Virus record (IMG/VR): IMGVR_UViG_3300036398_001095 | Location: 1 to 63,090 of that record | Reading direction: 5' to 3' (one strand) | Source of the DNA: a virus | Taxonomy: Duplodnaviria > Caudoviricetes | Length of the DNA: 63,090 nucleotides | Shown: positions 1-63,090 of the stretch, piece after piece | Position numbering within the stretch: the first letter of the stretch is position 1 | How the letters are laid out: each line of letters begins with the position of its first letter | Position numbers and translations under genes: made by a program | The notes under the pieces: generated by a model | Databases searched by the model: none | The model's input: only the letters and a program-made list of their open reading frames with translations | Told to the model about the DNA's origin: nothing

Positions 1-166
1 CGCCACAAATTGCTCGAAATATTTCTGATCAACAGGCGTTTCTGTGAAGATTTCTGGCGGTACTTGATAGCCAACACTTGAAGGTTGTGGCGTAAGTGCT
101 TGATCTGTAACAATGTCAGGGGTAATTCCGCCAGCTGGCGGGATTTGATACTTTAGTAGGGTGTCG
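1..166. repeat. Terminal direct repeat / circular overlap, copy 1
   Basis: 1-166 matches 62925-63090 except T127 vs C63051; a reading frame runs through the junction in phase. Confidence 0.95.
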
Positions 167-1227
167 TCAACAGCAGGCTGTGTAACTTGTGGCTCGGCAA
201 CAGCGGCTTGCTGAGCAGGTGCTGGTTGCTCAACAGGCATACCAATACGCTGAATACCACGGCTAGCAGCACCAAGCGCACCACCACCAACAGCACCGGA
301 TAGACCTGCTTCGATATACTGTTTAATACGCTCTGGCGAGAATAGATCGCCACTGCCACGCACAAAGTCTACGGCTGCATTGCCGATGACCTCTTGGGCA
401 GCTTCAGTAAGACCTTCTTTAGGTGCAGTCTTAGCAGCCGCAATCGCAAGATCCTTGGCGGCCTCGGTAAAGCCAGCACGCTTGGCAACTTCTTCGCCAG
501 CCTTAAGCTTGCCAAACATACCAAGCTTACTTAGGAAGGCTGATGGCGCTACTAGGTCTAAGAGCGTCTGCCCAATTGCGGCAGTGGCAGCAACACCAGG
601 GCGCAGTTCACCAGTTTCTTCTGCAATCTTGGCAAAGGTTTCGGGAGCGTTTAGCGCATAGCCTCCAACACCAGCACCTCCCAATCCTGCGCGTTGCATA
701 ACTTGTGTTGCACGAGCTGCGCCAAGAGATTCAGCAGCCGCAGCAGGCAAACCTCTGGCAAGGGCAGCTTCTGTAGCAGCGGTTCCAGCCCTTGCTGCAA
801 TACCTCTAGCACCAGCAGCAGCGGCGCCCCCAGGTAACAACATAGCAAGTCCATAAGGTAAGGCCTCCCCAGCACGCTCATAGGCAAAACCCAGAGCAGA
901 TAGCGGACCTGTCACATCCTCATAAGACTGGTACATCCTTGGAAGACGCTCTGCACGTTCAGCGTATTCCTGCTTTGCTTCTTGTAAAAACTCTTTGGCT
1001 TTGTCATCAAAGCCTAAAAACGCAAGCCCCATGGCTGGGAGCTCTTTGGTAACCGATGTTCCAATGTTCCCAAGGGTACGCGCAATAGGCATACCCGCAC
1101 GTTGAGCGACTGAGAATTCAGGTTTGAACTCTGACTGCAAGCTTTGCAACACCCTTTGATATTGCTCTTGCGTATACCCTTCAGGAAGCTGAACAGGGCC
1201 GCGCCCCGGAACATTGAAGATTGGCAT
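1..1227 (-). CDS. N-terminal 409 codons of a 2074-aa large polyvalent / internal virion protein, continuing at 62924-57927
   Basis: ATG at 1227 abuts the TAA of the upstream gene (MPIFNVPGRGPVQLPEGY...); open to base 1 and in phase with ORF 57927-62930 through the overlap; absent from the ORF track because no stop occurs before base 1. Confidence 0.85.
   Translation of the reverse strand, partial: MPIFNVPGRGPVQLPEGYTQEQYQRVLQSLQSEFKPEFSVAQRAGMPIARTLGNIGTSVTKELPAMGLAFLGFDDKAKEFLQEAKQEYAERAERLPRMYQSYEDVTGPLSALGFAYERAGEALPYGLAMLLPGGAAAAGARGIAARAGTAATEAALARGLPAAAAESLGAARATQVMQRAGLGGAGVGGYALNAPETFAKIAEETGELRPGVAATAAIGQTLLDLVAPSAFLSKLGMFGKLKAGEEVAKRAGFTEAAKDLAIAAAKTAPKEGLTEAAQEVIGNAAVDFVRGSGDLFSPERIKQYIEAGLSGAVGGGALGAASRGIQRIGMPVEQPAPAQQAAVAEPQVTQPAVDDTLLKYQIPPAGGITPDIVTDQALTPQPSSVGYQVPPEIFTETPVDQKYFEQFVA
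122..161. repeat. 40-bp dispersed palindromic element, copy 1 (also at 63046-63085)
   Basis: GTAATTCCGCCAGCTGGCGGGATTTGATACTTTAGTAGGG; encodes LLKYQIPPAGGIT in the giant protein. Confidence 0.9.
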
Positions 1228-2682
1228 TTAGGCCCCGCGTTTTTTCATTTCTTCATCTGAAATAATTTCTGGGCTTAGCAATTGCGGCGCATTCTGCATG
1301 TACACTTCCCTAATAATAGCCTTTTGTTGGTCTTTATACTCAGGGCTTTGCTCCCAGTTAGCTGGCTTAAACCACTTCTTTCCCCACTCCGCCTTAAGTT
1401 GAGCCAATTTTGGCGCTGCAAGCGCCTGTAACTCCATCTGCAACTTGATGCGGTCTTTCAAGGGTAATGGTTTTTCACCGGCAGCACCTGCCTGTTTTGC
1501 CATCGCACCAGCCAAACCTAAGCCGACCTGTAATGGCATCATTGCTTGCTCTTGCGCTAGCTTCTGCGTTTGCAGTCTATATGTACGCTCTTCTCTTGCC
1601 GCCCTGTCAGCCGCATCGTAATCCCCACGACGCACAGCATCTTGGTACTTGGCATGAGCCAACTGCGCCTGCAATGAAGCTTGTTGCATCGCACGATTCT
1701 CGGCACCCATGGACTTCTTAACATCCTCACCGGCCTGCAACCCGCCAGCCAAACCAGCAAGGAAGTTACGATCTTTACTACCCAACATGGATAGAGCGAT
1801 CTGGCGATTAGCAGCTTTCTGGATGTCTTCCTGACTGGGTTGCTGACCATAGAACTTCTTTAGCTGCTCCATGATTGGAGACATCTGGTCTGGAAATGCC
1901 GCCTGCCTTTCTTTCAAAATTTGTTGCGACCGACCGGCGGTTTCGTAAGGCTCTTCGGTTTGAATCTGTGGAACCCCTGCCATGGCTTTCTTGCCCATAG
2001 CAATGATCTGCTCAATACCCATGGGAGCCTGAGCGGCAGGGGCTTGCTGCGGTGCAATAACTTGCGGTCTTTGTTGCGGTTGTGCAGGCTTAGCTGGCGG
2101 TTGAGCGGCTGGTTGGGCAGGCTTGGGCGCAGCTTCTTTCACGCGTTGCTGAATCGTAGACTCAGGATAGCCCGCCGCACGTAATTCCGCTGGTGTAGCC
2201 ATAACACGCTGGCCATTGATGATGGCAGGGACGCGGACCTCTTTCTCTTCCTCGACAACAGCTTCACCGCCAAACTCTGCGCCAACACCACCACCAAACT
2301 GAAATGCAACAGGACCACCACCGGCCATGCGCTGCTCAGGCATTAGCCCAGCAAGACCGGCTTGTGGCATTTCTTGTTGCGACGGAGCCATTTGCATAGG
2401 CTGCTGCTCTTGCGGAGCATTCATACCAGGTGGCACCATGGGCATACTTGGCGCCATGGACTCAGCCAACTGAGCAATAACAGGCTTGTTAGGCTTCTGC
2501 GCTCTCTGGCTGTAACGCTTACGCATATCCTCCCGGCGAGCCATTTCCGCCGCGGCAAAGATCGCTAGCTTAGGATCTTGTGCGTACTTAGGCAGCACCT
2601 GATCAGGCACTGCCTTGAACATCTCCATGGCCTCAAGGATATTGACATCCCCGCCAAGGCCGGTATTTGCTTGTGCTTGCAT
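1228..2682 (-). CDS. Putative internal virion / DNA ejection protein
   Basis: 484 aa, A/Q-rich and helical, MAGGGPVAFQFGG motif, position before the giant protein. Confidence 0.55.
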   Translation of the reverse strand: MQAQANTGLGGDVNILEAMEMFKAVPDQVLPKYAQDPKLAIFAAAEMARREDMRKRYSQRAQKPNKPVIAQLAESMAPSMPMVPPGMNAPQEQQPMQMAPSQQEMPQAGLAGLMPEQRMAGGGPVAFQFGGGVGAEFGGEAVVEEEKEVRVPAIINGQRVMATPAELRAAGYPESTIQQRVKEAAPKPAQPAAQPPAKPAQPQQRPQVIAPQQAPAAQAPMGIEQIIAMGKKAMAGVPQIQTEEPYETAGRSQQILKERQAAFPDQMSPIMEQLKKFYGQQPSQEDIQKAANRQIALSMLGSKDRNFLAGLAGGLQAGEDVKKSMGAENRAMQQASLQAQLAHAKYQDAVRRGDYDAADRAAREERTYRLQTQKLAQEQAMMPLQVGLGLAGAMAKQAGAAGEKPLPLKDRIKLQMELQALAAPKLAQLKAEWGKKWFKPANWEQSPEYKDQQKAIIREVYMQNAPQLLSPEIISDEEMKKRGA

Positions 2683-2685
2683 TGC

Positions 2686-3429
2686 TTAGCCCCCGTACAA
2701 GAGACGTGCTAATCCTAACCCTTGGGTTAGTGGATTACCAGAAGACTGATAAGCAGACTGTGTGGCATAACCTGGTAAGCCAAAGATGATGTTCCTGTAA
2801 CGCTCTGCCTGCTGCGCCGGATAATCCCGCTGCTGCTGGAACTCTTGATACATAGCATCCAAATCGCGCTGACGGCGTGCTTCATCCGTAAGCCCAAGCT
2901 GCTGCAAGGTCTGAGCCTTCTGCATCTGGTTCTGCAAGTCTTGCTGATACAACTGGCCAGCCTTGTCATAGGCCGCAGCCGACCCCTGCATCTGAATATT
3001 AGATAGCTGAGATCCAAGATTACGCATGAGATCTGATTCAACAATCGCCTGACGCGAGCCACCAAATGCACCGCGCTGGCCGGCTTGTGCTTTCAGGTTT
3101 TGTAATCCCTGTGTGTAATCACGCACCGCGGCAGCCTTGGCCACATCCGTAACACCTTGCTGGTACGGATTCATGTAAGCCTGCATGACGCCCATCTTCT
3201 GGCCGCCCACGTCAATCTGACCAAGCAGACCCGGCGAAGAGGCAGCTTGCTGAGCAGCTTCAACACCTTGCTGGTACAAAGGCGCCGTCTCAGCATATCG
3301 CTGCTGAGAATAAGGCGTATAGGGGGTATACGCAATCTGCTGCCCCATGCGGAACACATCAGATATGTAAGGGAGTTGGAACTCCGGGGGCATTTGCGTG
3401 ATTGTTTGCGACGGGCCGCCCATACTCAT
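2686..3429 (-). CDS. Putative DNA transfer (pilot) protein
   Basis: YMNPYQQGV and GAFGGSRQAIVE motifs typical of podovirus ejection proteins. Confidence 0.55.
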   Translation of the reverse strand: MSMGGPSQTITQMPPEFQLPYISDVFRMGQQIAYTPYTPYSQQRYAETAPLYQQGVEAAQQAASSPGLLGQIDVGGQKMGVMQAYMNPYQQGVTDVAKAAAVRDYTQGLQNLKAQAGQRGAFGGSRQAIVESDLMRNLGSQLSNIQMQGSAAAYDKAGQLYQQDLQNQMQKAQTLQQLGLTDEARRQRDLDAMYQEFQQQRDYPAQQAERYRNIIFGLPGYATQSAYQSSGNPLTQGLGLARLLYGG

Positions 3430-3779
3430 TTGGACACCTCTTCCATCAAAGTTACTGTTTTCAATCGTTGCGGGTATATCTTCTGCCAGCCAGGACGCCC
3501 TTGCAACATGATGGCATCACAGTCTGCTTGCTTGGCGAACAATCGTATGTACGTCACGATATGCTGAATCTCATCTAAATTGCCCCCTGCAAGCCACACA
3601 TTACAAAGCCTTTTGCGTGGGTACTGCTTAATCTCTGTTACTAGCGCACATTCCTTACCGGGCCAAAACTGCGCCTGCCCTTGCTGTATTGCTTCTAACA
3701 CATCCTCTAGGGAAAACAAATTGCCGGCTTGGTCCAAGGCCGCTTGGATCCATGCACTGCAACGCTCCCATTCATTCAT
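3426..3779 (-). CDS. Virion assembly protein, GNAT-like fold
   Basis: VWLAGGNL...GRPGW motifs; lies between tail and ejection genes. Confidence 0.5.
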   Translation of the reverse strand: MNEWERCSAWIQAALDQAGNLFSLEDVLEAIQQGQAQFWPGKECALVTEIKQYPRKRLCNVWLAGGNLDEIQHIVTYIRLFAKQADCDAIMLQGRPGWQKIYPQRLKTVTLMEEVSK

Positions 3780-4753
3780 GCAGGCATAGCCTTATCTGTC
3801 TTCACTGCCGGAGGCTGCTTGCTTGTTCCATGCCTCGCCTTGCGGATCTTCTTCATCATGTCGTAGAGCTTCTGCGCCCCAGCATTCGATGAGCCATTAC
3901 CAAGATCGGATACCACATCAGCAGGTACAACAAACTCACCACGGGCTAACCTGGCAGGCTGAGTCTTACCACCGCCATGGTCAATCTGTGCTGTGATGCT
4001 ATCTGACATTCCGTCGCCCGGACCTTCTAGGTATCTTCCGGCTGCTGCGTATACATCACCGCCTTCGTTATAACCAACGAAGATGTCATCTACAGAGCCG
4101 CCCGATGCGCCACCTTGAACTGTGTCGCTTCCAGAACTGCCTACTACCGTGCTGTTTCCCGCACCACCCGCTACCGTGTCGTTTCCGGCGCCACCAGTTA
4201 CCGTACTTGCGCCTTGGAAGGTTATGGGTGTAATTGTCATTGGCTTATACAAAGAAGCCAATCCTGCTTCGTATCCTGCCTGTCCCTGAGCAATCTGTTC
4301 TTGCGTAGGGCCATAACGCTTAGCGGCTTCCGTAGGATTGAACTGAAATGGATTCGGGTTGAAGAACAGGGGCATACCCTTCATGGGCGTGTAAATGTTC
4401 TGGCCAGACGCGGACTTTTGTTGCGCTGGCTGAGGAGGGAACATGGGGGCGGTAAGCGCACGGTTATAAACAGGAGCGGCCGCATATACAGGCTGCTTAA
4501 CCGCTGGCGCTTGTTGGCGTGAAAGAGCGGCTGCTAATGCCCCAAGACCCAAGGCAAGCCCTGCTCCAGTCCCACCAGACGCCCCTGCGTTTCCGCCAAG
4601 CAATGCGTTCAGTACATTGTTAAATGTATCCGACCAGCTAGAAGATCCACTAGCTGATGTATTACCTGTAGATGTATCTACAGTTAGACCGGTTATTGGG
4701 TCAAATACATTCCCAGAAACATAATCAATCTCTGTATTGCTTGATGTCGACAT
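3776..4753 (-). CDS. Virion-associated protein
   Basis: C-terminal GPGDGMSDSI...ARLARGEFVVPADVVSDLGNG motif common in this phage type. Confidence 0.55.
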   Translation of the reverse strand: MSTSSNTEIDYVSGNVFDPITGLTVDTSTGNTSASGSSSWSDTFNNVLNALLGGNAGASGGTGAGLALGLGALAAALSRQQAPAVKQPVYAAAPVYNRALTAPMFPPQPAQQKSASGQNIYTPMKGMPLFFNPNPFQFNPTEAAKRYGPTQEQIAQGQAGYEAGLASLYKPMTITPITFQGASTVTGGAGNDTVAGGAGNSTVVGSSGSDTVQGGASGGSVDDIFVGYNEGGDVYAAAGRYLEGPGDGMSDSITAQIDHGGGKTQPARLARGEFVVPADVVSDLGNGSSNAGAQKLYDMMKKIRKARHGTSKQPPAVKTDKAMPA

Positions 4754-4778
4754 GGCTTACTCCGCTAAGTAGCCCATT

Positions 4779-6161
4779 TTATTGGGTTAAGTCATAGAAG
4801 GAAATGGACCCGACGCCATCTCCTTTAGTTGCACCAGATACAGTCCTTACACCTAGCGTATAAGTATCACTTGTGCCTGAGATGGTTGCACCAAGTTGTA
4901 AGTCCCAGTTATAGCCCGTGGCCGTGGAGGTATTAACCGTACCGCCACTGCCTGTTGATGTGACGTAATCTGTTTGAACAATTGTTCCACCGCTCATCGC
5001 TGTAGCGTCAACATCATAATCAACGTTGGAATCAGACGGCACAGTTGCCGCCCAAGTTGCTCCAGTAAGCGTGGTGTTTTTTATTAACGCCACTTCATAG
5101 TTCTGGCTGGTTAGTGGCAGAAACTGTGTACGGTTGGGTAGCACCACCGCCCCAGTGCGTCCTGAAGCAAGCCGGATGGACACGATAGGATAAAACGCTG
5201 CCGTATCAATATTAGTAAACGATGTGGTGCGCCTTGCTACATGGTCAATAGAGGTCTGTTCAAACCCACCCTCGGAAACAACCGAGCAGCAAATAGACTT
5301 CATGCTGGCAGCAACGGCTGATGTAACCGTGCTGATCTCATATCTAACCGGCAAAATGGCCGTGGTCATATAAACATTGGAGATGTCGTTTGCATTGTTA
5401 AACGTATGACAAACGATGTACTGGCCATTAATAATGAACCCACACCGAATTGACCCAACGCCGAGCCACTCAAAATCCATCCAAAGAATCTGCGCCTTGC
5501 TTGGATCAAGCGTCAAACCTGAAGGCCCAGAACCGTCTAACTTGTCGCCGTTCCAATTAGCTTGGGTTACCGTTCTTGCATCAGATGCCGTGCCTGTAAC
5601 GTAAGACCGTAAAACAAATGAATAGGTTCCATCTACTCGTTGGAAGAACACACCGTTTTGATCGTTGTAGTAACCAACCCGCTGCGTTAGATTTAAGCTT
5701 TGGCTGCTATCCATCACAAAGGTTGCAAGCACCAGCAAGCCTTTTCCTGGCTGGTACGGGAAGGACCGATAAGACTGACGGATGACTGAGCCGACACCCG
5801 CACCTGTAACTTCCATCTTGACGGCTGCTTCGTTGGGCAGGAAAGAAGTTGTACCTGTACCCGTGGTTGAAACATCAAACTGGTTGTCAGCAGCGTATCT
5901 ATTCTGGCTATCAAAAAGGGTATAAGGCTCACTAACCCGTTGACGGCCAAACGCATCAAAGTACGTCCCGGGAAGTGTTACTGGGATCGTTGAAGTGGTA
6001 GCCATAAGATTCGCCAGAAAATTATCAAGACGGTTGAAATACAGACGCAAGACATTGCTGTACTGGTCTTGGTAAAACGCAGAATATTCCTGCGGCGCCA
6101 TAGGGAGGCTAGGCGCAACAACCCTTGTAAACTCATAATCTGTTGTAACAATTAAGCTCAT
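4779..6161 (-). CDS. Virion protein with a beta-rich C-terminal domain
   Basis: Short N-terminal segment (PSLPMAPQEYS...LRLYFNRLD) joined to a DAFGRQRVSEPYTLFDS domain. Confidence 0.5.
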   Translation of the reverse strand: MSLIVTTDYEFTRVVAPSLPMAPQEYSAFYQDQYSNVLRLYFNRLDNFLANLMATTSTIPVTLPGTYFDAFGRQRVSEPYTLFDSQNRYAADNQFDVSTTGTGTTSFLPNEAAVKMEVTGAGVGSVIRQSYRSFPYQPGKGLLVLATFVMDSSQSLNLTQRVGYYNDQNGVFFQRVDGTYSFVLRSYVTGTASDARTVTQANWNGDKLDGSGPSGLTLDPSKAQILWMDFEWLGVGSIRCGFIINGQYIVCHTFNNANDISNVYMTTAILPVRYEISTVTSAVAASMKSICCSVVSEGGFEQTSIDHVARRTTSFTNIDTAAFYPIVSIRLASGRTGAVVLPNRTQFLPLTSQNYEVALIKNTTLTGATWAATVPSDSNVDYDVDATAMSGGTIVQTDYVTSTGSGGTVNTSTATGYNWDLQLGATISGTSDTYTLGVRTVSGATKGDGVGSISFYDLTQ

Positions 6162-8293
6162 GCGCCACGTCCAGTTGCCCTGCCATCCGGCCTGATGTCA
6201 ATTCGCGGCGATCCTAGCTGCCATGCACATCCAAGCTGATTAGACTCTACCTTAAAGATCATCTGCCGGCCGCGCACACGGACATAAACCTGGCCCGTAA
6301 ACTGTTCAATCTGCGTGGTTGATGTACGCACCACTGAAGCTGAAGATGAGCCGCTATTAGACTGAGGATTGTTGTAACCAGATCCTGAGTTCATCATGGG
6401 AATCAGCGTCATGGTAACGGCAGGTGAATCAGCAGACGATCCATCAAACGTGATGTCAGGCAATATCCTGTACACATAGCCCAAGCTATGGCCATCCTGA
6501 ATATCAAACTCAGCTGACTCTATGTAAGCATTGATTGGCAGCGCCGTACCAGTCTCATTGTCATCCAGACCGCGCTCATGGTCCACGATATTGTAGTTGT
6601 AAGTCGCAGCCTGTGGGTACTGTCTCAGACCCGAATCACTCCACGCCGTACGTGCCATGGTTCCGTAGTACCAGACATTCTCTGCGTAGTTAAACACCAC
6701 ATACCGATCGATGGTCGTGGAATTAGCCGAGCAATAGAACCACCAAACCTCGTTGAAACCTTCATTGGTTCCAGCAAATACCTGGAAGTTTTGGTAACGA
6801 TTTATATCATTAAAGATATATCTGCGTAGGTCACAGTTAAGCGTCTGTACACGTCCGTTGTACAGATAGAACTTATCCACGCCCATCCAGTAGGTCACAC
6901 CAGAAGCATTAGCCGTGGCGTTAGGGCCAATGATGGACGTGTTATCCGCAAGGATTTGGGAGCCAAAGACCAGTGGCGGCCCAAGATATTGAATGGAAAA
7001 GAGGGCTGAGTCAGTCCACGCAAGGATCTCTTGGCGGGTTTGCTGAACCGTGATGATCTGCGACCCATGGGAAAGCCTGATTGATCCTGCGGTATTGGTC
7101 GATGACGGAAGCCAATCCACCAAGGATTCCTGGTCACACCAGCGAATAAGCATAGGATCAGCCACGGTACTTCCGATGTCATTACATCCAAAGACCATGA
7201 GATACCGTAAGGCATCAGAGATGATTAGTGAGTACTGGTACTTTGGTACATCCTCAAGAACCATAGAATGCGTACCTGACTGAGTACCAGTTGTCGTGAT
7301 CACCGAACCCGTTGGCGTGGAAGAAAGGTTTGCAGACAGCCCAGATACATTACGCAAGTAGTACGTTGTGCCTACAGATAGACCCGTTGGAAGCGCCCCA
7401 GTCGTTGTAAACGATACAGAAGTACCCTCTGCAAGAACCACACCAAACGTGACAACAGCCGGCGATGCGATCGTAATCGTTACCGTGCCGCCAAGGCTAT
7501 TGAGTGCTACGCCACGGGTCGATATACCGTTGGTTGCATCCCAGTAATAAATACCAGCCGCCCTCGGTCCAAATACAAGGTCTTCGCCCCAGTTGCCTGC
7601 GTTCCATATCCTCAGTGGATCTGTAACCTGTGGCGTAACGCCCCATGACCCAGAACCCCAAGCACCTGCGCCCCAACCAATCAGAGGAACCTGAGCAATA
7701 CCAGGCCCAGTATTGACCTGAAAAGCACCAACAGAAGATCCCCCGCCATTACCAACATCCGAGGCATTAGAAGTGACAGGCGCACCCGTGGAAGGATCTT
7801 TAGCCGTAAAGGTAAAAGTATTTTGTGTAGGTACAGAATCTATTTGATACTGTTGATTAAGCACCGCTGCCGTGATGTTTCCACCAAGACCTACCGCCCC
7901 TGAGAAGGTAACAAAATCCCCGGTAATCGCCCCATGGTTTGCCGATGTGACCGTGATGGTCGAAGAGAAGGGGGAAACAGTCACCGCAGCAAAAGTGACG
8001 GACTGTGTTTTCCTGATAGGCGTAATATCTGAGTAAGCACCACCCTGCTCAATGTAATACTTGAGGTTGGTGCCTACGCCAAGCAGGTTAGAATTGGAAA
8101 GCGTTACCCAGTTCCATAAGGATCGGCAGATACCAAGGAACGTAGCTTGTGAGATGCGTAGCCAGCCACCAATCTTTTCTGGTGTACCTTGGCGGAAACG
8201 AACTTTCTCTGAGACATACCATCCCGCTTCGTTGGTGTACCGCGTATTTTCACGATTCGTTCCGGGTCTCGCTATAATTTTTTGCAAGGGCAT
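6158..8293 (-). CDS. Tail nozzle / stabilisation protein
   Basis: 711 aa beta-rich, VRFRQGTPEKIGGW and IRWCDQE motifs, podovirus tail position. Confidence 0.6.
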   Translation of the reverse strand: MPLQKIIARPGTNRENTRYTNEAGWYVSEKVRFRQGTPEKIGGWLRISQATFLGICRSLWNWVTLSNSNLLGVGTNLKYYIEQGGAYSDITPIRKTQSVTFAAVTVSPFSSTITVTSANHGAITGDFVTFSGAVGLGGNITAAVLNQQYQIDSVPTQNTFTFTAKDPSTGAPVTSNASDVGNGGGSSVGAFQVNTGPGIAQVPLIGWGAGAWGSGSWGVTPQVTDPLRIWNAGNWGEDLVFGPRAAGIYYWDATNGISTRGVALNSLGGTVTITIASPAVVTFGVVLAEGTSVSFTTTGALPTGLSVGTTYYLRNVSGLSANLSSTPTGSVITTTGTQSGTHSMVLEDVPKYQYSLIISDALRYLMVFGCNDIGSTVADPMLIRWCDQESLVDWLPSSTNTAGSIRLSHGSQIITVQQTRQEILAWTDSALFSIQYLGPPLVFGSQILADNTSIIGPNATANASGVTYWMGVDKFYLYNGRVQTLNCDLRRYIFNDINRYQNFQVFAGTNEGFNEVWWFYCSANSTTIDRYVVFNYAENVWYYGTMARTAWSDSGLRQYPQAATYNYNIVDHERGLDDNETGTALPINAYIESAEFDIQDGHSLGYVYRILPDITFDGSSADSPAVTMTLIPMMNSGSGYNNPQSNSGSSSASVVRTSTTQIEQFTGQVYVRVRGRQMIFKVESNQLGCAWQLGSPRIDIRPDGRATGRGA

Positions 8294-8301
8294 GCTATAA
8301 T
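8293..8301 (+). promoter_or_regulatory. Extended -10 promoter (TGcTATAAT) for the GIY-YIG gene
   Basis: Perfect extended -10 followed by AAGGAG and GTG at 8328. Confidence 0.5.
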
Positions 8302-8327
8302 TCTCCTACTTTAACAAGGAGAACACC

Positions 8328-9017
8328 GTGTACGTATACATCTGGAAAGACCCAAGCGGCATCCCTTTTTACGTCGGGATGGGCAGCACCCTTGGAAGGA
8401 CAAATCCCAAAGCAAAGTGCCATCGCAATAAAGCTTGCTTGCAGAAACTTGTTGAAATTGGAGCTGATGCTGTAATTGTTGAGATACATAGTGCGGCCAC
8501 CGAAGAAGATGCTAAGTCTATGGAGCAAATGTTCATAGCAAAATTTAAGCGCATCCGTGACGGAGGTACCCTCACTAACATTTCTTCTGGTGGTGAGTTT
8601 CATAGGTCTAGCGAAGAAACCAAACAAAAACTTGTTGAGTTATGGAAGACCGAAGAGTATCGATCATCGACCGTCAATGCTAGGATAGGTAAAAAACGCG
8701 ACCTACCTGAATCCACCAAAAACACTTTGCGAGAAAACTTACTAGCTAACCCTGGGATGAAATCTTGGGCAGAACGCAACGGCAAAGACCCGGAGTTTGA
8801 TGCCAAACGGATTGAAGGCATCCGAGCTGCACAAGGTAAGCGCCGAGAAAAAATGTCCGACCCAGTAGCCCTAGCCCAGCGTAAAGAACGCTTAAGAGCC
8901 ACGATGGCTTCCCCTGAGTATGCTGCTAAACGCGCTGCTTTTGATACGCCTGAATACCGAGCCAAGTTAGCTGCGGCAAAGAAAGCGTATTGGGACAAGC
9001 GCAAAGGACTCATTTAG
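8328..9017 (+). CDS. GIY-YIG-family homing endonuclease, inverted relative to the late operon
   Basis: YVYIW...PFYVGMG...R and E..FI...LTN catalytic pattern; basic helical C-terminal repeats. Confidence 0.7.
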   Translation: MYVYIWKDPSGIPFYVGMGSTLGRTNPKAKCHRNKACLQKLVEIGADAVIVEIHSAATEEDAKSMEQMFIAKFKRIRDGGTLTNISSGGEFHRSSEETKQKLVELWKTEEYRSSTVNARIGKKRDLPESTKNTLRENLLANPGMKSWAERNGKDPEFDAKRIEGIRAAQGKRREKMSDPVALAQRKERLRATMASPEYAAKRAAFDTPEYRAKLAAAKKAYWDKRKGLI

Positions 9018-9019
9018 AT

Positions 9020-9538
9020 TTACCCCGCGAGATACAGAGCTTTTTCAGCTTTGCGGCGGCGCACCAATCCCGGTAACACTTTGCCGCCACCCATAGTCCA
9101 CATCATAAACGCTTCCGCCGCACCTTCATAGTCGCCGCGATTGTTTTTCATCCTTATCGTAGAACTCTGGTACCGCCCAGGTCCAGCGTTGAAAGCAAAA
9201 CTGACCACAGCGTCGAAGCTTGACTGACGGCCAGCAAGATTAGGAGACATTCTAAGTACACTGCGTTCAAAACGGACGAGATCATCCTCAAAAAGGCGAT
9301 CAATCTCCTCCTGCGTCCAAGTACGATTATCTTGGGCTGCGAGCGGGTAGTCCTTGCGAAGGATGCCGGTATAGCCATCTTTCCTCAATACGGGTAACTT
9401 GATCTGATCTTGGTATAGCACATGGCCGTAGCCAATCGTCCAAATATGAGCAGGGCATAAGTAAGGCTTGAGGCTTTTACCCTCAAATCGGTGCATCAAA
9501 TCAATGCCTGCCTGCCCTGTTTTCACTTCTTGTTCCAA
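9020..9538 (-). CDS. Endolysin, GH24 lysozyme
   Basis: FEG...PYLCPAHIWTIGYGH, FDAVVSFAFNAG, GLVRRRKAE. Confidence 0.9.
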   Translation of the reverse strand: MEQEVKTGQAGIDLMHRFEGKSLKPYLCPAHIWTIGYGHVLYQDQIKLPVLRKDGYTGILRKDYPLAAQDNRTWTQEEIDRLFEDDLVRFERSVLRMSPNLAGRQSSFDAVVSFAFNAGPGRYQSSTIRMKNNRGDYEGAAEAFMMWTMGGGKVLPGLVRRRKAEKALYLAG

Positions 9539-10026
9539 CTTCTAGAACCGAACCAAAATCCAATAATGCCGCCAAGCATTGCCATCTCATCGTCCGAGAA
9601 GATAATCTCAGCAACCTTGATAAGGTCGTCCATGGATTGCACAAGATGGGGGTGCTGCCAAACGTAATACGCAAGCACCGCATTAACGGCGATGAGTTCT
9701 AGGATTAGCAAGTAAGTGACATTAGGACGTACCGTGCCAATGTAATTAACCACCCACCTGCTGGACTTCTCAATGATTTGTTTGTCATGATCCAGCGCGG
9801 CCACGGTCATTTGCGCATCAGTCTGCATGGCAATCTGATCGGTGCGTATCTCTTCCACCCGCTGTTGGGCTATATACCCTTCCTTGGCAAGTGCTATCTC
9901 CCTCTCAGACTGCATCCGTGCAAGCTCAAGCTCATGAGCCTGGTCAGCTTTGTTTTGGAAGTAATCAAGCAGCTTGGGTAGGCCGGAGATTAAGAGTCCA
10001 CCCAGCGTAGATAGTAACGAAAGCAT
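9523..10026 (-). CDS. Holin-like membrane protein
   Basis: GTVRP, two C-terminal TM segments, FWFGSR end; overlaps the lysozyme start. Confidence 0.6.
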   Translation of the reverse strand: MLSLLSTLGGLLISGLPKLLDYFQNKADQAHELELARMQSEREIALAKEGYIAQQRVEEIRTDQIAMQTDAQMTVAALDHDKQIIEKSSRWVVNYIGTVRPNVTYLLILELIAVNAVLAYYVWQHPHLVQSMDDLIKVAEIIFSDDEMAMLGGIIGFWFGSRSWNKK

Positions 10027-10028
10027 GA

Positions 10029-10445
10029 CTACCCCTTAGCTGTTACAACGTCTTGGCCTTTCTTAACCGTTACTTTGGAGCCTTCAACGTCAACTTGCAT
10101 AGGCTGCTCGGCTCGGTCCAGCTTATCAAGACGATGGATAAGATCCTTGATAACTTCAAACTCTGGCTTCTCCTGCTTAGGCGCAGTGCCAGCAATACCA
10201 TTTAGCATCTGAATCAGCGCAGTTAGTGATGCGCCAAGAAGACCCATGACGGCAGCAATTTTTTCTCCCTCAAGAAAGAGAGATGCGCCAACACCTACAA
10301 GAACAATTAAGAAGATATAAAGCAGCCCATCTTCGCCAATCGCTTTACCAGCAACTTCCTTGGCAGAATCTTGGGCCTTTAGCTCTTCAAGCCTGATCTT
10401 GGCTTGCGCTTTGAGGACTGCTAGCTCGTGGGTCTTATCATCCAC
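10029..10445 (-). CDS. Two-TM membrane protein in the lysis region
   Basis: Two hydrophobic helices. Confidence 0.5.
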   Translation of the reverse strand: MDDKTHELAVLKAQAKIRLEELKAQDSAKEVAGKAIGEDGLLYIFLIVLVGVGASLFLEGEKIAAVMGLLGASLTALIQMLNGIAGTAPKQEKPEFEVIKDLIHRLDKLDRAEQPMQVDVEGSKVTVKKGQDVVTAKG

Positions 10446-10447
10446 AA

Positions 10448-10600
10448 TCAGGACTCAGCCTTCTGTTCCTCAAGCTGGGCTACAGCCTGTGACTTGATCT
10501 TCTCAAACAGTACTGCGATCTGCTTATAAGGAAGATTCCCCAGCGTATCTAGCACTGTATTGACTTCATCAAGGGTGAGTTCAAGCTTGAGCGGGTTCAT
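10448..10600 (-). CDS. Small hypothetical protein (50 aa)
   Basis: MNPLKLELTLDEVNTVLDTLGNLPYKQIA...; fills the gap in the operon. Confidence 0.6.
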   Translation of the reverse strand: MNPLKLELTLDEVNTVLDTLGNLPYKQIAVLFEKIKSQAVAQLEEQKAES

Positions 10601-10949
10601 TCACTTTCCATGAGGTAGTGGCTTCATCCCAGCTATACATCTGACCATCGGTCGGCATAGCCACCGGCGCTTCCCATTGTGCGTTGGCATTCAGAATCCA
10701 ACTTGCATAAGGCTTTGGTGCCACGAAAGCATCAATGTCAGCCCTGTAGGTATAACCAATCCCGGCGTAGTTCTTTCTGATATTGCCGTTATACGAAGTC
10801 TGCTTCCAGGTGCCACCAAAGAGTCGTTCGCAAAATGCTGCACCGATGTGTTCCTTCTCCACACCGCTGGCATCTGCGGTATCCCGATTGTCAATGACCA
10901 CTACTTGGGTCACAACATTGTTTGCATCAAGCTGGGCATAGTGGGCCAT
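10581..10949 (-). CDS. Conserved tail-fibre-associated protein
   Basis: MAHYAQLD...WKQTSYN...RKNYAGIGYTY motif. Confidence 0.6.
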   Translation of the reverse strand: MAHYAQLDANNVVTQVVVIDNRDTADASGVEKEHIGAAFCERLFGGTWKQTSYNGNIRKNYAGIGYTYRADIDAFVAPKPYASWILNANAQWEAPVAMPTDGQMYSWDEATTSWKVNEPAQA

Positions 10950-10950
10950 G

Positions 10951-11553
10951 CTAAACCTCCAGTTTCAATCCGGTTAAATCCATCTCTTCGCCAACCGTTC
11001 CGGCAGGGAAGGTATTAAATGACAAGCTAACACGAACATCTTCACCTTCCACCGTCGGCACCATGTGCGTCAAACTTGATGGGAAAAGAATCAGCCTGCC
11101 CGTGATTGCTTCAAACCACCATGACTCACTGTTCCAGCTATTCCACTCAGCAGGGGGGAACTTAATCTGGCTGTAGCCGTCACGGTAGAAAAAAATCTTA
11201 TCGTTGGGGTTGGTCTGGATATAAAACACACCAGACACAAATGAATTAGGATGCGCGTGTTTGTGGTGATACTGCCCCGGCTCCGAGTAATTCACCCAAG
11301 ACTGTGTGAGCCTTAGCGTGACATCGTGCTTAGGATTGGTTGTGGCTTTGAAATACTCAGCCACGCAGTCTTCCATCCAGCCGCGCAGGCTCGTCATCAG
11401 CTTATCGCGCAGGACAAAGTTGTTTGCACTTGTGCGGTTGCCCATGTTGGGACGCTGTTCTAACTCCATGAGGAAGAACTTCTCCTCATCAGACAGCGGT
11501 CTACCGAGATCAAAGAACCCAACCGGCTGGGCGAATAGACCGTGCAAATTCAT
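10951..11553 (-). CDS. 2OG-Fe(II) oxygenase superfamily protein
   Basis: SWVN...HHKHAHPNSFVSGVFY...LILFPSSLTHMV...RVSLSFN; start moved to MNLHG. Confidence 0.8.
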   Translation of the reverse strand: MNLHGLFAQPVGFFDLGRPLSDEEKFFLMELEQRPNMGNRTSANNFVLRDKLMTSLRGWMEDCVAEYFKATTNPKHDVTLRLTQSWVNYSEPGQYHHKHAHPNSFVSGVFYIQTNPNDKIFFYRDGYSQIKFPPAEWNSWNSESWWFEAITGRLILFPSSLTHMVPTVEGEDVRVSLSFNTFPAGTVGEEMDLTGLKLEV

Positions 11554-11801
11554 GCCGCCGCCTTGTTGATCATGTCTGTCCAAGCGTTATGCTCTTTGAT
11601 CTGCTCTTCGGTGTAGATCGTGTTGATGGAATCCTCAAAAGCTTTGATCTTTTCCATCGTGTCTTGCACTTCCTGCCATGTCGGGCAAGGACGTGGATCA
11701 TCCCAGCGTGTGAAATGAGAGTTACTGATTTCCCACTTGGCACCGGGACGAAGCAGTGCCATTGCTGTATCTACACCGTAGAGTCTGTATGTTTTGGTCA
11801 T
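11550..11801 (-). CDS. Small tail-fibre chaperone-like protein
   Basis: ALLRPGAKW...WDDPRPCPT motif; follows the Gly-rich gene. Confidence 0.5.
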   Translation of the reverse strand: MTKTYRLYGVDTAMALLRPGAKWEISNSHFTRWDDPRPCPTWQEVQDTMEKIKAFEDSINTIYTEEQIKEHNAWTDMINKAAA

Positions 11802-11805
11802 AGGA

Positions 11806-13503
11806 TTATGAGTAGTTAGTTTTTAGGATGACGATACCAGAGCCACCAGCGCCGCCGTTACCATTACTACCGCCACCACCGCCACCACCAGTGTTGGCAG
11901 TACCTGCTGTGCCTGCGCCGCCGTTGTACGATGCGCTTGCTCCACCACCACCAGACCCCCCAGCGGCTGAACTTGAAGTAGTTGAATGGGGGCCGCCACC
12001 GCCACCTCCAGCATAGGTTACCGATGAACCAGAAATTGAAGATGCCGTACCGTTACCACCCGTTCTTACGTTGGCGCTTCCTCCTGCACCACCGACCGCA
12101 CTAGCGCCACCGCCACCGCCACCTCCATAAAACGGAGCAGTAGCATTATTGGCTCCACCAGCAAAACCCTGACCAGACGTTCCGCTTGAACCTATAACAG
12201 ATGTCCCGCCAGAACCACCGCCACCACCTGAGCCAAATGGTGAGCCAGACGTTGGTCCGGGTTGATCTGAACCAGCTCCACCACCGCCACCACCATATGA
12301 CGTTATTGAAGAAAATACCGAGTTACCTCCGCGACCAGCATTGTTAAGAGAACTAGCTCCTGTACCACCAGTTCCGCCGCCACCTACAGTAATTACATAA
12401 GCGTCGCCTGCGCTAACAGAAAGTCCAGTTCCTGTACGGTATCCCCCCGCACCTCCACCGCCACCGCCTTGATTAGTGTCACCAACACCACCCCCACCAC
12501 CACCAGCAACGACCAAGTAATCCACCGAAGTCACACCAGCAGGACAAACCCACACGGTACTGCTTGTGAATGTAAGAATGCCAACTGTTTGGGTAGATGG
12601 GTTTATGGTGTAACGAAGAATGACAATACCGGAGCCGCCTGAACCGCCTGCTCCAGCAGTTGGTGATGTACTACCCCCACCGCCTCCGCCTCCGCCTAAA
12701 TTTGCAGCACCATTTTGCGCGGCAGTTGATGAATTAGACCCATTTCCACCGCCACCTGAACCGCCTGCTCCAGCAGTTCCAGAAGGAGCATTAAAAGTGC
12801 CACCACCTCCACCACCAGCATAGGTTACGCTTGATCCGCTAATAGTAGATGTATTCCCATCCCCACCTTTACCTCCCGCACTTCCTGTTCCGTTAGCACC
12901 AGCTTGACTGGCCCCACCACCTGCACCACCTCCAAAATAAGGACCAGAAAGGGTACCGTTACCGCCAGCATATCCCTGAACGGATGGGCCCGGAATTGAT
13001 GGTGTATTACCAGCCCCACCTGTCCCAGATCCAGTACCTCCGCCTCCAGACCCTCCGGCTACACCATTTCTGCTTGCGTTTGCGTCCCGTCCGTTACCGC
13101 CTCCTGCGGATACAACCCCCGGTGAGGCAAAAGGTGAGGGCGAAGAACCTCCAACAATAGACGAATTACCGCCTGCCGTGACACTCGCATCAAGTGCCGC
13201 TCCTGTCCCGCCACTTCCTACGGTAATCGTATAAGCAACTCCAGCCGAAACAGTTTGAGCAGAACCTATTCTAAAACCTCCGGCGCCACCACCTGACCCG
13301 CCATTTCCGCCAGCCCCACCGCCACCAGCGACAATTAAGTAATCCACAGCCGTGACACCTGTGGGGCAAGTCCATGTCGTGGATGACGTGAAAATCTCTA
13401 CAACCGTAACCGGCCCAGGCCAGTTATTGCCCATCCGAGCAACAAACTGATCCCTCAGCGACCAGATACCCGTCGCGTTATAGTTAGATGGAAATTGAGC
13501 CAT
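11806..13503 (-). CDS. Glycine-rich tail-associated protein with two tandem domains
   Basis: Two copies of FTSS..W.CP.GVT.VDYL.VAGGG...GGSGIVIL. Confidence 0.75.
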   Translation of the reverse strand: MAQFPSNYNATGIWSLRDQFVARMGNNWPGPVTVVEIFTSSTTWTCPTGVTAVDYLIVAGGGGAGGNGGSGGGAGGFRIGSAQTVSAGVAYTITVGSGGTGAALDASVTAGGNSSIVGGSSPSPFASPGVVSAGGGNGRDANASRNGVAGGSGGGGTGSGTGGAGNTPSIPGPSVQGYAGGNGTLSGPYFGGGAGGGASQAGANGTGSAGGKGGDGNTSTISGSSVTYAGGGGGGTFNAPSGTAGAGGSGGGGNGSNSSTAAQNGAANLGGGGGGGGSTSPTAGAGGSGGSGIVILRYTINPSTQTVGILTFTSSTVWVCPAGVTSVDYLVVAGGGGGGVGDTNQGGGGGGAGGYRTGTGLSVSAGDAYVITVGGGGTGGTGASSLNNAGRGGNSVFSSITSYGGGGGGAGSDQPGPTSGSPFGSGGGGGSGGTSVIGSSGTSGQGFAGGANNATAPFYGGGGGGGASAVGGAGGSANVRTGGNGTASSISGSSVTYAGGGGGGPHSTTSSSAAGGSGGGGASASYNGGAGTAGTANTGGGGGGGSNGNGGAGGSGIVILKTNYS

Positions 13504-13513
13504 GATCTATGCC

Positions 13514-13897
13514 TCAAGAAATCGTCGTGTAAGAACAGGTGTAAGTCAGTTTAGATGCCGTGGAGCTTGTTACCCATAAGGTTGATGCCTCGCCCGTCAC
13601 GCTTGTATCCAGTAAGTACAACGAAGTTCCCGTGGTAATCACCTCAACCGTGCCGCCAACTGGAACCGTCACCGATGTAATGATAGACCGATAAGTCGTT
13701 CCATCCGCCAGCCTCAACTCTACCGTGGCACTGTAAGGCGATGCCGTGTCTATGTTAGACACTAACAATGAATTGACCTTATGCGTTGCCCCTGTCGCAG
13801 GTGCCGTCACCAAAGCATTTCGTGAGGTATCAGCAGGGGTAATAGACACCGTATGCGGTACGATGCTCGTTACAGAAACTATATTTGGGGCCGCCAT
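13514..13897 (-). CDS. Small virion protein
   Basis: MAAPNIVSVTSI, beta-rich, follows the fibre gene. Confidence 0.55.
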   Translation of the reverse strand: MAAPNIVSVTSIVPHTVSITPADTSRNALVTAPATGATHKVNSLLVSNIDTASPYSATVELRLADGTTYRSIITSVTVPVGGTVEVITTGTSLYLLDTSVTGEASTLWVTSSTASKLTYTCSYTTIS

Positions 13898-13898
13898 A

Positions 13899-16298
13899 TT
13901 AACCTCCGAAAACTAAAGCCATAGCTATAGCAAAACCTGTTGTAGAAAGAGTTCCAGACGTTGGCAACGTCACGTTCGTTGCACCAGTTGACGTTAAGGT
14001 AATACTGTTTGCACCCGATGTCGCCAAGGTAGAACCGTTAGCCAGTGTTAGCGTGGCGCTTGTTGCCGGTGCTGTGATAGCAACCTTGTTAACACTTGTT
14101 GCCGTTGCTACACCAAGTGTTGGTGTCACTAGCGTGGGGCTGGTAGCAAATACCAGAGAACCTGACCCGGTTTCATCCGTGACTGCCGCTGCAAGGTTAG
14201 CCGATGATGGCGTACCCAAGAAGGTCAGAATACCCGCCGCCGTGGACGTTGTACTTGGTGCAACCCCTGCGCCACCACCAATCACAATTGCATTAGCAGC
14301 CAACGCACCAGAGCTTGCCCAAGTTGTACCGCTTGAGAAGTATGGAATACCACCTGACGTACCAGCAATCGTAAATGCCGGTGTGGTCGTCGCTGTAGCT
14401 ACAGAAACAATACCGCCCGTCCAGCTAACGCTAGTAACCGTTCCCGATCCACCGCCACCCGATGCAGCAATAGTGATGCCGCCAGAGGAGTTAGTAACCG
14501 TGATACCCGAACCAGCAGTCAACGTAGCAAGACTAAAACCCGATCCATTACCAATCAGTAACTGACCATTCGTTGGTGTGGCCGTATTGCCTGTACCACC
14601 GTTACCCGTGGGCAGCGTACCTGTAACCTGAGAGGCTAGGTTGATATTGCTGATCGTATTGTTAGCACCATTGATGGTCTTGTTGGTCAGGGTTTCTGCC
14701 CCTGCCAGCGTCGCTAACGTGCCTGTCGTTGGTAAGGTAACCGATGTATTGCCGTTTAAGGTCAACCCAAGACTGTAGTTACCTGTGAAGGTAATCGTAT
14801 TCAGTGCATTGTTAGATACACCCGTACCGCCATTCGCAGGACTTAAATTACCCGCAACCGTTACTGCACCACCTGTTGCCGTGCTTGGCGTTAGACCTGT
14901 CGTACCAAATGAGATCGTTGCTACGGTATTACTTGTGGTTGCCAAGGTTCCCGATGTGGGAAGCGTGACGTTTGTGGCACCCGTGGAAGTCAACGTGATG
15001 CTATTAGCACCAGAGGTTGCAAGCGTAGATCCATTTGCAAGTGTCAGCGTACCCGTGGTCGTGGATACCGTTAGACCATTCAAACTTGTTGCTGTAGCTA
15101 CACCAAGAACAGGTGTGGTAAGCGTAGGTGATGTTGCCCTAACGACATTCCCCGTACCGGTATTCGCTGTCCAAGTCGGCGCTGTTCCTGTGGAAGTCAG
15201 AACATAGTTAGACGTACCGATGGATAAGAAGCTTGTCGCACCTGATGCTGTCTGATAAGGAACCGATCCCGCTGCACCACCTGCAAGATTCGTAGCCGTC
15301 CCAACCGTCACACCTGATGCAGCACTCCACTGCGGTGCTGTTCCTGAAGACGTAAGGATGGTCGTGCCTAAACCAATCGCAAGCTTGGTAAACGCTGTAC
15401 CCGTGGCGTAGTAAATTAAATCACCAGCGGTGTAACTAGACTGACCTGTGCCACCCTGATCCGTGGCTAGCGTACCTGTAGAGGTAAGTGCCTTAGACCC
15501 ATCCGTAAAGACTGCTTTACTTGCCGTGGCCGAAGATAAAATCGGTGCCGAACTAAAGGTCTGTATGCCCGTAAATGTCTGAGCCGCATCCGTCCGTGCA
15601 ATCGTTGCACTGGTCCCCGGAAAGGTCATCGTGGTGCTATCAGTACCTGCTAGCGTCAGGCTATTACTAGCCGTAAGTGTCTTGCCATCAGCAATGGTCA
15701 GTGTTGCACTAGATGCTGGAGCAGTGATCGTAACTTTGTTGTAAGCCCCGGCTGTGATGTCACCCGTGGTATCAGCGACAAATGCTGCCGAGTTCTGAAT
15801 AACTTTACCCGTCAGACCGTCAAATCTTGCAATTGCGTTATCAGTAGAAGACGCAGGCCCATCTACATCACCCGAAGCAATCTCTTTGAAATCACCGGCA
15901 TTCGTGTCCCAGGCTACCCAAGTCTGTTTACCCGGAGCAACCGAAATACCTGTCGTAGGCCCAGTGCTTCCCCGGATCGTGACATTGAACCCACCAGAGG
16001 TGTTGTTCATCACAATGTAGGCTTTACTGCTATTGGGTACGTTTATGTAGCGTAGTTGCGACCTGGAACCGGTACAGTTCAGGATCATGTACTGGGCTGA
16101 CGTAGACCCAATATTTGTTGCTGCATTCGTGCCTTGAGTATTTACCAGCGTTACATCAGCATCTGTACTTAATGTCTGTGTACCTGCAATTGCAATATCA
16201 AGATAAGCCGTTAGGCCACGATTGACCGCATCACCCCAAGTTCCCGATTCGGTTCCTTGGACTGGGGTAATTAAATCTAATAGACTTGTATAAGGCAT
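13899..16298 (-). CDS. Tail fibre protein
   Basis: T/G/S/A-rich, GTWGD N-terminus, DNAIARFDG, NGGTG repeats, internal duplications. Confidence 0.75.
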   Translation of the reverse strand: MPYTSLLDLITPVQGTESGTWGDAVNRGLTAYLDIAIAGTQTLSTDADVTLVNTQGTNAATNIGSTSAQYMILNCTGSRSQLRYINVPNSSKAYIVMNNTSGGFNVTIRGSTGPTTGISVAPGKQTWVAWDTNAGDFKEIASGDVDGPASSTDNAIARFDGLTGKVIQNSAAFVADTTGDITAGAYNKVTITAPASSATLTIADGKTLTASNSLTLAGTDSTTMTFPGTSATIARTDAAQTFTGIQTFSSAPILSSATASKAVFTDGSKALTSTGTLATDQGGTGQSSYTAGDLIYYATGTAFTKLAIGLGTTILTSSGTAPQWSAASGVTVGTATNLAGGAAGSVPYQTASGATSFLSIGTSNYVLTSTGTAPTWTANTGTGNVVRATSPTLTTPVLGVATATSLNGLTVSTTTGTLTLANGSTLATSGANSITLTSTGATNVTLPTSGTLATTSNTVATISFGTTGLTPSTATGGAVTVAGNLSPANGGTGVSNNALNTITFTGNYSLGLTLNGNTSVTLPTTGTLATLAGAETLTNKTINGANNTISNINLASQVTGTLPTGNGGTGNTATPTNGQLLIGNGSGFSLATLTAGSGITVTNSSGGITIAASGGGGSGTVTSVSWTGGIVSVATATTTPAFTIAGTSGGIPYFSSGTTWASSGALAANAIVIGGGAGVAPSTTSTAAGILTFLGTPSSANLAAAVTDETGSGSLVFATSPTLVTPTLGVATATSVNKVAITAPATSATLTLANGSTLATSGANSITLTSTGATNVTLPTSGTLSTTGFAIAMALVFGG

Positions 16299-16307
16299 AA
16301 CTATTCC

Positions 16308-16784
16308 TTACGTCGTTATCTGCGACCAACCGGCGTTTTGTGTTGTATTGATCTGCTCCCAGAACAATACAGCAGAGATGCTATCAGCACCAGATGCGTT
16401 TTCAAGTACAGATAGCTGCATTTCCACGTTGATTGAAACAAGGTCATTACCAGCCGCATTCTCAAGCACAGAACTAATAAAGCTTGCTGAACCTGAAATG
16501 CTGTCTGCACCCGCAGATGTTTCAATAATCGTTCCACCAAAATCAGCAACCCCTGCAATTGTATCTGCACCACTAGCTGCTTCAATAATATCGGTGGCAA
16601 AGTATGGGTTGCCTGCCATGAGGTCATTGCCCGATGCGGCTTCAAGAATAGATGCTGGATATTCAACCCCCGGCACAGCAACTGTGTCGTTTCCTGAAGC
16701 CAGTTCAAGAACAGAACGATCATAAGCTGACCTGCCCCAAGGCCCAAATCCCCATGCACCTGATCCCCAGCCGCCTTCACTCAT
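16308..16784 (-). CDS. Virion protein with E.ASG.D repeats
   Basis: GWGSGAWG N-terminus; about six roughly 20-aa repeats. Confidence 0.55.
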   Translation of the reverse strand: MSEGGWGSGAWGFGPWGRSAYDRSVLELASGNDTVAVPGVEYPASILEAASGNDLMAGNPYFATDIIEAASGADTIAGVADFGGTIIETSAGADSISGSASFISSVLENAAGNDLVSINVEMQLSVLENASGADSISAVLFWEQINTTQNAGWSQITT

Positions 16785-17362
16785 GTTGCCGTGAGTCGGA
16801 ACTCATAAGTAACTGAGATCACATCCCCGGATACCACAGACCGATCTCCGGGTGATTGGAAGTCTGCGGCACTGAATAACGTACCCGTCGTTCCTAAGAT
16901 CGTACTATTACTTGTCAGAAAGGCACCACCCACCGTTGCGGTTGCGTCAATATTAAACACAGCCTTATTAGACGTGTTCGTTACTACCGAAGGATTGGCG
17001 TTTGTTGATGCGGCAAAAGTTGCCGCTGGTCTGGTTGCATTGCTGTAGCAATCAATCTCTGTCCAGCCAGAGTGGGAAGACATCGTATCCGAAGCAGCCG
17101 GTGTGTTACTTGCAGCAGCACCGTATAAGCCCACATACCAAGTTGTGATCTGCGCTGTTGAGTTTGCCAGTGCCGTGCCAGCCATGTACTGAAGACCGAC
17201 GTTGACCACCAAGTTATCACCCTCAGCAGTCCACTTGAGGTTGCCATCTTTGTCATGGCACTCTGCATAGTACCTACCGCAGGCCACAGCCGATTCACCC
17301 CAAGATGTTTTAGCGGCTAACCCGCTAGAAACTTGATCACCCGCTTTTGCTTTTTCCATCAT
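16781..17362 (-). CDS. Virion structural protein
   Basis: NLVVNVG...WYVGL...GTLFSAADF. Confidence 0.55.
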   Translation of the reverse strand: MMEKAKAGDQVSSGLAAKTSWGESAVACGRYYAECHDKDGNLKWTAEGDNLVVNVGLQYMAGTALANSTAQITTWYVGLYGAAASNTPAASDTMSSHSGWTEIDCYSNATRPAATFAASTNANPSVVTNTSNKAVFNIDATATVGGAFLTSNSTILGTTGTLFSAADFQSPGDRSVVSGDVISVTYEFRLTAT

Positions 17363-17787
17363 GCAATCCTTAAAACGGCGTTGGTAGCATCATTAACCGG
17401 GAATGTAATCACCAAGTCCTGTGCGGTTTTAGTGATATTAACCCCGAAGTTTAATACTGCAACGGAACGATTTCCATTAGTTGAGTTGTAAATAAGCGCC
17501 CCATTGGTCGTTAACGTGACGTTTGTGAATGTCGCATTTTGGAAAGACCAATAAGAAGTAGTTCCTTGAAAGCTTGGCGTGATGTTTGTGAGGATAATTC
17601 CTCCAGCGGAATAATTGGTTCCACTGACTTCACCTGCCGTCGTGTAAGCAGTCGTTGAGGCACCGAGATCCGCGTTGGCGGTGTATAGGGCCAGCTTAAA
17701 GACATCGCCCGTTCCCGTGGTGAAGTTATGAAGACCCTGCGCCACTTCAACCTTGAAGCTTGTCGTCAGGGTTTGAATGATCGCCAT
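17359..17787 (-). CDS. Virion structural protein
   Basis: TSFK...FKLALYT...GALIYN motif. Confidence 0.55.
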   Translation of the reverse strand: MAIIQTLTTSFKVEVAQGLHNFTTGTGDVFKLALYTANADLGASTTAYTTAGEVSGTNYSAGGIILTNITPSFQGTTSYWSFQNATFTNVTLTTNGALIYNSTNGNRSVAVLNFGVNITKTAQDLVITFPVNDATNAVLRIA

Positions 17788-18452
17788 TACACCACCTTAT
17801 CCCGAACTTGGCCAGTCCTGTACGCATCCTGGCGCTCCAGTCCATCACCAAGTCGTTTGGCTAGTATTAATGCTTCTTTGTACTTGCCATTGATATTGGC
17901 CATCAAGTCGGGCTCAAGCTTCAAGAATGTACTTGCTTCAACCAAGCATCCGTATAAAAGCACCGAGTCAAAGTTGTCACTGAGCCATGTGGTCGTTGCA
18001 TCCACATTACCTGCACCAATGGAAGACGGGTAGTAGAAGTAATGAAGCTCTACCGAGTAACCCGAATTAGGCGTTGGCCCAATAATGAACGTCAGTTCTT
18101 TCGGAAATGTCGGATAGTCTGGGCCAAATAGTGCGTAACAGTATGGGAAGCCTGTATCCGTGGGCGATGGAAATGACTCACGTATGAAGTTCACATCCTT
18201 ATTCAGGAGATACCTATACGATCCATCCGTATCAATCACCGCCATGGAATAGACGGCCAAGAAATCTGACGGGCACTGAAGATACTTATTGCCGCTAGTC
18301 AAACTCCCGGTCACGTTCTTGCGAAGCGATGGGAATTGAATGGTATTGAAGATGCGCTGTTCAGTTTGCTGAGCAAATGTCTGGAGCGTCGACGTCTCAA
18401 ACGTCGTCTCAAGATAGTCCTGAATAGCTGTCTTCAGCTCACCCCAGTTCAC
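17787..18452 (-). CDS. Head-tail adaptor / tail tubular protein A-like
   Basis: ELKTAIQDY...GPTP...LLYGCLVEA; GTG start at 18452. Confidence 0.55.
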   Translation of the reverse strand: MNWGELKTAIQDYLETTFETSTLQTFAQQTEQRIFNTIQFPSLRKNVTGSLTSGNKYLQCPSDFLAVYSMAVIDTDGSYRYLLNKDVNFIRESFPSPTDTGFPYCYALFGPDYPTFPKELTFIIGPTPNSGYSVELHYFYYPSSIGAGNVDATTTWLSDNFDSVLLYGCLVEASTFLKLEPDLMANINGKYKEALILAKRLGDGLERQDAYRTGQVRDKVV

Positions 18453-18709
18453 GCCATCGGCCCCCGGCACATAACACCCTTGGTTGCTGCCCCTGCGCCA
18501 CGCATTTTAATACCAGTCGTCTTGACTTGGCTATTAGGATTGATGGCCACCCCATGTGTGGGCTGCCAATCCTTATCCATGTTGTATGGCATTTGCTTGC
18601 CTGGATTAGGCGATGCAACAACCTTGGCGCCAGTCATCGTATGCGGCTCTGCGTAAACAGACGCCGGACCGACTTCCTTGCCGCCCTGCTTCATGGAATA
18701 TTTGGCCAT
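18449..18709 (-). CDS. Small basic protein
   Basis: RGAGAATKG motif; coupled to neighbours. Confidence 0.55.
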   Translation of the reverse strand: MAKYSMKQGGKEVGPASVYAEPHTMTGAKVVASPNPGKQMPYNMDKDWQPTHGVAINPNSQVKTTGIKMRGAGAATKGVMCRGPMA

Positions 18710-18885
18710 TACTTGCTCCTTTGGTTGGCAACCCTTGCAAGATTGCGGCCCATCTTTTTCATCATCTCTGATGTAGGGCCACCCTTACGCATTTTGGTTA
18801 GGGGCTTGCCTGGGTGCATGGCCTTCTCATGCTTATGCACAGCAGCCGCTGCCGTCTTTTTGTCCTGCTTGATGTCGTCCTTCAT
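18709..18885 (-). CDS. Small basic protein (58 aa)
   Basis: MKDDIKQDKK...HKHEKAMHPGK...MRKGG; GGAG RBS. Confidence 0.6.
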   Translation of the reverse strand: MKDDIKQDKKTAAAAVHKHEKAMHPGKPLTKMRKGGPTSEMMKKMGRNLARVANQRSK

Positions 18886-18893
18886 GTCAGCTC

Positions 18894-19319
18894 CTATGAT
18901 GCTGTGACACTGTTCAACAATGCTTGACCCACAAGGTGATTAGGGGTCATGCCGGAATCGTATGATCTTGCACCGCCAACAGGGTTGAAGCCCCATTCAA
19001 TAACTCGGCTTCCTTCAGATGGAACTCCCGTGTAAAGCGGGCTTGTTCCTACCGTGTTGTTCGTCTGCATCCCGTTGTAACCTGACTGGTAATACGAATT
19101 GGAATCGGGACGAGGATTCCGTACGGCCTGCGGGTCATTCACGGGAAACATGCCTAGCTGCAATTGCGGCTGGTCAGGCTCCCAGCAAGTCGGACATACT
19201 AGTATATTGACATTTTTTGTCTTGATTGTCAGCGGCTTTAGCTGTTTAAGCTTATAGCGGAACCCGCAGCGATCACACTGCGATATAGCCCACTTACCAC
19301 TGGCAAACTGATTGGGCAT
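18894..19319 (-). CDS. Zn-ribbon protein
   Basis: CDRC...CPTC, DPQAVRNPRPD. Confidence 0.6.
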   Translation of the reverse strand: MPNQFASGKWAISQCDRCGFRYKLKQLKPLTIKTKNVNILVCPTCWEPDQPQLQLGMFPVNDPQAVRNPRPDSNSYYQSGYNGMQTNNTVGTSPLYTGVPSEGSRVIEWGFNPVGGARSYDSGMTPNHLVGQALLNSVTAS

Positions 19320-20294
19320 TTAGAACCCACCCGTTCCTAAGAATGACTGCCTTGGCACAAACCTAATTGGTGCCTTTTCACGATCTTCAGAAGATGCAAG
19401 ATCCCATGCTTCATCGTACTGAGCCTTCAACATCCCCATGCGCTCTAAGCCACCTTCTACCTTCATGGATAGCTTGTATGCCAATCCAGCAATCAGAGCC
19501 TCTTGGAATCTGAATGGAATGTCTTCCACGTTCACACCATTACCGGCGTCTTGCAACCTTCTCATGCGCCAGTAAACCAACGTGTAATAAGGACTGCTGA
19601 TAGATCCTTGATCCGGGGCTGGCCATACCGTGACGTTAGGGAACTTGGTATTACTTACCTCTGCGCCCGACGAATGACTTGCAGCCGTTGTGTTGTTCTG
19701 CCCACGGACCACATTATCCAGCGTTGCATAAGCCGAAGCACCTGTTGCCACATTCTCGGCTTGGGTTGAAGTACCGTAGTAATAAACCGTCTCCGAACCA
19801 ATGTTTGCATATCCTGCATATGGTATCCCCGCGAGGCTAGACATCGGTATTGTTGTAGCAGATGATGTGATGTTAGCCGCAAGCGTCCCAGTAAAGACAT
19901 ATGTTTGACCGCCTTGCCTGTCAATGTAGATCTGAATAGGCCGCCCCGTGGCAAGCTTATTAGGAATGGTTGAGTAAGTACTTACCGAGATCCGACTGAT
20001 ATTGATATCCGTCTGGTTCTGGCTTTCCCCTGTGCGGATAACCGTTTCAACAAGATCGACCGTATTAATCGGTAACGGATAGGTAATCTGATTGGCATAA
20101 AGCTGGATAGCACCCTGCTCCATGGTCCATAAGTTAATCCCACGATTGGCCCAATCTGTAAGCAATAAATTTAACGATCGACGCGCTGTGCGTAAGTCAT
20201 AACCTGATCGCAACTCCCGGCCGCAACGCTCGTATGCCTCTTCGACCAGCTCATTCAGGTTGGGATTAAAGTTTGTTGTTCCCGTGGTTGTCAT
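19320..20294 (-). CDS. Putative head-completion / adaptor protein
   Basis: EEAYERCG...ARRSLNLL..WANRGINLWT. Confidence 0.55.
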   Translation of the reverse strand: MTTTGTTNFNPNLNELVEEAYERCGRELRSGYDLRTARRSLNLLLTDWANRGINLWTMEQGAIQLYANQITYPLPINTVDLVETVIRTGESQNQTDINISRISVSTYSTIPNKLATGRPIQIYIDRQGGQTYVFTGTLAANITSSATTIPMSSLAGIPYAGYANIGSETVYYYGTSTQAENVATGASAYATLDNVVRGQNNTTAASHSSGAEVSNTKFPNVTVWPAPDQGSISSPYYTLVYWRMRRLQDAGNGVNVEDIPFRFQEALIAGLAYKLSMKVEGGLERMGMLKAQYDEAWDLASSEDREKAPIRFVPRQSFLGTGGF

Positions 20295-20536
20295 TTGCCC
20301 ACCTTTCTAAACGGTGCAACCTTTTTGGCAATAGTCTTTGGCTGCGCTACAAACTGCTTACCCTTAGCCTTACCTTCACGCTTTGCCCTAGTGGTCGCAG
20401 CATACTCCTGTGGCGATAACGATTTGATTGCTGACTCTGGGAGATAACGCTCCCCTGTATCAGACGATCGTTTACCACTCTTGGTGGTCCATTTCTGGTC
20501 ACCCCAAGCTTTCAAGGATTGCTGCGGAGCCTTCAC
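20291..20536 (-). CDS. Conserved small basic phage protein
   Basis: QKWTTKSGK...GERYLP. Confidence 0.6.
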   Translation of the reverse strand: MKAPQQSLKAWGDQKWTTKSGKRSSDTGERYLPESAIKSLSPQEYAATTRAKREGKAKGKQFVAQPKTIAKKVAPFRKVGK

Positions 20537-20814
20537 TTGTATCCGCCTCCAGCAGCTTTATATCGCTTAGCGAGTAGCTGTGCTTTGCGGGCGCTCCACT
20601 GGCCTGCACCAGTCCCCTGCACCGCGGCAGCTTTGATTGAATTAAACAAACGCTTTCTCATGCCAGGCTTGGTGTAATTACCAGCTTCATTGACCTTTGA
20701 TACTTTCCCGCCTTCTGCGTACTGAATGAAATCAGTATCGTCACGTCGGGATCGTAATTTTGGGCGCGGCATTTTGGAGGGATTGATAATCCCCATACCC
20801 CGGCTTTTGAGCAT
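20533..20814 (-). CDS. Conserved small basic phage protein
   Basis: NYTKPGMRK...GQWSARKAQLLA. Confidence 0.6.
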   Translation of the reverse strand: MLKSRGMGIINPSKMPRPKLRSRRDDTDFIQYAEGGKVSKVNEAGNYTKPGMRKRLFNSIKAAAVQGTGAGQWSARKAQLLAKRYKAAGGGYK

Positions 20815-23800
20815 TCATCGCCTCCATCAGTGCGGCTAATCCCATCGGCAAATAAGGATCCAAGGGACGTAGGTAATTAGGATACGGCATACCGTAATAA
20901 GTTGAAAGTTCTGGACCTAAAACCGTGGGTTGCTGGAAGTCCATCGTGTTATCAGTACCAGTTCCGGGGCCAACGGGCTTGTTAACTGTTATGCCAGGTT
21001 CTAGCGTTATTGGTGGAATAGTTATTGGCGGGGTAGGTGTTACGGGTGTCGTAGTCGTTCCACCTGTTGTTGTGGTCGTAGTAGTTGTACCGCCAATATC
21101 CAAAGGATCATCTGTAGGCAACTCTTTTGTTGACTTAACCTCTACCGTTGGTGTGCCACCGACAAAGATGCCACCTTTATCGACGTTAACGTCCGGTATC
21201 AAGGTGTCAATATCAAGCTTTGGTTCATCTACTATTGGTTTAGAAGTAACTACTACAGGAGCAGTCCCGCCTTCTGTGGTGGTATCAGCCTTCGGAACAG
21301 CAGACTCAACGGTTAACTTAGCTGCGTTTGGATCTTCTGATTTTGCTGCCACATTCACAGTGCCTGCTTTTTGTATTTCACCGGCACCTGGGATGATTGT
21401 GTTGATGTCCGTGAAATCTACGACCTCAGAAGGCTTTTGACTAGTCACTGTAACGGTTGGCGTACTTGCCATTACATTTGTAGCGCCTAGTCCCAACCCT
21501 GGAGTAAGAGCGTCGATTGTTAATTGATCGCCTATGGGTGTTGAAGGGCTAGAAACTGTAACGGATGGTGTTGTTGATCCAGGAGGTATTACGTCTATTC
21601 CTCCCGCTCCCATGGCTGTATCAGCAGCACCCGTTACTGTTACAGGATTAGATGCAAGCTGTGATATGTCGCTGCCCGTTTGACTATCCTTGGCAAACGC
21701 CTGTTGCTGGTCTGACGTTAGTCCGCTAAGGGTAATTTTGTTCGTAGCATTTGATACACCAGAAGCGATCTCATCAATTAGCTTGGAATTGTTGGTAATG
21801 AAATTCATGACAGCCATCGGGTTTTGGGCCATCGATGTTATGTTCTGCGCTCCAGAGAGAACGGTTTGAGTAATAAACTTTGCTTGTGCAGGCGTTATAG
21901 TTTTACCGCTAGCATCAACAATGGCCTCGGTTACCAAGGGCGTCACAGCTGTTGTAAGTGTTTTGGTTAAATCAATCTTTCCATCAACAATTAACTGACT
22001 TACCGCACTACCTACAGATCTTGCTGCCGTAGTCGCTATATCCACACCAAAATCAACATCTCTTAAGCTAGGAAGCATTAAGTCATAAGCCTGCTTTGCC
22101 ACCATTGTTCCTATAACAGGGGCAACTCCAGACACAAAGCCTTTGTTAAAATCTCCGCCGGCAGCTTCGTTGACCAGACCTTGGTATGTTCCACGAACAA
22201 TTGCTGTTGCCGTAGGCCCAGCTATGGCGGCAGGCATACCGGCAGACATCAGCATCCCCGTGAGTCCCGTTCCGGCCGTCATTTCTCCACCAAGTGCAGC
22301 AAGCTCAACACCACCGACTGCGCCACCAATAAGCTCAGGCAGTAAGTAAGGTGCGGCAAATGCCGCAGCTACAGCAAGAGGAAGGGCATACTCTTTCGCG
22401 CCATACTTTTCCTCCCAATTACTAGCTATACCAGCGCCACCACCAGACGTTTGCCCAAGGAAGTAGCCTGTGCTTCCCTTGCCTTCACCCTCAGATCCAA
22501 AGCGCCACATACCGTTATTCTCTGACTGAGGTACAGCTTGCAACTCTTTGCCTGTCTTCTTGTCAAAGTAAACAACGTAATTGGTAGCTTGCTCGCCTTC
22601 AGTAGCGCGGAAATCCTCGCCCGGTATCGCTTGACCAGTGGCCGGTAAATTCCTTGTCTCAACACGCGTGCCAATCTGATTCAGATCCGTAATACCGTAT
22701 TGGGTTAGGTAATCAACCATCTTCTTAGAGTGATGGTCCCAACCTTGGTTCTTATCCCATACGCCCGCGGTAGTACCGCCCTTGGTAATTTCATTAAGCT
22801 GATTGGTTAAACGCTCTTGGCCGGTAAGCTTTGCATCAGCTTCTTTGGCAGTTACATAGCCTTGAATACCGGTTAATAAATCTTTGCGGCTTTCCGGGGT
22901 GCCTATGTAATTCACAACATCAGCAAGATTCATCTTGTTGTCTGAAGCAAACTTGATGATCTCGTCATAACTCAGTTGCTTATCTTCACCGGCCGCAAGA
23001 TCCAAGCCCGATTTAATCTTGGTATCTGTTTGATACTGTGTAAGCTGATCAGGCTTAACGCCAATATAGCCGGCCAAGTCTTCGATCGACATGTTATTTG
23101 TCGATGCGTACTGAAGAGCCTTGTCAAAAGCAATCTGGCCTTTATCATCCGCAAGCTTATTCAGATCAGAAGCTATAGCCTGATCTTTCTGATATTTGAA
23201 TATCTGCTCAGGGGTTACCTTCAAATAACCTGCAAGCGCATACGGACCGACATTATTCTTTGATGCGTAATCAAGCGCTTTATCAAATGGGATATTCCCC
23301 TTTGTATCAGCCAGCTTGTTTAGGCCAACAACAAAGTCTTGGCTCTTCATGGCCGAATTAGTTGCAGCCTGGTCTATACCAAGCAAGTCAGCCAAACCTA
23401 CCGGTGCATTAGTGCCAGAGTCCCGAATAGCCGTGGCGATCGTACCCAGGTTATCTGATACAAGCGTCTTGAATTCATCTGGCGTCTTGTTAAAGAACTT
23501 GGCCAGATTGTCTAACTCAATACCTTTATCAATAGCCAACGCCAAAGCCTTGGGCAATCCAACCGCCCCTGCTGCATCTGCTACTGAAGCAATCTGCTGC
23601 CGGTCCTTTTCATAGACCAACATGTCTGTCGTAAGCTTGGGGAACTTTTCTTTCAGCGCGTCTTGAACATCTGCATACGCAAGCTTATTGCCATCTGCGT
23701 ATTCAACAATCTTGGTCATGCTGACATTACCGTCCTTATCTAAGAACTTGGTAACGTCTGCTTGGATAGCACTTACTTCCTTGGTTTTTATCGCAGTACT

Positions 23801-24517
23801 AATAGCTGTATTGGCGGTCGTTTCATCAACGCCAATAGTTTTAGCTATCTGCCTTACCTCATCTGCCGTGGCGCCATTCTGTACAAGTTTGGTAATTGGA
23901 TCTTGCAACACCTTGGACATTGCCGTGGTGTAATCATTAACCGTTTTGCTTGTACCAAAAGCCGTATTCACCATGTCCACGGCTAACTGCGGGGACCATG
24001 ATTTCTCTAGCGTTATCTCAAGCAATCGCTGATCCATCAGCAAATCACTTGGGCTTCCTGCCGTTAGACGAGTCTTAAACTCATCAGCCGTCATCCCAAA
24101 CTTTGACCTTTGCGAATCAGCTATCTGCTGTGGCGTTGGTCCTGATGGCGGAGGTGGAGGTGGAGGCGGCGGAGGTGGAGACGGTGGTTCTGGCGCAGGA
24201 GGCTCTGGCGGGGGTGGGGCGTAAATATTACGAATCTCACCTGCCGAGTAACCAGCATTTACTAAATTAGCAACAAGAAACTTTGGCAAACCTAACTCGG
24301 AAGCTAGGTCTGCTATGGGGTCAGAAGGCTGCGCCTGTACTTCTTGGACGGTTTCTTGAGGAGGTTTCCACCCACCCTCTTTAATCATCCATTGAATGGT
24401 TCCTTCGTCGGCAATGCTTCTTAATTCATCAAGCGTTGTACCGGCAGCGGTAAACCGCTCAATTTTGTCAGCCGCACCTAGACCAAACCATTCACTATCA
24501 AATACAGGAAGTGCCAC
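20741..24517 (-). CDS. Large repeat-containing protein of unknown function (1258 aa)
   Basis: Poly-Pro tract, roughly 50-aa helical repeats, hydrophobic Gly/Ala segment, T/P-rich tail. Confidence 0.7.
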   Translation of the reverse strand: MALPVFDSEWFGLGAADKIERFTAAGTTLDELRSIADEGTIQWMIKEGGWKPPQETVQEVQAQPSDPIADLASELGLPKFLVANLVNAGYSAGEIRNIYAPPPPEPPAPEPPSPPPPPPPPPPPSGPTPQQIADSQRSKFGMTADEFKTRLTAGSPSDLLMDQRLLEITLEKSWSPQLAVDMVNTAFGTSKTVNDYTTAMSKVLQDPITKLVQNGATADEVRQIAKTIGVDETTANTAISTAIKTKEVSAIQADVTKFLDKDGNVSMTKIVEYADGNKLAYADVQDALKEKFPKLTTDMLVYEKDRQQIASVADAAGAVGLPKALALAIDKGIELDNLAKFFNKTPDEFKTLVSDNLGTIATAIRDSGTNAPVGLADLLGIDQAATNSAMKSQDFVVGLNKLADTKGNIPFDKALDYASKNNVGPYALAGYLKVTPEQIFKYQKDQAIASDLNKLADDKGQIAFDKALQYASTNNMSIEDLAGYIGVKPDQLTQYQTDTKIKSGLDLAAGEDKQLSYDEIIKFASDNKMNLADVVNYIGTPESRKDLLTGIQGYVTAKEADAKLTGQERLTNQLNEITKGGTTAGVWDKNQGWDHHSKKMVDYLTQYGITDLNQIGTRVETRNLPATGQAIPGEDFRATEGEQATNYVVYFDKKTGKELQAVPQSENNGMWRFGSEGEGKGSTGYFLGQTSGGGAGIASNWEEKYGAKEYALPLAVAAAFAAPYLLPELIGGAVGGVELAALGGEMTAGTGLTGMLMSAGMPAAIAGPTATAIVRGTYQGLVNEAAGGDFNKGFVSGVAPVIGTMVAKQAYDLMLPSLRDVDFGVDIATTAARSVGSAVSQLIVDGKIDLTKTLTTAVTPLVTEAIVDASGKTITPAQAKFITQTVLSGAQNITSMAQNPMAVMNFITNNSKLIDEIASGVSNATNKITLSGLTSDQQQAFAKDSQTGSDISQLASNPVTVTGAADTAMGAGGIDVIPPGSTTPSVTVSSPSTPIGDQLTIDALTPGLGLGATNVMASTPTVTVTSQKPSEVVDFTDINTIIPGAGEIQKAGTVNVAAKSEDPNAAKLTVESAVPKADTTTEGGTAPVVVTSKPIVDEPKLDIDTLIPDVNVDKGGIFVGGTPTVEVKSTKELPTDDPLDIGGTTTTTTTTGGTTTTPVTPTPPITIPPITLEPGITVNKPVGPGTGTDNTMDFQQPTVLGPELSTYYGMPYPNYLRPLDPYLPMGLAALMEAMNAQKPGYGDYQSLQNAAPKITIPT

Positions 24518-24525
24518 AAATCACC

Positions 24526-24903
24526 TTAGCAAGAATAGCCGCCCTTGGCCATCTTAACCATGGTTCCCTTGGTCTTGCCCTTCACGGCAACGCCATCTTT
24601 GGAAGGGGCGGCAGTTTTTACTGCACCCATCTTAGTTTGGCCAACTGACCCACCTTTCTTCATGCCCTTCATCTCGGCCATTTCATGCTTGACCATAGAC
24701 TTGGGTGCGCCCTTAGCTTTCATAAAGGCAACTTCTTTTTTGACCATTGCCTTGGGCTCACCGCCCGCTTTGTAACCTTTCATAGCTCTTTGCTCCGATA
24801 GTCCAATCGCAATTGCTTGCTTGGGGTTAGTAACTTTCTGGCCAGAGGAAGACTTGAGTTTACCTTCCTTGAATTCACGCATAACGCGTTTTACCTTATC
24901 CAT
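24526..24903 (-). CDS. Small basic protein with KxGG motifs
   Basis: VMREFKEGKLKSS...KQAIAIGLSE. Confidence 0.6.
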   Translation of the reverse strand: MDKVKRVMREFKEGKLKSSSGQKVTNPKQAIAIGLSEQRAMKGYKAGGEPKAMVKKEVAFMKAKGAPKSMVKHEMAEMKGMKKGGSVGQTKMGAVKTAAPSKDGVAVKGKTKGTMVKMAKGGYSC

Positions 24904-25478
24904 CAGATAATCCTTCCGCGTGTTTTGCCTTTAGAAGCTATACCGTCGGCACGCTTTGATGCAGAACCTACCTTGCCACCAGCCTTAAAGCCTTCTTTCA
25001 TCCGGCGACGTGCTATGTACATATCTGGCTCCATGCCAAACCTATCCTTGCGTAGATAGCTGACATTGGTAGATCGTGCCGCACGAGCATCAGGGGCAAA
25101 CGATGACATGGATGGTGATTCTGGCTTGACAGGCTTTGCCGCGGGCTTAGCTGCCTCTCCTCTGCGGGTCAACCCTTTTTGAGCATTCATGTAATCACGC
25201 AGGTTATCAAAACCGGCTTTTTTCATCTGCTCTTTGGTGACTACGGGAGCCTTAGTAGCAGTCTTTGTAACCGTCCGACTGAAACCAGCGGAACCAGGCT
25301 CTTCCATTTCTGATACAGAAATGCTTTCCTTAACCTTGGGTCTTTGCTTTTCTTCCTCGGCAGCTTCATTAATGCGCTCTTGGATAGTTCGCGGACCCAT
25401 CTGACCAAAGCCTTGGTACTCAGAAAACGAGTCAACCAACTCGCCTTCATTGAATCGCTTGACTCTACGCTTCTTCAT
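24903..25478 (-). CDS. Basic protein
   Basis: FKAGG...RADGIASKGKTRG C-terminus. Confidence 0.6.
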   Translation of the reverse strand: MKKRRVKRFNEGELVDSFSEYQGFGQMGPRTIQERINEAAEEEKQRPKVKESISVSEMEEPGSAGFSRTVTKTATKAPVVTKEQMKKAGFDNLRDYMNAQKGLTRRGEAAKPAAKPVKPESPSMSSFAPDARAARSTNVSYLRKDRFGMEPDMYIARRRMKEGFKAGGKVGSASKRADGIASKGKTRGRII

Positions 25479-25484
25479 ACTACC

Positions 25485-25524
25485 CCCTACTTTAGTAGCA
25501 AATTCCGCCAGCTGGCGGAATTAC
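25485..25524. repeat. 40-bp dispersed palindromic element, copy 2 (inverted, intergenic)
   Basis: Reverse complement is GTAATTCCGCCAGCTGGCGGAATTTGCTACTAAAGTAGGG. Confidence 0.85.
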
Positions 25525-25772
25525 TTCATCACGACCATCGTGCCTTTAGTCTTGCCACGCTTGGCGCATCCATCAGCGGCTTTCACGTAACCACCGGCTT
25601 TGAACATCTTGCCAAGGTTAGGGCGCTGATCCATCTTGCGGAGCTTGGCATCCTCTACTTCTTGTTGCATCGCACCACGTTCTTTCTGGGTGGGTACAAG
25701 ATCGTAGTTAGGGTTGTAGTTCGTGTCGCCATGGCGCCCACGGCCTTTACGGGGATCATTTTCCATCATCAT
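25521..25772 (-). CDS. Small basic protein
   Basis: FKAGG...ADGCAKRGKTKG. Confidence 0.6.
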   Translation of the reverse strand: MMMENDPRKGRGRHGDTNYNPNYDLVPTQKERGAMQQEVEDAKLRKMDQRPNLGKMFKAGGYVKAADGCAKRGKTKGTMVVMK

Positions 25773-26020
25773 TTCCTTTCAGCGAGGGCATCAATTTTTG
25801 CTTCCAACCTGCCAATACCTGCGTCAAACCTTTCCATGATTCTTTCAAGGTCTGCACGAACTTCTGCGCGAGTGATGTGATCACGGGCAATTTCCTCCCG
25901 AGTTCTGTTAAGTAGGATCTGGATGCGCTTCTGTTCATCTGAAGCTTGCTTAAGCATGAACATCACCAGACCTACAAAGAATGATGTGATGAGATTCCAA
26001 ATAAGAGCGCCCGTATCCAT
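25769..26020 (-). CDS. Small protein with an N-terminal TM helix and a coiled coil
   Basis: LLNRTREEIA motif. Confidence 0.6.
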   Translation of the reverse strand: MDTGALIWNLITSFFVGLVMFMLKQASDEQKRIQILLNRTREEIARDHITRAEVRADLERIMERFDAGIGRLEAKIDALAERK

Positions 26021-26275
26021 TCAACATTTCCATGCGCGTAGACTTTTGTTAATACGGCTATTGGGATCTTTGGCTGTTTTGGCCGACGTAAGTTTCTTTT
26101 TCATCCCTTCCATTCTGGCGCAGAATGATTTCTTACGTGAACCGCCCTCGGGTTGAGGAGCCTTAAGACCGGGCTTATCGGGATTGGCTGCGTTATAAGA
26201 AGCCCGACCCTTGGCGTTTAAGCCACCGGCCGGGTTTTTACCTTCTTTGCGTTGCCAAGCCGGCGTCTTAGCCAT
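26021..26275 (-). CDS. Conserved small basic phage protein
   Basis: GGLNAKGRAS...SFCARM. Confidence 0.65.
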   Translation of the reverse strand: MAKTPAWQRKEGKNPAGGLNAKGRASYNAANPDKPGLKAPQPEGGSRKKSFCARMEGMKKKLTSAKTAKDPNSRINKSLRAWKC

Positions 26276-26540
26276 AAAACACCGTGACTTTGGCGTTAGT
26301 CAGTGTGGCGTAAGCACTTGTCTTACACCAAACGCCATTGGCAGGAATGAGTACAGCAAAGGTTTCACCATTAGCAACTGTGTTAATGATGAACTTGCTT
26401 GTGCCGCTCGATCCGCCGTCTTTAATCTCAACACTGCCAGTAGATGTACCCGGTTCAACAACCAACCCGCGGACACGAGTTGGTGTAGCCGAGACATCAC
26501 CAGACGCAGCAAGAGACTTGCCTAGGACGTCTGTGTCCAT
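26268..26540 (-). CDS. Small virion protein
   Basis: Beta-rich, ends TVFYG. Confidence 0.55.
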   Translation of the reverse strand: MDTDVLGKSLAASGDVSATPTRVRGLVVEPGTSTGSVEIKDGGSSGTSKFIINTVANGETFAVLIPANGVWCKTSAYATLTNAKVTVFYG

Positions 26541-26552
26541 GTGACACTCCTA

Positions 26553-27092
26553 TTAGGACGTTGCGAATGGTGTAGCGACAGTTCCTGAGCCAAGGGCAAT
26601 ACCGTTGACCATGTACTTGTTGGCTGCGATCGCAACGATCTGGACCCATGATCCAGCAACGCCACCGGTCGTTGTGCCATTAAAGTTAATGAAGTCATCG
26701 CTTGCACCGGCTGTATAAGCCACAAGCGCATTGGAAGAGTCAGTATCAACACCAAGGATCGTACCGACAAACTTGTCAGTGCCATCCGTACCAATCTTCA
26801 GTGAAGATGTAGCAATCGTGGTTGGAACCCAGATCGTATAAACAACGCCTTCGTTGTTGGCCGTATTGGGATCATTGCCAGGGCCAGACGAGGATACGTT
26901 AGCTGAGGTATTGATTGCAGGAAGCGTCAGAACCACGTTAGCAGCAAGTGTGCCGCCCACGGAAATAATCCGACCGGCATGGGCCACGGGATTCAGTGTA
27001 GTACTGGAAGTGATCTCAACAATGGTCGATGGACCCTGCTGATAGATACCGCCAAGCGAACGGACTGGGCCGTCAAAGGTAGAAATAGCCAT
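26553..27092 (-). CDS. Putative capsid decoration protein
   Basis: STFDGPVRS N-terminus, LTLPA motif; downstream of the MCP. Confidence 0.55.
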   Translation of the reverse strand: MAISTFDGPVRSLGGIYQQGPSTIVEITSSTTLNPVAHAGRIISVGGTLAANVVLTLPAINTSANVSSSGPGNDPNTANNEGVVYTIWVPTTIATSSLKIGTDGTDKFVGTILGVDTDSSNALVAYTAGASDDFINFNGTTTGGVAGSWVQIVAIAANKYMVNGIALGSGTVATPFATS

Positions 27093-27115
27093 GTTAACTC
27101 CGCGTAGTAGCGCAT

Positions 27116-27170
27116 CCCCATACCGTCTCTACTAAGTCTGCTAGGCCAGTCGGTATGAGTTAAATCCTAG
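27116..27170 (-). ncRNA. Candidate structured RNA downstream of the capsid gene (Mu-gpT-DE-like)
   Basis: Stem CUCAUACCG/CGGUAUGGG encloses CCUAG, which can pair with the upstream CUAGG; preceded by TTGACT-17-TACAAC. Confidence 0.4.
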
Positions 27171-27183
27171 TAGGGTGGTTGTA

Positions 27184-28104
27184 TCAGTTATTAGGGTTGG
27201 AGTCAATCAGCTTTGCGCGGATTAATGCAAGATCGTTTTCAGTGGGCTTTGAATCAATGCCGCCATATCTAAAACTATACCCAGCTAAACGCCCTTTTGT
27301 TAAATGTTTGCCGGATACCAAAGCCCTACGAAGGGTTGGCATTTTCATTCCGTAGTGGCTCAGCACCGCAGTGAGGCTTGGGAATAAAATGCCATCAGGC
27401 ATAACAAATACAGTTTTGCTCATCTTTTCTTTTGCCTCTTCGGTATGTTTACGTCCTAGCCAGTGCTTATGGCTACGCCCTGATTCAATATTTTCACGAA
27501 TCTTTAAGAGCCCTTCTTCTGAAACCTTGCGACCTTCTACTTTTGGCTTGCCCCGCTGCGCCGCACCAATCTTTGCTTTTGTCTCGTCTGATAGCGTTTT
27601 ACCGTATCGGTAGTGGTTTTCCCCGGCGGTGGGAACCCTGTTTTGTTTAATCTTTAACTTGGTTTCTTCGGTGTGTTTTTTCCCGACACGCGGGTGGTTA
27701 AAGTAATCAGCAGCGTAAAACTCTCGTAGGGTTTTAGATATTTGTTCCTTTTGCATAGGCGTGACAGGAACGCCAAATTTAGGATGCTCTGGTCCAATTA
27801 CCCCGCGCCAAGGCGCAACTGCCGCGTATCCACTGTTATAGCAATGCTCTTTACCTACATGTTGTTGCAACCAATTATCTTCGACTCTCCAAAGCTCTAT
27901 GTCTTGAGCAACCTCTTCAACAACTACAAACTCAAATTTATCTTCGCCGTATTTGTTCCACGATGCTTGCAGGTGCTTGCAATGGTGCCTGTTACCTCGA
28001 AGCAACTTACGGTGTTGCCTGAAGCGAACCTTCTTGTTTGTCGTGCTACCTACATAAAACTTGTTGTTGACCACGTTGATGATTTTATAAATGACTTGCT
28101 CCAT
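27184..28104 (-). CDS. GIY-YIG homing endonuclease with NUMOD3-like repeats
   Basis: VIYKI...FYVGST...R..H...E...YN; GKKHTEETK repeats; GGAGG RBS before ATG 28104. Confidence 0.85.
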   Translation of the reverse strand: MEQVIYKIINVVNNKFYVGSTTNKKVRFRQHRKLLRGNRHHCKHLQASWNKYGEDKFEFVVVEEVAQDIELWRVEDNWLQQHVGKEHCYNSGYAAVAPWRGVIGPEHPKFGVPVTPMQKEQISKTLREFYAADYFNHPRVGKKHTEETKLKIKQNRVPTAGENHYRYGKTLSDETKAKIGAAQRGKPKVEGRKVSEEGLLKIRENIESGRSHKHWLGRKHTEEAKEKMSKTVFVMPDGILFPSLTAVLSHYGMKMPTLRRALVSGKHLTKGRLAGYSFRYGGIDSKPTENDLALIRAKLIDSNPNN

Positions 28105-28132
28105 GTTTCCTCCGTTACAAAGCCATAACCGT

Positions 28133-28161
28133 AATGTACCGAAAGGAACTAACAATGTCAA
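28133..28161 (-). promoter_or_regulatory. Sigma70 promoter TTGACA-17-TACATT for the GIY-YIG gene
   Basis: Consensus -35 and 17-bp spacer. Confidence 0.65.
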
Positions 28162-28195
28162 CAAACAAAGAAAAAGCCACCCGAAGGTGGCTTCC
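28162..28195 (-). terminator. Rho-independent terminator after the major capsid gene
   Basis: AAGCCACC-UUCG-GGUGGCUU followed by a U-rich tract. Confidence 0.85.
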
Positions 28196-28226
28196 AAACC
28201 AAGCTAAGTGCTTGATTTTATTGGTA

Positions 28227-29135
28227 TTAGGCGCCTTGCGAGCCGAAGATACCGAGCGGATCCGAGACTCCAAACGAGTAGCGCTCTCTCGCTTTATATC
28301 TGACGTTCCCCGTGTCAAAGTCACCGTCCATTCCAGTACTCATCGGTGTCCGCACAAAGTGCTTCAATCCGTTGGGTACATCGGTGGTGAGGAACCAGCC
28401 GTTCGTGTCGGTCAAGAAGTGGTTGATCGTATAGCCTTCTGGGATCGAACCGTTGTTCTTGATGGCGTTGATGTCGTTGTTGTTGGTGCCGACACGGAGT
28501 TCGGTTTCCAACAGACGCGTTGCCACGAACTGGAGGTTAGGAGGAACGATGAGCTTGCGTGGGCGAGCTGCGATCAACAGATCACGTTCGTCGGTCCAAG
28601 CTGCGATTTGAATGACTGCGTTTTCCAACGAAGTCTCATTCAAGTCTGCCTGGGTCGCGGGCGTGTTGCTGTTAGTGCCACCCGATACAAGAGGATGTGA
28701 TGTAGAGAACAGAGGCTGGCCGTCACCGTAAGTAACGCTTGATGCCCATCCGTTGTTCAATACGGCTGCTGCTTTCACCTGCTTGGTGTATGCCATGGCG
28801 CGAGCAAGTGCCTTGGTATAACGTGAGCTGAGCGAGTCGTACAGGTTGTCTTCGATTGCCTCTTCGGTAATCGAGAAACCCATAGCGATCGTCTCATGGG
28901 TGTAGCGAGCTGTCCAAGCTTCCTGCGCGTTGTCATAACGAATCGCAGCGCCTTCGTTCTTGACCGGTGCGGCCGAGAATCCAGACAGCTTGGTTTCCTC
29001 TTCAAATGAACGCTCAGAGGTCTCGGTTTCATAGATCTCTTTGTGTTCTTCGCCATAACGAGCGTACTCAAGACCGAACAGTGCGTTCAGGCCGGGGAGC
29101 AGCTCTTTCAGTAGTTGTGCGCGTGAAATAGCCAT
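28227..29135 (-). CDS. Major capsid protein, Mu gpT-like family
   Basis: MAISRAQLLKELLPGLNALFG...KARERYSFG; follows scaffold, precedes terminator. Confidence 0.85.
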   Translation of the reverse strand: MAISRAQLLKELLPGLNALFGLEYARYGEEHKEIYETETSERSFEEETKLSGFSAAPVKNEGAAIRYDNAQEAWTARYTHETIAMGFSITEEAIEDNLYDSLSSRYTKALARAMAYTKQVKAAAVLNNGWASSVTYGDGQPLFSTSHPLVSGGTNSNTPATQADLNETSLENAVIQIAAWTDERDLLIAARPRKLIVPPNLQFVATRLLETELRVGTNNNDINAIKNNGSIPEGYTINHFLTDTNGWFLTTDVPNGLKHFVRTPMSTGMDGDFDTGNVRYKARERYSFGVSDPLGIFGSQGA

Positions 29136-29147
29136 TTAAGTTTCCCC

Positions 29148-29816
29148 TTACAGTCCGACTGGGTTGTTGTACGCATGACCGCCCGTAACCACGCCCGTCG
29201 CCTGCACTACATAAGCTGCATTGAACTTAACGATGATTTCTGGGTAGTAAATCGTACTGCTATACGTGAATGCCGTATCAGGCACCACATCAATGATTCG
29301 CAACGGCAAAGTCTGGGTCGTTGCACCGGTTGCAATATCTACTGCGTAACGGCTGTCCTTGGTCGTGGTATTCAAGGTGTTTGCAACCATAGCCACGTTC
29401 AGACCGATATCTGTGTATTGGAAACCAGACGTGGTCGAAACTACCGTGGTTCCACTAACGCCACAAACTTGGAACAGCTGATCTGGATCTTCGCAGACAT
29501 AAGCAACGATATAAGTGTTGCTTGCTACTGCGGTACCAGAAATCCATGCTTGCGAAAACGTGGGTTGACCAGTTACAGCAGAAACAAACGTACATCCCAT
29601 GAACACACCAGCAAAGCCAGTGACAGGGGCGGCCGTCGTCTCGGTACAAACAACAATGCAACCATTGTTGTCAAACTTCACAGGGTCACCAAAACCAATG
29701 CTCGATGCGCTGGAGTTTACGATCCGACGCTGACGAGTGGCTCCGGCAAACACCTGACCGCCGATCAAGTTGATCGGACGCAGGCCATATGGGCCTGAAA
29801 TCGTCGGGTAAGCCAT
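29148..29816 (-). CDS. Minor capsid / head decoration protein
   Basis: PYGLRP...GDPV...DPDQLF; directly upstream of the MCP. Confidence 0.55.
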   Translation of the reverse strand: MAYPTISGPYGLRPINLIGGQVFAGATRQRRIVNSSASSIGFGDPVKFDNNGCIVVCTETTAAPVTGFAGVFMGCTFVSAVTGQPTFSQAWISGTAVASNTYIVAYVCEDPDQLFQVCGVSGTTVVSTTSGFQYTDIGLNVAMVANTLNTTTKDSRYAVDIATGATTQTLPLRIIDVVPDTAFTYSSTIYYPEIIVKFNAAYVVQATGVVTGGHAYNNPVGL

Positions 29817-29836
29817 TTGAGTTACTCCAAATGAGG

Positions 29837-30277
29837 TTATCTTTTACCGAATTGGACCTCGGTGCGTCTGTCATTAAACAGTGGCATCCGTGGGTCGTTT
29901 TCGCGCATAAAGTTGCTGTCCACACTCTTCATCCAATCGTTGGCTTGCTTCAGGTAATGGGTATTACGCTGATCAACCATCTCAACGGGAGCGCGGCACA
30001 ACATTAATCCACCAATCTCAATATTGCCGGTTTGAGGTCCGGTTGCGAGCAGGGCTCGGGTTACCTCGGGATAGTCTTCCCACTTGCATGGTTCAAATCC
30101 ATCCTGATGACGGCTGGCTACATTCCTTGCGTCGGACTGCCCCAGTACTGCGGTGCGTACCCAACGATGTCTCCAACCTTCCCGCGGGAGAGGATCGGGC
30201 AATGAGCTGGGCGGCTTCCATTGCTTCGGACGTTCCGTGGTTTCACGGGTCTGTGCTTCTCTGGATTCGCGGCTCAT
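29837..30277 (-). CDS. Conserved head-module protein
   Basis: WKPPSSLP...RWVR...IGGLML. Confidence 0.6.
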   Translation of the reverse strand: MSRESREAQTRETTERPKQWKPPSSLPDPLPREGWRHRWVRTAVLGQSDARNVASRHQDGFEPCKWEDYPEVTRALLATGPQTGNIEIGGLMLCRAPVEMVDQRNTHYLKQANDWMKSVDSNFMRENDPRMPLFNDRRTEVQFGKR

Positions 30278-31209
30278 AACTTTCCTTCCATGCGTAGTTT
30301 TGCCAATTCCATGGCGTATTTTTCAAGCGGAACTCCAAGCCTCTTGGCCGTATTGGCTTCTGAGGTTGTCAGCTTCAGTTTTTTAGGTGGCGAGCTGCGC
30401 GTTGCCGGGGCAACCACCGAGGCAGGAGGCTTTGCTTTTTCCTCTGGCGGCTCCCGATCACCAAAGTACTCAGGGAATTTCTCCCTTACGCGAGAATTAA
30501 TCTTCTCGTAATACTCATCCGTCAATGCGTAATGTTCACCATTTTCCCGAGTAAGCTTTTTATGCAGGCCCATGGCAAAAAACGTCATCTCATCATCTAC
30601 CCCAGGCTCGCCTGATTGACCAAACCACTTATTATTGGCCTTCCAGGTTTCTGCTTTGCGGTCCTGATAAGTATTCTGCTGAACATTATAAGCAGGGTTT
30701 TGTTGCTGTGGCAACTCAGGTGCCGGTTCAGGCGCAGCAGGTTTGAAGTTTTTAACCCGATCAGCCTTCAACATCGCCACATTTAATGCTTTCTGGGCCG
30801 CCAATATCCTGTCAGATTCTTGGCTATCCAGTGCTTCTTTATAACTACGCTCTGCCTCAGCTACTTCTTTATCTGTGGCAAATTGCATCGTCTTTATTAA
30901 CGTGCTTTCACCCGTAGTTAGTTTCTCTTTCAGCTTTGCATTCTCTTCAGCAATCTGTTTTGCATAGGCAATAGCTGCCTCACGCTCACGCTGCGCCTCT
31001 TCCTTGGCCCTGCGCTCATCGTGATACCCATGCTTCAAATGCTGAATGCGTTTCTTTACATTATCTGAATACTGTTTGATTTCATCATCAGGTATCTCAG
31101 ATGGATCACCCTTTAATGGCGTCGCATTCCTATCCGCCTCGGGGCGATCGTCAACAATCTCGATCTCTGCCTCACCCTCGACTTCAAATTCAATCTTCTC
31201 TTCACTCAT
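30274..31209 (-). CDS. Capsid scaffolding protein
   Basis: Acidic coiled coil, WKANNKWFG, AKRLGVPLEKYA C-terminus. Confidence 0.65.
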   Translation of the reverse strand: MSEEKIEFEVEGEAEIEIVDDRPEADRNATPLKGDPSEIPDDEIKQYSDNVKKRIQHLKHGYHDERRAKEEAQREREAAIAYAKQIAEENAKLKEKLTTGESTLIKTMQFATDKEVAEAERSYKEALDSQESDRILAAQKALNVAMLKADRVKNFKPAAPEPAPELPQQQNPAYNVQQNTYQDRKAETWKANNKWFGQSGEPGVDDEMTFFAMGLHKKLTRENGEHYALTDEYYEKINSRVREKFPEYFGDREPPEEKAKPPASVVAPATRSSPPKKLKLTTSEANTAKRLGVPLEKYAMELAKLRMEGKL

Positions 31210-31219
31210 GACTTCCCCT

Positions 31220-31585
31220 TTATGCGCGGCTATAGCCACGAGGATCTTGGACCACACCCTCTATGGTGTCGTCGTTGATCAAACGAAACTCCCGTCCGTG
31301 AATCTTGAACCGGGTTCCTGAATAAGCACGCACCAAAACAAAATCGCCTTCTTTGCACCATGGTCCAGTTGGGAACTTTGCCGCATCCTTATAGCAATCC
31401 GGCCCCATCTTCAGTACAAACAAAACAACCGTGCTGAACTCTTCAATTTTTGCAAGCGAATCAGGCTTGAATAAACCATTGGCAAACTTATCCTCTACCT
31501 CTGGTAAGGCGCATAACATCCGATAACCCGTGGGCTCTGGGAGTTGCGTTGCTTCCTGCTGAGAATCCTCAGTAATATCACTCAT
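31220..31585 (-). CDS. groES: Co-chaperonin GroES-like
   Basis: PTGYRML...VLKMGPD...EGDFVL...YSGT...INDDTIEG. Confidence 0.8.
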   Translation of the reverse strand: MSDITEDSQQEATQLPEPTGYRMLCALPEVEDKFANGLFKPDSLAKIEEFSTVVLFVLKMGPDCYKDAAKFPTGPWCKEGDFVLVRAYSGTRFKIHGREFRLINDDTIEGVVQDPRGYSRA

Positions 31586-31766
31586 CGTATTCCTTCATTC
31601 GATTGGCAAGGTCTTCGTTGATGCGCCTTGCGACCAAAAGACCTTGAATCTGGCCGCAGACGAATTTGTACTCCTCAAAACTCTTCATGCTCCCTTGCGA
31701 GAGTTGTCCTTCTAAATACCTAATCTGCTTATCAATCTCTAGCTCTACCGCTTCGGCGTAATTCAT
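31578..31766 (-). CDS. Small conserved protein
   Basis: EEYKFVCGQIQGL. Confidence 0.6.
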   Translation of the reverse strand: MNYAEAVELEIDKQIRYLEGQLSQGSMKSFEEYKFVCGQIQGLLVARRINEDLANRMKEYDE

Positions 31767-34165
31767 TTACCCATCCTTGCTAGTGACTGATCACGCTGAA
31801 TGTCTGCCGCCTTATCAATCATCTTGGCCGCTATATTCTGCTCAGCTATCTGGTTCAAGCTTTGAATGCGTTGCTGCTCAAGCATCACTTTGTCCTGCTG
31901 AGCCTGTGCTTTCAACATAATGTCAGCCTGATCCTTGGCGGCCTCACGCTGCTCCTTCTGCTGCTTAAGCGCCAACTCTGCCTGTTGCATCTGGATCAAA
32001 GGATCTTGTGCTTGCTGTTGAGCCTGCTGTTGCTGGGCCTCAGCCATGTGCTGCTGTAGTAACTGCTGAGCACCACGCGCTGCCAGCCTTGAGATTTCAA
32101 CCTCAAAGTCTTCAGGCAACGGCTGATCTGGAGGTGGCAACGGCACACCAAGCTGCTGCTCAATCTGCTTGCGGTACAAGAACGCCATATGCTCATTGAT
32201 GTGGGCCATGGCCGCGGCCATCATTACGCCACCTTGGGGATTCTGCTGCACCTGCTGTCTCAGCATGGGATCTTGGATAGCCGCCGTATGAACCGCCAAG
32301 TGAGCCTCATGATCTTGGTAGATAAAGGCTTTCACTGGCTGCATCGTCAGTATGGCCATGTTCTCCGATACCGGATCACGAGGTTGCTCTGCCTTGGCTG
32401 CTGGGATCAGCTTATCAATGTTCTTGATACCCAAGACTTCTAACATGCGCTTATGTAACTCAGGCATGTCATAGATCTGAGGAGCCTGTGCTGCCAACTG
32501 TAGTACTGCTTGATACTGAGTAACCCGCTGTGCAAGGGTTGTTGCATTAGGATCAGAGACTGGTATGACATCAACCAAGTCATAGTCAGCTTGTTTGACC
32601 AGCCTTCCACCGGGCGCATCTACGTCGTAGCTATATTCCGTAGGTGCATAGTCTCTAATAATAGAAGCAAGAAGCTTGAACTCCTGACGCATGGAGTAGT
32701 GAAGCCTTGCCTGCACCGCAGACATAACCTTGAGGGTTCTCTCCAATACGGCAAGCGTCGTACCAACCGGTGTATTCGCGGACAAGTCCGAAATCTGCAT
32801 ATCAGCCGTTGCTGCAAACCGGCGGCCTTCTGCAACAATTGTTTTAAGTAATTCAAAAAGAACCTGGCTCGGCTCTTTGTATGGAAGCGGAAGGATGTTG
32901 TCCCTAATAGAACCTGATGGCACATCCACATCCCTGAACTCACCCGGCGCAATCGGTGTGTCATCACCCTTGACTCGCAGGCCGCGGGACTTCAATCCAC
33001 CCGGCAGGTTCGATAACGTACCGGCATCCACCAACTGACGGATCAAAGACGTCCCTGACTTGGCAAATGCACCTACCAAGTGGATCAATCCAAATCCATA
33101 GAACCCAAAGCCCGGAATGTACGGGTAATGTACAAAGTGCATCCGCTTGAGCTTTAACGGATCCTCTTCATACCAGTTCCTACGGATAGCTAGTATCTTG
33201 TTCGTGCTTTCATCAATCGTGACCACATAAGGCAGTGCAATTTCCGTGGGGCCGTTCTTGTCAGTATCTTCAAAGCCTGGAAGATCTAGCTCTACGTGCA
33301 TCTCAAGAATGCGATACCTGTCATCCATCGTGGCTGACATACCTTCTTCTTCAGCCTTGCGCTTCTCTACCTCACTTAATACCGTGGATGGCTCACCTAA
33401 ATCCACATCTCGCCAGAACCCTGCGTGCTGAAGCTTCCTCACTTCATTCTGGGTCTTACGCATGATGTGCGTAATCCTTGGCGCCGACCTTAAATCGCTT
33501 GCACCAAAGGGAACCACAATATCCTCTGCCGGAATGAACATCGAAACCGGCCGGCCAAGCGAAGGATCGTAGTAGACCTTCTTAAATGCTGACCCTGCCA
33601 AAGCCAAAGACCAAAGCATCTTTTCGTGCTCAGGTCTGTACTCAGGCATCTCTTCCGTTAACCGATAGTTCATGTCATCTTTGACACGCTCTGCCGCATC
33701 CTCTTTCTCTTTGGTAAGCGCCCCAACAATCTGAGTCTTCACCGGCCCCGAGGCAGGGAAAGTCTCCATAATAGATTCAGCTTGGAACCTAACTGCCGCT
33801 TCTGACAGCAGCGGATAAAACACACCGCACGCACCAGGCCATGGTTCTGTACGCTCTTCGTACTTCAAACCAAGAAGCTTCAGCCCATCAGCGTAGGTAT
33901 CTACCCATTCCTTGCGGGATGACTTATCTGTCTCGTAGTCTTGGATCAGATCACTAGCAATAGAAGCCAGATCCCGGTCATCCATGTACTCAGCAAGATT
34001 GGCATCAAAATCTTCTGGGCTTTCACGTTCAGCCTCAAAGATAATCTCTACGCCATCTGCTGATATGGCTAACGAATCAGGGTTTTCAATCTCAATTTCC
34101 ACTTCCGTGGGTTCTTCCATGGCGGCATCAAGACCTAATGGCGCAGGATAAAGTGCAGGTTCCAT
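31763..34165 (-). CDS. Portal protein
   Basis: 800 aa directly after TerL; GSAFKKVYYD, GFYGFGL, Q-rich C-terminal helix. Confidence 0.85.
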   Translation of the reverse strand: MEPALYPAPLGLDAAMEEPTEVEIEIENPDSLAISADGVEIIFEAERESPEDFDANLAEYMDDRDLASIASDLIQDYETDKSSRKEWVDTYADGLKLLGLKYEERTEPWPGACGVFYPLLSEAAVRFQAESIMETFPASGPVKTQIVGALTKEKEDAAERVKDDMNYRLTEEMPEYRPEHEKMLWSLALAGSAFKKVYYDPSLGRPVSMFIPAEDIVVPFGASDLRSAPRITHIMRKTQNEVRKLQHAGFWRDVDLGEPSTVLSEVEKRKAEEEGMSATMDDRYRILEMHVELDLPGFEDTDKNGPTEIALPYVVTIDESTNKILAIRRNWYEEDPLKLKRMHFVHYPYIPGFGFYGFGLIHLVGAFAKSGTSLIRQLVDAGTLSNLPGGLKSRGLRVKGDDTPIAPGEFRDVDVPSGSIRDNILPLPYKEPSQVLFELLKTIVAEGRRFAATADMQISDLSANTPVGTTLAVLERTLKVMSAVQARLHYSMRQEFKLLASIIRDYAPTEYSYDVDAPGGRLVKQADYDLVDVIPVSDPNATTLAQRVTQYQAVLQLAAQAPQIYDMPELHKRMLEVLGIKNIDKLIPAAKAEQPRDPVSENMAILTMQPVKAFIYQDHEAHLAVHTAAIQDPMLRQQVQQNPQGGVMMAAAMAHINEHMAFLYRKQIEQQLGVPLPPPDQPLPEDFEVEISRLAARGAQQLLQQHMAEAQQQQAQQQAQDPLIQMQQAELALKQQKEQREAAKDQADIMLKAQAQQDKVMLEQQRIQSLNQIAEQNIAAKMIDKAADIQRDQSLARMGK

Positions 34166-34173
34166 CTCGGCTC

Positions 34174-37100
34174 CTAGTAATAAGCGACCTTGCGGCGATA
34201 CATCGGCTCACGGTCTTCATCGTCTGATTGCAGGCTCAAGAAACCGCCCGTCCTAAAGCGCAATAACGCTTGGGTCATCGAGTCTACTAGGTCATCATGC
34301 TCTCCTGAAGGAAAAGCTGCGACTTCCTCAATCAACTCATCCGCAAACTTACGCTCTGGCACCCAGATCCGCCCCGAGGCAAACAAATCCGATACGGCAT
34401 TTAGCCTCACGATCTTGTCGTTGCCTTTGGTTGGGCTGTACTCACTGACCGGAATACCCATCCTTCGGAGTTCAAAGACCAACGGGCTTCCTGCTGCCTT
34501 GGCTTCAACCAGAAATACATCCGGCTCCCACTCGCGGTAGGTTTCATAAGCCTTCTGCTTAAGTTCAGGGAATTCATATCGGTCCTTAAACGCATCCAGC
34601 AAGATGATATTCGTTTCTCCCTCCTCTGTCGTCCACACACCCCATGTAGTACAAGCAGAAAAGTCAGCCCTATTGTGCTTGAGAAACGCCGTGTCCCAAC
34701 TCTGAATCACAAAATCACATGGCGGCGGCCTATCACCCTCCCAAACCTTCCACCACTCTCGCTTAACAATCGCACCTTCCTCAGCCGTCGGCTGTTGCTG
34801 GTACTGAGCATTCCATTTACCTACCGGCAACTCCTCTTTAAGCGCCAGTAACTCCTCTAATTTCCAAAACTCAGGCCAAACCGGTTTACCAGACGGCATA
34901 ATCGCAGGTAATTCAATAACTTCCCACTCATCACCGCCTCTTGTTTGACTTGCTTTAATAACTTGACCCGTTAAATCCCTTAATGACCACCTGGTGTTGT
35001 GACTAACTACACCGTTTGCTATGAAATTTTCTGTGCGATCAATTTCAACGTCAAAAACTTCTTCCTGTCCATCGGAATCAATCGATATTATTGGGTCCAC
35101 TGTGAAATCTGAGATACGATGCAGCTCGTTCAAGTATGCCCGGAGTTTTTCCGTATCCAACTGTGAGGTTGCAGTCGTTACATAAGAGCCCTCGAACCTT
35201 TCCGGTATCGTGGCAGTGGTCAATGCACAATTTCCCATTCCAATGGGCGCGTGTATTTTTTGTTGATGGGGGCTCACCGCATACATCGCATTTGTTATTA
35301 CGCTCTGCAACCATTGCATCGTATTGATCGACAGTAATCCCGTATCTAGATTTAATCCGCGCCGCCCTGCTGGACTCTGCGTCTCTACGCCCCCTGCCTG
35401 AAGCCCAGTATTTTTTGGCGTAGTGGTCGTGGCATACCCCATCGCAGTGAACAGGCTTCTCGCAACCTTCTTCAGAACACGTTTTACCTTTCCATTTTCC
35501 GTGATACCCAAGCTCTCTTCGTGGTGCATCAGGGTTTTTTCGGTGGTAGCTTTCTTTTGATTGGCATGGTCCGCACATGCCAGGTTTTGTTTTTGACCTT
35601 GACGGCCTGCCGCACCCTTCAACGATACAAGTAAATCCCCGACCCTCAGTTGTTCCAATCTGGTCCATTCCAAGACTCCTTCATTCATAACAAGAAACGG
35701 ATGCCTCTTGTTTGCACGGAGTATTTTACCAGATCGTGTTTGTATTTTGTATATGGCATCAACACCACTTGATTGCCAATTATTGACTTTGCTTGTGGTT
35801 AGCAATCCTTTGTCAAAGGTAGCTACAAGATCATTTTTTCTTATTGCGCCTAGAGGCTTTTCCGTTCCGTCTGCCATCAAAACTGGGGTATCCCCAGTCA
35901 TGCACATTACAATAATAATCGCACCGCCAGGTTGTAATCGCTGCCGCGGACCTGACGTATACCATTCATATACTGAATCAAATATATCTGGTTTATGAGC
36001 CGCTAATTTAGCTTCTTGTTCTGAATGCGGATCATCAATAATTAATAAATCAGCACCTTTACCCGTTACAGAACCACCAACACCGATGGAAAAATACTCA
36101 CCACCCTTATTAGTAGCCCATCGCCCAGCCGATTTATTATCTGCTTTTAGTTTTACATCAGTAAATACTTGATTATATTCTTCTGAATCAATTAAGTTTC
36201 TAACTTTACGTCCAAAACCCACCGCCAATTCAGCAGTATGTGAGGTCTGTATTATCTTTTTATTTGGATTCTTACCCAAAAACCATGCAGGTAATAAATA
36301 ACTGGCAAATTCAGACTTGGTGTTGTGAGTGCATATGTAACCAGAGCCTGACAAAAACAGACCATCCTCTCGCGCCACTTTAATACACTGAGTATTCCCT
36401 GTTTGTTCTAGGCGTTTTATGCTTATATATCGGCCAAATGTTTCTTTTACTTGCTTAGTACGATCTTCTTTGCGCGGTAGTATCGCAATATCTTTTGCGT
36501 AAAACGATATTCTGTATGTTGGGCCGTAGCTTTTTTGACCTATCTTTGCTTCAGTAACCGATAGGCTGTTTTTAATACCCAGGCTAGCAAGCAATTCCCG
36601 AACATCGTCAATAATAAATCTGTTGCTTTGTGCAAATGAGCACTGACCGGCTTTGCTAACGCACCCATCAGTGTCCATCAAGCCTTTTAATAAATCTCGA
36701 CGTTGGTCCGGCGATCCTTCAAGATAGTTGCTCGGTATGTGTTTATCGCCTAATACACCAAGCTCACGCAATTTAACCTTCAGGCCTATAATGCCGAACG
36801 TCATTTTTGTCGATTGATCAGTGGTTTTGTACCCACGTCTTTCAATCTCTGCCCTTACAATTTTTGCATCTTCATTTTCCATGGTGATAACAGCTTGAGA
36901 TGAATGCCCGTCTCCAAGCCAAACACCAAAGACATACGGATCTATCAAAAATTCCTTTCGTTCGTATTCAACCGGGCTTACATCAGGAAGTCTTGGCAAA
37001 CGAGGATTTTTTTGTGTTTTCCCAGCTACAAACTCAACATCGCCGGAACGTTTTGTCCGTAATACCTCGCCGTTTTGACGCCTCCATAACTGCTCCGTAG

Positions 37101-37632
37101 TGTAGTCACGATAAACATTGACGCGCCTATTAAGCCTAACAGTCCATAGATGCTCACCGTCAACCGTAAGCGTTGCGCCGTCGTCAGTCTTTACTTCGTA
37201 CAAATCTCGGCCTTCAAATACTTCTGACTTGCCAAGCACCTGTGTCGGTTTCCCGTCTGGGCCAAAGACGAAATCTCCAATTCGGAGATCCAACATGCTT
37301 TTCCAGCCCTTAGTCGTAGGTATCATCATGCTAGTCATTATAGCATGACGTGGTGCCATATTAATAATAAGACGTTTATTATGTCCATTAACAACATTTT
37401 CAAACGCCTTAGCTACTACTTCATGATGTTTACCAGGAATAAACCCCGGCCACATGCGTTTTACAAACCCCATGAAATCATTTTGAGCGTGGGACTTAGC
37501 ATCTTCCCTCTCTTCCTCCTCTATCTCCTGAAGCAGTATCCGCTTCTCATCCTCAGTAAGTAGATGAAGCTTCCCGGCAGCTGCTTTGGCTAACTGCCTA
37601 ATGTCCAATTTTCTTCCTAACCACCCGAACAC
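34174..37632 (-). CDS. terL: Terminase large subunit containing two inteins (about 500 aa after splicing)
   Basis: INMAPRH/TKS Walker A, LIIDDP Walker B, M/TRW motif III, QSWDTA and HDDLVDS nuclease motifs; true start may be TTG at 37608. Confidence 0.92.
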   Translation of the reverse strand: MFGWLGRKLDIRQLAKAAAGKLHLLTEDEKRILLQEIEEEEREDAKSHAQNDFMGFVKRMWPGFIPGKHHEVVAKAFENVVNGHNKRLIINMAPRHAIMTSMMIPTTKGWKSMLDLRIGDFVFGPDGKPTQVLGKSEVFEGRDLYEVKTDDGATLTVDGEHLWTVRLNRRVNVYRDYTTEQLWRRQNGEVLRTKRSGDVEFVAGKTQKNPRLPRLPDVSPVEYERKEFLIDPYVFGVWLGDGHSSQAVITMENEDAKIVRAEIERRGYKTTDQSTKMTFGIIGLKVKLRELGVLGDKHIPSNYLEGSPDQRRDLLKGLMDTDGCVSKAGQCSFAQSNRFIIDDVRELLASLGIKNSLSVTEAKIGQKSYGPTYRISFYAKDIAILPRKEDRTKQVKETFGRYISIKRLEQTGNTQCIKVAREDGLFLSGSGYICTHNTKSEFASYLLPAWFLGKNPNKKIIQTSHTAELAVGFGRKVRNLIDSEEYNQVFTDVKLKADNKSAGRWATNKGGEYFSIGVGGSVTGKGADLLIIDDPHSEQEAKLAAHKPDIFDSVYEWYTSGPRQRLQPGGAIIIVMCMTGDTPVLMADGTEKPLGAIRKNDLVATFDKGLLTTSKVNNWQSSGVDAIYKIQTRSGKILRANKRHPFLVMNEGVLEWTRLEQLRVGDLLVSLKGAAGRQGQKQNLACADHANQKKATTEKTLMHHEESLGITENGKVKRVLKKVARSLFTAMGYATTTTPKNTGLQAGGVETQSPAGRRGLNLDTGLLSINTMQWLQSVITNAMYAVSPHQQKIHAPIGMGNCALTTATIPERFEGSYVTTATSQLDTEKLRAYLNELHRISDFTVDPIISIDSDGQEEVFDVEIDRTENFIANGVVSHNTRWSLRDLTGQVIKASQTRGGDEWEVIELPAIMPSGKPVWPEFWKLEELLALKEELPVGKWNAQYQQQPTAEEGAIVKREWWKVWEGDRPPPCDFVIQSWDTAFLKHNRADFSACTTWGVWTTEEGETNIILLDAFKDRYEFPELKQKAYETYREWEPDVFLVEAKAAGSPLVFELRRMGIPVSEYSPTKGNDKIVRLNAVSDLFASGRIWVPERKFADELIEEVAAFPSGEHDDLVDSMTQALLRFRTGGFLSLQSDDEDREPMYRRKVAYY
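34996..35904 (-). mobile_element. Class 1 intein (303 aa) in TerL motif III
   Basis: CMTGDTPVLMADG, ANKRHPF, VFDVEID..ENFIANGVVSHN/T. Confidence 0.9.
35078..35668 (-). CDS. Endonuclease VII-type HNH endonuclease nested out of frame in intein 2
   Basis: CDVC...IDHCHDTGKVRGLLCNDCN; N-terminal Cys/His repeats; AAGGAG 7 nt before the ATG. Confidence 0.85.
   Translation of the reverse strand: MDQIGTTEGRGFTCIVEGCGRPSRSKTKPGMCGPCQSKESYHRKNPDAPRRELGYHGKWKGKTCSEEGCEKPVHCDGVCHDHYAKKYWASGRGRRDAESSRAARIKSRYGITVDQYDAMVAERNNKCDVCGEPPSTKNTRAHWNGKLCIDHCHDTGKVRGLLCNDCNLTVGYGKTPGILERAASYLRFHSGPNNID
36322..37344 (-). mobile_element. Class 3 intein with a LAGLIDADG endonuclease (341 aa) in the TerL P-loop
   Basis: Starts with Ala; EHLW (block B Trp), TQCIKV (block F Cys), CTHN/T; GVWLGDG and LKGLMDTDG. 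Confidence 0.88.
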
Positions 37633-37816
37633 TCCTAGGCTTACCAGGCGTTTTCTTCAAATACCCCTGCTTACACAGACTCTTCACCAGCCTATGCACA
37701 TTACTCTTACTATCCTGTAGCAATACAAACCGTATGTCGTCATACGAAGGACCAAAGTGATACAACTCCCACCAGGTCTTTACAGCCAGCAGGACTTTTG
37801 CCTCTGCCTGTGTCAT
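37598..37816 (-). CDS. LexA-type winged-helix DNA-binding protein without peptidase domain
   Basis: GPSYDDI...SKSNVHRLVKSL..QGYL...PRSV. Confidence 0.7.
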   Translation of the reverse strand: MTQAEAKVLLAVKTWWELYHFGPSYDDIRFVLLQDSKSNVHRLVKSLCKQGYLKKTPGKPRSVRVVRKKIGH

Positions 37817-37958
37817 ATCAAACCTATCAAGATAAAACCAATACCCCACATCATCAAAACACCAGCAAAGTAATTCTGCGATGAATGCGATCTAGCCGGC
37901 GGCCCGTTCTCTGCCACCTTGTACCCAGCATACAGAAGCACAAGACCAACCACGATCT

Positions 37959-38165
37959 TCACTTCAACTCCCTAATCAACTCAGCACACACCTTCGCCCC
38001 ACGGTCCTTGGTATTCCTACCCCAGTCCTCACAGACCAAAGCACACCTCTCCCTCTCATGTATCTGTACTAACCTCATAAAGGTCAACAAATCCCCAGTA
38101 GTACCTATCCACCCACCATCCCCAACCTTCATACCAGCACTACTGGCCATCTTCACCAGATTCAT
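37959..38165 (-). CDS. Hypothetical protein
   Basis: ERERCALVCE motif shared with small genes at 48.8-49.3 kb. Confidence 0.5.
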   Translation of the reverse strand: MNLVKMASSAGMKVGDGGWIGTTGDLLTFMRLVQIHERERCALVCEDWGRNTKDRGAKVCAELIRELK

Positions 38166-39063
38166 TCAACCTCCTCTGCACCTCTTCCCTAGCTTCCTCC
38201 CTAGGCTGCCACTCTATCTTCGGCACCTCCCCCATCGTCTCCGCATACCATCTCTTAGGATCCTCCCATATCGGCCTCTCCTTTTTTTTCCTACCCCCCT
38301 TATGGGAACCCACTTCTTCTTCTATGGGGGCCTCTTCCGTAGTAATCCCGCCAGCTGGCGGGATTTGATACTTTAGTAGGGGGTGGGGGTCTTCTTCGTC
38401 CGAGGGTAAATTTTTTGCAGATGGTTTGTGTGGATTATTGGACCTAGCGCCGCCCCCAGCCCCCTGGCCACTTTGCCCCTCCCCCCCTACCGTGGGGTCG
38501 CCCTCGTGCGCCTGCGCGTGCGCGGGTGGGTGCTCGCGCGTGTGCTCGTGCGCGTCCACGTCAATCACACCGCCGAGTCGGGCTAGCTTTTCCCGCAAGC
38601 GTGCCGTTGTATCGCCTGCGCGCTCATGGGTTATGACTGTGCGAGTCTGGAAGGCATCAACGTCCGCCAGCTTGCCGAGTAGCTCGAGCGCACGCAGCCG
38701 ATCGCCTGGCTTTTGAGCCGTCCGGGCCTCGTGCTGGAGAGAGTCCACGACAAAGTTTCGGATGTCTAGGGGGTTTTGCGAATACCTCAATCTGTTTACG
38801 CTCGTTTGCTGATCAATCCCTGCACGCACTTTTGGATTGGCTGCAATCCTGCTAGCCGTGCTGCTAATCGTGCTGCTACTGCCGCTCACGTCATACGCTT
38901 GCAGGTAAGCCTCTCGGTTAGTAGCTCCCGCTGCTACCGCTTGCACGAATTGTTTTTGCTTGGCTGTTAGGTCGACGTGAGGCATAAGCACTCTATCTGC
39001 TGGCACTCCGCGCCCTATAGCTCTCACTGCTGCCGGTGGTAGTTCGCTTGCTTCGCTTGCCAT
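38140..39063 (-). CDS. terS: Terminase small subunit
   Basis: LTAKQKQFV...AYLQAY HTH, RLRALELLGK; upstream of TerL. Confidence 0.7.
   Translation of the reverse strand: MASEASELPPAAVRAIGRGVPADRVLMPHVDLTAKQKQFVQAVAAGATNREAYLQAYDVSGSSSTISSTASRIAANPKVRAGIDQQTSVNRLRYSQNPLDIRNFVVDSLQHEARTAQKPGDRLRALELLGKLADVDAFQTRTVITHERAGDTTARLREKLARLGGVIDVDAHEHTREHPPAHAQAHEGDPTVGGEGQSGQGAGGGARSNNPHKPSAKNLPSDEEDPHPLLKYQIPPAGGITTEEAPIEEEVGSHKGGRKKKERPIWEDPKRWYAETMGEVPKIEWQPREEAREEVQRRLNESGEDGQ
38342..38381. repeat. 40-bp dispersed palindromic element, copy 3 (in terS)
   Basis: GTAATCCCGCCAGCTGGCGGGATTTGATACTTTAGTAGGG; encodes LLKYQIPPAGGIT. Confidence 0.9.
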
Positions 39064-39154
39064 GCCTTCCCCGTGTGAACGTTATGCGAACGCATGATAA
39101 CCGATCAACGGCAGATTACAAACGATGAGTGGTTGATTCTGGCTGCCATACGGT

Positions 39155-39186
39155 TATTGTGTGACAATACAAAACACGCCTACAAT
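39155..39186 (+). promoter_or_regulatory. Probable early promoter with an overlapping palindrome
   Basis: TTGTGT-18-TACAAT; TATTGT-GTG-ACAATA inverted repeat over the -35. Confidence 0.45.
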
Positions 39187-39223
39187 ATGTTGCATGTTCA
39201 ACAAACAACCCGGAGCACATGAC

Positions 39224-39577
39224 ATGAAATTTACTTATGACAAGCAGTTTACTGACGCAATGACAACCGCAACTCAGTGCAGCCCTAAGTGGAGTAACCG
39301 TACAAAGGCCGCCTTCCATGCTTTTAACCCTAACGGCGTTATAGCCCTTCGCAATGCTTCAGATGATCGCATCAGGACGATGGTTGACTCTGGATTTGCA
39401 AAGACCGGGGCCCTGCTTGCCCATGGCTCGCTTAATGATTACCACGTTCGCAAGCTTTACGACTGCGCCATGAAATCCCGTGTTTCATCTTTCGATATCA
39501 ACTATTACGTAGAGCGCATTGAGCATGAGATAGCCGCTGCAAATGCCTTTATTGATTCCATCGCCGCCCGTATCTAA
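39224..39577 (+). CDS. Early hypothetical protein
   Basis: GGAG RBS; first gene of the plus-strand cluster. Confidence 0.55.
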   Translation: MKFTYDKQFTDAMTTATQCSPKWSNRTKAAFHAFNPNGVIALRNASDDRIRTMVDSGFAKTGALLAHGSLNDYHVRKLYDCAMKSRVSSFDINYYVERIEHEIAAANAFIDSIAARI

Positions 39578-39599
39578 TCAACCCTTGGAGTTTTCAACC

Positions 39600-39824
39600 A
39601 TGCGCTTACTGATCGCAATCACCAACCAAGACCGCCGCGCCGCTGTTTACTTCAACCGTGAGCTTGACGAGTACACCGTGCGCTTTTATTCCCATGGCGA
39701 GCACCTAACCAATGCCGACTATTTCACCGACTGCAAATCAGACGCCTATAACACCATGAACCACTACGCCGCCGGCATTGATCGCCACATGGCCGCCTTT
39801 GGTGGTTTTCCTAATTCCCGCTGA
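39600..39824 (+). CDS. Early hypothetical protein
   Basis: GGAG RBS; EYTVRFY...ADYFTD..DA. Confidence 0.6.
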   Translation: MRLLIAITNQDRRAAVYFNRELDEYTVRFYSHGEHLTNADYFTDCKSDAYNTMNHYAAGIDRHMAAFGGFPNSR

Positions 39825-39895
39825 GAGCTTAGCCAATTGCCCCGGGCTCCGGGGCCTTTGGGTGCGCTTTTGCACCATAACCAGAGAGAACCAAT

Positions 39896-40096
39896 ATGAG
39901 AAAACTATTCAACCGCTTAGCCCTCAGGCTTGCACCCTTCACTGTGCGCGTGCTTAGCTCAGACCGCACTTATACCCACAAGGCGCACTCATACGCCGAT
40001 GCGCTCTCATGGGCCCAGCAATATCCCGCCGACTGGGGGCGCGTGGTAATCACCGGCCGCTTTGGCCGCGCCATCGCAGAACGGGGGCAAGCATGA
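39896..40096 (+). CDS. Early hypothetical protein
   Basis: Coupled to the next gene by ATGA. Confidence 0.55.
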   Translation: MRKLFNRLALRLAPFTVRVLSSDRTYTHKAHSYADALSWAQQYPADWGRVVITGRFGRAIAERGQA

Positions 40097-40455
40097 AAAC
40101 CTCAGAGCTAACCGGTGCTGCCCTTGATTGGGCAGTAGCGAAGTGTGGAGGGAGAGGAATTGAGTTCGACGACCCAAGGGATCCGTGGCTTACCCGTGAT
40201 GGGATCGCCGATCAACCCCTGCACAGTTACACCCCATCAACCGACTGGGCACAAGGCGGGCCGATCATTGAGCGAGAGGGTATCTCTGTGGCACGGCGGG
40301 GTGAGCATTCATTTAGCCCGTGGGGTGCGGTGTTGCAAGGGTTTGAGTTTGATGAAGAAGGCCCAACCCCACTAATCGCCGCAATGCGCTGTTATGTCGC
40401 ATCAAAACTTGGCGATGATGTAACCCTTCCCCCTGAACTGGAGCAGACAGTATGA
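40093..40455 (+). CDS. NinX/DUF2591-like protein
   Basis: LTGAALDWAVA...PSTDWAQGGPIIE...PLIAAMRC. Confidence 0.75.
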   Translation: MKTSELTGAALDWAVAKCGGRGIEFDDPRDPWLTRDGIADQPLHSYTPSTDWAQGGPIIEREGISVARRGEHSFSPWGAVLQGFEFDEEGPTPLIAAMRCYVASKLGDDVTLPPELEQTV

Positions 40456-40754
40456 GCAAACCTTACACCGCACGCACATGGCCCGAACGCCTTGCCATCA
40501 TGAAAGACTTGGAAGCTTGCAATTCAATGATGCACCAGGGCCACGTTGGGAACGGCTTTGTTGCTGCCATTGGCCGCGATAGTTTCGCCGTGACCGATCA
40601 GGCCATGCGAGCCCATGGCTTTGAATGCGCCGAGCTTTACAACTTCCCGCTTGGCACTGATAAACCCGCCGAGCACCTACGCCACGACTCCCGCGGCTTT
40701 CCTTCCTGCTGCTGGCTGCTGGCTTGGTTCGAGCCGATCGGGGGGCAAGCATGA
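40452..40754 (+). CDS. Early hypothetical protein
   Basis: ATGA coupling at both ends. Confidence 0.55.
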   Translation: MSKPYTARTWPERLAIMKDLEACNSMMHQGHVGNGFVAAIGRDSFAVTDQAMRAHGFECAELYNFPLGTDKPAEHLRHDSRGFPSCCWLLAWFEPIGGQA

Positions 40755-40945
40755 ACGCCGCACAATGCGCCGCCGTTTATCTTGCCGCCGTCGACTTGGC
40801 GCACGCAATCAAATCGCAAAGGGATTGCGAACCCATGGACGAAAAAGCCTTGTTGTTTACCCTGCAAGATTTGCGCGAAGCCTTCCCAATTATTTCCGAT
40901 CAGATCGCTTACGTAATCGAAACCCTGGACGAGGTGCAGTCATGA
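40751..40945 (+). CDS. Early hypothetical protein
   Basis: ATGA coupling. Confidence 0.55.
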   Translation: MNAAQCAAVYLAAVDLAHAIKSQRDCEPMDEKALLFTLQDLREAFPIISDQIAYVIETLDEVQS

Positions 40946-41286
40946 TGCTACTGAGCAAAACCTACGAAATAATCACGCCCGAATCCGCCGAGGATGGCGT
41001 AGTTGATCAATCGGGCTTTGAATTCGAGCGTGAGCCGTTCAGCTTTAGCGAATTAGTCCAGGCGCTGGAGGATTACTCGCACGTGAGCGATTCAACTTTT
41101 GGCGACCATAATTGGGCCATATCAGAGCCGGACATCAACTGGCGAACTGGCGCCGAGACGGTTTACAGCTTGCACTTCGTTGGGCCCGAATCGAAGCGTA
41201 AGTATTGGCTGAGAGCATTACGTAATCGCTTTCGCCCGAAAGTAGAGCCACGCAACCGCGGCCAGATGGCCCTTGATGGGCTTTAA
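40942..41286 (+). CDS. Early hypothetical protein
   Basis: TYEIITPESAEDG...SGF; GAGG RBS. Confidence 0.6.
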   Translation: MMLLSKTYEIITPESAEDGVVDQSGFEFEREPFSFSELVQALEDYSHVSDSTFGDHNWAISEPDINWRTGAETVYSLHFVGPESKRKYWLRALRNRFRPKVEPRNRGQMALDGL

Positions 41287-41288
41287 TC

Positions 41289-41456
41289 ATGCGCCCAATC
41301 CCTTTGTGGCAATACAACCCCATCACGGGCTACTGGAAACTGGCTCGTATGTGCGACCCGGCCACGGCTCACCAATGGCTGGCAATCTATCAGCGCGACC
41401 ATGGCGCTAACTTCATCGAACTAACTCACATCAAACCAAAGAGAGCACCAAAATGA
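41289..41456 (+). CDS. Small hypothetical protein (55 aa)
   Basis: MRPIPLWQYNPITGYW...; fills the gap. Confidence 0.5.
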   Translation: MRPIPLWQYNPITGYWKLARMCDPATAHQWLAIYQRDHGANFIELTHIKPKRAPK

Positions 41457-41617
41457 ACGATTACATCGCACAAGGATTTAAGAATCGCCGCGACTATCTC
41501 GAAGCACTGGCCGAGGAATACGACCGCGACAAGGTTTTTATGCTGGCCGCCATGCTTGGCCCTTCCGAGGACTTTGACGGGCTAGTGACCGCCCTCGAAG
41601 ATGACATGGATTACTGA
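41453..41617 (+). CDS. Small conserved protein (54 aa)
   Basis: GFKNRRDYL...LGPSEDFDGLV. Confidence 0.6.
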   Translation: MNDYIAQGFKNRRDYLEALAEEYDRDKVFMLAAMLGPSEDFDGLVTALEDDMDY

Positions 41618-41690
41618 GGATGCAACCTCGGGCACTTTGCGAAGTGCCCAGGGGTGCAGCTTCGCACCGATCAACCAAGAGAACCAAACC

Positions 41691-42131
41691 ATGGAACAAC
41701 GCAAGCAGCAAATTATCGACAGCCTTTATCGCTGGATTAAGCAGCGCCCCGGCCTTGAATACGGGAATTACGGCGACATTTCAGCTTACCGATCAGAGCT
41801 TCGCGGCATCACTAAAGACCTACACCACGCCCGCGAAATGCTCGCCTACGTTAGCCGCCGCCCAAGCATTACGGCCGACGATTTGATTGAGTCCACCTTT
41901 CGCGCTTACAGTGCCCGCTTGAGCATACGCGAAGGCATAGAACGCGCTGAGGTTGAATACTGCGCCGGCCAATACTGGCCCACTGAATACCGTGCAGCCG
42001 TTTGTGCTGTCCTGTCCTCAGCGATTTGGTTTAGATTTGCTGAAGATATGACTTCCCCCACAGGCGAAGCCATACGCAAGGCCGCACGCCGTGAGCTTCC
42101 CCGATCAGTGGCGGCCCGGTGGTTTCGATGA
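41691..42131 (+). CDS. Early hypothetical protein
   Basis: QRPGLEYGNYG...YCAGQYWPTEYR. Confidence 0.6.
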   Translation: MEQRKQQIIDSLYRWIKQRPGLEYGNYGDISAYRSELRGITKDLHHAREMLAYVSRRPSITADDLIESTFRAYSARLSIREGIERAEVEYCAGQYWPTEYRAAVCAVLSSAIWFRFAEDMTSPTGEAIRKAARRELPRSVAARWFR

Positions 42132-42421
42132 ACACTCGCCCATTTTTCACCTTCGCACCCGCTGGAGACTTCGAGCGGGAATTTTTCCGACTGGTCGACG
42201 AGTACCGCGCTCGCAAGCCGCGCGGACTTTCGGGAACCATAGGCGAGAAAGGCAGCTTTCAGGTTTTCACGCCGCCGAAAACGACTCACCCGCTACTGTT
42301 CGCCGCGCAGATGGTTAGCCGCAAGGATTACAGGATAGCCGACCCCTACGGGCCCGCTGGTATGGTCGAATGTGAAGGCAACTTGTTGTTTTATGGGCTT
42401 GCGATACACTCGCCCGGATGA
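42128..42421 (+). CDS. Early hypothetical protein
   Basis: ATGA coupling. Confidence 0.5.
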   Translation: MNTRPFFTFAPAGDFEREFFRLVDEYRARKPRGLSGTIGEKGSFQVFTPPKTTHPLLFAAQMVSRKDYRIADPYGPAGMVECEGNLLFYGLAIHSPG

Positions 42422-42618
42422 ATCCTTACATCGAGATGAACGAAGGCATGGCCGAGATTTTAGCGGCCCTGCCCGATCAATTCGAGCACCCAGCCACAGC
42501 CGCCGCCGCACTGGCAGCGGCTTTTGTCGTCCACTGCCGGCAGTGGGGCATACCCGACGAGACCGCGCAGACGCTTATCACCGCCGCTCTAGCTGATTAC
42601 ACACTGACGAAGCATTGA
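42418..42618 (+). CDS. Early hypothetical protein
   Basis: ATGA coupling; convergent with the primase. Confidence 0.5.
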   Translation: MNPYIEMNEGMAEILAALPDQFEHPATAAAALAAAFVVHCRQWGIPDETAQTLITAALADYTLTKH

Positions 42619-43371
42619 CCGCACCGCACCGAGACCCGCTCTCATATGCAGATCGTTTGCATCATCGCCAAGTGTAGGGCTCATGCACCACGGCAACCCG
42701 CTAGCCTTCGCAACCCGCTGACCCGTACCGCTCGCGTCATGATCGGCAACGATGCGCCCGCCCGTAATGCGTGCCACATGCGCCAGATTGCCCGCGCTGA
42801 AGCACACCACCACCCGCACATCAGAAAACCGCAACGCCGCTTGCACGCTAAGCCCGGTCGCGTAGCCTTCGACTAGCCATGGCTCCCGACCCCGACCGAG
42901 CACGAACACCGCGCCTTTCGCACGCGTGCCTGGTATGAAGCGCTTTTCACCACTGACTTGGATTCTCTGGGCGCCCACCACCCGCTGCGTATTTACATCC
43001 CTCATGGGTACGATCAGCTCTTCACCAACGACTAGCCCCTTCGCATCTGGGAATCCCTTGGCTTTCAGATAGGGATGCTGCGCCATGGTTGCCTTGTTGA
43101 TCAGCTCCTGCGCTTGCTTGGCCGCCCGTGCGTGCTTGATACGCTCTTCACTATCGTCAAAGCATTTGATGAACTGGCTGACCTTCTCGCCATACCGGGC
43201 AAACGATTCCATGGTTGCCCAGTTCTTCACCACTCCTGAGTTGCCATCAAAGATGTAAGCACCATTCCTCTTGCGTGGCTTGTCTACCGTGGGTACCCGG
43301 TGCCACCTGCCATCAGGTATGGCATGGTTGATAATCAGACCATGGGCCTGTGCGTGTGCAACAAAACTCAT
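42589..43371 (-). CDS. TOPRIM-domain primase
   Basis: HPYL..KG, LIVPM, VEGYATGLS, ADHD...G, DANDL. Confidence 0.85.
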   Translation of the reverse strand: MSFVAHAQAHGLIINHAIPDGRWHRVPTVDKPRKRNGAYIFDGNSGVVKNWATMESFARYGEKVSQFIKCFDDSEERIKHARAAKQAQELINKATMAQHPYLKAKGFPDAKGLVVGEELIVPMRDVNTQRVVGAQRIQVSGEKRFIPGTRAKGAVFVLGRGREPWLVEGYATGLSVQAALRFSDVRVVVCFSAGNLAHVARITGGRIVADHDASGTGQRVAKASGLPWCMSPTLGDDANDLHMRAGLGAVRSMLRQCVIS

Positions 43372-43583
43372 GTGTTCTTCTCCCGCAGCTTGATTTCTAT
43401 TTCTTTGGCAAACCTAAACTGCATCGGACCAGTGATGATTGCATCTGCTCTATACATGGCTTGCGTCACCTCATCGTCTGTCAGCCCAATCCATTCAGCT
43501 TTACAACAATGACCACACCTTGGACACTCAAAGTCATCAAGATATGACCTTGGCTTCTGGTGCATGTTGTGATCCCCGCTCAT
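43368..43583 (-). CDS. Small protein with a CxxC motif and a WIGLTDDE module
   Basis: CPRCGHCC; C-terminus like the genes at 52.7-53.8 kb. Confidence 0.55.
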   Translation of the reverse strand: MSGDHNMHQKPRSYLDDFECPRCGHCCKAEWIGLTDDEVTQAMYRADAIITGPMQFRFAKEIEIKLREKNT

Positions 43584-43756
43584 ACCTTCCCCCCAAGTAG
43601 TAGCCTCAATGAATCCATGACCCAGTACTTCGGGCCTGTCGTTATCCCCGCGGCGATACGCCATATCGATGACTGCGTTACACCAATTGACTTGGCAATC
43701 TGGTGATGCGTCATACCCCTAGCTTCCAACGCTCTCACTATTTCCTGTGGCGTCAT
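43580..43756 (-). CDS. Cro/XRE-like HTH regulator (58 aa)
   Basis: MTPQEIVRALEARGMTHHQIAKSIGVTQSSIWRIAAG; ATGA coupling at both ends; not in the ORF track. Confidence 0.7.
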   Translation of the reverse strand: MTPQEIVRALEARGMTHHQIAKSIGVTQSSIWRIAAGITTGPKYWVMDSLRLLLGGKV

Positions 43757-45276
43757 ACCAATCTCCTGCCAAACTTACTCTTTGCATACTTGATGACCTG
43801 CTGCTTGATCTTGTTCTGTGTAACCATCCTTGGCTCCACAAAGATCGCCTCGTGAAACTTCCACTTAGGCCAATCCCCCGTCAGGTTCTTGTACTGGGCC
43901 TTGGCAAATCGCTCAGCCGCCGCAAGATCCCCACGCTTCCTGTCCTTGCTGATCTGCACAATCTCCCACCAAACAAGACGCTTATCCGACATCCAATCCG
44001 ATGACTTGGTGCCGCCAAACTCCACCATCTGGCCAGCCGTATTCAGTACATTGCTTGCAGACCTGCGCTCTGCCCCGCACGATGGGCACACCCGGCCGCG
44101 GAACATGTACCCGCACGCCGTGCATTTGATCTCTGCCTTCTCTTTCTCAGTGGGCTCCTTGCGTACCTTGGCGTCTAGCTTTCCATCCTCTAATTCCTGT
44201 ACGCCATGGGCAAATACCTCTACCTGATCCTCCCAGAACCGAGTGAGGTTGCCTGCGTGATCCAGCCACACAGCGAAGTCCTTGCCGGGATGCGGGCGCA
44301 TAACCCTGCCCATCTGTTGAATGTGACCCGATAATGATTTTCTATATGGCCTGGCACATACACCGATTTTAATATCTGTAACATCAAATCCTTTTGCCAG
44401 CGCTTCACAAGATATTAATCCGATAATATCGCTGTCAGGTTTTCTGAACTCATCAATTAATTCCCTGCGTCGTTCGTTATTACCATCTTTATAACTGATC
44501 TGCTGAAAGTTATAACCCCTCTGTGCAAACTCTCTGCATAATTCCTCACCGTGTGCAACGGTTGCGCTAAATACAATGGTTTTAACTGGGCCATTAAAAT
44601 GTTTATTGGTAGCCTCGATCCACTCAGAGACGACATCGCCAACGATCTCAACCCCTTGTTTTTCCATGTCTTTTTCTGCCCACTCGCCATCGAACTTAAC
44701 CGCGGCGCCACGCATATCCATCTCAGACTTCGCTACAAACATTTTAACGGGCACTAACCAACCGTCATTAATTAGTTTATCGGTTGTCGTGCTATTTACT
44801 ACGTTAGTAAATATCTTTGATAATCCTTTTGTAAATGGCGTTGCAGTTAATCCAACAACAATTGCATCAGGATATTTTTCAATCGCATTAATTACTGAAC
44901 GGTGTAATACATGCGCTTCATCTACCACTATAAGCTTTGGAGCGTTATCTATCTTGCGTCTTGCCAATGTCTGTGCGGATATAACCTGCACATATTCATA
45001 TGGACGCCAGCGCCAGTGATCCGCCTGTATGACGCCATGAGGTACGCCATACCTATCCAGTGTTGTACTGGTCTGGTCTACCAGTGACACCCGATCGCAT
45101 ATGAACCAAGCTACGTTCTGCTTGGCCCTTGCTTCGTTCAGTAAGTAGCTGGCACTTACAGTCTTGCCCGCTCCGGTGGGCGCCACCAGGATCTGTGACC
45201 GGTGCCCTTTACGGACACCATCACGTAGCTCATCCAGTGCTTTGATTTGGTAGTCACGCAGACTTTCGATCAGCAT
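43753..45276 (-). CDS. Superfamily 2 DNA helicase with a C-terminal Zn ribbon
   Basis: APTGAGKT, VDEAH, GLTATP, QQMGRVMR, CTAC..CPSC. Confidence 0.9.
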   Translation of the reverse strand: MLIESLRDYQIKALDELRDGVRKGHRSQILVAPTGAGKTVSASYLLNEARAKQNVAWFICDRVSLVDQTSTTLDRYGVPHGVIQADHWRWRPYEYVQVISAQTLARRKIDNAPKLIVVDEAHVLHRSVINAIEKYPDAIVVGLTATPFTKGLSKIFTNVVNSTTTDKLINDGWLVPVKMFVAKSEMDMRGAAVKFDGEWAEKDMEKQGVEIVGDVVSEWIEATNKHFNGPVKTIVFSATVAHGEELCREFAQRGYNFQQISYKDGNNERRRELIDEFRKPDSDIIGLISCEALAKGFDVTDIKIGVCARPYRKSLSGHIQQMGRVMRPHPGKDFAVWLDHAGNLTRFWEDQVEVFAHGVQELEDGKLDAKVRKEPTEKEKAEIKCTACGYMFRGRVCPSCGAERRSASNVLNTAGQMVEFGGTKSSDWMSDKRLVWWEIVQISKDRKRGDLAAAERFAKAQYKNLTGDWPKWKFHEAIFVEPRMVTQNKIKQQVIKYAKSKFGRRLV

Positions 45277-46072
45277 GTTTCTTCCAATACATGACTTGTT
45301 TCTTAAGCTCGGCGCACTCCCGCTGCCACTTGTCCCGGGCCTCGGTAAGGTTGTCGATCGTGGACTGCATCTGCTTCATGGTCTGGTAGTGCTCTGTATC
45401 CCTGAGCGCTGTAAGGATCGTGACTTCCTTGGCCAGCTCTTGGTAGTTATCAAGGATCTCTTGGTACTGCTCATTCAGCTCGTCATAGGCCACCTTCAGG
45501 GCGTCATACTTGTCCTGTGCCACGGCTGACTTCAAGACAGGCTTAACGGGCGCTGGAGGCACGTTCTCTGGCTCTTCCTTATCTACCGCCCTGATCGCCT
45601 CTGAAAGGCTCATAGCCCCTTTCTTGACCGCCTCAATGACCTCCTGGTCGCCTGACTGTGCAACCTTCTTGGCCCGCTCTACCGATCGCTTACCTACTCC
45701 AGCACGCTTAGCCATCTCATCTGAGGTAATTCCGCCAGCTGGCGGAATTTGATACTTTCGTAGGGGGGTACCCACGCCTGCCCATGTGCTGCAAGTGACC
45801 ACGGCCATGGCTTTTTGTGCTGGTGATAGATGGCGGCGATGAAGGTTCAGGTCGATGACATAGGCCACTGGGTCTTTGCCATCGTATTCATGGAAGGATG
45901 GATTGATGTCCAGCTGTAAGCAGGCACGGAACCGGTGCCATCCGTCCAGGATCTTGTTCTCGTATGTGGTGATGGGTTCACGCTGCCCGTGGGCTTTGAT
46001 GGATTCCAATAGGTCTTGGAAGTCCTCATCGGGCATGTCAGGGAATGCTGCTGATAACTGGTGTCTTTCCAT
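45254..46072 (-). CDS. ParB-like protein (ParB/Srx N-domain, HTH, coiled coil)
   Basis: ESIKAHGQREPI...ILDGWHRFRAC, NLHRRHLS, EMAKRAGVGKRSVERAK. Confidence 0.85.
   Translation of the reverse strand: MERHQLSAAFPDMPDEDFQDLLESIKAHGQREPITTYENKILDGWHRFRACLQLDINPSFHEYDGKDPVAYVIDLNLHRRHLSPAQKAMAVVTCSTWAGVGTPLRKYQIPPAGGITSDEMAKRAGVGKRSVERAKKVAQSGDQEVIEAVKKGAMSLSEAIRAVDKEEPENVPPAPVKPVLKSAVAQDKYDALKVAYDELNEQYQEILDNYQELAKEVTILTALRDTEHYQTMKQMQSTIDNLTEARDKWQRECAELKKQVMYWKKHADRKSA
45726..45765. repeat. 40-bp dispersed palindromic element, copy 4 (in the parB-like gene)
   Basis: GTAATTCCGCCAGCTGGCGGAATTTGATACTTTCGTAGGG; encodes LRKYQIPPAGGIT. Confidence 0.9.
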
Positions 46073-46089
46073 ATCTCTCTCTTAGTTAA

Positions 46090-47610
46090 TGACGCTCGGT
46101 GACTTTGGTGCTCACGATTTTTTTGACTCACTTCGTTGGCTTGGTTCTCTCAGCGATGGTGGTTCGTTCGTGTACTTTGGTTCTCTCAGCCTGGCTGACT
46201 CACTTCTCTATCCCGGTTCTCTTACCTGCGTTGGTTCGTTCTAGCTCCCTGGGTCTCTCGGCAGTTGCGACTCACTCTCTTACGGTGGATCTCTCACAAA
46301 TAGTGGTTCGTTCGCGTGATTTGGTTCTCTCAGTTTGCATGACTCACTCTCATACCAAGGTTCTATCGCAATCTCTGGTTCGTTCTGGACGATTGGTTCT
46401 CTCTCTTTTTCTGACTCGCTCGGCCGAATTGGTGCTCTTGGCCAACTTGGCTCACTCTCGATTTATGGTTCTCTTCCATTGCTTGGTTCGTTTACAACTT
46501 GTGGTTCTCTCCGTTAACTTGACTCACTCTGGGCGGATGGTGCTCTGGGCTCGAGTGGTTCACTCCAGGGGGATGGTTCTCTCGGGGGGCATGGTTCACT
46601 TGACCGATTAGGTTCTCTCTTCGCTCTAGGTTCGTTCGGCTGACCCGGTTCTTTCTGCGTCGATGACTCACTTGCCAGTCATGGTTCTCTCTAAATCGGT
46701 GGTTCGTTCGGCTGACTCGGTTCTATTCGCGTCGATGACTCACTTCCCGGCAATGGTTCTCTTGCTTGTTTAGGTTCGTTCCTGTTGGCAGGCTCTCTTA
46801 CCCGACATGACTCACTCTATCAACGGTAAAACTATCAGTGGTCTTGGTTCGTTCTGGTGCATTGGTTCTCTCTCGCATGTTGACTCGTTCACCTGCCTTG
46901 GTTCTCTCGGCAACATTGACTCGCTCTGCATATATGGTTCTCTCACGATGACTGACTCGTTCACGATGCGTGGTTCTCTTGGGCGCTATGACTCGTTCGC
47001 ATGAATTGGTTCTATCGGCTTCATTGACTCACTTCCTCAGCATGGTGCTCTTTATACCCCTGGCTCGTTCTGCGTGTATGGTTCTCTCGCTTTTAGTGAC
47101 TCGTTCTGCCACATTGGTTCTCTCTGGACGGATAACTCGTTTGATCTCCTTGGTTCTCTCGATGCTTGTGACTCGTTCTCGTGATATGGGTATCTCGGGC
47201 TTCTTGACTCGTTCGAGACCATTGGTTCTCTCAGCGTTCATGACTCGTTTGCCTCATATGGTTCTCTTCCATCCGCTGACTCGTTCGTGTCATATGGTTC
47301 TCTTCTCGCTATTGACTCGTTCCAAAACCCTGGTTCTCTCTTCACTGTTGACTCGTTCTGACTGATTGGTTCTCTCTTCAAAAATGACTCGTTCTCGCTA
47401 TATGGCGCTCTCGCAACTGATGACTCGTTCTCATGGGCTGGTTCTCTCTTGAAATTTGACTCGTTCGCTTTTGCTGGGCCTCTTTTGTCCTTTGACTCGT
47501 TCTCTTCTGTTGGTTCTCTCGCGCCGAATGACTCGTTCTATGGTTTTGGTTCTATCTTGTTCGATGACTCACTCAATCCATTTGGTGCTCTTGCAGAGCT
47601 TGGTTAAACA
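46090..47610 (-). ncRNA. TIGR (tandem interspaced guide RNA) array, about 42 units of 36 nt
   Basis: Two alternating repeats every 18 nt (minus strand RAGAGAACCA and GAACGAGTCA/RAGTGAGTCA/GAACGAACCA) with variable 8-9 nt spacers; repeat A at 46106+36n, one 1-nt slip at 46827, last copy at 47583; begins at the stop codon of the Nop-domain gene. Confidence 0.88.
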
Positions 47611-48398
47611 GGTGAAGGTATGAAATGAGCATGGCCCATGTGTGCAATCGGATAAGGCAGCGGCGGCTTCGTACCAAAGTGCGTCTCATACCATGCGCCA
47701 TGGAGATGGCTCAGGAATAGCTTGACCGCATACCTTCTTGCCCTTGCATCGATCTGGCCCGGTGGCAGTACGCCATTGGACAGATGCTTAAAAGCTTCCG
47801 TGGTCTTGCCTACCTTCTCCTTCAGTTGCTCGGCCAGTTCCTTGTTATCACCACGCTCATTGCGGGCGATCTCAAAGTTCTTGCGCTCCCTGTAAATGTG
47901 ACCGTAGTAGCAGTCATCACGGCCAGAGAATTTCATGAAGGATTGGCCGGCCTTCCAGCAAAGCGTCTTCAGTCCTGCATTCCATGGGCGCTTCTGTCCC
48001 TTCTCCCATTTGCTTGTGGGATCTAATCCAGCATAGCGCCAGATATGCCCAACGGTAGGAGCCTTCTCAATATCAATGTGCGCTAACAGCCCCGCGGAAA
48101 TGACCGGGCCGATGCCAACGATCTGACGCATCCATGCACCCATGACATGCGACTCAGTGTAGGAATCAAGCGCCTTCTTGATCTGCTCTTCCAGCCCCTT
48201 GGATTGGGATGCTAGCCAGCCGATCACTGCATTGGGCTCCATGGATTCATCCAGCGCCCGGACTTGGTTGGTGGAGCGCTTACGGTCTTCTTGGGCGATG
48301 TAGTAGTAATCGACCAGGAATCTTGCCTCATCATCAGACAGCTTGGCGGCTGCGACTTTAAGGTCTTTGGTCAGCTTCATGATTGGTTCTAAGTTCAT
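47604..48398 (-). CDS. tasA: TasA-like Nop/IS110-domain RNA-binding protein without RuvC or HNH domain
   Basis: N-terminal coiled coil, IVGIGPVISAGLL, IWRYAGLDP, ARARRYAVKLFLSHL; 264 aa, no DEDD domain or IS110 Ser-Gly loop; adjacent 36-nt array. Confidence 0.85.
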   Translation of the reverse strand: MNLEPIMKLTKDLKVAAAKLSDDEARFLVDYYYIAQEDRKRSTNQVRALDESMEPNAVIGWLASQSKGLEEQIKKALDSYTESHVMGAWMRQIVGIGPVISAGLLAHIDIEKAPTVGHIWRYAGLDPTSKWEKGQKRPWNAGLKTLCWKAGQSFMKFSGRDDCYYGHIYRERKNFEIARNERGDNKELAEQLKEKVGKTTEAFKHLSNGVLPPGQIDARARRYAVKLFLSHLHGAWYETHFGTKPPLPYPIAHMGHAHFIPSPV

Positions 48399-48664
48399 AG
48401 TTTCCCCGCTAGGTTGAATGGGTCATGCCAACTAAATTGTTTATAGGTGTAAAGCAACTGATTAAATCGGACCGGGTGTTTGGTTGCTGTGACATAACCA
48501 AGCCCAGTCAGTAAACGCAAACGCTCTGCCGCCGTGGTTCTTGAGACGCCAAAGTGTTTTGCAGCATCCTCTGACGTGAAAGGTTCTTTACGTTCCTTTA
48601 TCCACGCCAGATAAGATTCATCGATGGGTTTCACTACTACCCCCTTGCCAAGTACCACGCCCAT
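48395..48664 (-). CDS. Winged-helix DNA-binding protein coupled to tasA
   Basis: FTSEDAAKHFGVSRTTAAERLRLL..LG; ATGA overlap. Confidence 0.65.
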   Translation of the reverse strand: MGVVLGKGVVVKPIDESYLAWIKERKEPFTSEDAAKHFGVSRTTAAERLRLLTGLGYVTATKHPVRFNQLLYTYKQFSWHDPFNLAGKL

Positions 48665-48807
48665 CGGCGCTTCTTGGCGATCATTTCTAAGTAACGCTTG
48701 ATGTAGGTTTTGATTTCAACGCCTAACGCCTTGGCGTAAAGCACGTCCGCCCGTGACACGATGATCTTGCCTACCCTGTCTTCACCTCTCACTTTGCGAA
48801 CTTTCAT
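48637..48807 (-). CDS. Small hypothetical protein
   Basis: AKALGVEIKTY; ATGA coupling. Confidence 0.5.
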   Translation of the reverse strand: MKVRKVRGEDRVGKIIVSRADVLYAKALGVEIKTYIKRYLEMIAKKRRWAWYLARG

Positions 48808-49016
48808 GCTTGCCCCCTTGCTCGTATGGCAGCGGCGCACCACGTTGCCAATACATCTTGACCTTCGTACTCGGTGTCGATGTCCTCACACGCCTTCGCA
48901 CACGCCTCACGCTCGGCAGCGGCAATGATGGTGGCGAACTCTGCGAGTGACTCTGCGGTAAAAGCATAAATGCCGTACTCGTTCCTCGCCATGCGGATGA
49001 TTTCGTCGCGATTCAT
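48804..49016 (-). CDS. Small protein, EREACA..C...AIRARG family
   Basis: Paralogue of 49013-49270. Confidence 0.6.
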   Translation of the reverse strand: MNRDEIIRMARNEYGIYAFTAESLAEFATIIAAAEREACAKACEDIDTEYEGQDVLATWCAAAIRARGQA

Positions 49017-49270
49017 GTGTTTCCCCTTGCTCGTATGGCGGTGGTGCACTGTCTTGCACCGCTTGCCATTCCTTGATCTTCTGGATATGCAAACTTGTCC
49101 CAAAGTTCTTCGGCTCGTGATTCAACTTCTTCACACGCCTCCGCACACGCCCTACGTTCATGCTCAGCAACAAGGGCAGCGAAGCGTGTTACAGAGCCTA
49201 GTGGCTTTTCGTCAGATCCGTAAGCCAATCCAGCCTCCCGCGCAAGCTTGATGATGTCTTGGTGGTCCAT
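49013..49270 (-). CDS. Small protein, ERRACA..C...AIRARG family
   Basis: DIIKLAREAG...RFAALVAEHER. Confidence 0.6.
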   Translation of the reverse strand: MDHQDIIKLAREAGLAYGSDEKPLGSVTRFAALVAEHERRACAEACEEVESRAEELWDKFAYPEDQGMASGARQCTTAIRARGNT

Positions 49271-49470
49271 CAGAACGGCGCCTCTTCAATAGGCTCCTCG
49301 GCCACGGGTTGCTTCTCAAGCACCTCTCCGTCTTCGCAGTAGTGGTACTTAAATGGCCATTTATCGCCAAGCTGTTTGATGATTTCGTCCATGGTTATCT
49401 CCTTGTCGGTAGGAGTATTTAACCACAGTTTTATGCGTTTGTGCATACCGTTCGTCAGGTCGATGAACGG

Positions 49471-50118
49471 TCAGAAGATGCGTAGCTTCACGTCCTTTAG
49501 ATGCACTTCTTGGGTCGGCTCGGCATCACGCCAGTCGGTCATGTCCCAATTACCCTTGCCATGGTTGCATGGACTGCAAAGTACTTGTAAATTTTGTAAC
49601 GATAATGCCAGATGAGGAAAGAGTTTGCGTGGCTTGATATGGTCAACATTGATACGCACACCATCGGCCGCGGTGGCACCACAGCACTGGCACCTAGCGC
49701 CGTATTTCTTCAGCGCTTCCATACGAACCCTGCGCCATTCATAAGTCTCAAGGAAAGCATCAGAAGCCGGGTTGACTTTGTTGGCCTGCCATTTGGCGGC
49801 TAGGTCATTGTTGGATAGCTTGGCATCCTGCTTAGCCTGTCGCGCTTTTACTTCCTTGTGGTTAGGTATAGCAACCTTGACCGACGGCATCTGAAAGCCA
49901 GCGCCATACAAAGCGTTCTTGGCGGTATCGTACTTCGCCCCCTTGTGCCTCATGAATGAAAGCAGCTGATCCGCCATGTGCTCAGTAACAAGCATATGCC
50001 CGTACTTGGCTAGCCATCCCTTCTTGGGCGGATACGGTATGCCAAATACCCTAGCCTCTACGCCAGATAGCGTTGAAGCGCATCCGTATTTTTTCAGCAA
50101 GTACGTTTTGATATTCAT
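49471..50118 (-). CDS. HNH endonuclease
   Basis: CQCCG...VDHIKP...NLQVLCSPCNHGK. Confidence 0.85.
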   Translation of the reverse strand: MNIKTYLLKKYGCASTLSGVEARVFGIPYPPKKGWLAKYGHMLVTEHMADQLLSFMRHKGAKYDTAKNALYGAGFQMPSVKVAIPNHKEVKARQAKQDAKLSNNDLAAKWQANKVNPASDAFLETYEWRRVRMEALKKYGARCQCCGATAADGVRINVDHIKPRKLFPHLALSLQNLQVLCSPCNHGKGNWDMTDWRDAEPTQEVHLKDVKLRIF

Positions 50119-50510
50119 AACATTTAAGTTGTAGTTTCTAGAATGAAGATATTAACTTCTTAAGATCTTTATCTCTATCGGGGAGGGTTCCAAACGAAGG
50201 GAGGCCCAAGCCCACGTTGCGGTGTGCTGGACGGCCCCCCTAAGTAGCATCGGTGATGGGACACTTACTTTGGCCCAAGAGCGGGTGCGCTCAAAGGCTG
50301 GACTCTGCAACCCCTTGCACCAGGGTCAAATTCCCACCAGAGTCTTCGGCATGGTTACGGCTTGAATGGTCATCCTACCGTTCTCACACAGTGCCGGATC
50401 GTGCTATCGGACGCTTGTCTCACTGTGCCAGTTATCGGTTTCGGCTGGGTTCTGAGTCCCACTTGGCTTGCAGCTAACTTCGGTCTGCAATCCGTGACTT
50501 CAAAAACACA

Positions 50511-50580
50511 AAGGCCGCTTACTGCTGCTCCTGGTCGAAGTCCCTCGGTTAAGAGGGCAGAAGCATGAGTAAACGGCCTT
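50511..50580 (-). ncRNA. c4/CI-like antisense RNA
   Basis: 13-bp closing stem AAGGCCGUUUACU/AGUAAGCGGCCUU, 8-bp second stem, CCCUC/GAGGG hairpin, unpaired ACUUCGAC complementary to upstream GUCGAAGU (50592-50599). Confidence 0.65.
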
Positions 50581-50611
50581 CAGGTTTGTTGACTTCGACG
50601 ACAACGAAATC

Positions 50612-50640
50612 ATGATACCATGAACTCCACGGCTAGTCCA
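50612..50640 (-). promoter_or_regulatory. Sigma70 promoter TGGACT-17-TATCAT with extended -10
   Basis: Directly upstream of the c4-like RNA and the HNH-tasA-parB-helicase-primase genes. Confidence 0.55.
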
Positions 50641-50660
50641 TGGTCGTGTCTCCTGGTTGT

Positions 50661-50864
50661 TTAGGTCTTCCCCCGGCTCCCCTCGCCGGGGTTTTTTTTG
50701 AGCCAGTTACTGAATGCCTGTGTATCAGCCAGTAGCTTGATGGACCTGATCTGCAACTCCAGTGCCGTGCGCTCTGCCACTTCCCGCCTCACCTGAAGTT
50801 TCACTGACTGAGGTATCGATTCGATCATGTCGTTCACGATCGCCTTGCGTATACGTGGATCCAT
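50661..50864 (-). CDS. Small hypothetical protein
   Basis: GAGG RBS, helical. Confidence 0.5.
   Translation of the reverse strand: MDPRIRKAIVNDMIESIPQSVKLQVRREVAERTALELQIRSIKLLADTQAFSNWLKKNPGEGSRGKT
50671..50699 (+). terminator. Rho-independent terminator on the plus strand
   Basis: CCCCGGC-7nt-GCCGGGG followed by T8. Confidence 0.6.
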
Positions 50865-51249
50865 GGGTCATCCTCATCGTTGCTATTGCTACCTCAAAAG
50901 ATACCTGCATCCAATCATTTTCATCAAATGGGCCTTGGCCACCCCATACCACCAGAAACACACTGATCGGTAGATACACATCCCAGTACCGGGCATGGTT
51001 CCTTCGATGGAATAGGATCGGCATCAACCCATCCCGCCATGCACTATTCAATGCCTGCCGCTGCCATGCACGCCAGTCAGGATTCTCGGCTCGCTTCACC
51101 TCCACAGCCCAACCCCATACTTTCATGTCATAACCACCCGCCGCGGACTGGTCATAATTTAATTTCACTTGGAAATCCAACGCCTGCGATATGAGCTTGG
51201 CCACCTCCAACTCACCGCGCCGTCCCTTCTGTCTGCTATTGATTGCCAT
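50725..51249 (-). CDS. PD-(D/E)XK nuclease, Holliday junction resolvase-like
   Basis: SRQKGRRGELEV...YD...VEVKR; AGGAGG RBS before ATG 51249. Confidence 0.75.
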   Translation of the reverse strand: MAINSRQKGRRGELEVAKLISQALDFQVKLNYDQSAAGGYDMKVWGWAVEVKRAENPDWRAWQRQALNSAWRDGLMPILFHRRNHARYWDVYLPISVFLVVWGGQGPFDENDWMQVSFEVAIATMRMTHGSTYTQGDRERHDRIDTSVSETSGEAGSGRAHGTGVADQVHQATG

Positions 51250-51272
51250 TGGTCGGATACCTCCTATATGTA

Positions 51273-51302
51273 TTGCCATATGTTGTGAACATAGAGTACC
51301 AT
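51273..51302 (+). promoter_or_regulatory. Probable rightward promoter with an internal palindrome
   Basis: TTGCCA-18-TACCAT; TATGTT-GTG-AACATA in the spacer. Confidence 0.5.
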
Positions 51303-51321
51303 TCTTTAACTGGAGAACACA

Positions 51322-51909
51322 ATGACTGCCGAACAACTTATACCTGAACAACGCGTTTTAATGGCTGCTATTAACGTGGCCATCTTTGACTCATGTAAGC
51401 AACCCATCATAGCCGGTGACTTGCTTACCAAATCCAAGAAGCACAAGGATTACAAGCTTCATACAGATGCACGCACATCCTTCCAGTTCATCTTTGGCGA
51501 AGGATTGGACAACTTCTGCAACTGGCTGCCGCTTGATTCGGGCTGGTTACGCAAGAAGCTTCTTGATTACATGTTTGATGACGGCCCCAAGAAACCAACC
51601 GCCAAGGATGTTGTGGTTCGTGTGGACGATAAGCAGCGCAGGCATTTCCGTATCAATTACAAACTTTACAAACTGGAGAAAGAAGCATGTTGGACATCAC
51701 TGGAAGAAGAAAGCCAAGAGCTACCCATCAAGCAGGTCATATCGCGCTTAGACCGGAAAGGCCGCGTATTGGAAGTCGATACGTCAGGCCGGCGCCTAAG
51801 TGGCAAACAGAAATTCCACCTGATCAACTCTGGATTCAAAACGTCTATCTCAACCAACCCGTCTCAGAATGGACCTGGCACGGCCGATGGTCAGGCGTCC
51901 TCCGAGTGA
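51322..51909 (+). CDS. Hypothetical protein
   Basis: GGAG RBS; PEQRVLMAAI..AI.D. Confidence 0.6.
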   Translation: MTAEQLIPEQRVLMAAINVAIFDSCKQPIIAGDLLTKSKKHKDYKLHTDARTSFQFIFGEGLDNFCNWLPLDSGWLRKKLLDYMFDDGPKKPTAKDVVVRVDDKQRRHFRINYKLYKLEKEACWTSLEEESQELPIKQVISRLDRKGRVLEVDTSGRRLSGKQKFHLINSGFKTSISTNPSQNGPGTADGQASSE

Positions 51910-51987
51910 TCCTGATCTTGGCCCTTGTGTTTATTTTCTACCATGCCGGCCGATGGGTACATGCCGGTATGCCCACGGGATATTGAG

Positions 51988-52212
51988 ATGCTGGCATCAG
52001 AACTTATTCAGAAGCAGATCGACGCGCTCAAGGAAGTAATTACCAAGTTAGAGCGACTCAAGGAAGACGTGGAACCCATGAAGCTTGATGAGGCAGAGGA
52101 GCTATGGGATTCGATTGATATGGATACCCTGAAGAATGCCCACAACTTTGGTGACTTCATAGAGATAGTGAGAAGGATATCCGCCTACTACAACATAGGA
52201 GCCAGGCGATGA
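51988..52212 (+). CDS. Hypothetical protein
   Basis: Coiled coil; ATGA coupling. Confidence 0.5.
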   Translation: MLASELIQKQIDALKEVITKLERLKEDVEPMKLDEAEELWDSIDMDTLKNAHNFGDFIEIVRRISAYYNIGARR

Positions 52213-52544
52213 GAAAGCACACACCGGGACCTTGGAAGTTAGAGCCATACGATTCTTGCTTGGCAGGTGAAGACTTTCAATGGGGCGGCATATGGGCTGG
52301 GCCGGTAATGCTTGATGGCATTAATTACGGGCAGCCACCATACACACCTATTAAACCTGATACGTTAGAACGAATGGAGGCTGATGCCCGCCTCATCGCC
52401 GCAGCGCCTGATCTGCTGGAAGCGCTGAAGATGGTTCGGGACGCTGACGATGACTGCAAGCGCGACGGGCTTCCGACTATTCCACCCGCCGCTCGCGCCA
52501 CGATCGACGCAGCCATCGCCAAAGCAACAGGGGAGAAAGCATGA
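52209..52544 (+). CDS. HTPGPW...ARLIAAAPDLLEAL family protein
   Basis: Typical small phage protein motifs. Confidence 0.65.
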   Translation: MRKHTPGPWKLEPYDSCLAGEDFQWGGIWAGPVMLDGINYGQPPYTPIKPDTLERMEADARLIAAAPDLLEALKMVRDADDDCKRDGLPTIPPAARATIDAAIAKATGEKA

Positions 52545-52753
52545 CTGAAAACAAAAACGCAAAGACACCAACAGATGGTGGGGGAGCATTTCCCGTTGCA
52601 CACTCGTACCTAATCCAGCCAGGCATGTCCCTGCGCGACTACCTTGCAGCCAAGGCGATGCAAGCACTGGCTCGGCCTGGGAATTATTTTGATGCAACCG
52701 CGAGGCAGGCTTACATGATTGCAGACGCGATGCTGAAAGCGAGGGATCGATGA
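52541..52753 (+). CDS. GMSLRDY.AA family small protein
   Basis: GGAFP...GMSLRDYLAAKAM...ADAML. Confidence 0.65.
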   Translation: MTENKNAKTPTDGGGAFPVAHSYLIQPGMSLRDYLAAKAMQALARPGNYFDATARQAYMIADAMLKARDR

Positions 52754-53115
52754 GCAGAAAAGCTATGCAGGTGGCGCTTGAGGCGCTGGAGAGTGATCCA
52801 ATAAGTCATGCTGGACTTGTTATCAGAAAGCAAGCCATCACCGCACTACGCCAAGCACTGGAGACAGAGCCGTTTGAATACTGGAACGCAGTTGAAGGGT
52901 GGGTAAAAATAGATGAGGTGCGTGAGCATTTCGATGCTGTAGGGTGCGCAACTATTTACAAGTCTGCTGGCGAAGGTCGAGTTCCCCTCTATACCGCACC
53001 GAAGCAATGGGTTGGACTAACACTAAACGAAGCAGAAGATTTCTACGAGAAATACACTGACAGGGCGGAGCTTATAAACGCCATAGACAAGTTCCTTGAG
53101 GAGAAAAACACATGA
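52750..53115 (+). CDS. Modular small protein
   Basis: ALEALE...ALRQALE...PLYTAP...WVGLT. Confidence 0.6.
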   Translation: MSRKAMQVALEALESDPISHAGLVIRKQAITALRQALETEPFEYWNAVEGWVKIDEVREHFDAVGCATIYKSAGEGRVPLYTAPKQWVGLTLNEAEDFYEKYTDRAELINAIDKFLEEKNT

Positions 53116-53495
53116 GCGATTCATACGATGATTACGAGGCAAAAATGCAACTTGCGGAACACGAATGGGAAATGGTGAAAACTGAACACAACAAACAAAT
53201 CGAGATTGCACAGGCTTATGAGCAAGGATGGAATGCAGCATTAGCGCAGCAAGAGCCTGTGGCGTGGCTTTCAACTGACTGTATTGGGGAGAGGTATTTG
53301 TGTTTCACAAAACCAAAAGACAACGACCCAGTGCAACCCCTCTACACCGCACCACCAAAGCGTGAATGGGTCGGGCTGACTGATGAGGAAATCCAAAAAG
53401 TCGTAAGCAAAAAATGGTGGGACTGGGAAGATGCGTTTGATATTGAAGGCTTTAGTCGTGCCATCGAAGCCAAGCTAAAGGAGAAGAACGCATGA
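53112..53495 (+). CDS. Modular small protein
   Basis: QEPVAW...PLYTAP..REWVGLTDEE...IEAKLKEKN. Confidence 0.6.
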   Translation: MSDSYDDYEAKMQLAEHEWEMVKTEHNKQIEIAQAYEQGWNAALAQQEPVAWLSTDCIGERYLCFTKPKDNDPVQPLYTAPPKREWVGLTDEEIQKVVSKKWWDWEDAFDIEGFSRAIEAKLKEKNA

Positions 53496-53773
53496 GCGAC
53501 AGAGACCTAATGCAGCAGGCGCTGGAAGCGTTGGAAACAAACAATCAAGCATGGAAGCAATTAGCTGATTCCGGTGATGCTGGTTTTTGGGAAGCCGAAG
53601 AACAACCATTTTACGAACTAAGTGTTAAAGCCATCACCGCACTACGCCAAGCACTGGAGACAGAGCGTGAATGGGTTGGGCTGAATGCACCAGAAGTGCA
53701 AGAGTGCTACGACTTAAACCCTGCAAGATTTGCCAGCCGTATCGAAGCCAAGCTAAAGGAGAAGAACACATGA
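53492..53773 (+). CDS. Modular small protein
   Basis: QQALEAL...ALRQALE..EWVGL...IEAKLKEKN. Confidence 0.6.
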   Translation: MSDRDLMQQALEALETNNQAWKQLADSGDAGFWEAEEQPFYELSVKAITALRQALETEREWVGLNAPEVQECYDLNPARFASRIEAKLKEKNT

Positions 53774-53986
53774 GCACACAACCCGAAGCCTTGCGACTAG
53801 CGGAAGGTGCTCGCCAGGTCAATCGGAGCATTGAACACTACAACCTCGACGCCATCCTGTCGAACTATTAGGAATTGCCTAATAGTTGCCTCAGGTTGGA
53901 TTTCGCCCTCGGCATATAGCCGTTTCAGGTGCTCGTTGATGGCCGAGCTTATTGAGCAAGCCTTAAAGGAGAAGAACCATGGCTAA
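53770..53986 (+). pseudogene. Disrupted small gene carrying rearranged rhuM-family fragments
   Basis: MSTQPEALRLA start and LIEQALKEKNHG end are separated by RhuM-like pieces on opposite strands; stop at 53869-53871. Confidence 0.6.
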
Positions 53987-54194
53987 AACAAAATACGCAT
54001 TCCCACATGACGTAGGACATCTGCATGAGCCAAACACGGCAGGTATGGGGCTCAGAGATTTTTTCGCCGCGGCTGTAATTACCGGCATCTTTGCTGGCAA
54101 GTGGGGGCAAGTACCCAATCAAAAGCCAGAGGTTGCTTTTGCAGATATTGCATACCTTGTGGCGGACGAGATGCTTAAACGGAGGGAGCAATGA
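53979..54194 (+). CDS. GMGLRDF.AA family small protein
   Basis: Paralogue of 52541-52753. Confidence 0.65.
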   Translation: MAKTKYAFPHDVGHLHEPNTAGMGLRDFFAAAVITGIFAGKWGQVPNQKPEVAFADIAYLVADEMLKRREQ

Positions 54195-54333
54195 ACCATG
54201 AACGCTGGTTATACGAAGCCATCCTCGCGGCGGAGGACGTTATGTTCTGGATTCACCGTTACATTCAGGACCCTCGCCCAGACATCCTACAACTTTTGCT
54301 CGCGGCTATGGAGAAGTTTGAAGAGAGTAAGCC

Positions 54334-55203
54334 ATGAACATCACTAACAAATACAACCTGCCCGATGTTCTGCTGCGCTTTGCACGCAACAAGAACTACT
54401 CCAAAGGTGACGCCAAGCTATCTGTCACTGAGCTTATCGACAGCCCACGGGTCGTGGCACTCAAGCACAAGCACTTCGATGACATGGAGCAAGACGTATC
54501 CGATACCGTCTTCAGTCTATTCGGTACAGCCGTCCATCACATCCTCGATAAGTTTTCAGAAGAAGACGTGATCACTGAGCAGCGCTACTTCAAAGAGATC
54601 AATGGCTGGAAGATCTCTGGTGCGATTGACCGCCAGGTTGTCACGCCCCATGGACGGATCATCGAGGACTGGAAAGTTACGAGCAGTTTTGCAGTCATGC
54701 AAGGTAAGATCGAATGGGAATACCAGCTGAACTGCTACGCCTATCTTGCCCGTGCCCATGGCCATAACGTCGTTGGCTTGAAGATCAATGCGATCGTAAG
54801 AGACTGGGCTCGCAGGAACGTAGGCCGCCAAGCCGATTACCCAGAAGCACCGATCGTACAGATCGACGTACCACTGTGGACCTTTGAAGAGCAAGAAGCT
54901 TTTATCAAAAGCCGTATCGCACTTCATGCCGCAACAGTCATGGATGATCCGCCACTGTGTACACCAGACGAACGATGGGCCAAGCCTGAGACGTGGGCCA
55001 TCATGAAGCCGGGAGCCAAGCGAGCACTGAAGGTATTCCTGCTAGAGCAAGAAGCAAATGATGCAGTAAAGCCAGGGCAGGAAGTCGTTCACCGTCCTGG
55101 GGCCAATACAAGATGTACAAGTTTTTGTGATGTAAGGCAGTACTGTGATTTCGGTAGACAACTAGGAGAAGCAATTGAAGCAGATAGCAACAGCATTGGT
55201 TAA
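54334..55203 (+). CDS. PD-(D/E)XK exonuclease, RecB/Cas4-like
   Basis: SVTELI, GTAVH, ISGAID..IEDWK...QLNCY, C-terminal cysteines. Confidence 0.85.
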   Translation: MNITNKYNLPDVLLRFARNKNYSKGDAKLSVTELIDSPRVVALKHKHFDDMEQDVSDTVFSLFGTAVHHILDKFSEEDVITEQRYFKEINGWKISGAIDRQVVTPHGRIIEDWKVTSSFAVMQGKIEWEYQLNCYAYLARAHGHNVVGLKINAIVRDWARRNVGRQADYPEAPIVQIDVPLWTFEEQEAFIKSRIALHAATVMDDPPLCTPDERWAKPETWAIMKPGAKRALKVFLLEQEANDAVKPGQEVVHRPGANTRCTSFCDVRQYCDFGRQLGEAIEADSNSIG

Positions 55204-55825
55204 AGCGCAGAAAGAGTTTGGACCTGCACTTAAAACCAGCACCAATCCTCATTTCAGGTCAAAGTACGCAGACCTTGCCGCGTGCGTCGAGGCGGTCATC
55301 GATGCGCTCAACAACAATGGGATCTACCTCATGCAGATGACGCATGAGACACCTGATGGCGCCATGGCAGAGACAGTGTTTCTCCACGAGAGCGGCGAGA
55401 TGTTGTCAGCTGGCAAGCTATTCTTTCCAGCCAGCAAGCATGATGCTCAGGGGTATGCGAGCAGTTTAAGTTATGTGCGTCGGTACTCACTCATGGCAGC
55501 TTGCGGTATTGCACCAGAAGATGACGACGGTAACGCAGCATCTAAGCCGGCGCCTAAACCCGCACCAAAAGTAGAGCCAAAGCCTGAACCAAAGGTAGAA
55601 GCCAAGCCAGAACCAAAGCCGGTTCAAACGAATGAAGGCGTAGCTAACTTCGCTATGAACATGTTCATCGAGTTTCTACCCTCGGCTAAAACAGAGGCTG
55701 AACTAAACGCATTCTGGAAAGAAAACAAAGAAGCAGTAGCAAAGATCAAGGCCCACGATGAGTCGCTTTACGTGGACCTGTTAGCCAAGTTCAAAGCACG
55801 TAAGGATGAGATCAATGGAAACTAA
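55175..55825 (+). CDS. erf: ERF-family ssDNA annealing protein
   Basis: NPHFRSKYADL...SYVRRYSL...GIAPEDDDGN. Confidence 0.88.
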   Translation: MKQIATALVKAQKEFGPALKTSTNPHFRSKYADLAACVEAVIDALNNNGIYLMQMTHETPDGAMAETVFLHESGEMLSAGKLFFPASKHDAQGYASSLSYVRRYSLMAACGIAPEDDDGNAASKPAPKPAPKVEPKPEPKVEAKPEPKPVQTNEGVANFAMNMFIEFLPSAKTEAELNAFWKENKEAVAKIKAHDESLYVDLLAKFKARKDEINGN

Positions 55826-56096
55826 ATACTACGATTCAACGAACCTATTCAGCCCCAGGGTAAAGACCGATCGATCGCCAGACTTCCGCGGGGACGTGGA
55901 ACTATCCGCCGAGCTATGTGCTTACATCACTAACAAAGTAAAGCATGGTGAAACTCCCAAGCTTTCTCTTTCTATGTGGTCCAAGGAAGGGCGCAGCGGC
56001 CCGTACTACAACTGCAAAGTACGCCAAGGCTGGGAGCAGGATAACGCACCAAAGCCTCCTCCGCCCCCAATCGACGACAGCGACATCCCATTTTGA
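55815..56096 (+). CDS. Single-stranded DNA-binding-like protein
   Basis: PDFRG...W.K; acidic DDSDIPF tail. Confidence 0.7.
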   Translation: METKYYDSTNLFSPRVKTDRSPDFRGDVELSAELCAYITNKVKHGETPKLSLSMWSKEGRSGPYYNCKVRQGWEQDNAPKPPPPPIDDSDIPF

Positions 56097-56557
56097 TCAT
56101 GAAGAAGATCAGAAGGCGGCGGCCAATAAAACGTAAGAGCTACAGACTTACCGACCAGGATAAAGAACAGCTGACCATCATGTATTACGAGGGATACCAT
56201 CCCATCGAAATGGCAGAGGCTTTGAAGATCTCTGACAAGACGGCTTACAAGTTCTGCTCCGATCGGTTCGCTCCTGTCAACGGCGGCTGGGCGCGTGGTG
56301 CGCCTAGCTCTGAAGAACGTGATCTGATCATGCAAAGGCATCATTTAGGCGTCAAACAACCGATGCTCGCCAGTGCTCATCGCAGACCAGTCTGGGTTAT
56401 CAACCGCATCGTTAACCCCAAGCCCGCTGGTATTGCAGCGATCGAGGGTGCGCCGGTTAATGCTAAGCCCGGAGAGATCTTTGTCGTTCCACCTCAACCC
56501 ACCTTCCTTGAAAAGGTAGGTCAATTCTTTAGGAGGCTCCTTGGTGGATCCCATTAA
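56093..56557 (+). CDS. Double-HTH protein
   Basis: EMAEALKISDKTAYK and a second degenerate HTH. Confidence 0.55.
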   Translation: MIMKKIRRRRPIKRKSYRLTDQDKEQLTIMYYEGYHPIEMAEALKISDKTAYKFCSDRFAPVNGGWARGAPSSEERDLIMQRHHLGVKQPMLASAHRRPVWVINRIVNPKPAGIAAIEGAPVNAKPGEIFVVPPQPTFLEKVGQFFRRLLGGSH

Positions 56558-56966
56558 CTTTGAATGCGTCAAAGTATCCCTGCGCCAGAATAAAGAAGGC
56601 TTCATGCTGACGCTGGCCATTCATCCAGATGACCTTAACCAAGACCTTGTGCGTGACTTTGTAGGCTCACGTTACGCCGTGGCTATGGTTCGGATTGGTG
56701 AAGATGAACAGCCCTATGTCAGACCCAAGGTCAGTAGCTTTGTGCAGACCGCAGGAATACTGGCCAAAGATCCAGAGTTCCAGCGCTGGTGCGTGGATAC
56801 AGGTTGGTGCTTTTCTCACTCAGAAGATGACGCAGCACGGGCCATATGTGAGGCACTGAACATCGAGTCTCGATCGGAACTTGCTTCCAATACAGAAGCA
56901 CAAGGCGCATTGATTGATTTGCGTAAGGAGTTTGAAGAATGGAAGCGAAGTACAAACGAAAGCTAA
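56541..56966 (+). CDS. Conserved hypothetical protein
   Basis: LAIHPDD...VGSRY...DPEFQRW...IESRSEL. Confidence 0.6.
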   Translation: MVDPINFECVKVSLRQNKEGFMLTLAIHPDDLNQDLVRDFVGSRYAVAMVRIGEDEQPYVRPKVSSFVQTAGILAKDPEFQRWCVDTGWCFSHSEDDAARAICEALNIESRSELASNTEAQGALIDLRKEFEEWKRSTNES

Positions 56967-57271
56967 TCCCTTACCAAGTCTACCTGCGGCCCGATCAGGT
57001 TGAGAAGCTGCGCGAGAAACCTGGCATGGCTTCAGAACTTGTAAGGCAGGCGATTGATACGATCGGTGAAGCCCCTCTTGATTATCATGAGGGCTACCGC
57101 CAGGGTTTCGTAAAGGCTCAGACGGTTATTACCAAATCCACCAAGGGAAATGCCATCACCGTATTTGGCAAGACCCTTAGTGATCTTATGTGTGATGAAC
57201 TACAGGAACATATTGATGGATTATTCGGGCCACTTGATCAAAGCAGACCAACTGATGAATCGCGTGTATGA
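56939..57271 (+). CDS. Ribbon-helix-helix-like protein
   Basis: YQVYLRPDQVEKL...ASELVRQAID. Confidence 0.5.
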   Translation: MEAKYKRKLIPYQVYLRPDQVEKLREKPGMASELVRQAIDTIGEAPLDYHEGYRQGFVKAQTVITKSTKGNAITVFGKTLSDLMCDELQEHIDGLFGPLDQSRPTDESRV

Positions 57272-57410
57272 CCTTTGCGAAAGCCATGATTACATGACCG
57301 CCATGGGCCTATGCCTCGAAGCTATTACAGAAATCAAAATGGCCTACAACGTATTGAACCACCTTAGCGAACACAAGGACCAAATGATTGGTATATGGGA
57401 GAACAAATGA
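57216..57410 (+). CDS. Small hypothetical protein
   Basis: MDYSGHLIKA; ATGA coupling. Confidence 0.5.
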   Translation: MDYSGHLIKADQLMNRVYDLCESHDYMTAMGLCLEAITEIKMAYNVLNHLSEHKDQMIGIWENK

Positions 57411-57655
57411 AAACCTGCCCGCCATGCCATGGCGAATGTAACCAAGGGCGTGTATGTCCGGCAGAGAATCATCCTGCCTACGAACACTGGGAGAAGTGGT
57501 TCCCTAAGCACGGTATTGAACCGAGCAGATTTATCTTCTCTCGATCTAGCCATGGCAAGGCTTACCGTGCTGGGTATGACGCCGGCATGGAGGACGCCAA
57601 GAAGGTTGTAAATAATGGCGAGGAATGGAAGCTTTGGGACAATGATCAAGCATGA
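57407..57655 (+). CDS. Small protein with a Cys-rich N-terminus
   Basis: CPPCHGECNQGRVCP. Confidence 0.55.
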   Translation: MKTCPPCHGECNQGRVCPAENHPAYEHWEKWFPKHGIEPSRFIFSRSSHGKAYRAGYDAGMEDAKKVVNNGEEWKLWDNDQA

Positions 57656-57945
57656 CCAGGAAAGCAGATAAAGCGCACATGGATCGCGTCGCCAGTATGG
57701 GGTGCATCCTGTGCAAACACTTAGACCTTGGGGCAACCCCGGCTCAGATCCACCACATCAGAGAAGGCCAAGGTATGAGCCAGAGAGCTAGCAACTTTCT
57801 TGTAGTGCCTTTGTGCCCAACCCACCATACTGGAAGCCCCGGCATCCACGGTCTTGGCGAGAGAGGTTTCTATACCCGCTACAAACTTAGCGAGTTAGAC
57901 CTTCTTGCCATGACCATTGAGCAGTTCTACTCTTCATCCAGATAG
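57652..57945 (+). CDS. Ref-like HNH nuclease
   Basis: GCILC...QIHH...PLCPTHH...GIH. Confidence 0.7.
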   Translation: MTRKADKAHMDRVASMGCILCKHLDLGATPAQIHHIREGQGMSQRASNFLVVPLCPTHHTGSPGIHGLGERGFYTRYKLSELDLLAMTIEQFYSSSR

Positions 57946-60900
57946 ACTGTCTTCTCAAGCAAGTACTCTCGCTTGGGACTCACAATAATCCCGCGCTCTG
58001 CCCTCGATGCAGCCTTCTCACGCTGAGCAAACGAACGACGGATTGTCTTGTCATCGATTGCTTCACTGGGATTAGCAGCATTGAACTTCACAATCTCATC
58101 ACCAAGGTCCGCAAAGGCTTCATAGTCACCAGCCTGCTGCGCAAGCCATAACTTACCAAGCAGCCTTGACCTGCGCATATCCAGCGCCTTCTCAATACCT
58201 TTGATCTCGCCCATGGCCTCATAGGATCTGGCCACATCTTGCGGTGTAAACCCAACCGCCTGAGCAAAGATTCCAAAGAGCCCAACATCCGCCACGATCG
58301 GATCCCCGCGCAGGGTCGTCGCACCTTCTGTAGAGAATCGATAAGCCTTGAAGAAGTCCTTGATGATGGGCGGCATCATGGCTTCCATACCGCGGGCGTA
58401 GTGACCTTCGTTGATCTTCTTGATCGCATCACCCGTGTTGACCACAATGCCAACAGAAGGACCGAGCAAGTCAATCACCATGTTCTTGACCCACTCCTCC
58501 TCATCCTTGGCCGTTGCATCATCTCTAAACCAGATACCGTTCAAGCTGGTACGGCTGGCCAGGTCTATTTGCAGCAGTTCTGACATGGGGCCACGGCTCA
58601 TGGCTCTGGCGAAGTTATCGCCAAACAACTCGGCCATGGCAACCTTCATCTCTAGGCTGAAGTCATACGGCTCATCATCATCACCAAAGAGCGTATTCAT
58701 CACACCTTCAATCACCCAGTACAAAGGCAAGCCTTCATACCCGGCAAAGAGTGCCGTCATGCCCATGATTCCAGTGAACTTCTTGCGGGCCTCTTTACGC
58801 AACATGAGCGCATCATTGTAGACACGCTTGGCATCTGCACGCTCTTCGTCGCTAAGCCCTTCATCCAAGGTCTTAAGTCTCAGCAACTCTAAGTCTTTGT
58901 TACTTAGGAAAGCTTTGTTAAACGTATCCACAAGGAGATACGTCATCTGCTGTGCATAGTTCTTAAACTGTAAAGCCACCTGACCGATCGGCCCACGCAT
59001 GAACCTTGGCTTGGTCTCTGATGCGTACTCAAAATGAATCTGGTCTACAAGATCCCTTGCCAAACCAATGATCTCGCCATCACCGTACTTACGAACCCGG
59101 CCAGCCGCAACCTCTTGAGCGTTAATCTCTCTGGCCAAACGAATGGCAGCAAGCGCTGTAACCTGGCGGTTGAAAAGCTCGGCCTGGTTGAACATGTAAC
59201 CAAGCCCAAGCGATACCTTCTCAAAGATTCCAAGCCCCTTGGACTGCATGGCACCACGGATACCAGAGGCATAGAGCGCACTGGGCCGCTCTGCAATACC
59301 AGCAAGCGATAGCGTCTGTGTACGGTTGATCGTACTTTCCAAAGCCTTTAGTGCATCAGCCTCGAAGGTCTTACCGGCTTTACGCAACACACCCTCAAGA
59401 TCAAACTCCAAGAGCTTGGTGCGTGATGACATGAAGTCTTTTGATGCGCCATACAAGGCAGCAGAAGCCTTGGTAAATGACACATTGAACTTACCTGCCA
59501 AGGTAGGCATACCGATGATCGGTGTCTGCGTTAAGTTGACCAGCGCCGATGCAGGGGCGGTCAGGTAAAACATGAACGCAAAGTTGCTGATCTTGGACCA
59601 GATAGGATTTTGCTTCTGGGGCGCACTGAACTCTGCGTGCTGCTGCTTTAGTTCGTTCAGATACCGGCCGCGGGCATTCCCACCTCGCTCATTGAAATAC
59701 TTCTGAGCGTCACCAACGATCGCATCTAACGAACCACCATACTCAAGCCTAGCCAGATGGTAGGTGCTATGGAATACCGTCTCGGCAAAGGCACGCTTCA
59801 TGTCCATGCTTGCGCCCTTCACCTTCTTGGCATGGATGAAGTGCTTATGCACAGACAGATCCGGCATGATGCTCAGATAAGCCTGGTAGATGTCGTCCTT
59901 GAGCCTGGCCTTGGTATCCGTGGATACAAGATCGCCAACGTCTGTTTTGTCGATCGCATCAAAGATGTCGTTTAAGAAAGCTGACTTGATGACGCCCTGA
60001 GAGAACAGCTCCTTGGAATCAACGCCCGTTTTGAGGTTCTTTATCTTGCCGGACGCAATGTCCTTTTCAATACTTTGTAGGTGCGCCCGCTGGTCCGACT
60101 GAGATTCAAACATCTCATGGTAGGGGATCGTCTCACCGTTGGGCATCTTAATATCGTAGGCAACGAAGTAATCGCCAAAACGGTTGAGCGGGAAGTAGGG
60201 ACCGTCATTTAAGAACTTCTCGAACTGCTGACGCAATCCAAGTAAATTAGCTTGGCGCACAGGACCGTCCGGCAACGCAGTCATGAGCCGGCGCTCAATG
60301 ATGTCCTTCTTGCGCAAGAGCTGTGCTTTGTAAAAGTCACGGATCTTGATGAATAGCTTCTCGCCTTCCGTACCTTTGATCATCTCCCAGTTCTTGCGGA
60401 ACGATTCCTTCTTGATCTTCTCTGCCTTGATGGGATCAGTAGGATCAATGCCAGACATCCTTGCGTCTAGCATCACTTCATCCAGCGCCTTGCCTTGAAC
60501 TGGGTTCTTGTTAGACCAGTCCTGCCATTCCTGCAAAGTCTTTGCGGCCTCGGTCAGCTTGGCATCCCGGTCGTTCAACATGTTGGTGAGCACACGGTAG
60601 TACTCAGCAAACTGGGGCAACTCTTTCTTGGCTAGCTCTGATAGCTGACGCATGTTCAGGAACGACATCAGGTTCTTAGAGCTATTCATGCTTGCGTCGC
60701 CCACGAACTGGCGAAGCTTTTCCTTGGTAGCTTCAAAAGACGGCGTGTCTTTAATCATCGTATCCATGGACTTCATGCCTTCAGCAGGCGTGTCATCAAT
60801 CTTGTCCACGGCGTTGAACAAATCTTGCCGTTCATCTATTGACATGTCCTTGCCGGCATTCGTAGCGGCGCCAACACTGCTACTCATAAACAGCGGCATC

Positions 60901-62924
60901 TGTTCGGCGCTACCCAAAGGCTTTATTTTTTCAGGGGCGATGTCCCACGAATCAGCGGAAACTTTATCCAAGTATTGCTTGAAGGTTTCATTGGGGAGGT
61001 ACCTCTGATTCCGCAACTTCGCGTAGAAAGATTTCAACGCATCAGCTAAGCGTTTGAAAAACTTTTCTACAACCGTCAGTGGTTTAGCGGATGTGGTTGC
61101 CCAACGCGATACTTGGTCTGCGTACCATTCATGGAAGCTTGTCCAGTACGGGGCTAACTGCTCAGCTTTTAAGCCTTCACCGCCCTTTGTAACCTTTCCT
61201 ATGCCGCGAGGACGAAACGATTGGATAAATTCCCTGGCGTCTTTGCCCTTGCTGGACTTTATAAACTTGTTGAACTCTCTAACAATCTCGTTGTGTGTTT
61301 GAACATCAGTCTTTTCAAACACTTCATACATGTGGATGTGGCCCAGCTCGTGAGCTAGCGTCTCAAGCATCTTGCTTGTTGACATCCCGTCAGTAAAAGC
61401 TATGAAGTAGTTGCCGTCAGGCATACCCCCCATGCGGCCATACTCATTGTTTGAGCCAGCCGAACCAATCTTTCTATGTGGCCCCGTGTACTTCTCACGA
61501 TTGGCCTTGGCTTCAGAAATCGTAGTTACATAGATGTTGGGCTTGATCTTGAGCAGGTTCTTCCAGCCAAGCAACACTTGGGTTAGTTCCTTGGGAACAT
61601 TGGCTGAAGCGGTTACCCCAGAAGGATCAAACTTAATAAAAGGATTAGCGTCATGCTTTTTTTGTTCAGCGTCTTCAATAGCCTTCTTTGCGGCAATAAG
61701 CTTCGCACGCTGCTGAGTGGTTAATAAAGCTGTCGTGCCATCAGCAACATCAACATACTCATGCCTACTGCCATTCATTGCTAAGTACATGATGCTGCCG
61801 TACTTATCGCCGTAGGTGCGGATTAATGCAAGCGGGCCATCTTGGTAGGCAATCTCAAGCTTCGGATTATTTTTAACCAGGTCATCAAGGAATTTCTTCT
61901 CTTCATCCGTGCCTTTTCGTGACTGCTGCACAACCTGCTTTTGAAGCTCATCAACTTCTTTTTCAATGGCTTCTCTGTTTTCCACAAAGAAATCATAAGC
62001 CTCATCTGTATCAGGCAACGTACCATCCATCATCTGCTCCGCATAGGAGCGGGGCGTGAAGGTTACTTCAGCTCGGGCAGCTTCACGTTCAGGTCTGGCA
62101 GCTTCGCCAGGTTCAGCAACTCGCTCTTCGCCTTCGGGGATAGCTTGTTCCACTTGCTCATAAACAACTCTTTGCTCATCGGCAGCTTCCGCGGCTTTAA
62201 GATTGGCTTCAAGTTCACTGCGAAACTCCCTAATCATGGTTAACACTTCGTCTAGCTTGAGATCTAAATCAGCAAGCTCAGCCTTCGTCGTGTCGCTTAC
62301 ATAGTCGTAATTCAGGATGCGGTCTTTGAGATATTCAACCGCCTCGTTTTGCTTCATCTTCTGGTCAAACACATCCGCCTGGTCAACAGCAACAGATGAA
62401 AACTCCCCAAGCCATGGGTCCAACAGCCCGCTAACAACAGCCTTATCAAGGTTCTTATCAGATTGCGTCTTGCGTATATCCGCAACATCCTTGGCGCTTA
62501 CACCAGCTTTCTTCAGCGCATTAAGGAACGTATCTCCTTGCGTCTTACGCTTGCGCTCCCTAGCTTCAACGGCCTCTTTTTGCGTAGCTAGTTCAGCCGC
62601 TTGTTTCTCCAGCTGAGCTATTTCGTCTGTAATCCTTTGATCTTCTTCACTCAGCGGCGCCGGCCCTTCCATCGGGGGTGGCTCAACAAACTCAGGTGGA
62701 CCTTCTTCAACAACTTGCTCGGCAGCAACCTGATCAGGCGCAGCTAACTGAAGCACCTCTGCTTGAGGTACAGGGATATTCAAATCACCAGTGGGTTGTA
62801 CAGACGGCGCAGGTAACGCAGGTACAGCCTGAGCCTCACGCAAACGCTGCTCAATAGCCGGTGCATTATTGGCATAAAACTGCTGATCTTCTGGCGCCTG
62901 ACGAGGTACGCCAGCCATAATATC
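57927..62924 (-). CDS. C-terminal part of the large polyvalent / ejection protein, with a zincin-like HExxH domain and a PLxRFG domain
   Basis: ETLAHELGHIH...FHEWYAD metallopeptidase-like motif; YFPLNRFGDYFV motif; last gene of the virion module. Confidence 0.75.
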   Translation of the reverse strand, partial: DIMAGVPRQAPEDQQFYANNAPAIEQRLREAQAVPALPAPSVQPTGDLNIPVPQAEVLQLAAPDQVAAEQVVEEGPPEFVEPPPMEGPAPLSEEDQRITDEIAQLEKQAAELATQKEAVEARERKRKTQGDTFLNALKKAGVSAKDVADIRKTQSDKNLDKAVVSGLLDPWLGEFSSVAVDQADVFDQKMKQNEAVEYLKDRILNYDYVSDTTKAELADLDLKLDEVLTMIREFRSELEANLKAAEAADEQRVVYEQVEQAIPEGEERVAEPGEAARPEREAARAEVTFTPRSYAEQMMDGTLPDTDEAYDFFVENREAIEKEVDELQKQVVQQSRKGTDEEKKFLDDLVKNNPKLEIAYQDGPLALIRTYGDKYGSIMYLAMNGSRHEYVDVADGTTALLTTQQRAKLIAAKKAIEDAEQKKHDANPFIKFDPSGVTASANVPKELTQVLLGWKNLLKIKPNIYVTTISEAKANREKYTGPHRKIGSAGSNNEYGRMGGMPDGNYFIAFTDGMSTSKMLETLAHELGHIHMYEVFEKTDVQTHNEIVREFNKFIKSSKGKDAREFIQSFRPRGIGKVTKGGEGLKAEQLAPYWTSFHEWYADQVSRWATTSAKPLTVVEKFFKRLADALKSFYAKLRNQRYLPNETFKQYLDKVSADSWDIAPEKIKPLGSAEQMPLFMSSSVGAATNAGKDMSIDERQDLFNAVDKIDDTPAEGMKSMDTMIKDTPSFEATKEKLRQFVGDASMNSSKNLMSFLNMRQLSELAKKELPQFAEYYRVLTNMLNDRDAKLTEAAKTLQEWQDWSNKNPVQGKALDEVMLDARMSGIDPTDPIKAEKIKKESFRKNWEMIKGTEGEKLFIKIRDFYKAQLLRKKDIIERRLMTALPDGPVRQANLLGLRQQFEKFLNDGPYFPLNRFGDYFVAYDIKMPNGETIPYHEMFESQSDQRAHLQSIEKDIASGKIKNLKTGVDSKELFSQGVIKSAFLNDIFDAIDKTDVGDLVSTDTKARLKDDIYQAYLSIMPDLSVHKHFIHAKKVKGASMDMKRAFAETVFHSTYHLARLEYGGSLDAIVGDAQKYFNERGGNARGRYLNELKQQHAEFSAPQKQNPIWSKISNFAFMFYLTAPASALVNLTQTPIIGMPTLAGKFNVSFTKASAALYGASKDFMSSRTKLLEFDLEGVLRKAGKTFEADALKALESTINRTQTLSLAGIAERPSALYASGIRGAMQSKGLGIFEKVSLGLGYMFNQAELFNRQVTALAAIRLAREINAQEVAAGRVRKYGDGEIIGLARDLVDQIHFEYASETKPRFMRGPIGQVALQFKNYAQQMTYLLVDTFNKAFLSNKDLELLRLKTLDEGLSDEERADAKRVYNDALMLRKEARKKFTGIMGMTALFAGYEGLPLYWVIEGVMNTLFGDDDEPYDFSLEMKVAMAELFGDNFARAMSRGPMSELLQIDLASRTSLNGIWFRDDATAKDEEEWVKNMVIDLLGPSVGIVVNTGDAIKKINEGHYARGMEAMMPPIIKDFFKAYRFSTEGATTLRGDPIVADVGLFGIFAQAVGFTPQDVARSYEAMGEIKGIEKALDMRRSRLLGKLWLAQQAGDYEAFADLGDEIVKFNAANPSEAIDDKTIRRSFAQREKAASRAERGIIVSPKREYLLEKTVYLDEE

Positions 62925-63090
62925 CGCCACAAATTGCTCGAAATATTTCTGATCAACAGGCGTTTCTGTGAAGATTTCTGGCGGTACTTGATAGCCAACA
63001 CTTGAAGGTTGTGGCGTAAGTGCTTGATCTGTAACAATGTCAGGGGTAATCCCGCCAGCTGGCGGGATTTGATACTTTAGTAGGGTGTCG
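62925..63090. repeat. Terminal direct repeat / circular overlap, copy 2
   Basis: Same sequence as 1-166; implies a 62,924-bp circular map. Confidence 0.95.

Follow-up and report, generated by a model that had tools for sequence, protein, structure and literature searches.

Why does one short palindrome recur at four places in the genome of a freshwater phage and, at three of them, write the same peptide into unrelated proteins? The question arises from a complete (CheckV 100%) virus record of 63,090 bases, which was analyzed at full length and is called the window here. The first-pass annotation had described a 40-bp element at four sites, and a pattern search bears this out: the degenerate pattern is matched without mismatch on the + strand at 122, 38342, 45726, and 63046 and with 3 mismatches on the − strand at 25485, and none is expected by chance (0 matches to the 40-mer in all 100 dinucleotide shuffles). 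All five positions also carry an exact 14-bp core, CCGCCAGCTGGCGG, for which 0.29 occurrences would be expected. Because the window ends overlap, bases 1–166 being the same as 62925–63090 with one mismatch (T at 127 vs. C at 63051), the occurrences at 122 and 63046 are one physical site, which leaves four distinct sites in the genome (122, 25485, 38342, and 45726). The sole mismatch of this 166-base overlap falls within the element; short-read contigs collapse at the end repeat, and both letters, C and T, are read there. The copies and the genes around them are as follows.

122..161, + strand: element copy in the giant polyvalent protein gene, at residue about 358 of 2,074
63046..63085, + strand: second print of the copy at 122, from the 166-base end overlap, with C at 63051 vs. 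T at 127
25485..25524, − strand: intergenic element copy, in opposite orientation, with 3 substitutions
38342..38381, + strand: element copy in the TerS-like gene, peptide LLKYQIPPAGGIT
45726..45765, + strand: element copy in the ParB-like gene, codons 104–116, peptide LRKYQIPPAGGIT
38140..39063, − strand: TerS-like gene hosting one copy (phrog_51, 5e-11)
42589..43371, − strand: Toprim primase, 260 aa, third gene of the conserved module
43753..45276, − strand: SF2 helicase, 507 aa, its start overlapping the end of the ParB-like gene
45254..46072, − strand: ParB/Noc/KorB-type protein, 272 aa, the proposed binder of the palindrome
57927..63089, − strand: giant polyvalent protein gene, main part, continued by 1–1227 across the circular junction

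Translation confirms that the peptide L(L/R)KYQIPPAGGIT is encoded in the giant protein, the 307-aa TerS-like protein, and the 272-aa ParB-like protein. The giant protein, 2,074 aa once the ends are joined, matches the DarB-like phrog_10089 (2.9e-101) and LPD39 (6.3e-19). The TerS-like protein scores 22.2 bits against Pfam Terminase_2, under the 26.1 cutoff, and its copy of the element lies within a variable low-complexity linker, ahead of the conserved C-terminal tail. The intergenic copy is located between the TAA stop of 25521–25772 (inside GTAAT) and the ATG of 24903–25478, the order on the − strand being stop TAA, palindrome, small inverted repeat, G-run, and ATG. The covariation noted earlier in the core, with paired T...A in some copies and C...G in others, is as described except at copy 122, which reads T...G. 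That the copies might be assembly artifacts is ruled out, as the element is present at the same gene positions in eight other IMG/VR contigs and also in contigs from independent lake and freshwater runs.

The ParB-like gene heads a conserved ParB-like, helicase, and primase module. A helicase homologue is found at most 2 kb downstream of the ParB-like gene on the same strand at 72 of the 76 loci with room, and a primase lies downstream of the helicase at 65 of the 68 loci with room for one. We scanned this family, 80 related viral loci in all, for perfect palindromes, defined by a stem of at least 9 and a loop of at most 3. Such a palindrome was present within the ParB-like gene at 37 of the 80 loci, in 36 cases at residues 103–122, compared with a background of 29 in 1,147,141 bp (0.025 per kb). 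When 2 mismatches were allowed, 49 of 81 linkers scored at least 9 by hand count vs. 6 of 1,846 random 108-bp windows; linkers without a clear palindrome were found at 31 of 80 loci at a score of at least 9 and at 23 of 80 at a score of at least 7 (hand count). There is one palindrome per ParB-like gene, and two in L044 and G006. Its sequence varies by lineage and changes fast, differing between relatives that are 91–97% identical, and the peptides it encodes are unrelated (PPAGG, PSMDG, PPRGG, SAPGAD, KGEPGSPF, and EETLLNSRVS). By these comparisons the linker of the ParB-like protein is where the palindrome was located ancestrally, and the element is under selection at the DNA level. The earlier proposal that conservation acts on the DNA or RNA and not on the peptide is supported.

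One way to explain such selection is that the element folds into a hairpin, in the mRNA or in single-stranded intermediates of replication, where it would direct processing, pause or attenuate transcription or translation, or serve as a hairpin-type promoter or origin. Consistent with this, the four copies fold with 9-bp stems (z-scores −2.2 to −3.9 as single-stranded DNA), the stem is kept by paired substitutions, transcription from the − strand covers all four, and the intergenic copy has a stop codon on one side and the next ribosome-binding G-run on the other. However, the complementarity reaches the center. Among the 37 loci the loop is 0 nt in 10, 1 in 20, 2 in 3, and 3 in 4, so that 20 palindromes are odd-centered on 1 nt and 4 on 3 nt, and these central bases are unusable by a hairpin; symmetry up to the center is expected for duplex dyad recognition and unneeded for a hairpin. 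Moreover, the one-base mismatches (T..G in copy 122 and C..A in the TerS copy of L012) favor neither strand, and a hairpin would need neither one sequence for all copies of a genome nor their joint change. Rfam families were absent from the window, and a simple scan called no terminator at the element. We regard a hairpin function as very improbable.

Joint change is what the relatives display. Each close relative carries its own palindrome, repeated at TerS, the giant protein, the intergenic spot, and sometimes Erf. G000 harbors TCCGCCAGCTGGCGGA at 4 sites; G001 has TCCGTCCATGGACGGA at the intergenic, TerS (1 mismatch), and ParB sites; G002 has AACTCCGCCACGTGGCGGAGTT at TerS, ParB, Erf, and the giant gene; and G003 and G004 have TAATTACGCCACGTGGCGTAATTA at TerS, ParB, and Erf, plus the giant gene or the intergenic site. 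Viewed by position, the lineage's own palindrome occupies the TerS site in G001–G005, the intergenic site in G001 and G004, and the giant-gene site in G002 and G003. G006, whose ParB-like protein is 30% identical, contains 18 sites of TCCGCCACWGTGGCGGA, of which 15 match exactly and 3 differ by one base; two of the 18 are inside its own ParB-like gene, its sites are read in three different frames, and a reversed-pattern control in the same genome gave 0 sites. G009 has 2 sites, one in the ParB-like gene and one in a 3,316-aa ORF, and eight distant records, near-complete or partial, have the palindrome only in the ParB-like gene, as a single copy. Wherever a lineage has dispersed copies, these match the palindrome within its own ParB-like gene. 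Because each relative's own palindrome recurs at the same gene positions, the copies within a genome are seen to evolve in concert, and the encoded peptide changes with them.

Concerted change could also arise from a selfish or neutral mini-palindrome that spreads and is homogenized by gene conversion or recombination, for which the phage encodes Erf, an exonuclease, and RusA. Such an element would persist solely in tolerant linkers and have no trans-acting partner or function. The copies share a one-sided flank of at least 18 bp past the palindrome and were therefore copied from one another; the flank GGTACCCCC(C)TACGAAAGT, for example, is common to the clade-A ParB copy and the clade-E TerS copy, in different frames. 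Copy number ranges from 1 to 18 among lineages, the Erf copy is present in G002–G004 yet absent from the window and L027, and every coding copy lies in a variable or disordered linker. What such an element would not account for is a copy whose place within a single gene family stays fixed even among members about 30% identical, and whose symmetry remains perfect through many sequence changes; this requires selection on the symmetry. The copy positions are orthologous across clades, and the eight single-copy records have the ParB-like copy only. Nor did comparison with homologues lacking the element reveal the 13-aa block as an insertion in the ParB-like or TerS protein: both contain a variable segment of the same length, with no change in length, and only Erf, in the relatives with a copy there, gains 4–5 residues. 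Target-site duplications were not visible in the copy flanks. A single transposase-like gene was seen, a TIGR-Tas effector restricted to the close clade, and we found no evidence of an autonomous mobile element, with no mobility machinery tied to the copies. A mini-palindrome without function is, in our judgment, unlikely.

The same evidence bears on the mobile palindrome of the Rickettsia type, which the first-pass annotation had offered as its second reading. Tolerant linkers and shared, copied flanks speak for that part of the proposal, and as in Rickettsia the palindrome is read in frame within unrelated proteins at peptide-tolerant positions. The orthologous sites and the missing mobility machinery do not fit, and the clean insertion of that type is not seen in two of the three host genes of the window. 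Rickettsia palindromic elements are roughly 100–150 bp; in contrast, the present element is 40 bp, its positions are orthologous and coevolving, and it is tied to the gene of one DNA-binding protein.

That protein contains an N-terminal ParB domain (residues 1–101), a linker, an HTH (117–164), and a C-terminal coiled coil (183–271), and it matches phrog_4715 (2.5e-17). Its family profile matches Noc 7ng0 (7.5e-6) and ParB 6t1f (1e-4), with the Noc/ParB alignments extending over their DNA-binding domains, and the AF2 model matches Spo0J 1vz0 (3.5e-6) and KorB 8qa9 (3e-4), as well as Myxococcus xanthus ParB and Noc. Precomputed PF02195 assignments are found on several homologues; the window protein alone gave no match to Pfam PF02195 at E 0.01 and scored 26.2 bits against TIGR00180 (cutoff 58.45). 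The ParB N-terminal (sulfiredoxin-like) domain is nevertheless present. The HTH follows directly, with AF2 helices at 117–124, 128–140, 143–150, and 156–164, and the palindrome-coded linker residues, 101–113, have pLDDT values below 50 and immediately precede these helices. Box II reads GWHRFRA, not GERRxRA, with G44 and R47 invariant in the family, and box III reads NLHRRHLSP, with N76, R79, and R80 invariant. As read from the sequence and alignment, the box II glutamate and first arginine and the box I arginine are unconserved. Given this degenerate box II and the lack of an evident box I arginine, CTP binding is uncertain.

No ParA match (PF13614 or PF01656) was found in the complete genome, and controls recovered these families in 14 of 14 genomes. 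The ParB-like protein begins at its folded domain and lacks the N-terminal ParA-interaction extension, and no integrase was found in the genome. With no ParA, this is not a classical partition system, and a ParABS assignment was rejected on the missing ParA together with the missing extension.

Recognition-helix motifs sort with half-sites across the family, RT.E.AK with CCGC(C)AC and RT.Q.AK with GGGTGAAC. In comparison with L018, where the palindrome has changed, 9 of 17 ParB-like substitutions are in the HTH domain (117–164), among them K128E and R129K, where the recognition helix begins, and three more are in the palindrome-coded peptide. L017 shares the palindrome, and in the comparison with it 1 of 7 substitutions falls in the HTH domain. 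Phylogeny confounds the covariation between HTH and half-site, which could also reflect block recombination of the linker and HTH.

The binder might instead be the small terminase, with the palindromes as pac-like sites, another phage regulator, or a host protein. Pac sites are often located in the small terminase gene, as they are in P22- and SPP1-type phages, and the TerS gene has a copy in every close-clade member examinable (G000–G005). Yet the position of the palindrome is tied to the ParB-like gene family-wide, and in the 8 distant records the sole copy is in that gene, with none in a terminase gene. In L027 neither the ParB-like nor the TerS gene has a good palindrome. The rapid change of the palindrome between 91–97% identical relatives argues against a conserved host factor. 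Taken together, we consider another binder improbable.

We favor the explanation that the palindromes are putative cognate binding sites of the phage's own ParB-like protein, which is probably correct, and that these would probably be loading or origin sites. The functional core would be the 22-bp perfect palindrome AAT(T/C)CCGCCAGCTGGCGG(A/G)ATT, serving as the duplex recognition site for a dimer of the ParB/Noc/KorB-type HTH protein encoded at 45254–46072; the protein may load there as a nucleotide-switched clamp. The founding copy would be the one inside the ParB-like gene, where it is part of the codons for the disordered loop that joins the N-terminal domain to the HTH; the site and its specificity determinant would in this way be inherited together. 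Further copies would have been seeded in this phage lineage by copying or gene conversion into tolerant DNA: a disordered linker in TerS and another in the giant protein, a gap between genes, and, in relatives, Erf. They would be held identical to the ParB-internal copy while specificity drifts, and the common peptide would be a by-product of the DNA site. The initial proposal of parS-like sites for this protein accordingly survives in part: the ancestral linker palindrome, the matching dispersed copies, and the HTH-clustered changes agree with it, but with no ParA the sites are not classical.

The likeness to ParB–parS extends to the ParB N-terminal domain with an HTH, a palindrome in or near the protein's own gene, and further copies within other genes. 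Bacterial chromosomes, too, have parS sites within coding genes; in Bacillus subtilis one lies inside spo0J. However, the phage protein has neither a ParA partner nor the N-terminal ParA-binding extension, a coiled coil takes the place of the ParB C-terminal domain, its box II is degenerate, helicase and primase genes are linked to its own, and the palindrome arms, at 11–14 bp, are longer than typical 16-bp parS sites. Also comparable are KorB/OB of plasmid RK2, Noc/NBS, BisD of ICEclc (PMC12409273), and VirB, ParB-fold clamps that are loaded at dispersed palindromes and have no segregation role. KorB is also among the fold matches given above, and RK2 has 12 OB sites. Unlike these, the present system is in a phage and not in a plasmid or chromosome, no KorA-like or other partner was identified in the phage genome, and the sites are not promoter-proximal, three of the four being in coding linkers. 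Phage N15 likewise has IR sites scattered through its genome. It resembles the window in having four separate inverted-repeat sites for a ParB-family protein (binding in the window being putative), the SopB centromere sites named IR1–IR4 (PMC7205306), but N15 possesses SopA and a linear plasmid life, and here there is no ParA, no integrase, and no evidence of a plasmid state.

If the protein does bind, there is close to an even chance that the sites mark where the helicase–primase module starts, as an origin or loading site. The arrangement recalls ori-lambda in gene O, a cis site in the middle of the gene of a DNA-binding protein that heads replication genes; in the phage the site is in a disordered interdomain linker (101–113), and the next genes encode a helicase and a primase. 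The protein differs from O in having a ParB rather than O-like fold. Differing from ori-lambda, and against the origin reading, are a single palindrome instead of four iterons, the 18 sites of G006, which are too many for origins, and the absence of an adjacent AT-rich tract: over the 300 bp on each side of the palindrome, AT content at 28 loci departs from the locus mean by no more than about 0.085, with no such tract. Lambda-type iterons with an AT-rich unwinding region are hence rejected. Somewhat less probable, again given binding, is ParA-independent clamp loading for regulation or DNA organization, by analogy with KorB, Noc, or BisD; other roles take the remainder.

ParB-fold proteins are common in phages. 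According to a 2025 survey, their roles outside segregation are largely open (PMC12704722). The window supplies a candidate protein–site pair for one widespread phage family, along with natural specificity variants (AGCT, CATG, and ACGT centers; CCGCC, CCGTC, and ACGCC arms). Each variant goes with small changes where the recognition helix begins, and together they form a series for studying the coevolution of specificity and site. It also suggests how a compact genome places regulatory DNA in the codons of disordered linkers, with the peptide following the DNA. Given the conserved linkage to helicase and primase, a ParB-type switch may have a part in replication start. Only tentatively do we extend this to a ParA-less, ParB/Noc-type nucleotide-switched clamp that would recognize the sites for a replication module (ParB-like, SF2 helicase, and Toprim primase) widespread in phages and prophages. 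Its loading site, carried in its own interdomain linker, would move together with the specificity through mosaic recombination; in some lineages it would have been multiplied to 4–18 copies across the genome, written into disordered linkers of unrelated proteins and resynchronized at each change of specificity. If true, this would make the clamp a novel class of initiator for phage replication or genome organization, and the arrangement a clear natural case of an embedded DNA site dictating protein sequence.

The 40-bp element, with its 22-bp palindromic core, matches the window at five positions. Four are on the (+) strand (122, 38342, 45726 and 63046), and the fifth, 25485, is on the (-) strand and carries three mismatches. 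All five share an exact 14-bp core, CCGCCAGCTGGCGG, and the 40-bp pattern appeared in none of 100 dinucleotide-preserving shuffles of the window. The record, rated 100% complete in IMG/VR (63,090 bases), begins and ends with the same 166 bases, apart from one mismatch located within the element, T at 127 and C at 63051. This end overlap indicates that the copies at 122 and 63046 are one site and that the genome was circularly assembled, so that the element is real at four genomic sites rather than five, four also being the count of the first-pass annotation. Translation of the three genes also confirms the common peptide that it had described.

Copies of the element in the window
122 (+), the same site as 63046 (+): in the gene of the giant protein (57927-63089 (-), continued by 1-1227; 2,074 aa with the ends joined), peptide LLKYQIPPAGGIT
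25485 (-): fourth copy, intergenic, in reversed orientation relative to the others
38342 (+): in the gene of the 307-aa TerS-like protein (38140-39063 (-)), peptide LLKYQIPPAGGIT
45726 (+): in the gene of the 272-aa ParB-like protein (45254-46072 (-)), peptide LRKYQIPPAGGIT

These copies are not assembly artefacts: 8 other IMG/VR contigs show the element in the same gene contexts, and contigs from independent lake and freshwater runs also contain it. Reads were placed as Logan contigs only, which break at the 40-bp repeat, where copies from the other sites pile up; hence both T and C of the 127/63051 difference in the palindrome are read in short-read contigs of four runs. The window itself ends at 63090, 5 bases past the element, and the repeat probably caused this assembly break. 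In two further freshwater runs, contigs end (loose ends at window 139-143) in other alleles, a CCTTC...GAAGG arm type and a CCGTC type, suggesting that more specificity variants circulate in nature.

On the transcribed (-) strand, the order at the intergenic copy is the TAA stop of 25521-25772, the palindrome, the small inverted repeat, a G-run and the ATG of 24903-25478. The idea that every copy has its small inverted repeat as TACTAAAGTA when read along the mRNA was rejected, as the orthologous intergenic copy of the relative G004 has its loop in the opposite orientation. The TerS-like protein matches phrog_51 (5e-11), with a Pfam Terminase_2 score under the cut-off. The giant protein is a polyvalent protein, DarB-like (phrog_10089, 2.9e-101) with an LPD39 domain (6.3e-19) and an HExxH motif in its sequence; it is not an RNA polymerase, and an N4-type hairpin promoter was therefore dropped. 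The ParB-like protein matches ParB-like PHROGs, its family profile matches Noc and ParB structures, and its AlphaFold2 model (mean pLDDT 78.9) matches Spo0J, ParB, Noc and KorB. The model contains an N-terminal ParB domain (residues 1-101), an HTH domain (117-164) and a C-terminal coiled coil (183-271). The palindrome encodes residues 101-113, modeled with pLDDT <50, and was thus correctly placed just before the HTH. Homologues of the ParB-like protein found by tblastn in a phage collection are all at most 33% identical; megablast of window 38000-46200 against the phage collection and tblastn of the TerS-like protein against phages gave no match.

We collected 276 homologues of the ParB-like protein and aligned 28, in which the linker is variable and PPxGG-like peptides are kept at 60-83% identity; the 13-residue block is not a clean insertion. 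A perfect palindrome (stem ≥9 bp, loop ≤3 nt) is present within the ParB-like gene in 37 of 80 related viral loci, and 36 of these palindromes fall at positions corresponding to residues 103-122. The remainder of the 80 loci holds 29 such palindromes in 1.147 Mb, a background from which about 1.6 would be expected in the ParB-like genes. With two mismatches allowed, the linker scores at least 9 in 49 of 81 and at least 7 in 57 of 81 (hand count), compared with 6 and 68, respectively, of 1,846 random 108-bp windows. The linker palindromes and their encoded peptides vary widely between loci (for example AATTCCGCCAGCTGGCGGAATT, TAATTACGCCACGTGGCGTAATTA, AGGGTCCGCACCCGGTGCGGACCCT, GAAAAGGGTGAACCTGGTTCACCCTTTTC and GAAACTCTACTAAATAGTAGAGTTTC). 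A palindrome at this position is thus an ancient trait of the gene family, under selection at the DNA level, and the 45726 copy is the window's local form of it. The earlier proposal of conservation at the DNA or RNA level is thereby supported. In one ParB-like gene (L044:6918-7748) the linker is duplicated in tandem, so that the same 25-bp palindrome occurs twice, at residues 106 and 122.

Whole records of relatives were each searched for their own ParB-internal palindrome, as the annotation had suggested, and G001-G004, G006 and G009 contain dispersed copies. In the window and G001-G004 the dispersed positions are orthologous and the palindrome sequence is lineage-specific.

Palindromes and their sites in the window (G000) and the relatives G001-G004
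G000: TCCGCCAGCTGGCGGA; giant gene, intergenic, TerS, ParB-like
G001: TCCGTCCATGGACGGA; intergenic, TerS (one arm one base behind), ParB-like
G002: AACTCCGCCACGTGGCGGAGTT; TerS, ParB-like, Erf, giant gene
G003 and G004: TAATTACGCCACGTGGCGTAATTA; TerS, ParB-like, Erf, giant gene or intergenic
G002:19978, G003:21483 and G004:6350: copy in the Erf linker, past the annealing domain

The encoded peptide tracks the DNA (IPPAGGIT, IPSMDGIT, TPPRGGV, ITPRGVI), and the locus L020 has an intermediate palindrome with a CATG centre and CCGCC arms, showing that changes occur symmetrically on both arms. The Erf copies of G002-G004 come with 4-5 extra residues, and neither the window Erf (55175-55825) nor that of locus L027 has one; the Erf site is a presence/absence polymorphism. 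In TerS, the element lies in a variable linker whose length is unchanged relative to homologues. The alternative of a mobile palindrome of the Rickettsia type is thus largely rejected, given the orthologous sites, the unchanged TerS linker and the lack of a clean insertion in the ParB-like protein. The copies do share one-sided flanks; one of these, GGTACCCCC(C)TACGAAAGT, lies beside the ParB copy in one clade and the TerS copy in another, partly in another frame, so the copies derive from one another through copying of the DNA itself. The window encodes a recombination set, consisting of an HNH endonuclease (49471-50118), a RusA-like resolvase (50725-51351), a Cas4-like exonuclease (54334-55203) and an Erf-like annealing protein (55175-55825), that could drive gene conversion between copies.

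G006 (locus L087), whose ParB-like protein is 30% identical, harbors 18 sites of its 17-bp palindrome TCCGCCACWGTGGCGGA over 57.8 kb (positions 958 to 57545), about one per 3.2 kb, with two in the ParB-like gene and two in a 3,123-aa ORF. These sites are read in three different frames, and the reversed-pattern control gave 0 matches. G009 has two copies, in the ParB-like gene and a 3,316-aa ORF. G006 and G009 are two unrelated lineages showing the same dispersal theme, and G006 is the best genome for asking what dense dispersal serves. In 8 records (G007, G008, G010-G015), four of them classed as proviruses, the only copy is in the ParB-like gene, so that one site is the default and dispersal arose several times.

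Four lines point to the ParB-like protein as the putative factor acting on the palindrome. The founding copy lies within its gene, adjoining the HTH codons. Compared with locus L018, whose palindrome differs, 9 of 17 substitutions in the ParB-like protein fall in the HTH domain, two of them (K128E and R129K) where the recognition helix begins; the figure against L017, whose palindrome is the window's own, is 1 of 7. Among near-identical relatives, the HTH domain is thus the focus of substitution exactly in those comparisons in which the palindrome has changed. Family-wide, recognition-helix motifs sort with half-site types, an association confounded by descent. Lastly, the symmetry extends to the central base: the ParB-like genes of the 80 loci include 20 odd-centred palindromes with a 1-nt and 4 with a 3-nt centre, which is more in keeping with a dimer recognizing duplex DNA than with a hairpin. 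Hairpin formation is energetically possible. However, no Rfam family matched in the window, the element was not called as a terminator, and a hairpin function would leave no need for the copies to have a common sequence that changes in step. The parS-like reading is therefore best supported, though not in its classical form and with the sites as candidates only; the window genome contains no ParA-type ATPase and no tyrosine integrase.

An SF2 helicase gene lies 3' of the ParB-like gene on the same strand in 72 of 76 loci, followed by a Toprim primase in 65 of 68; in the window, the end of the ParB-like gene overlaps the helicase start. No DNA polymerase was found among the window ORFs scanned. 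This gene order is similar to that of lambdoid replication modules, in which the origin is found within the initiator gene (PMC8508860). A classical origin is disfavored by the single palindrome in place of iterons, the lack of a flanking AT-rich unwinding tract in 28 loci and the 18 copies in one relative; Logan contig depth at the element is uninformative on replication origins. Alternatively, the protein may be a ParA-independent clamp for regulation or organization, similar to Noc, BisD, VirB or KorB, the last of which is loaded onto DNA at palindromic operators and reaches distant promoters by sliding (PMC11790492). Its box II is degenerate (GWHRFRA), making nucleotide switching uncertain. 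We place a putative role in helicase-primase loading or as an origin slightly ahead of a putative regulatory or organizing clamp.

ParB-parS pairs and parS sites inside genes are already known. As far as the literature searched shows, new features are a family of ParB-fold proteins, found in phages and prophages and lacking a ParA, that carry a candidate site in their own interdomain linker, a conserved linkage with genes for helicase and primase, the recurrent placement of the palindrome in linker codons of unrelated proteins and the concerted change of all copies. Supplementary data aside, we found no description of the ParB-like/helicase/primase module or of a ParB-internal palindrome in phages. 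Known dispersed sites include IR1-4 of N15, which are named in PMC7205306, and the supplementary data of a 2025 survey of the ParB fold (PMC12704722) might list the family.

In the large terminase (34174-37632 (-), 1,152 aa), intein splicing and Hint modules occur together with a homing endonuclease domain of the LAGLIDADG type, and two inteins are probably present. A 264-aa protein (47604-48398 (-)) matches NCBIfam NF052498, "TIGR-Tas system RNA-guided endonuclease" (4.1e-66, 223 bits, cut-off 100), and its homologues are confined to a close clade. An IS110-type transposase targeting the palindrome was dropped, as this gene encodes the TIGR-Tas effector and is missing in distant relatives that keep the palindrome. 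An array of ~25 units with a 36-nt period (46556-47520) adjoins it, and together they amount to a TIGR-Tas system in this phage, immediately adjacent to the ParB-like gene; the ORFs 46099-46611 and 46970-47365 probably lie within the array.

Follow-up and report, generated by a model that had tools for sequence, protein, structure and literature searches.

The closest described relatives of the locus analysed here are inteins in the TerL genes of actinobacteriophages, e.g. Gordonia phage Angelicage, in which an endonuclease VII-like open reading frame (ORF) lies out of frame with the intein, on the same strand in 'frame 3' and at the usual position of a homing-endonuclease domain; the preprint describing them reports the architecture for a few dozen actinophages (Gosselin, Arsenault, Gogarten, bioRxiv 10.1101/2025.01.02.630785). 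A keyword search of Kelley et al. 2016 (PMC5050341) returned no mention of the out-of-frame ORF. Comparable insertions have been reported outside this group, namely an out-of-frame LAGLIDADG homing endonuclease in the cyanobacterial dnaX intein (Phillips et al., bioRxiv 10.64898/2026.09.14.751524; Gorbalenya 1998 as cited there) and ShiLan, an HNH insertion 'hidden' out of frame within the DNA methylases of phages (Arsenault et al., Genes 2025, PMC11855218).

In the window (the whole stretch of DNA analysed, 63,090 nt long), the TerL gene carries two inteins, and we consider it very probable that the second of them, intein 2, is a mobile two-gene element made up of a Hint intein and an out-of-frame homing nuclease. 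By sequence comparison, intein 2 is a member of the same clade as the actinobacteriophage out-of-frame endonuclease VII inteins, sharing with them the TerL host gene and the insertion site (M/CMTGDTPVL ... SHN/TRW) as well as a disordered in-frame centre and the match to T4 endonuclease VII. Compared with Angelicage, identity is 49.5% for the nested protein and 61–71% for the splicing blocks; tblastn against Angelicage, Affeca, Keitabear and Sedona gave 49.5–56.7% identity (E 7e-48 to 3e-47), inside TerL genes in each case, and the +2 offset of the nuclease was confirmed in Angelicage, Phlyer and Vincenzo. The earlier note treated the layout as unprecedented, but the actinobacteriophage preprint describes it for the same intein family.

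The two sets of inteins differ in their surroundings. Between the window and three actinophages the intein parts are 55–71% and the nested proteins 38–51% identical, whereas the extein parts are only 24–34% identical over most of their length, with the C-extein alignable only over its first ~35–100 residues. The nearest relatives of the window TerL extein are instead pelagiphage and cyanophage TerL, the C-extein sharing 55% identity with the TerL of Pelagibacter phage HTVC027P; identity to the actinophage exteins is only about 25%. A complete viral record of 63 kb, the window has near-identical DNA in lake and freshwater metagenomes, its GC content is about 50% rather than about 65%, and its lineage has a strong, conserved Shine-Dalgarno (SD)–ATG pair. 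Measured against the text of the actinophage preprint, what is new here is that the lineage is freshwater and not actinophage, that its internal ribosome-binding site is clear and that the avoidance of stops is quantified.

The dnaX intein resembles intein 2 in having an overlapping intein ORF, purifying selection on the endonuclease frame with relaxed selection on the intein frame, and a sporadic distribution; it differs in its LAGLIDADG nuclease, its cellular host gene and its intein lineage. ShiLan is likewise an actively mobile element with an out-of-frame HNH-type nuclease inside an open host ORF, but it lacks a splicing domain and stays in the host protein, whereas the insert in intein 2 would be removed by the Hint domain. 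Its authors found no ribosome-binding site and proposed leaderless initiation (PMC11855218). In intein 2, by contrast, an SD sequence is present.

Fractured genes, reportedly treated by Dassa et al. in 2009, are said to be split inteins whose halves are separated by a free-standing endonuclease gene. There too the endonuclease gene, placed where the intein endonuclease domain would be, has a start and a stop of its own, but the host gene is split into two trans-spliced ORFs, whereas the TerL frame is continuous here and in 84 of 84 relatives. Free-standing phage endonuclease VII genes (the T4 gp49 family; 'endonuclease VII' genes of Mycobacterium, Klebsiella, Gordonia and other phages) have the catalytic domain PF02945 in common with the nested ORF, at 30–43% identity over nested residues about 90–190 for the phage genes; they differ in being stand-alone and intergenic, and most of those listed match only residues about 90–190, not the N-terminal Cys-rich modules.

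A splicing domain and a nuclease in overlapping frames

The features of the locus, all on the minus strand, are as follows.

34174..37632 (-), TerL precursor gene, 1152 aa, one uninterrupted frame through two inteins (ORF listing, Pfam)
34996..35904 (-), intein 2, 303 aa, Cys1 ... His-Asn, +1 Thr (translation, precise 909-nt presence/absence)
35614..35904 (-), N-terminal splicing (Hint) part, residues 1–97 (AF2 pLDDT, Foldseek mini-intein matches)
35155..35613 (-), intein-frame linker, residues 98–250, domain-free, predicted disordered, merely stop-free
34996..35154 (-), C-terminal splicing part, residues 251–303, blocks F/G, ...TENFIANGVVSHN (alignment, AF2 model)
35681..35683 (-), nuclease-frame TGA stop, lying 15 nt before the nested ATG and closing that frame toward the intein N-terminus
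35676..35681 (-), Shine-Dalgarno AAGGAG, 7 nt (TCTTGGA) upstream of the nested ATG; its GGAG is formed by a conserved intein Gly codon and the base after it
35666..35668 (-), nested start codon ATG, the last base of a Glu codon plus the TG of an invariant intein Trp codon
35078..35668 (-), nested ORF in the +2 frame, encoding a 196-aa beta-beta-alpha-Me nuclease of the endonuclease VII type that starts with two Cys-rich modules in its N-terminal part
35108..35362 (-), Endonuclease_7 catalytic domain, nested residues 103–187 (Pfam, invariant residues, profile alignment)

The long TerL ORF matches Pfam Terminase_6C, Intein_splicing and LAGLIDADG_3, the Intein_splicing match spanning aa 600–879 at about 70 bits (69.8–70.4; cut-off 35.8). 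Intein 2 is inserted between ...IIIVM and TRW...; its translation starts with CMTGDTPV and ends with VVSHN, followed by Thr, and it has the termini of a class 1 intein (N-terminal nucleophile Cys1, C-terminal His-Asn, +1 Thr). Among 39 sequences C1, H302 and N303 are invariant, as is the block B His (H68, in RANKRHPF), which bears out the earlier view that the splicing blocks are intact. Because they are, and because TerL is essential, we infer that intein 2 splices out of TerL.

The AF2 model of the intein is confident at residues 1–97 and 260–303 (block-mean pLDDT 89–96 for residues 1–90 and 74 for 91–100), and pLDDT falls below 50 at residues 98–250, in agreement with the earlier failure to recognise a domain in the centre of this frame; the middle 153 residues are predicted to be disordered. 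Foldseek returned 57 PDB matches to the intein model at E<=0.001, with the Ssp DnaB, Npu DnaB and Mxe GyrA inteins at the top, and the N-terminal splicing part matched mini-inteins (6frg, E 4.6e-10).

The nested start lies at TerL nt offset 1964, which puts the nested ORF in +2 (1964 mod 3 = 2). Across the nested region no stop interrupts the TerL frame, the nested ORF is intact and the 591 nt contain 15 stops in the third frame, so that the two open frames and the shifted, same-strand nuclease originally read from this DNA are both upheld; beyond the nested ORF the nuclease frame is dense in stops. The nested ORF matches Endonuclease_7 (PF02945) in Pfam with E 6.9e-20 and 71.2 bits against a cut-off of 23.6, and in a profile search of the genome (73.6 bits) it was the sole Endonuclease_7 gene above the cut-off. 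A weak second match at 49534–49749 was rejected as a relative, being an ordinary, unrelated free-standing HNH gene.

In the nested protein C127, C130, D150, H151, H153, C163, N164, C166 and N167 are invariant among 39 sequences, and in a family profile alignment the Cys and catalytic positions align with CLIC...DHDH...CNLCN of T4 endonuclease VII, positions which we take to be its Zn-ligand cysteines and D-H-x-H ... N catalytic residues. The AF2 model of the nuclease has a pLDDT of 84, and its top three PDB matches in Foldseek (1e7l, 2qnf and 1en7, all T4 endonuclease VII) have probability 1.00, though they are weak (E 2.6e-3 to 1.1e-2, TM 0.24–0.34; TM 0.24–0.29 at E 2.6e-3). Single-sequence phmmer against the PDB found Hpy99I alone (E 0.0025); T4 endonuclease VII was reached only through the family profile.

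With the nuclease protein held fixed, the TerL frame remained stop-free in 0.5–1.1% of 20,000 resamplings (mean 2.7–3.6 stops), and fixing the intein-frame peptide instead gave an open nuclease frame in 0 of 20,000 (mean 10.5 stops). The longest off-frame open run is 200 codons here, compared with 123 in 11 other long genes of the window. Given the nuclease protein, the chance of an open TerL frame is ~1% in the window with a family median of 0.085 per sequence, so for a single sequence this statistic is modest.

Conservation, selection and start signals

The nuclease ORF lies inside the long TerL ORF in the identical relative frame in all 84 sequences examined (80 IMG/VR loci, three actinophages and the window), with the third frame closed in every one. 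A search with the 78-aa N-terminal splicing part alone again found the nuclease at offset +2, in 80 of 80 loci, and no mini-intein or in-frame relative of the splicing domain among them. Across 42 non-redundant sequences, the nuclease codons diverged at the nucleotide level by 0.326, 0.258 and 0.545 at positions 1, 2 and 3; mean amino-acid identity was 0.603 for the nuclease frame, 0.355 for the intein frame and 0.334 for the third; and the numbers of stops were 0, 0 and 536, respectively. For the intein frame, synonymous permutation led us to expect 66 stops. These patterns indicate that the nuclease frame is under purifying selection and that selection on the intein frame over the overlapped DNA is one of stop codon avoidance only. 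Where the overlap begins and where it ends, constraint falls on the splicing domain instead. The dual-coding character proposed in the earlier note is thus well supported.

Among longer proteins (395 candidates of 344–2000 aa), the sole match to an in-frame form was database protein P0002 (476 aa), a search that is weak as evidence of absence. P0002 joins N-extein, N-intein and nuclease, terminates at the nuclease stop codon and is encoded by just one 2097-nt contig; we take it for a frameshifted or deleted copy rather than a canonical in-frame intein.

The nested ORF's own AAGGAG-7nt-ATG, read directly in the sequence, recurs among relatives. At the aligned start, 36 of the 42 sequences have ATG and 4 have GTG; among the 39 from outside the actinophages the start always overlaps the invariant Trp TGG, the preceding codon ending in A in 36. 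The conserved intein Gly codon is GGA in 28 of these 39, GGG in 10 and GGC in one (background 21% GGA, 24% GGG), and the base after it is G in 38. Codon usage points to a synonymous-site bias at the nested start codon and SD. Part of the SD conservation is owed to the intein protein, because the SD coincides with the conserved Gly codon; the sequences compared at that codon are related, not independent. From these signals we infer that the nuclease would be translated independently, by internal initiation at AAGGAG-7nt-ATG. A promoter scan gave 4 sites where 3.1 were expected, with none of them immediately ahead of the nested start, and folding of the RNA around that start revealed no unusual structure (z -0.91). 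Contigs from two RNA-library runs (X15, X16) cover parts of the intein; being contigs, they have no bearing on transcription, strand or 5' ends.

Mobility, mechanism and rival readings

At the intein 2 site, TerL relatives at 80 loci comprised 10 occupied, 65 empty and 5 uninformative alleles. Occupied and empty alleles differ by exactly 909 nt, some empty-site alleles have a 100% identical C-extein, and the intein-less joint was found together with the occupied allele in DNA run X6. Differences in depth between extein flanks and intein were left aside as evidence, because conserved TerL parts of other organisms add to flank depth. In some pairs the nuclease is 96–99.5% identical within exteins just 68–72% identical, and in others 57% identical within exteins 88% identical; over 1540 pairs the Spearman correlation of nuclease with extein identity was 0.37. 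These comparisons indicate that the history of the element is at odds with that of the extein, and together with the precise unit they speak for the mobility that had been proposed for it.

In the mechanism that we favour, ribosomes reading through in frame 0 would produce the two halves of the Hint domain joined by a 153-residue disordered linker, and excision of the intein by splicing would yield active terminase. Ribosomes starting internally in the +2 frame would make the 196-aa nuclease as a separate protein. This nuclease may then cut intein-less TerL alleles of co-infecting relatives near ...GTAATG/ACTAGG..., and repair would copy the whole 909-nt unit into the empty site; the specificity for the empty TerL site is purely conjectural. 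As for origin, the earlier note had a free-standing endonuclease gene invading a mini-intein. This is plausible, because outside inteins the closest relatives of the nuclease are endonuclease VII genes that stand alone in phages; the mini-intein half of the proposal finds no counterpart among the 80 loci found with the splicing domain alone, all of which already carry the out-of-frame ORF.

A different role for the same protein would be that of a T4 gp49-like debranching resolvase serving packaging, co-expressed with the terminase as cargo and not a homing enzyme. In T4, endonuclease VII clears branched DNA ahead of packaging. Membership of the T4 endonuclease VII family, the location within a packaging gene and the lack of another above-cut-off Endonuclease_7 gene in the genome all fit such a role, which is nonetheless improbable: the insert is absent from 65 of the 75 close TerL relatives, an intein-less relative that is 98% complete lacks any Endonuclease_7 match and so speaks against a core phage function, the nuclease travels with the intein independently of the extein, and it carries two extra Cys-rich modules of putative role, as do site-specific phage endonucleases. 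We think it highly improbable that the nuclease arises, without internal initiation, from a programmed -1 ribosomal frameshift out of the TerL frame, giving an N-extein/N-intein/nuclease fusion. The +2 frame does correspond to a -1 shift, and P0002 is such a fusion in frame; against this stand the stop in the nuclease frame before the ATG, the conservation of ATG/GTG and SD at a fixed place, and a start region in which, read by eye, no slippery heptamer was seen. P0002 itself is one sequence, and it lacks the first ~34 nuclease residues, as a simple frameshift or deletion would give.

Still less credible is decay, in which the intein centre would be what is left of a domain once encoded in frame, with the +2 ORF a relic free of selection. 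The domain-free, predicted disordered centre would suit it, but the purifying codon-position pattern and 60% identity of the nuclease frame, its invariant catalytic and Zn positions, its lack of stops in all 42 non-redundant sequences and the recent transfers between divergent exteins already contradict it. The earlier note had itself raised the possibility of two compensating indel errors masking an ordinary in-frame endonuclease domain, and this we regard as virtually refuted. One divergent, low-depth (2.9) RNA-library contig does have a 1-nt deletion at 35143 and a 1-nt insertion at 35147, which shift a single codon. A contig from run X3 spans 34985–36000 with 0 differences and 0 gaps relative to the window, and X6 contigs do likewise; since these independent metagenome contigs match without indels and all 84 independent sequences, among them actinophage genomes that are isolated and finished, keep the same two frames, the dual frame is not a sequencing error. 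The upstream TGA and an open TerL frame that resampling does not expect by chance are further points against it.

Returning to the two-gene element, its out-of-frame layout may be an old architecture maintained by selection, and not a brief accidental stage toward a split or in-frame intein. In this view one TerL intein clade draws the ribosome-binding site and start codon of the nuclease from conserved Hint Gly and Trp codons, has kept the layout down to ~40% nuclease identity, has essentially never reverted to in-frame, and has spread across phages whose hosts are unrelated, namely actinobacteriophages and freshwater phages whose terminases are pelagiphage-like. We hold this broader proposition with belief and doubt in about equal measure. 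If it is true, separate initiation would allow the nuclease dose to be set independently of the terminase dose. The explicit SD and ATG of this lineage, embedded in conserved intein codons, bear on how a hidden nuclease is translated, and the 42 non-redundant sequences are a large, diverse set for measuring dual-frame selection. The locus also bears on the 'splicing first, endonuclease later' view of intein evolution and on the tolerance of a ~150-residue disordered linker between Hint domain halves. Same-strand nested genes are invisible to standard gene callers, and such inteins are therefore annotated as decaying or mini-inteins.

Relative to the few dozen actinophages of the earlier report, the architecture is common in environmental phages, whose relatives of intein 2 number in the hundreds (135 and 274 matches). 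A locus on a 911-kb Alphaproteobacteria contig (L167) was rejected as an in-frame variant: its TerL is broken by several frame changes, as in a decayed prophage copy or an assembly problem. The scan of prokaryote genomes that gave L167 yielded five MAG loci, the other four with the usual nested layout.

Two reading frames within TerL intein 2

The terminase large subunit (TerL) gene of the window, whose neighbours are the terminase small subunit, portal and structural genes, is laid out as follows.

34174..37632, minus strand: TerL, a 1152-aa ORF with two inteins (ORF listing and Pfam)
34996..35904, minus strand: intein 2, 303 aa, first residues CMTGDTPV, last residues VVSHN, then Thr (translation)
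35078..35668, minus strand: nested ORF, 196 aa, frame +2, TerL nucleotide offset 1964 (Pfam Endonuclease_7)

The earlier note had described, within intein 2, a shifted-frame 196-aa ORF of the endonuclease VII type, preceded by AAGGAG, a 7-nt spacer and ATG, with both frames open; every element of this observation, including the start signals as read from the sequence, proved correct. The Pfam Intein_splicing model covers both ends of intein 2 and skips the middle, and the nested ORF matches Endonuclease_7 with an E-value of 6.9e-20 (71.2 bits, cut-off 23.6). A TGA lies in the nuclease frame 15 nt upstream of the nested ATG, this frame is stop-dense throughout the TerL gene outside the nested ORF, and the third frame has 15 stops inside the ORF's 591 nt. 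Upstream of TerL are the terminase small subunit gene (307 aa, 38140-39063, minus strand; phrog_51, E 5e-11) and an 83-aa ORF (37598-37849, minus strand) that shares 35 nt with the annotated start of TerL and has weak winged-helix/LexA-type DNA-binding matches, below cut-offs.

When the nuclease protein was held fixed and synonymous codons were resampled, the TerL frame was stop-free in 0.5-1.1% of 20,000 trials (2.7-3.6 stops expected); when the intein-frame peptide was held fixed, the nuclease frame was open in none of 20,000 (10.5 stops expected). This asymmetry indicates that the overlap codes primarily in the nuclease frame, the intein frame there needing only to stay open. The longest off-frame open run is 200 codons in TerL; among 11 further long genes in the window it is 123.

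Conservation of the layout and selection in both frames

The layout is widely shared. Searched by tblastn against 50,697 phage records, the nested protein had its best matches inside TerL of Gordonia and Mycobacterium phages, and three finished actinophage genomes (Angelicage, Phlyer and Vincenzo) likewise have their endonuclease VII ORF shifted by +2 relative to the annotated frame of TerL. An IMG/VR scan with the same protein gave 135 relatives, of which 80 loci (58-99% identity) were kept; together with the three actinophages and the window, all 84 have the TerL frame open across the whole match and the third frame closed, and in 10 the nuclease ORF stops 6-18 nt before the match end, giving a shorter C-terminus with no internal stop. 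A second scan, with the 78-aa N-splicing part alone, gave 274 relatives, and the nuclease was at offset +2 in 80 of 80 kept loci, two of which end before the intein C-terminus. Every copy with boundaries found by motif search (77/84) shares the insertion site ...M/CMTGDT...SHN/TRW (slashes mark the intein ends); the remaining seven, missed by the N-terminal pattern or truncated, were left out of later counts. No in-frame or mini-intein relative was found among 160 loci examined.

The alternative that two compensating indel errors had produced an apparent frame shift is refuted, since the two-frame layout is kept in 84 of 84 copies and in gap-free independent contigs: assemblies from public lake and freshwater metagenomes cover 34985-36000 (run X3) and 34937-35582 (run X6) with no difference from the window. 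The sole indels in matching contigs form a pair, with 1 nt deleted and 1 nt inserted 4 nt apart (35143-35147), in a divergent contig of RNA-library run X15 (depth 2.9), which keeps both reading frames but for one codon. Two other copies, a database protein (P0002) and L167 (2508-4707), have frame changes that join the N-intein and nuclease in one frame; the former (476 aa, from a single short contig) terminates at the nuclease stop, and the latter, on a 911-kb Alphaproteobacteria MAG contig with TerL broken into at least three frames, is probably a decayed prophage copy. At locus L051 (3636-4658) the intein is 341 aa long because its nuclease has a third C...GC...C..C repeat, an additional Cys-rich module of 38 residues; the TerL frame is open over these further 114 nt too.

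For selection, the 77 inteins were reduced to 65 distinct DNAs and then to 42 sequences below 90% nuclease identity. Over the nuclease ORF, nucleotide divergence at nuclease codon positions 1, 2 and 3 is 0.326, 0.258 and 0.545, a pattern that points to purifying selection on the nuclease, and the intein-frame second codon position is the most variable position across the overlap. Mean pairwise amino-acid identity is 0.603, 0.355 and 0.334 in the nuclease, intein and third frames, with 0, 0 and 536 stops, respectively. Shuffling each sequence's own synonymous codons gave 66.0 expected intein-frame stops (sum over the 42) against none seen, and the chance that a given sequence would have an open intein frame had a median of 0.085. 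The intein frame is the better conserved of the two, 0.61 versus 0.38, solely where the overlap begins at its 5′ end (nuclease residues 1-14, coinciding with the last strands of the N-splicing domain); over the last 14 nuclease residues the value is 0.54 in both.

Start signals and predicted structures

Of the 42 aligned sequences, 36 begin the nested ORF with ATG and four with GTG, the remaining two being actinophage rows that start elsewhere. The first base of the start codon is the final base of the intein codon that precedes an invariant Trp: among the 39 non-actinophage sequences this codon ends in A in 36, and TGG follows in all. A conserved intein Gly 11 nt upstream of the start is GGA in 28, GGG in 10 and GGC in one, against a background in those TerL ORFs of 21% GGA, 24% GGG, 31% GGT and 24% GGC, and the next base is G in 38 of 39, giving GGAG or GGGG at 7-nt spacing. 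This synonymous-site bias of the intein frame appears to serve the nested gene, the 39 sequences being related and their counts not independent events. A promoter scan found no promoter-like excess and RNA folding no special structure at the nested start region; internal initiation on the TerL mRNA would be the simplest reading.

The AlphaFold2 model of intein 2, built with a 39-sequence alignment, has pLDDT above 90 for residues 1-97 and about 260-303 and below 50 for residues 98-250; its ordered part resembles mini-inteins, with 57 PDB chains matched at E<=0.001 and 6frg at the top (4.6e-10). The nested protein model (mean pLDDT 84.2) has T4 endonuclease VII as its top three PDB matches and Hpy99I next, weak by E-value (2.6e-3), and the nuclease family profile aligns with T4 endonuclease VII residues 10-70 (E 1.5e-4). 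The cysteines and the D-H-x-H...C-x-x-C-N positions, whose roles we presume from T4 endonuclease VII, are invariant in 39 sequences. Two Cys-rich modules N-terminal to the nuclease domain (C14, C19, C32, C35; C64, C69, C79 plus H) presumably bind DNA.

Mobility, carriers and precedents

Scanning with the C-extein gave 273 relatives of TerL, and 80 loci were retained: 10 are occupied by intein 2 and its nuclease, the site is uninterrupted in 65, and five stop short of it. Some empty alleles, L090 and L091 among them, have C-exteins 100% identical to the window's and differ by exactly 909 nt, and in DNA run X6 an intein-skipping joint occurs alongside the occupied form; the same joint is also present in RNA-library contigs of X16. 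Nuclease and extein identities correlate weakly (Spearman 0.37; 56 environmental loci, 1540 pairs): nucleases 96-99.5% identical occur in exteins 68-72% identical, and nucleases 57% identical in exteins 88% identical. Between the window and the three actinophages, identity is 55-71% in the splicing parts, 38-51% in the nested protein and 24-34% over most of the length of the extein parts, with C-extein alignment limited to the first ~35-100 residues. The nested gene is the sole Endonuclease_7 gene over cut-off in the window genome (CheckV 100% complete), and a 98%-complete relative lacking intein 2 has no Endonuclease_7 gene; hence the enzyme does not belong to the core phage functions. We infer that intein 2 splices, that the nested ORF is translated by internal initiation and that its product cleaves the empty site.

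The whole record (63,090 bp, GC 50.4%) has a C-extein closest to those of Pelagibacter phages HTVC027P and HTVC023P, phage DSL-LC04 and cyanophages (47-58% identity). Fourteen DNA runs, drawn from about ten studies and labelled as lake, freshwater, aquatic or estuary metagenomes, contain near-identical DNA; two of these runs may be the source. Among MAG contigs bearing relatives, four of five have the layout of the window; their bins (Microbacteriaceae, Saccharimonadales, Caulobacteraceae, Chloroflexota) may merely hold phage contigs.

The intein 2 finding is real and well supported, and its kind is already described. A preprint (bioRxiv 10.1101/2025.01.02.630785) names Angelicage, Affeca, Keitabear and Sedona as having out-of-frame endonuclease VII inteins, proposes that a free-standing endonuclease invaded an intein, and predicts such inteins to be commoner than those found. 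Related cases are the hidden HNH of ShiLan within methylases (PMC11855218) and an out-of-frame LAGLIDADG in a dnaX intein (bioRxiv 10.64898/2026.09.14.751524). A limited full-text literature search found no report of the endonuclease VII-type layout outside actinophages. To this the window adds a lineage of the same intein clade that is environmentally abundant and lies outside the actinophages, an explicit, conserved Shine-Dalgarno-ATG made of Hint-domain codons, a quantification of stop avoidance, the lack of in-frame or mini-intein relatives among the 160 loci, and occupied and empty TerL alleles side by side in one sample.

Another endonuclease gene, free-standing and not related to the nested one, encodes a 215-aa HNH protein (49471-50118, minus strand; Pfam HNH, E 6.7e-10) and has homologues in two intein-less relative genomes (G002, G003). 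Intein 1 of TerL (36322-37344, minus strand; 341 aa, LAGLIDADG_3/Hom_end) interrupts the P-loop, with ...NMAPRH on one side and TKSEF... on the other; because it has Ala first instead of Cys/Ser and ends in CTHN/T, we presume that it may be a class 3-type intein. It is polymorphic as well, since the closest relatives, for example L004-L011, have a TerL 98% identical to the window's but no intein 1 (stop-to-stop ORF of 819 aa).

Follow-up and report, generated by a model that had tools for sequence, protein, structure and literature searches.

A dual-repeat TIGR-TasA cassette with a 42-unit array at the head of a phage ParB-helicase-primase module

Organization of the locus

The window, i.e. 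the whole 63,090-nt stretch of DNA analysed (record IMGVR_UViG_3300036398_001095, Caudoviricetes), carries on its minus strand, in this order, a wHTH gene, tasA, a 42-unit dual-repeat TIGR array, a parB-like gene, and genes for a helicase, an HTH protein, orf98 and a primase. The wHTH gene (48395..48664) encodes a protein of 89 aa with the tail DPFNLAGKL at its C-terminus, and overlaps tasA (47604..48398), which encodes a solo Nop-domain TIGR-associated protein of 264 aa without a nuclease domain, through an ATGA that can be read in the sequence. Downstream of the array, the parB-like gene (45254..46072) encodes 272 aa comprising a ParB N-domain, an HTH and a long C-terminal coiled coil. It overlaps by 23 nt the gene for an SF2 (DEAD/ResIII-type) DNA helicase of 507 aa (43753..45276; helicase ATG and parB TGA both read in the sequence), which has a zinc ribbon at its C-terminus and matches Pfam ResIII (2.9e-21), Helicase_C and phrog_16 (6.7e-73).

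The next gene (43580..43756) was labelled cro in an earlier sequence-only reading of this DNA. The product is indeed an HTH regulator, matching phrog_6831 'transcriptional regulator' (1.4e-13) and Pfam HTH_31/HTH_3, but the label is loose, as it is a small Xre-type protein of 58 aa. The gene orf98 (43368..43664) has no family match, and its start probably lies further downstream, as 85 nt of the gene as listed are shared with the HTH gene. The Toprim primase-like protein of 260 aa (42589..43371; Pfam Toprim_3, 2.4e-7; phrog_2249 'DNA primase', 3.6e-33) ends the minus-strand block, where plus-strand genes converge on the gene map. By coordinates, the helicase and HTH genes, and likewise orf98 and the primase gene, overlap by 4 nt. 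The identities given in the sequence-only reading to TasA, the ParB-like protein, the SF2 helicase and the Toprim primase are supported, as is the tight operon, and all its coordinates hold.

A consensus scan of 41.5-51.5 kb returns 5 terminator-like sites (shuffles, mean 10.2), all on the plus strand and none on the minus strand, in agreement with the earlier statement that no terminator is visible across the block. No minus-strand promoter-like site is found from 50612 to 44768 by a scan covering sigma-70-like sites only. The gene overlaps, the lack of such minus-strand sites in these scans and an array that abuts the parB ATG together argue for co-transcription. Contigs from RNA libraries span the entire region, a coverage that shows neither transcription nor transcript ends.

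TasA protein

Compared with PDB sequences (phmmer), TasA matches TIGR-TasR (9mty, E 2.1e-12) and TasH (21kl, E 2.1e-10). Its AlphaFold2 model (pLDDT 85.3) has helices throughout, and in a Foldseek search of the PDB its top ten matches are all chains of TasR or TasH (prob 1.00, TM 0.51-0.70). The protein also matches phrog_4285 and a fragment of Transposase_20, its sole Pfam match; no nuclease family (HNH, RuvC) is detected by Pfam. Residues Y249 and H256 align with Y289 and H296 of SpTasH, and among 37 aligned sequences the histidine is present in 37/37 and the tyrosine in 34/37, with phenylalanine in the remaining 3. The roles of the two residues in processing are described in PMC13421893 and in the available part (section 10) of a preprint (bioRxiv 10.64898/2026.09.09.750476). 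Y249/H256 is predicted to be the pre-tigRNA processing dyad, kept in TasA, and this retention of the RNA-processing dyad is new here.

TIGR array

The array consists of 42 parsed units of 36 nt, with edge and loop repeats of 10 nt each and spacers of 8 nt. In sub-array 1 (units 1-21; 46837..47592, minus strand), the 36-nt units are composed of the edge GAGAGAACCA, an 8-nt spacer A, the loop GAACGAGTCA and an 8-nt spacer B. Sub-array 2 (units 22-42; 46080..46817, minus strand) has the loop repeats GAGTGAGTCA and GAACGAACCA in alternation, and the junction between the two (46818..46836, minus strand) comprises one extra base and a unit without edge repeat (ATAGTTTTAC). This bipartite make-up is new here. 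A repeat-family search recovers 26-copy and 23-copy families spaced at multiples of 18/36 nt, far beyond chance, and TRF reports periods of 36 and 72. The latter corresponds to a 72-nt super-period of sub-array 2 arising from the alternating loops (TRF 46627-46762, 87% matches), in which units 24-27 stem from a recent 72-nt duplication; unit 42 is degenerate. Four lag-36 repeats seen in TasA-less loci were rejected as TIGR arrays, being 12/18-nt coding-type repeats.

The repeats of the window's array are also present in the arrays of related loci (L001-L024). The sub-array junction, 'E3. 2', recurs in six ParB-linked relatives (L001, L003-L006 and, in shortened form, L007), whereas the long alternating sub-array does not occur outside the ParB-linked loci of the closest clade. 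This restriction might point to a role connected with ParB and is a counterpoint to the autonomy of the cassette proposed below. L001, whose TasA is identical to that of the window, shares 9/32 of the window's well-formed guides. A search for guide targets returned none.

The array DNA, or its alternating ParB-proximal half, might double as a repeated, centromere- or iteron-like site to which the ParB-like protein or the replication machinery binds. Centromere-like sites frequently consist of repeat arrays next to par genes, and here the array lies directly upstream of parB, with the super-period of sub-array 2 confined to ParB-linked loci. This is nevertheless highly improbable, as the variable 8-nt spacers turn over quickly, E3-E2 unit pairs occur sporadically in ParB-less arrays too (e.g. 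L008 and L019), no comparable array lies upstream of ParB modules in TasA-less loci, and the genome, estimated to be 100% complete, has no ParA-type ATPase (see below).

Array-parB junction

The sequence-only reading let the array end about 17 nt before the parB ATG, which is half right: these 17 nt are made up of a spacer-length stretch and a 3'-truncated last edge repeat, GAGAGA (46074..46079, minus strand), so that the array reaches to 1 nt from the ATG. The truncated edge repeat abutting the parB ATG is new here, and GAGAGA is likely to be the Shine-Dalgarno sequence of parB. Each of the 11 ParB-linked loci examined, like the window, has an edge-like GAGA(G) directly 5' of the parB ATG, across two junction types of otherwise different sequence; the TasA-less locus L057 has none. 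The last ~60 nt of the array, spacers included, are near-identical in six loci (window, L001, L003, L006, L049 and L051).

That guide processing cuts a polycistronic RNA, as proposed earlier, is plausible, since parB has no space before it for a promoter of its own and terminator-like sites are lacking. A further reading is that TasA, by cutting the array transcript, determines where the parB-helicase-primase mRNA begins, how stable it is or how well it is translated; guide production would then be linked to replication-gene expression, as the truncated edge repeat would double as the parB ribosome-binding site. The lack of promoter room and terminator-like site before parB, the constancy of GAGA(G) and the conserved Y/H dyad are consistent with it, and so is the terminal ~60 nt, near-identical even though L001 retains so few of the window's guides, but this conservation of the trailer end might simply mirror age, as in CRISPR arrays, and GAGAG is a modest Shine-Dalgarno match. 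Moreover, according to the available text of Faure et al. (2025), full edge repeats are needed for processing, so the truncated last repeat may stay uncut. Such coupling is rather unlikely; it is compatible with an autonomous cassette and would give the adjacency an added function. It is about as doubtful that guide maturation gates or times replication-gene expression through RNA rather than protein, a scheme in which the wHTH protein might set the timing.

ParB-like protein and the replication module

The ParB-like protein matches phrog_4715 and phrog_12047, and PF02195 is present in some of its homologues. The family profile detects Noc (E 3e-6) and ParB/Spo0J (about 1e-3) in the PDB, and the best Foldseek matches of the model (pLDDT 82.3) are Spo0J, ParB, Noc and KorB (prob 1.00); by profile and Foldseek, the N-domain and HTH fold of ParB/Noc/KorB clamps are thus present. 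In these clamps, the GERRxRA motif is responsible for CTP binding. The HMMER alignment to Noc pairs GERRWRA with DGWHRYrAC, where Glu is replaced by Trp and the first Arg by His, so that GERR reads GWHR and the canonical motif is lacking, while G44, W45 and R47 are invariant across the ParB-like family. The partner expected in a classical ParABS system is also missing, as neither AAA_31 (PF13614) nor CbiA (PF01656) is matched in this genome, both being matched in 14/14 control genomes. The HTH and coiled coil are conserved alike in tasA-linked and unlinked clades, which gives no sign that ParB has lost DNA binding of its own.

Among 80 metagenomic loci, the best of 133 ParB-family loci, a helicase homologue adjoins ParB, after parB, in 73/80 and a primase homologue is present in 67/80, while tasA lies upstream of ParB in 9/80. 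Within the same 80, 62 loci have 3 kb or more of sequence upstream, and tasA is missing from 54 of these. Six of the closest relatives (L001, L003-L007) have an HTH homologue flanked by helicase and primase, which L013, L017 and L018 lack. ParB-helicase-primase is a widespread phage module that is independent of tasA.

Distribution of the tasA-parB linkage

The tasA survey comprises 39 loci on viral contigs and 24 in bacterial genomes, all from relatives at least 32% identical to the window's TasA. A 36/37-nt array adjoins tasA in 37 of the 39 viral loci; tasA and array travel together. ParB is present at 9 of the viral loci, absent from 28 and cut off in 2, and none of the 24 bacterial-genome loci has it. 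In six tasA phage genomes estimated to be 98-100% complete, the ParB profile, which finds 3/3 positive controls, has no match anywhere, and PF02195 is likewise absent. On the TasA tree, the ParB label requires just 2 changes and is confined to one clade of 22 rows, which includes a nested ParB-less subclade of 11 rows. The linkage, whose conservation across TasA homologues was the test proposed with the sequence-only reading, is not conserved outside this shallow clade, and the distribution suggests that the adjacency is a lineage-specific accident of position and no dedicated partnership.

The association itself is not new: the available text of Faure et al. (2025, Science) describes the tasA-array-parB operon under the name 'tasParB', with dual-repeat arrays on either side of the tasA-parB pair or in its middle and an AlphaFold3 model, and terms the tasA-tasParB operon 'consistently observed' and conserved; it is possible that the association is wider than in the present sample.

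The sequence-only reading suggested that TasA may recruit the ParB-like protein or the helicase in trans. In the form of this model considered here, an idea also floated by Faure et al., TasA-tigRNA would recruit or load ParB (or the helicase) onto sites specified by the guides, and ParB would then spread and silence, partition or block the replication of the target DNA. Such recruitment is consistent with a TasA without effector domain, with an operon linkage kept in a single clade (the window and 9 viral tasA loci) and singled out in the available text of Faure et al. (2025), with an alternating-loop sub-array seen only in ParB-linked loci, and with a ParB of Spo0J/Noc/KorB fold, KorB being a transcriptional repressor. 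It is quite unlikely, as the ParB-helicase-primase module stands by itself in most assessable loci, ParB is missing from most viral and all genomic tasA loci as well as from the six near-complete phage genomes, ParB conserves its HTH and coiled coil alike with or without linked tasA, the Glu of GERR is replaced, and nuclease-free Tas proteins repress without a partner (available part of bioRxiv 10.64898/2026.09.09.750476). An effector role of ParB or helicase is therefore not supported. In a bolder variant of the RNA-level link described above for the array-parB junction, TasA-tigRNA may, in this clade, also direct the ParB-like protein to foreign DNA.

wHTH gene upstream of tasA

The Pfam matches of the wHTH protein (HTH_11, HTH_IclR and MarR_2) all fall under the curated cut-offs. 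An HMM of its family has a match directly upstream of tasA in 19/39 viral tasA loci, and none in 69 TasA-less ParB loci or in the 24 bacterial-genome tasA loci. The wHTH protein is 28% identical to its homologue in L010, where TasA of the same pair is 88% identical. This fast-diverging family is a wider-spread tasA neighbour than ParB, which is new here.

Comparison with known systems

With a Nop-domain Tas protein, no nuclease, an adjacent array of 36-nt units whose two alternating repeats fall in the 8-12-nt range of such arrays, and a Y/H dyad in the C-terminal loop of the Nop domain, the locus is assigned from its sequence to the dual-repeat TIGR-TasA systems, and its array is predicted, by analogy, to be transcribed and processed to DNA-guiding 36-nt tigRNAs. 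It corresponds by description to the tasA-tasParB loci of Faure et al. (2025), as far as their available text goes, in its solo-Nop TasA, its dual-repeat array with 10-nt edge and loop repeats, and a parB-like gene in the operon with the array in between. That available text does not mention the ParB within a helicase-primase module mostly without tasA, the last truncated edge repeat at the parB ATG, or the bipartite array.

Compared with characterised dual-repeat systems, i.e. TaTasR (PDB 9mty), SpTasH of Salicola phage CGphi29 (9w03, 21kl), FpTasA and PlTasA, the window has the same Nop-domain fold and 36-nt unit of edge, spacer A, loop and spacer B; it shares 8-nt spacers with SpTIGR (two spacers totalling 16 nt) and the putative Y/H processing dyad with SpTasH. 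Unlike the TasR and TasH systems, its TasA lacks a nuclease domain. The array has 42 units, as against 'most often 5 to 15' in dual-repeat TIGR arrays, two loop-repeat variants alternate in half of it, unlike in the characterised arrays, and where known arrays 'typically' end in a terminator-like site, no such site follows the truncated edge repeat on the minus strand, the parB ATG coming after 1 nt.

Acidovorax phage AP1 (OM049504.1), an isolated phage, has the partition-related (ParB-like) protein, helicase and primase in the same order, with overlapping ends and small early genes before them, and no tasA; upstream, AP1 and most relatives have neither tasA nor array nor a wHTH of the window's family. 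Unlike in AP1, helicase and primase are separated in the window by an inserted HTH gene and orf98. By analogy with MbTasA and dead TasR (available part of bioRxiv 10.64898/2026.09.09.750476), the window's TasA is a predicted nuclease-free RNA-guided DNA binder. Type IV and V-M CRISPR systems, cited as analogies in the available text of Faure et al. (2025), are likewise nuclease-free and carried by mobile elements, and interference without cleavage is likely by this analogy.

Proposed mode of action

It is rather probable that the locus is an autonomous cassette of wHTH gene, tasA and 42 guides at the head of the phage's ParB-helicase-primase module, most likely co-transcribed with it. This explanation builds on the protein families, array anatomy, tight junctions and distribution of the linkage among relatives, which are observed. 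A single early transcript would start upstream of the wHTH gene and extend to include the primase gene. TasA dimers would cut the pre-tigRNA within each edge repeat via Y249/H256, as SpTasH does via Y289/H296, yielding 36-nt tigRNAs and separating the tasA mRNA from the parB-helicase-primase mRNA, whose new 5' end would lie just upstream of parB, where the last truncated edge repeat would provide the ribosome-binding site. TasA-tigRNA alone would then bind DNA under RNA guidance, or repress, at 8+8-nt targets carried by the host or by other mobile elements, like other nuclease-free Tas proteins, for which the available part of the preprint (bioRxiv 10.64898/2026.09.09.750476) demonstrates repression with the stem-loop TasA (MbTasA) and not with a dual-repeat phage TasA. 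ParB, helicase and primase would keep their usual replication role and not serve as TasA effectors, and the adjacency would have arisen when the cassette was inserted in one lineage.

The published tasA-parB association is one of few contextual clues to the role of nuclease-free phage TasA. The present survey suggests that it is weaker than it looks, since, among the relatives reached, ParB is part of a widespread replication module and tasA-carrying phages can do without it; the focus thus moves to autonomous TasA binding, a possible RNA-processing link between array and replication-gene expression at the parB junction, and the wHTH neighbour. The window's array is a concrete natural array of 42 guides with rapid guide turnover, usable for target hunting and processing assays.

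Gene organization of the minus-strand block

The 63,090-bp window is a single record with an estimated completeness of 100%. Its minus-strand block is flanked on one side by a converging plus-strand block (ending at 42,6xx) and on the other by a divergent region around 50–51 kb. In transcription order, the block starts with an HNH endonuclease gene (49471–50118) and several small ORFs, and includes a winged-HTH gene (wHTH; 48395–48664; 89 aa), tasA (47604–48398; 264 aa), a repeat array (47592–46074), a ParB-like gene (45254–46072), an SF2 helicase gene (43753–45276), an Xre-type HTH gene (43580–43756; 58 aa), orf98 (43368–43664) and a Toprim primase-like gene (42589–43371), all on the minus strand; protein families were assigned with Pfam and PHROGs. 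The wHTH and tasA genes overlap in ATGA, which holds the stop of the first and the start of the second, and parB overlaps the helicase gene by 23 nt. In consensus scans of the minus strand, no terminator-like site was found between 41.5 and 51.5 kb and no promoter-like site from 50612 to 44768. The sequence-only reading, which had placed wHTH, tasA, array, parB, helicase, cro and primase in one operon, is thus correct as to gene order, overlaps and the lack of a minus-strand terminator-like site, and its gene identities and polycistronic layout are likewise supported. Within the array and at the junction of its sub-arrays the scan gave no sigma-70-like promoter, and matches there were also poor by eye; Rfam at gathering thresholds gave no match in the whole window. 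The 6-kb block shares with GenBank phages a single short blastn match of 69%.

The Xre-type HTH gene and orf98 lie between helicase and primase in the closest relatives only, while the primase comes straight after the helicase in three other viral tasA loci (L013, L017 and L018), as in most other ParB modules; the two genes appear to have entered the replication module as a second small insertion. Two overlapping or adjacent minus-strand ORFs of 99 and 85 aa (48804–49103 and 49013–49270) have in common repeated stretches of DNA, listed as direct repeats D7 and D8, and the motif AAEREACA, and ParB-less relatives have weak homologues both 3' of their arrays and at other places in the locus. An ORF of 1,667 aa (57927–62930, minus strand) lies at the end of the record.

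TasA

The product of tasA (264 aa) belongs to the Tas proteins and, as it contains no nuclease domain, is of the TasA type. The best phmmer matches among PDB sequences are TIGR-TasR (9mty; 2.1e-12) and TasH (2.1e-10), followed by IS110-family recombinases, and in a Foldseek comparison of its all-helical AlphaFold2 model (pLDDT 85.3) with the PDB the ten best matches are TasR and TasH chains, every one with probability 1.00. A tblastn link also leads to Salicola phage CGphi29, from which the characterised protein SpTasH comes. Residues Y249 and H256 align with Y289 and H296 of SpTasH, which are reported to cut pre-tigRNA, the precursor of the guide RNA (PMC13421893; preprint bioRxiv 10.64898/2026.09.09.750476); among the aligned Tas sequences the histidine is invariant and the tyrosine is present in 34 of 37. 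Nuclease-free Tas proteins, one stem-loop TasA among them, have been shown to work as RNA-guided transcriptional repressors (bioRxiv 10.64898/2026.09.09.750476, 2026). Relatives with 55–71% identity occur in assemblies bearing organism names from several phyla, such as Candidatus Propionivibrio aalborgensis (L133 and L134), Halomonas sp. NO4 (L136), Acidobacteriaceae bacterium KBS 96 (L138) and Effusibacillus consociatus (L141), most of them with 36-nt arrays.

As the tasA-tasParB operon and nuclease-free Tas repressors have already been published, the locus adds one more example to a type that is already described; among the matches listed by a full-text literature search, the term tasParB occurs in Faure et al. 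(2025) alone. The noteworthy features are the meeting point of edge repeat and parB start, the two-part array with its alternating loops, and the wHTH that accompanies tasA. The bipartite structure, the duplication of units 24–27 and a truncated edge repeat 1 nt from the parB ATG add to what the first reading of the sequence had noted.

Array structure and guides

The array comprises 42 units of 36 nt, each consisting of an edge repeat (GAGAGAACCA), an 8-nt spacer A, a loop repeat and an 8-nt spacer B, and fits the definition of the dual-repeat TIGR array given by Faure et al., who describe arrays of this kind upstream of, downstream of and in some cases between tasParB and tasA. It is bipartite: units 1–21 carry the loop GAACGAGTCA, whereas in units 22–41 the loops GAGTGAGTCA and GAACGAACCA alternate, resulting in a 72-nt super-period, and the two halves are separated by a 1-nt register shift and one unit without an edge repeat. 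Each of the two alternating loops looks as if half of an edge repeat had been joined to half of a loop repeat (sub-array 2, 46080–46817). Long alternating-loop runs are confined to ParB-linked loci, with the sub-array 2 pattern present in the window, L001 and L003–L007 (viral-contig loci), while ParB-less relatives have at most single E3-E2 unit pairs. Units 24–27 are a recent 72-nt tandem duplication (46627–46762; TRF, 87% matches), which shows that duplication of units makes the array longer. In contigs from other samples, blocks of array units are skipped or replaced.

The listed ORFs of 50–170 aa on both strands inside the array (46099–46611 and 46970–47365, plus; 46812–46964 and 47029–47241, minus; and others) are repeat artefacts, as their translations are periodic ('NES...REP' or 'LVLS'). 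A database ParB homologue (P0016) has an N-terminal extension resembling translated array, and automatic annotation evidently mis-calls genes at the array.

Guide turnover is much more rapid than change in the protein: in L001, which encodes a 100% identical TasA, 9 of the 32 well-formed guides of the window recur, and more distant arrays have none in common with the window. For self-targets, the 42 guides were searched against the array-masked 63-kb genome with gaps of 0–2 nt. A target geometry (one strand reading B and then A reverse-complemented) was derived from the statement on 3' overhangs in Faure et al.; as it did not exactly give their 8-nt figure, two strand geometries were used. No exact match was found in this search. 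Allowing no more than 2 mismatches gave 5 and 9 matches, against about 4.2 expected per geometry by simple arithmetic, and allowing no more than 1 mismatch gave 0 and 2, against about 0.18; the latter two both require a 2-nt gap and were treated as chance. Similarly, with 356 distinct guides drawn from 22 related arrays, exact matches in 1.24 Mb of related loci numbered 1 and 0, against means of 0.37 and 0.6 for mis-paired controls, and are thus not enriched there. There are therefore no convincing guide targets in the phage's own genome or in these 1.24 Mb; genuine TIGR targets are hard to identify according to Faure et al.

The array-parB junction

The gap of about 17 nt that had been noted between array and parB holds one spacer-length stretch and a 3'-truncated last edge repeat (GAGAGA, 46079–46074), so that the array in fact ends 1 nt before the parB ATG. 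In the window and in 11 of the 11 ParB-linked loci examined, nothing but array leads up to the start of parB, and an edge-like GAGA(G) occupies the Shine-Dalgarno position of parB, a feature common to two junction types otherwise unlike in sequence; a promoter of its own for parB would not fit here. If TasA cuts edge repeats like SpTasH, the mRNA of the replication genes would be severed from that of tasA and would have a TasA-dependent 5' end near parB. The truncated last repeat itself may escape cutting, since full edge repeats are required for tigRNA processing according to Faure et al. Contigs of relatives from four RNA-library runs cover every bin of 43700–48700, including the array, and such contigs can show neither transcription, strand nor ends. 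One of them spans the tasA end and the array start, with DNA carry-over possible in such libraries, and among the matches listed for these runs in this region none bridges the array-parB junction.

Linkage of tasA and the ParB-like gene

The sequence-only reading had proposed that TasA, without an effector domain of its own, may recruit the ParB-like protein or the helicase in trans. In 39 viral-contig loci with TasA 47–100% identical to that of the window, a 36/37-nt array adjoins tasA in 37, and a ParB-family ORF lies 3' of the array in 9, is missing in 28, and cannot be scored in the 2 that end right after tasA. The neighbours in the 28 ParB-less loci vary (PDDEXK-like, UDG-like, SNF2 helicase, DNA polymerase A and YqaJ-type recombinase). 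None of 24 bacterial-genome loci from many phyla (TasA 32–71% identical) has this ParB, the helicase-primase pair or the wHTH nearby. The ParB-family profile has no match anywhere in six tasA phage genomes estimated to be 98–100% complete (positive controls, 3/3), from which PF02195 is also absent, and two further tasA genomes have unrelated ParB_N-domain ORFs 7–10 kb from tasA.

From the ParB side, a family alignment of 29 sequences yielded 133 viral loci, of which the best 80 were surveyed: a helicase homologue is adjacent to ParB in 73 and a primase homologue present in 67, while tasA lies upstream in 9 and is missing in 54 of the 62 that extend 3 kb or more upstream. Acidovorax phage AP1, an isolate, has the same three genes (ParB-like, helicase and primase) in the same order without tasA. 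Two more truncated ParB loci have array sequence reaching parB, and no real TIGR array was found in the TasA-less ParB loci surveyed; lag-36 repeats in four of these were ruled out as TIGR arrays, being 12/18-nt repeats without variable spacers.

In a tree of 36 distinct TasA sequences, the ParB-linked ones all fall inside one clade of 22 (starred), which also holds a nested ParB-less subclade of 11 (66–88% identical to the window's TasA), and the ParB label requires just two changes. The ParB-like protein is predicted to have a Spo0J/Noc/KorB fold with a long C-terminal coiled coil (profile search, model and Foldseek) and contains GWHR in place of the canonical GERR motif; in the family alignment its HTH and coiled coil are equally conserved in tasA-linked and unlinked members. 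Neither a ParA-type ATPase nor a tyrosine integrase was found in this genome, estimated to be 100% complete. Faure et al. present an AlphaFold3 model of two TasA and two TasParB; our TasA-ParB complex prediction (alignments A2 and A1) scored 0.00 against a mark of 0.32 and gives no answer in either direction.

By the two-sided survey, the tree and these ParB features, the linkage is thus not conserved, and the proposed effector partnership of TasA with ParB or the helicase is not supported by the comparative data (28/39 viral and 24/24 genomic tasA loci without ParB). These data point to ParB-helicase-primase as the replication module of the phage, before which a TIGR cassette was probably inserted in one lineage.

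The wHTH companion

A small wHTH protein with the C-terminal motif DPFNL(A/T/L)(G/R) is encoded directly upstream of tasA in 19 of the 39 viral loci (L001–L003, L005–L007, L009–L012, L014–L016, L019–L023 and L039), with a partial copy in L004. It is missing from L013, L017, L018 and all deeper TasA lineages, and its family was found in 0/69 TasA-less ParB loci and 0/24 bacterial-genome tasA loci. As it accompanies tasA in ParB-linked and ParB-less contexts alike, the transferable unit looks like wHTH, tasA and array. It diverges fast, with 28% identity where TasA has 88%, and may have a regulatory or accessory role. TasA has no clear associations with other proteins according to Faure et al.; in the viral loci, the wHTH is a more widespread neighbour of tasA than ParB.
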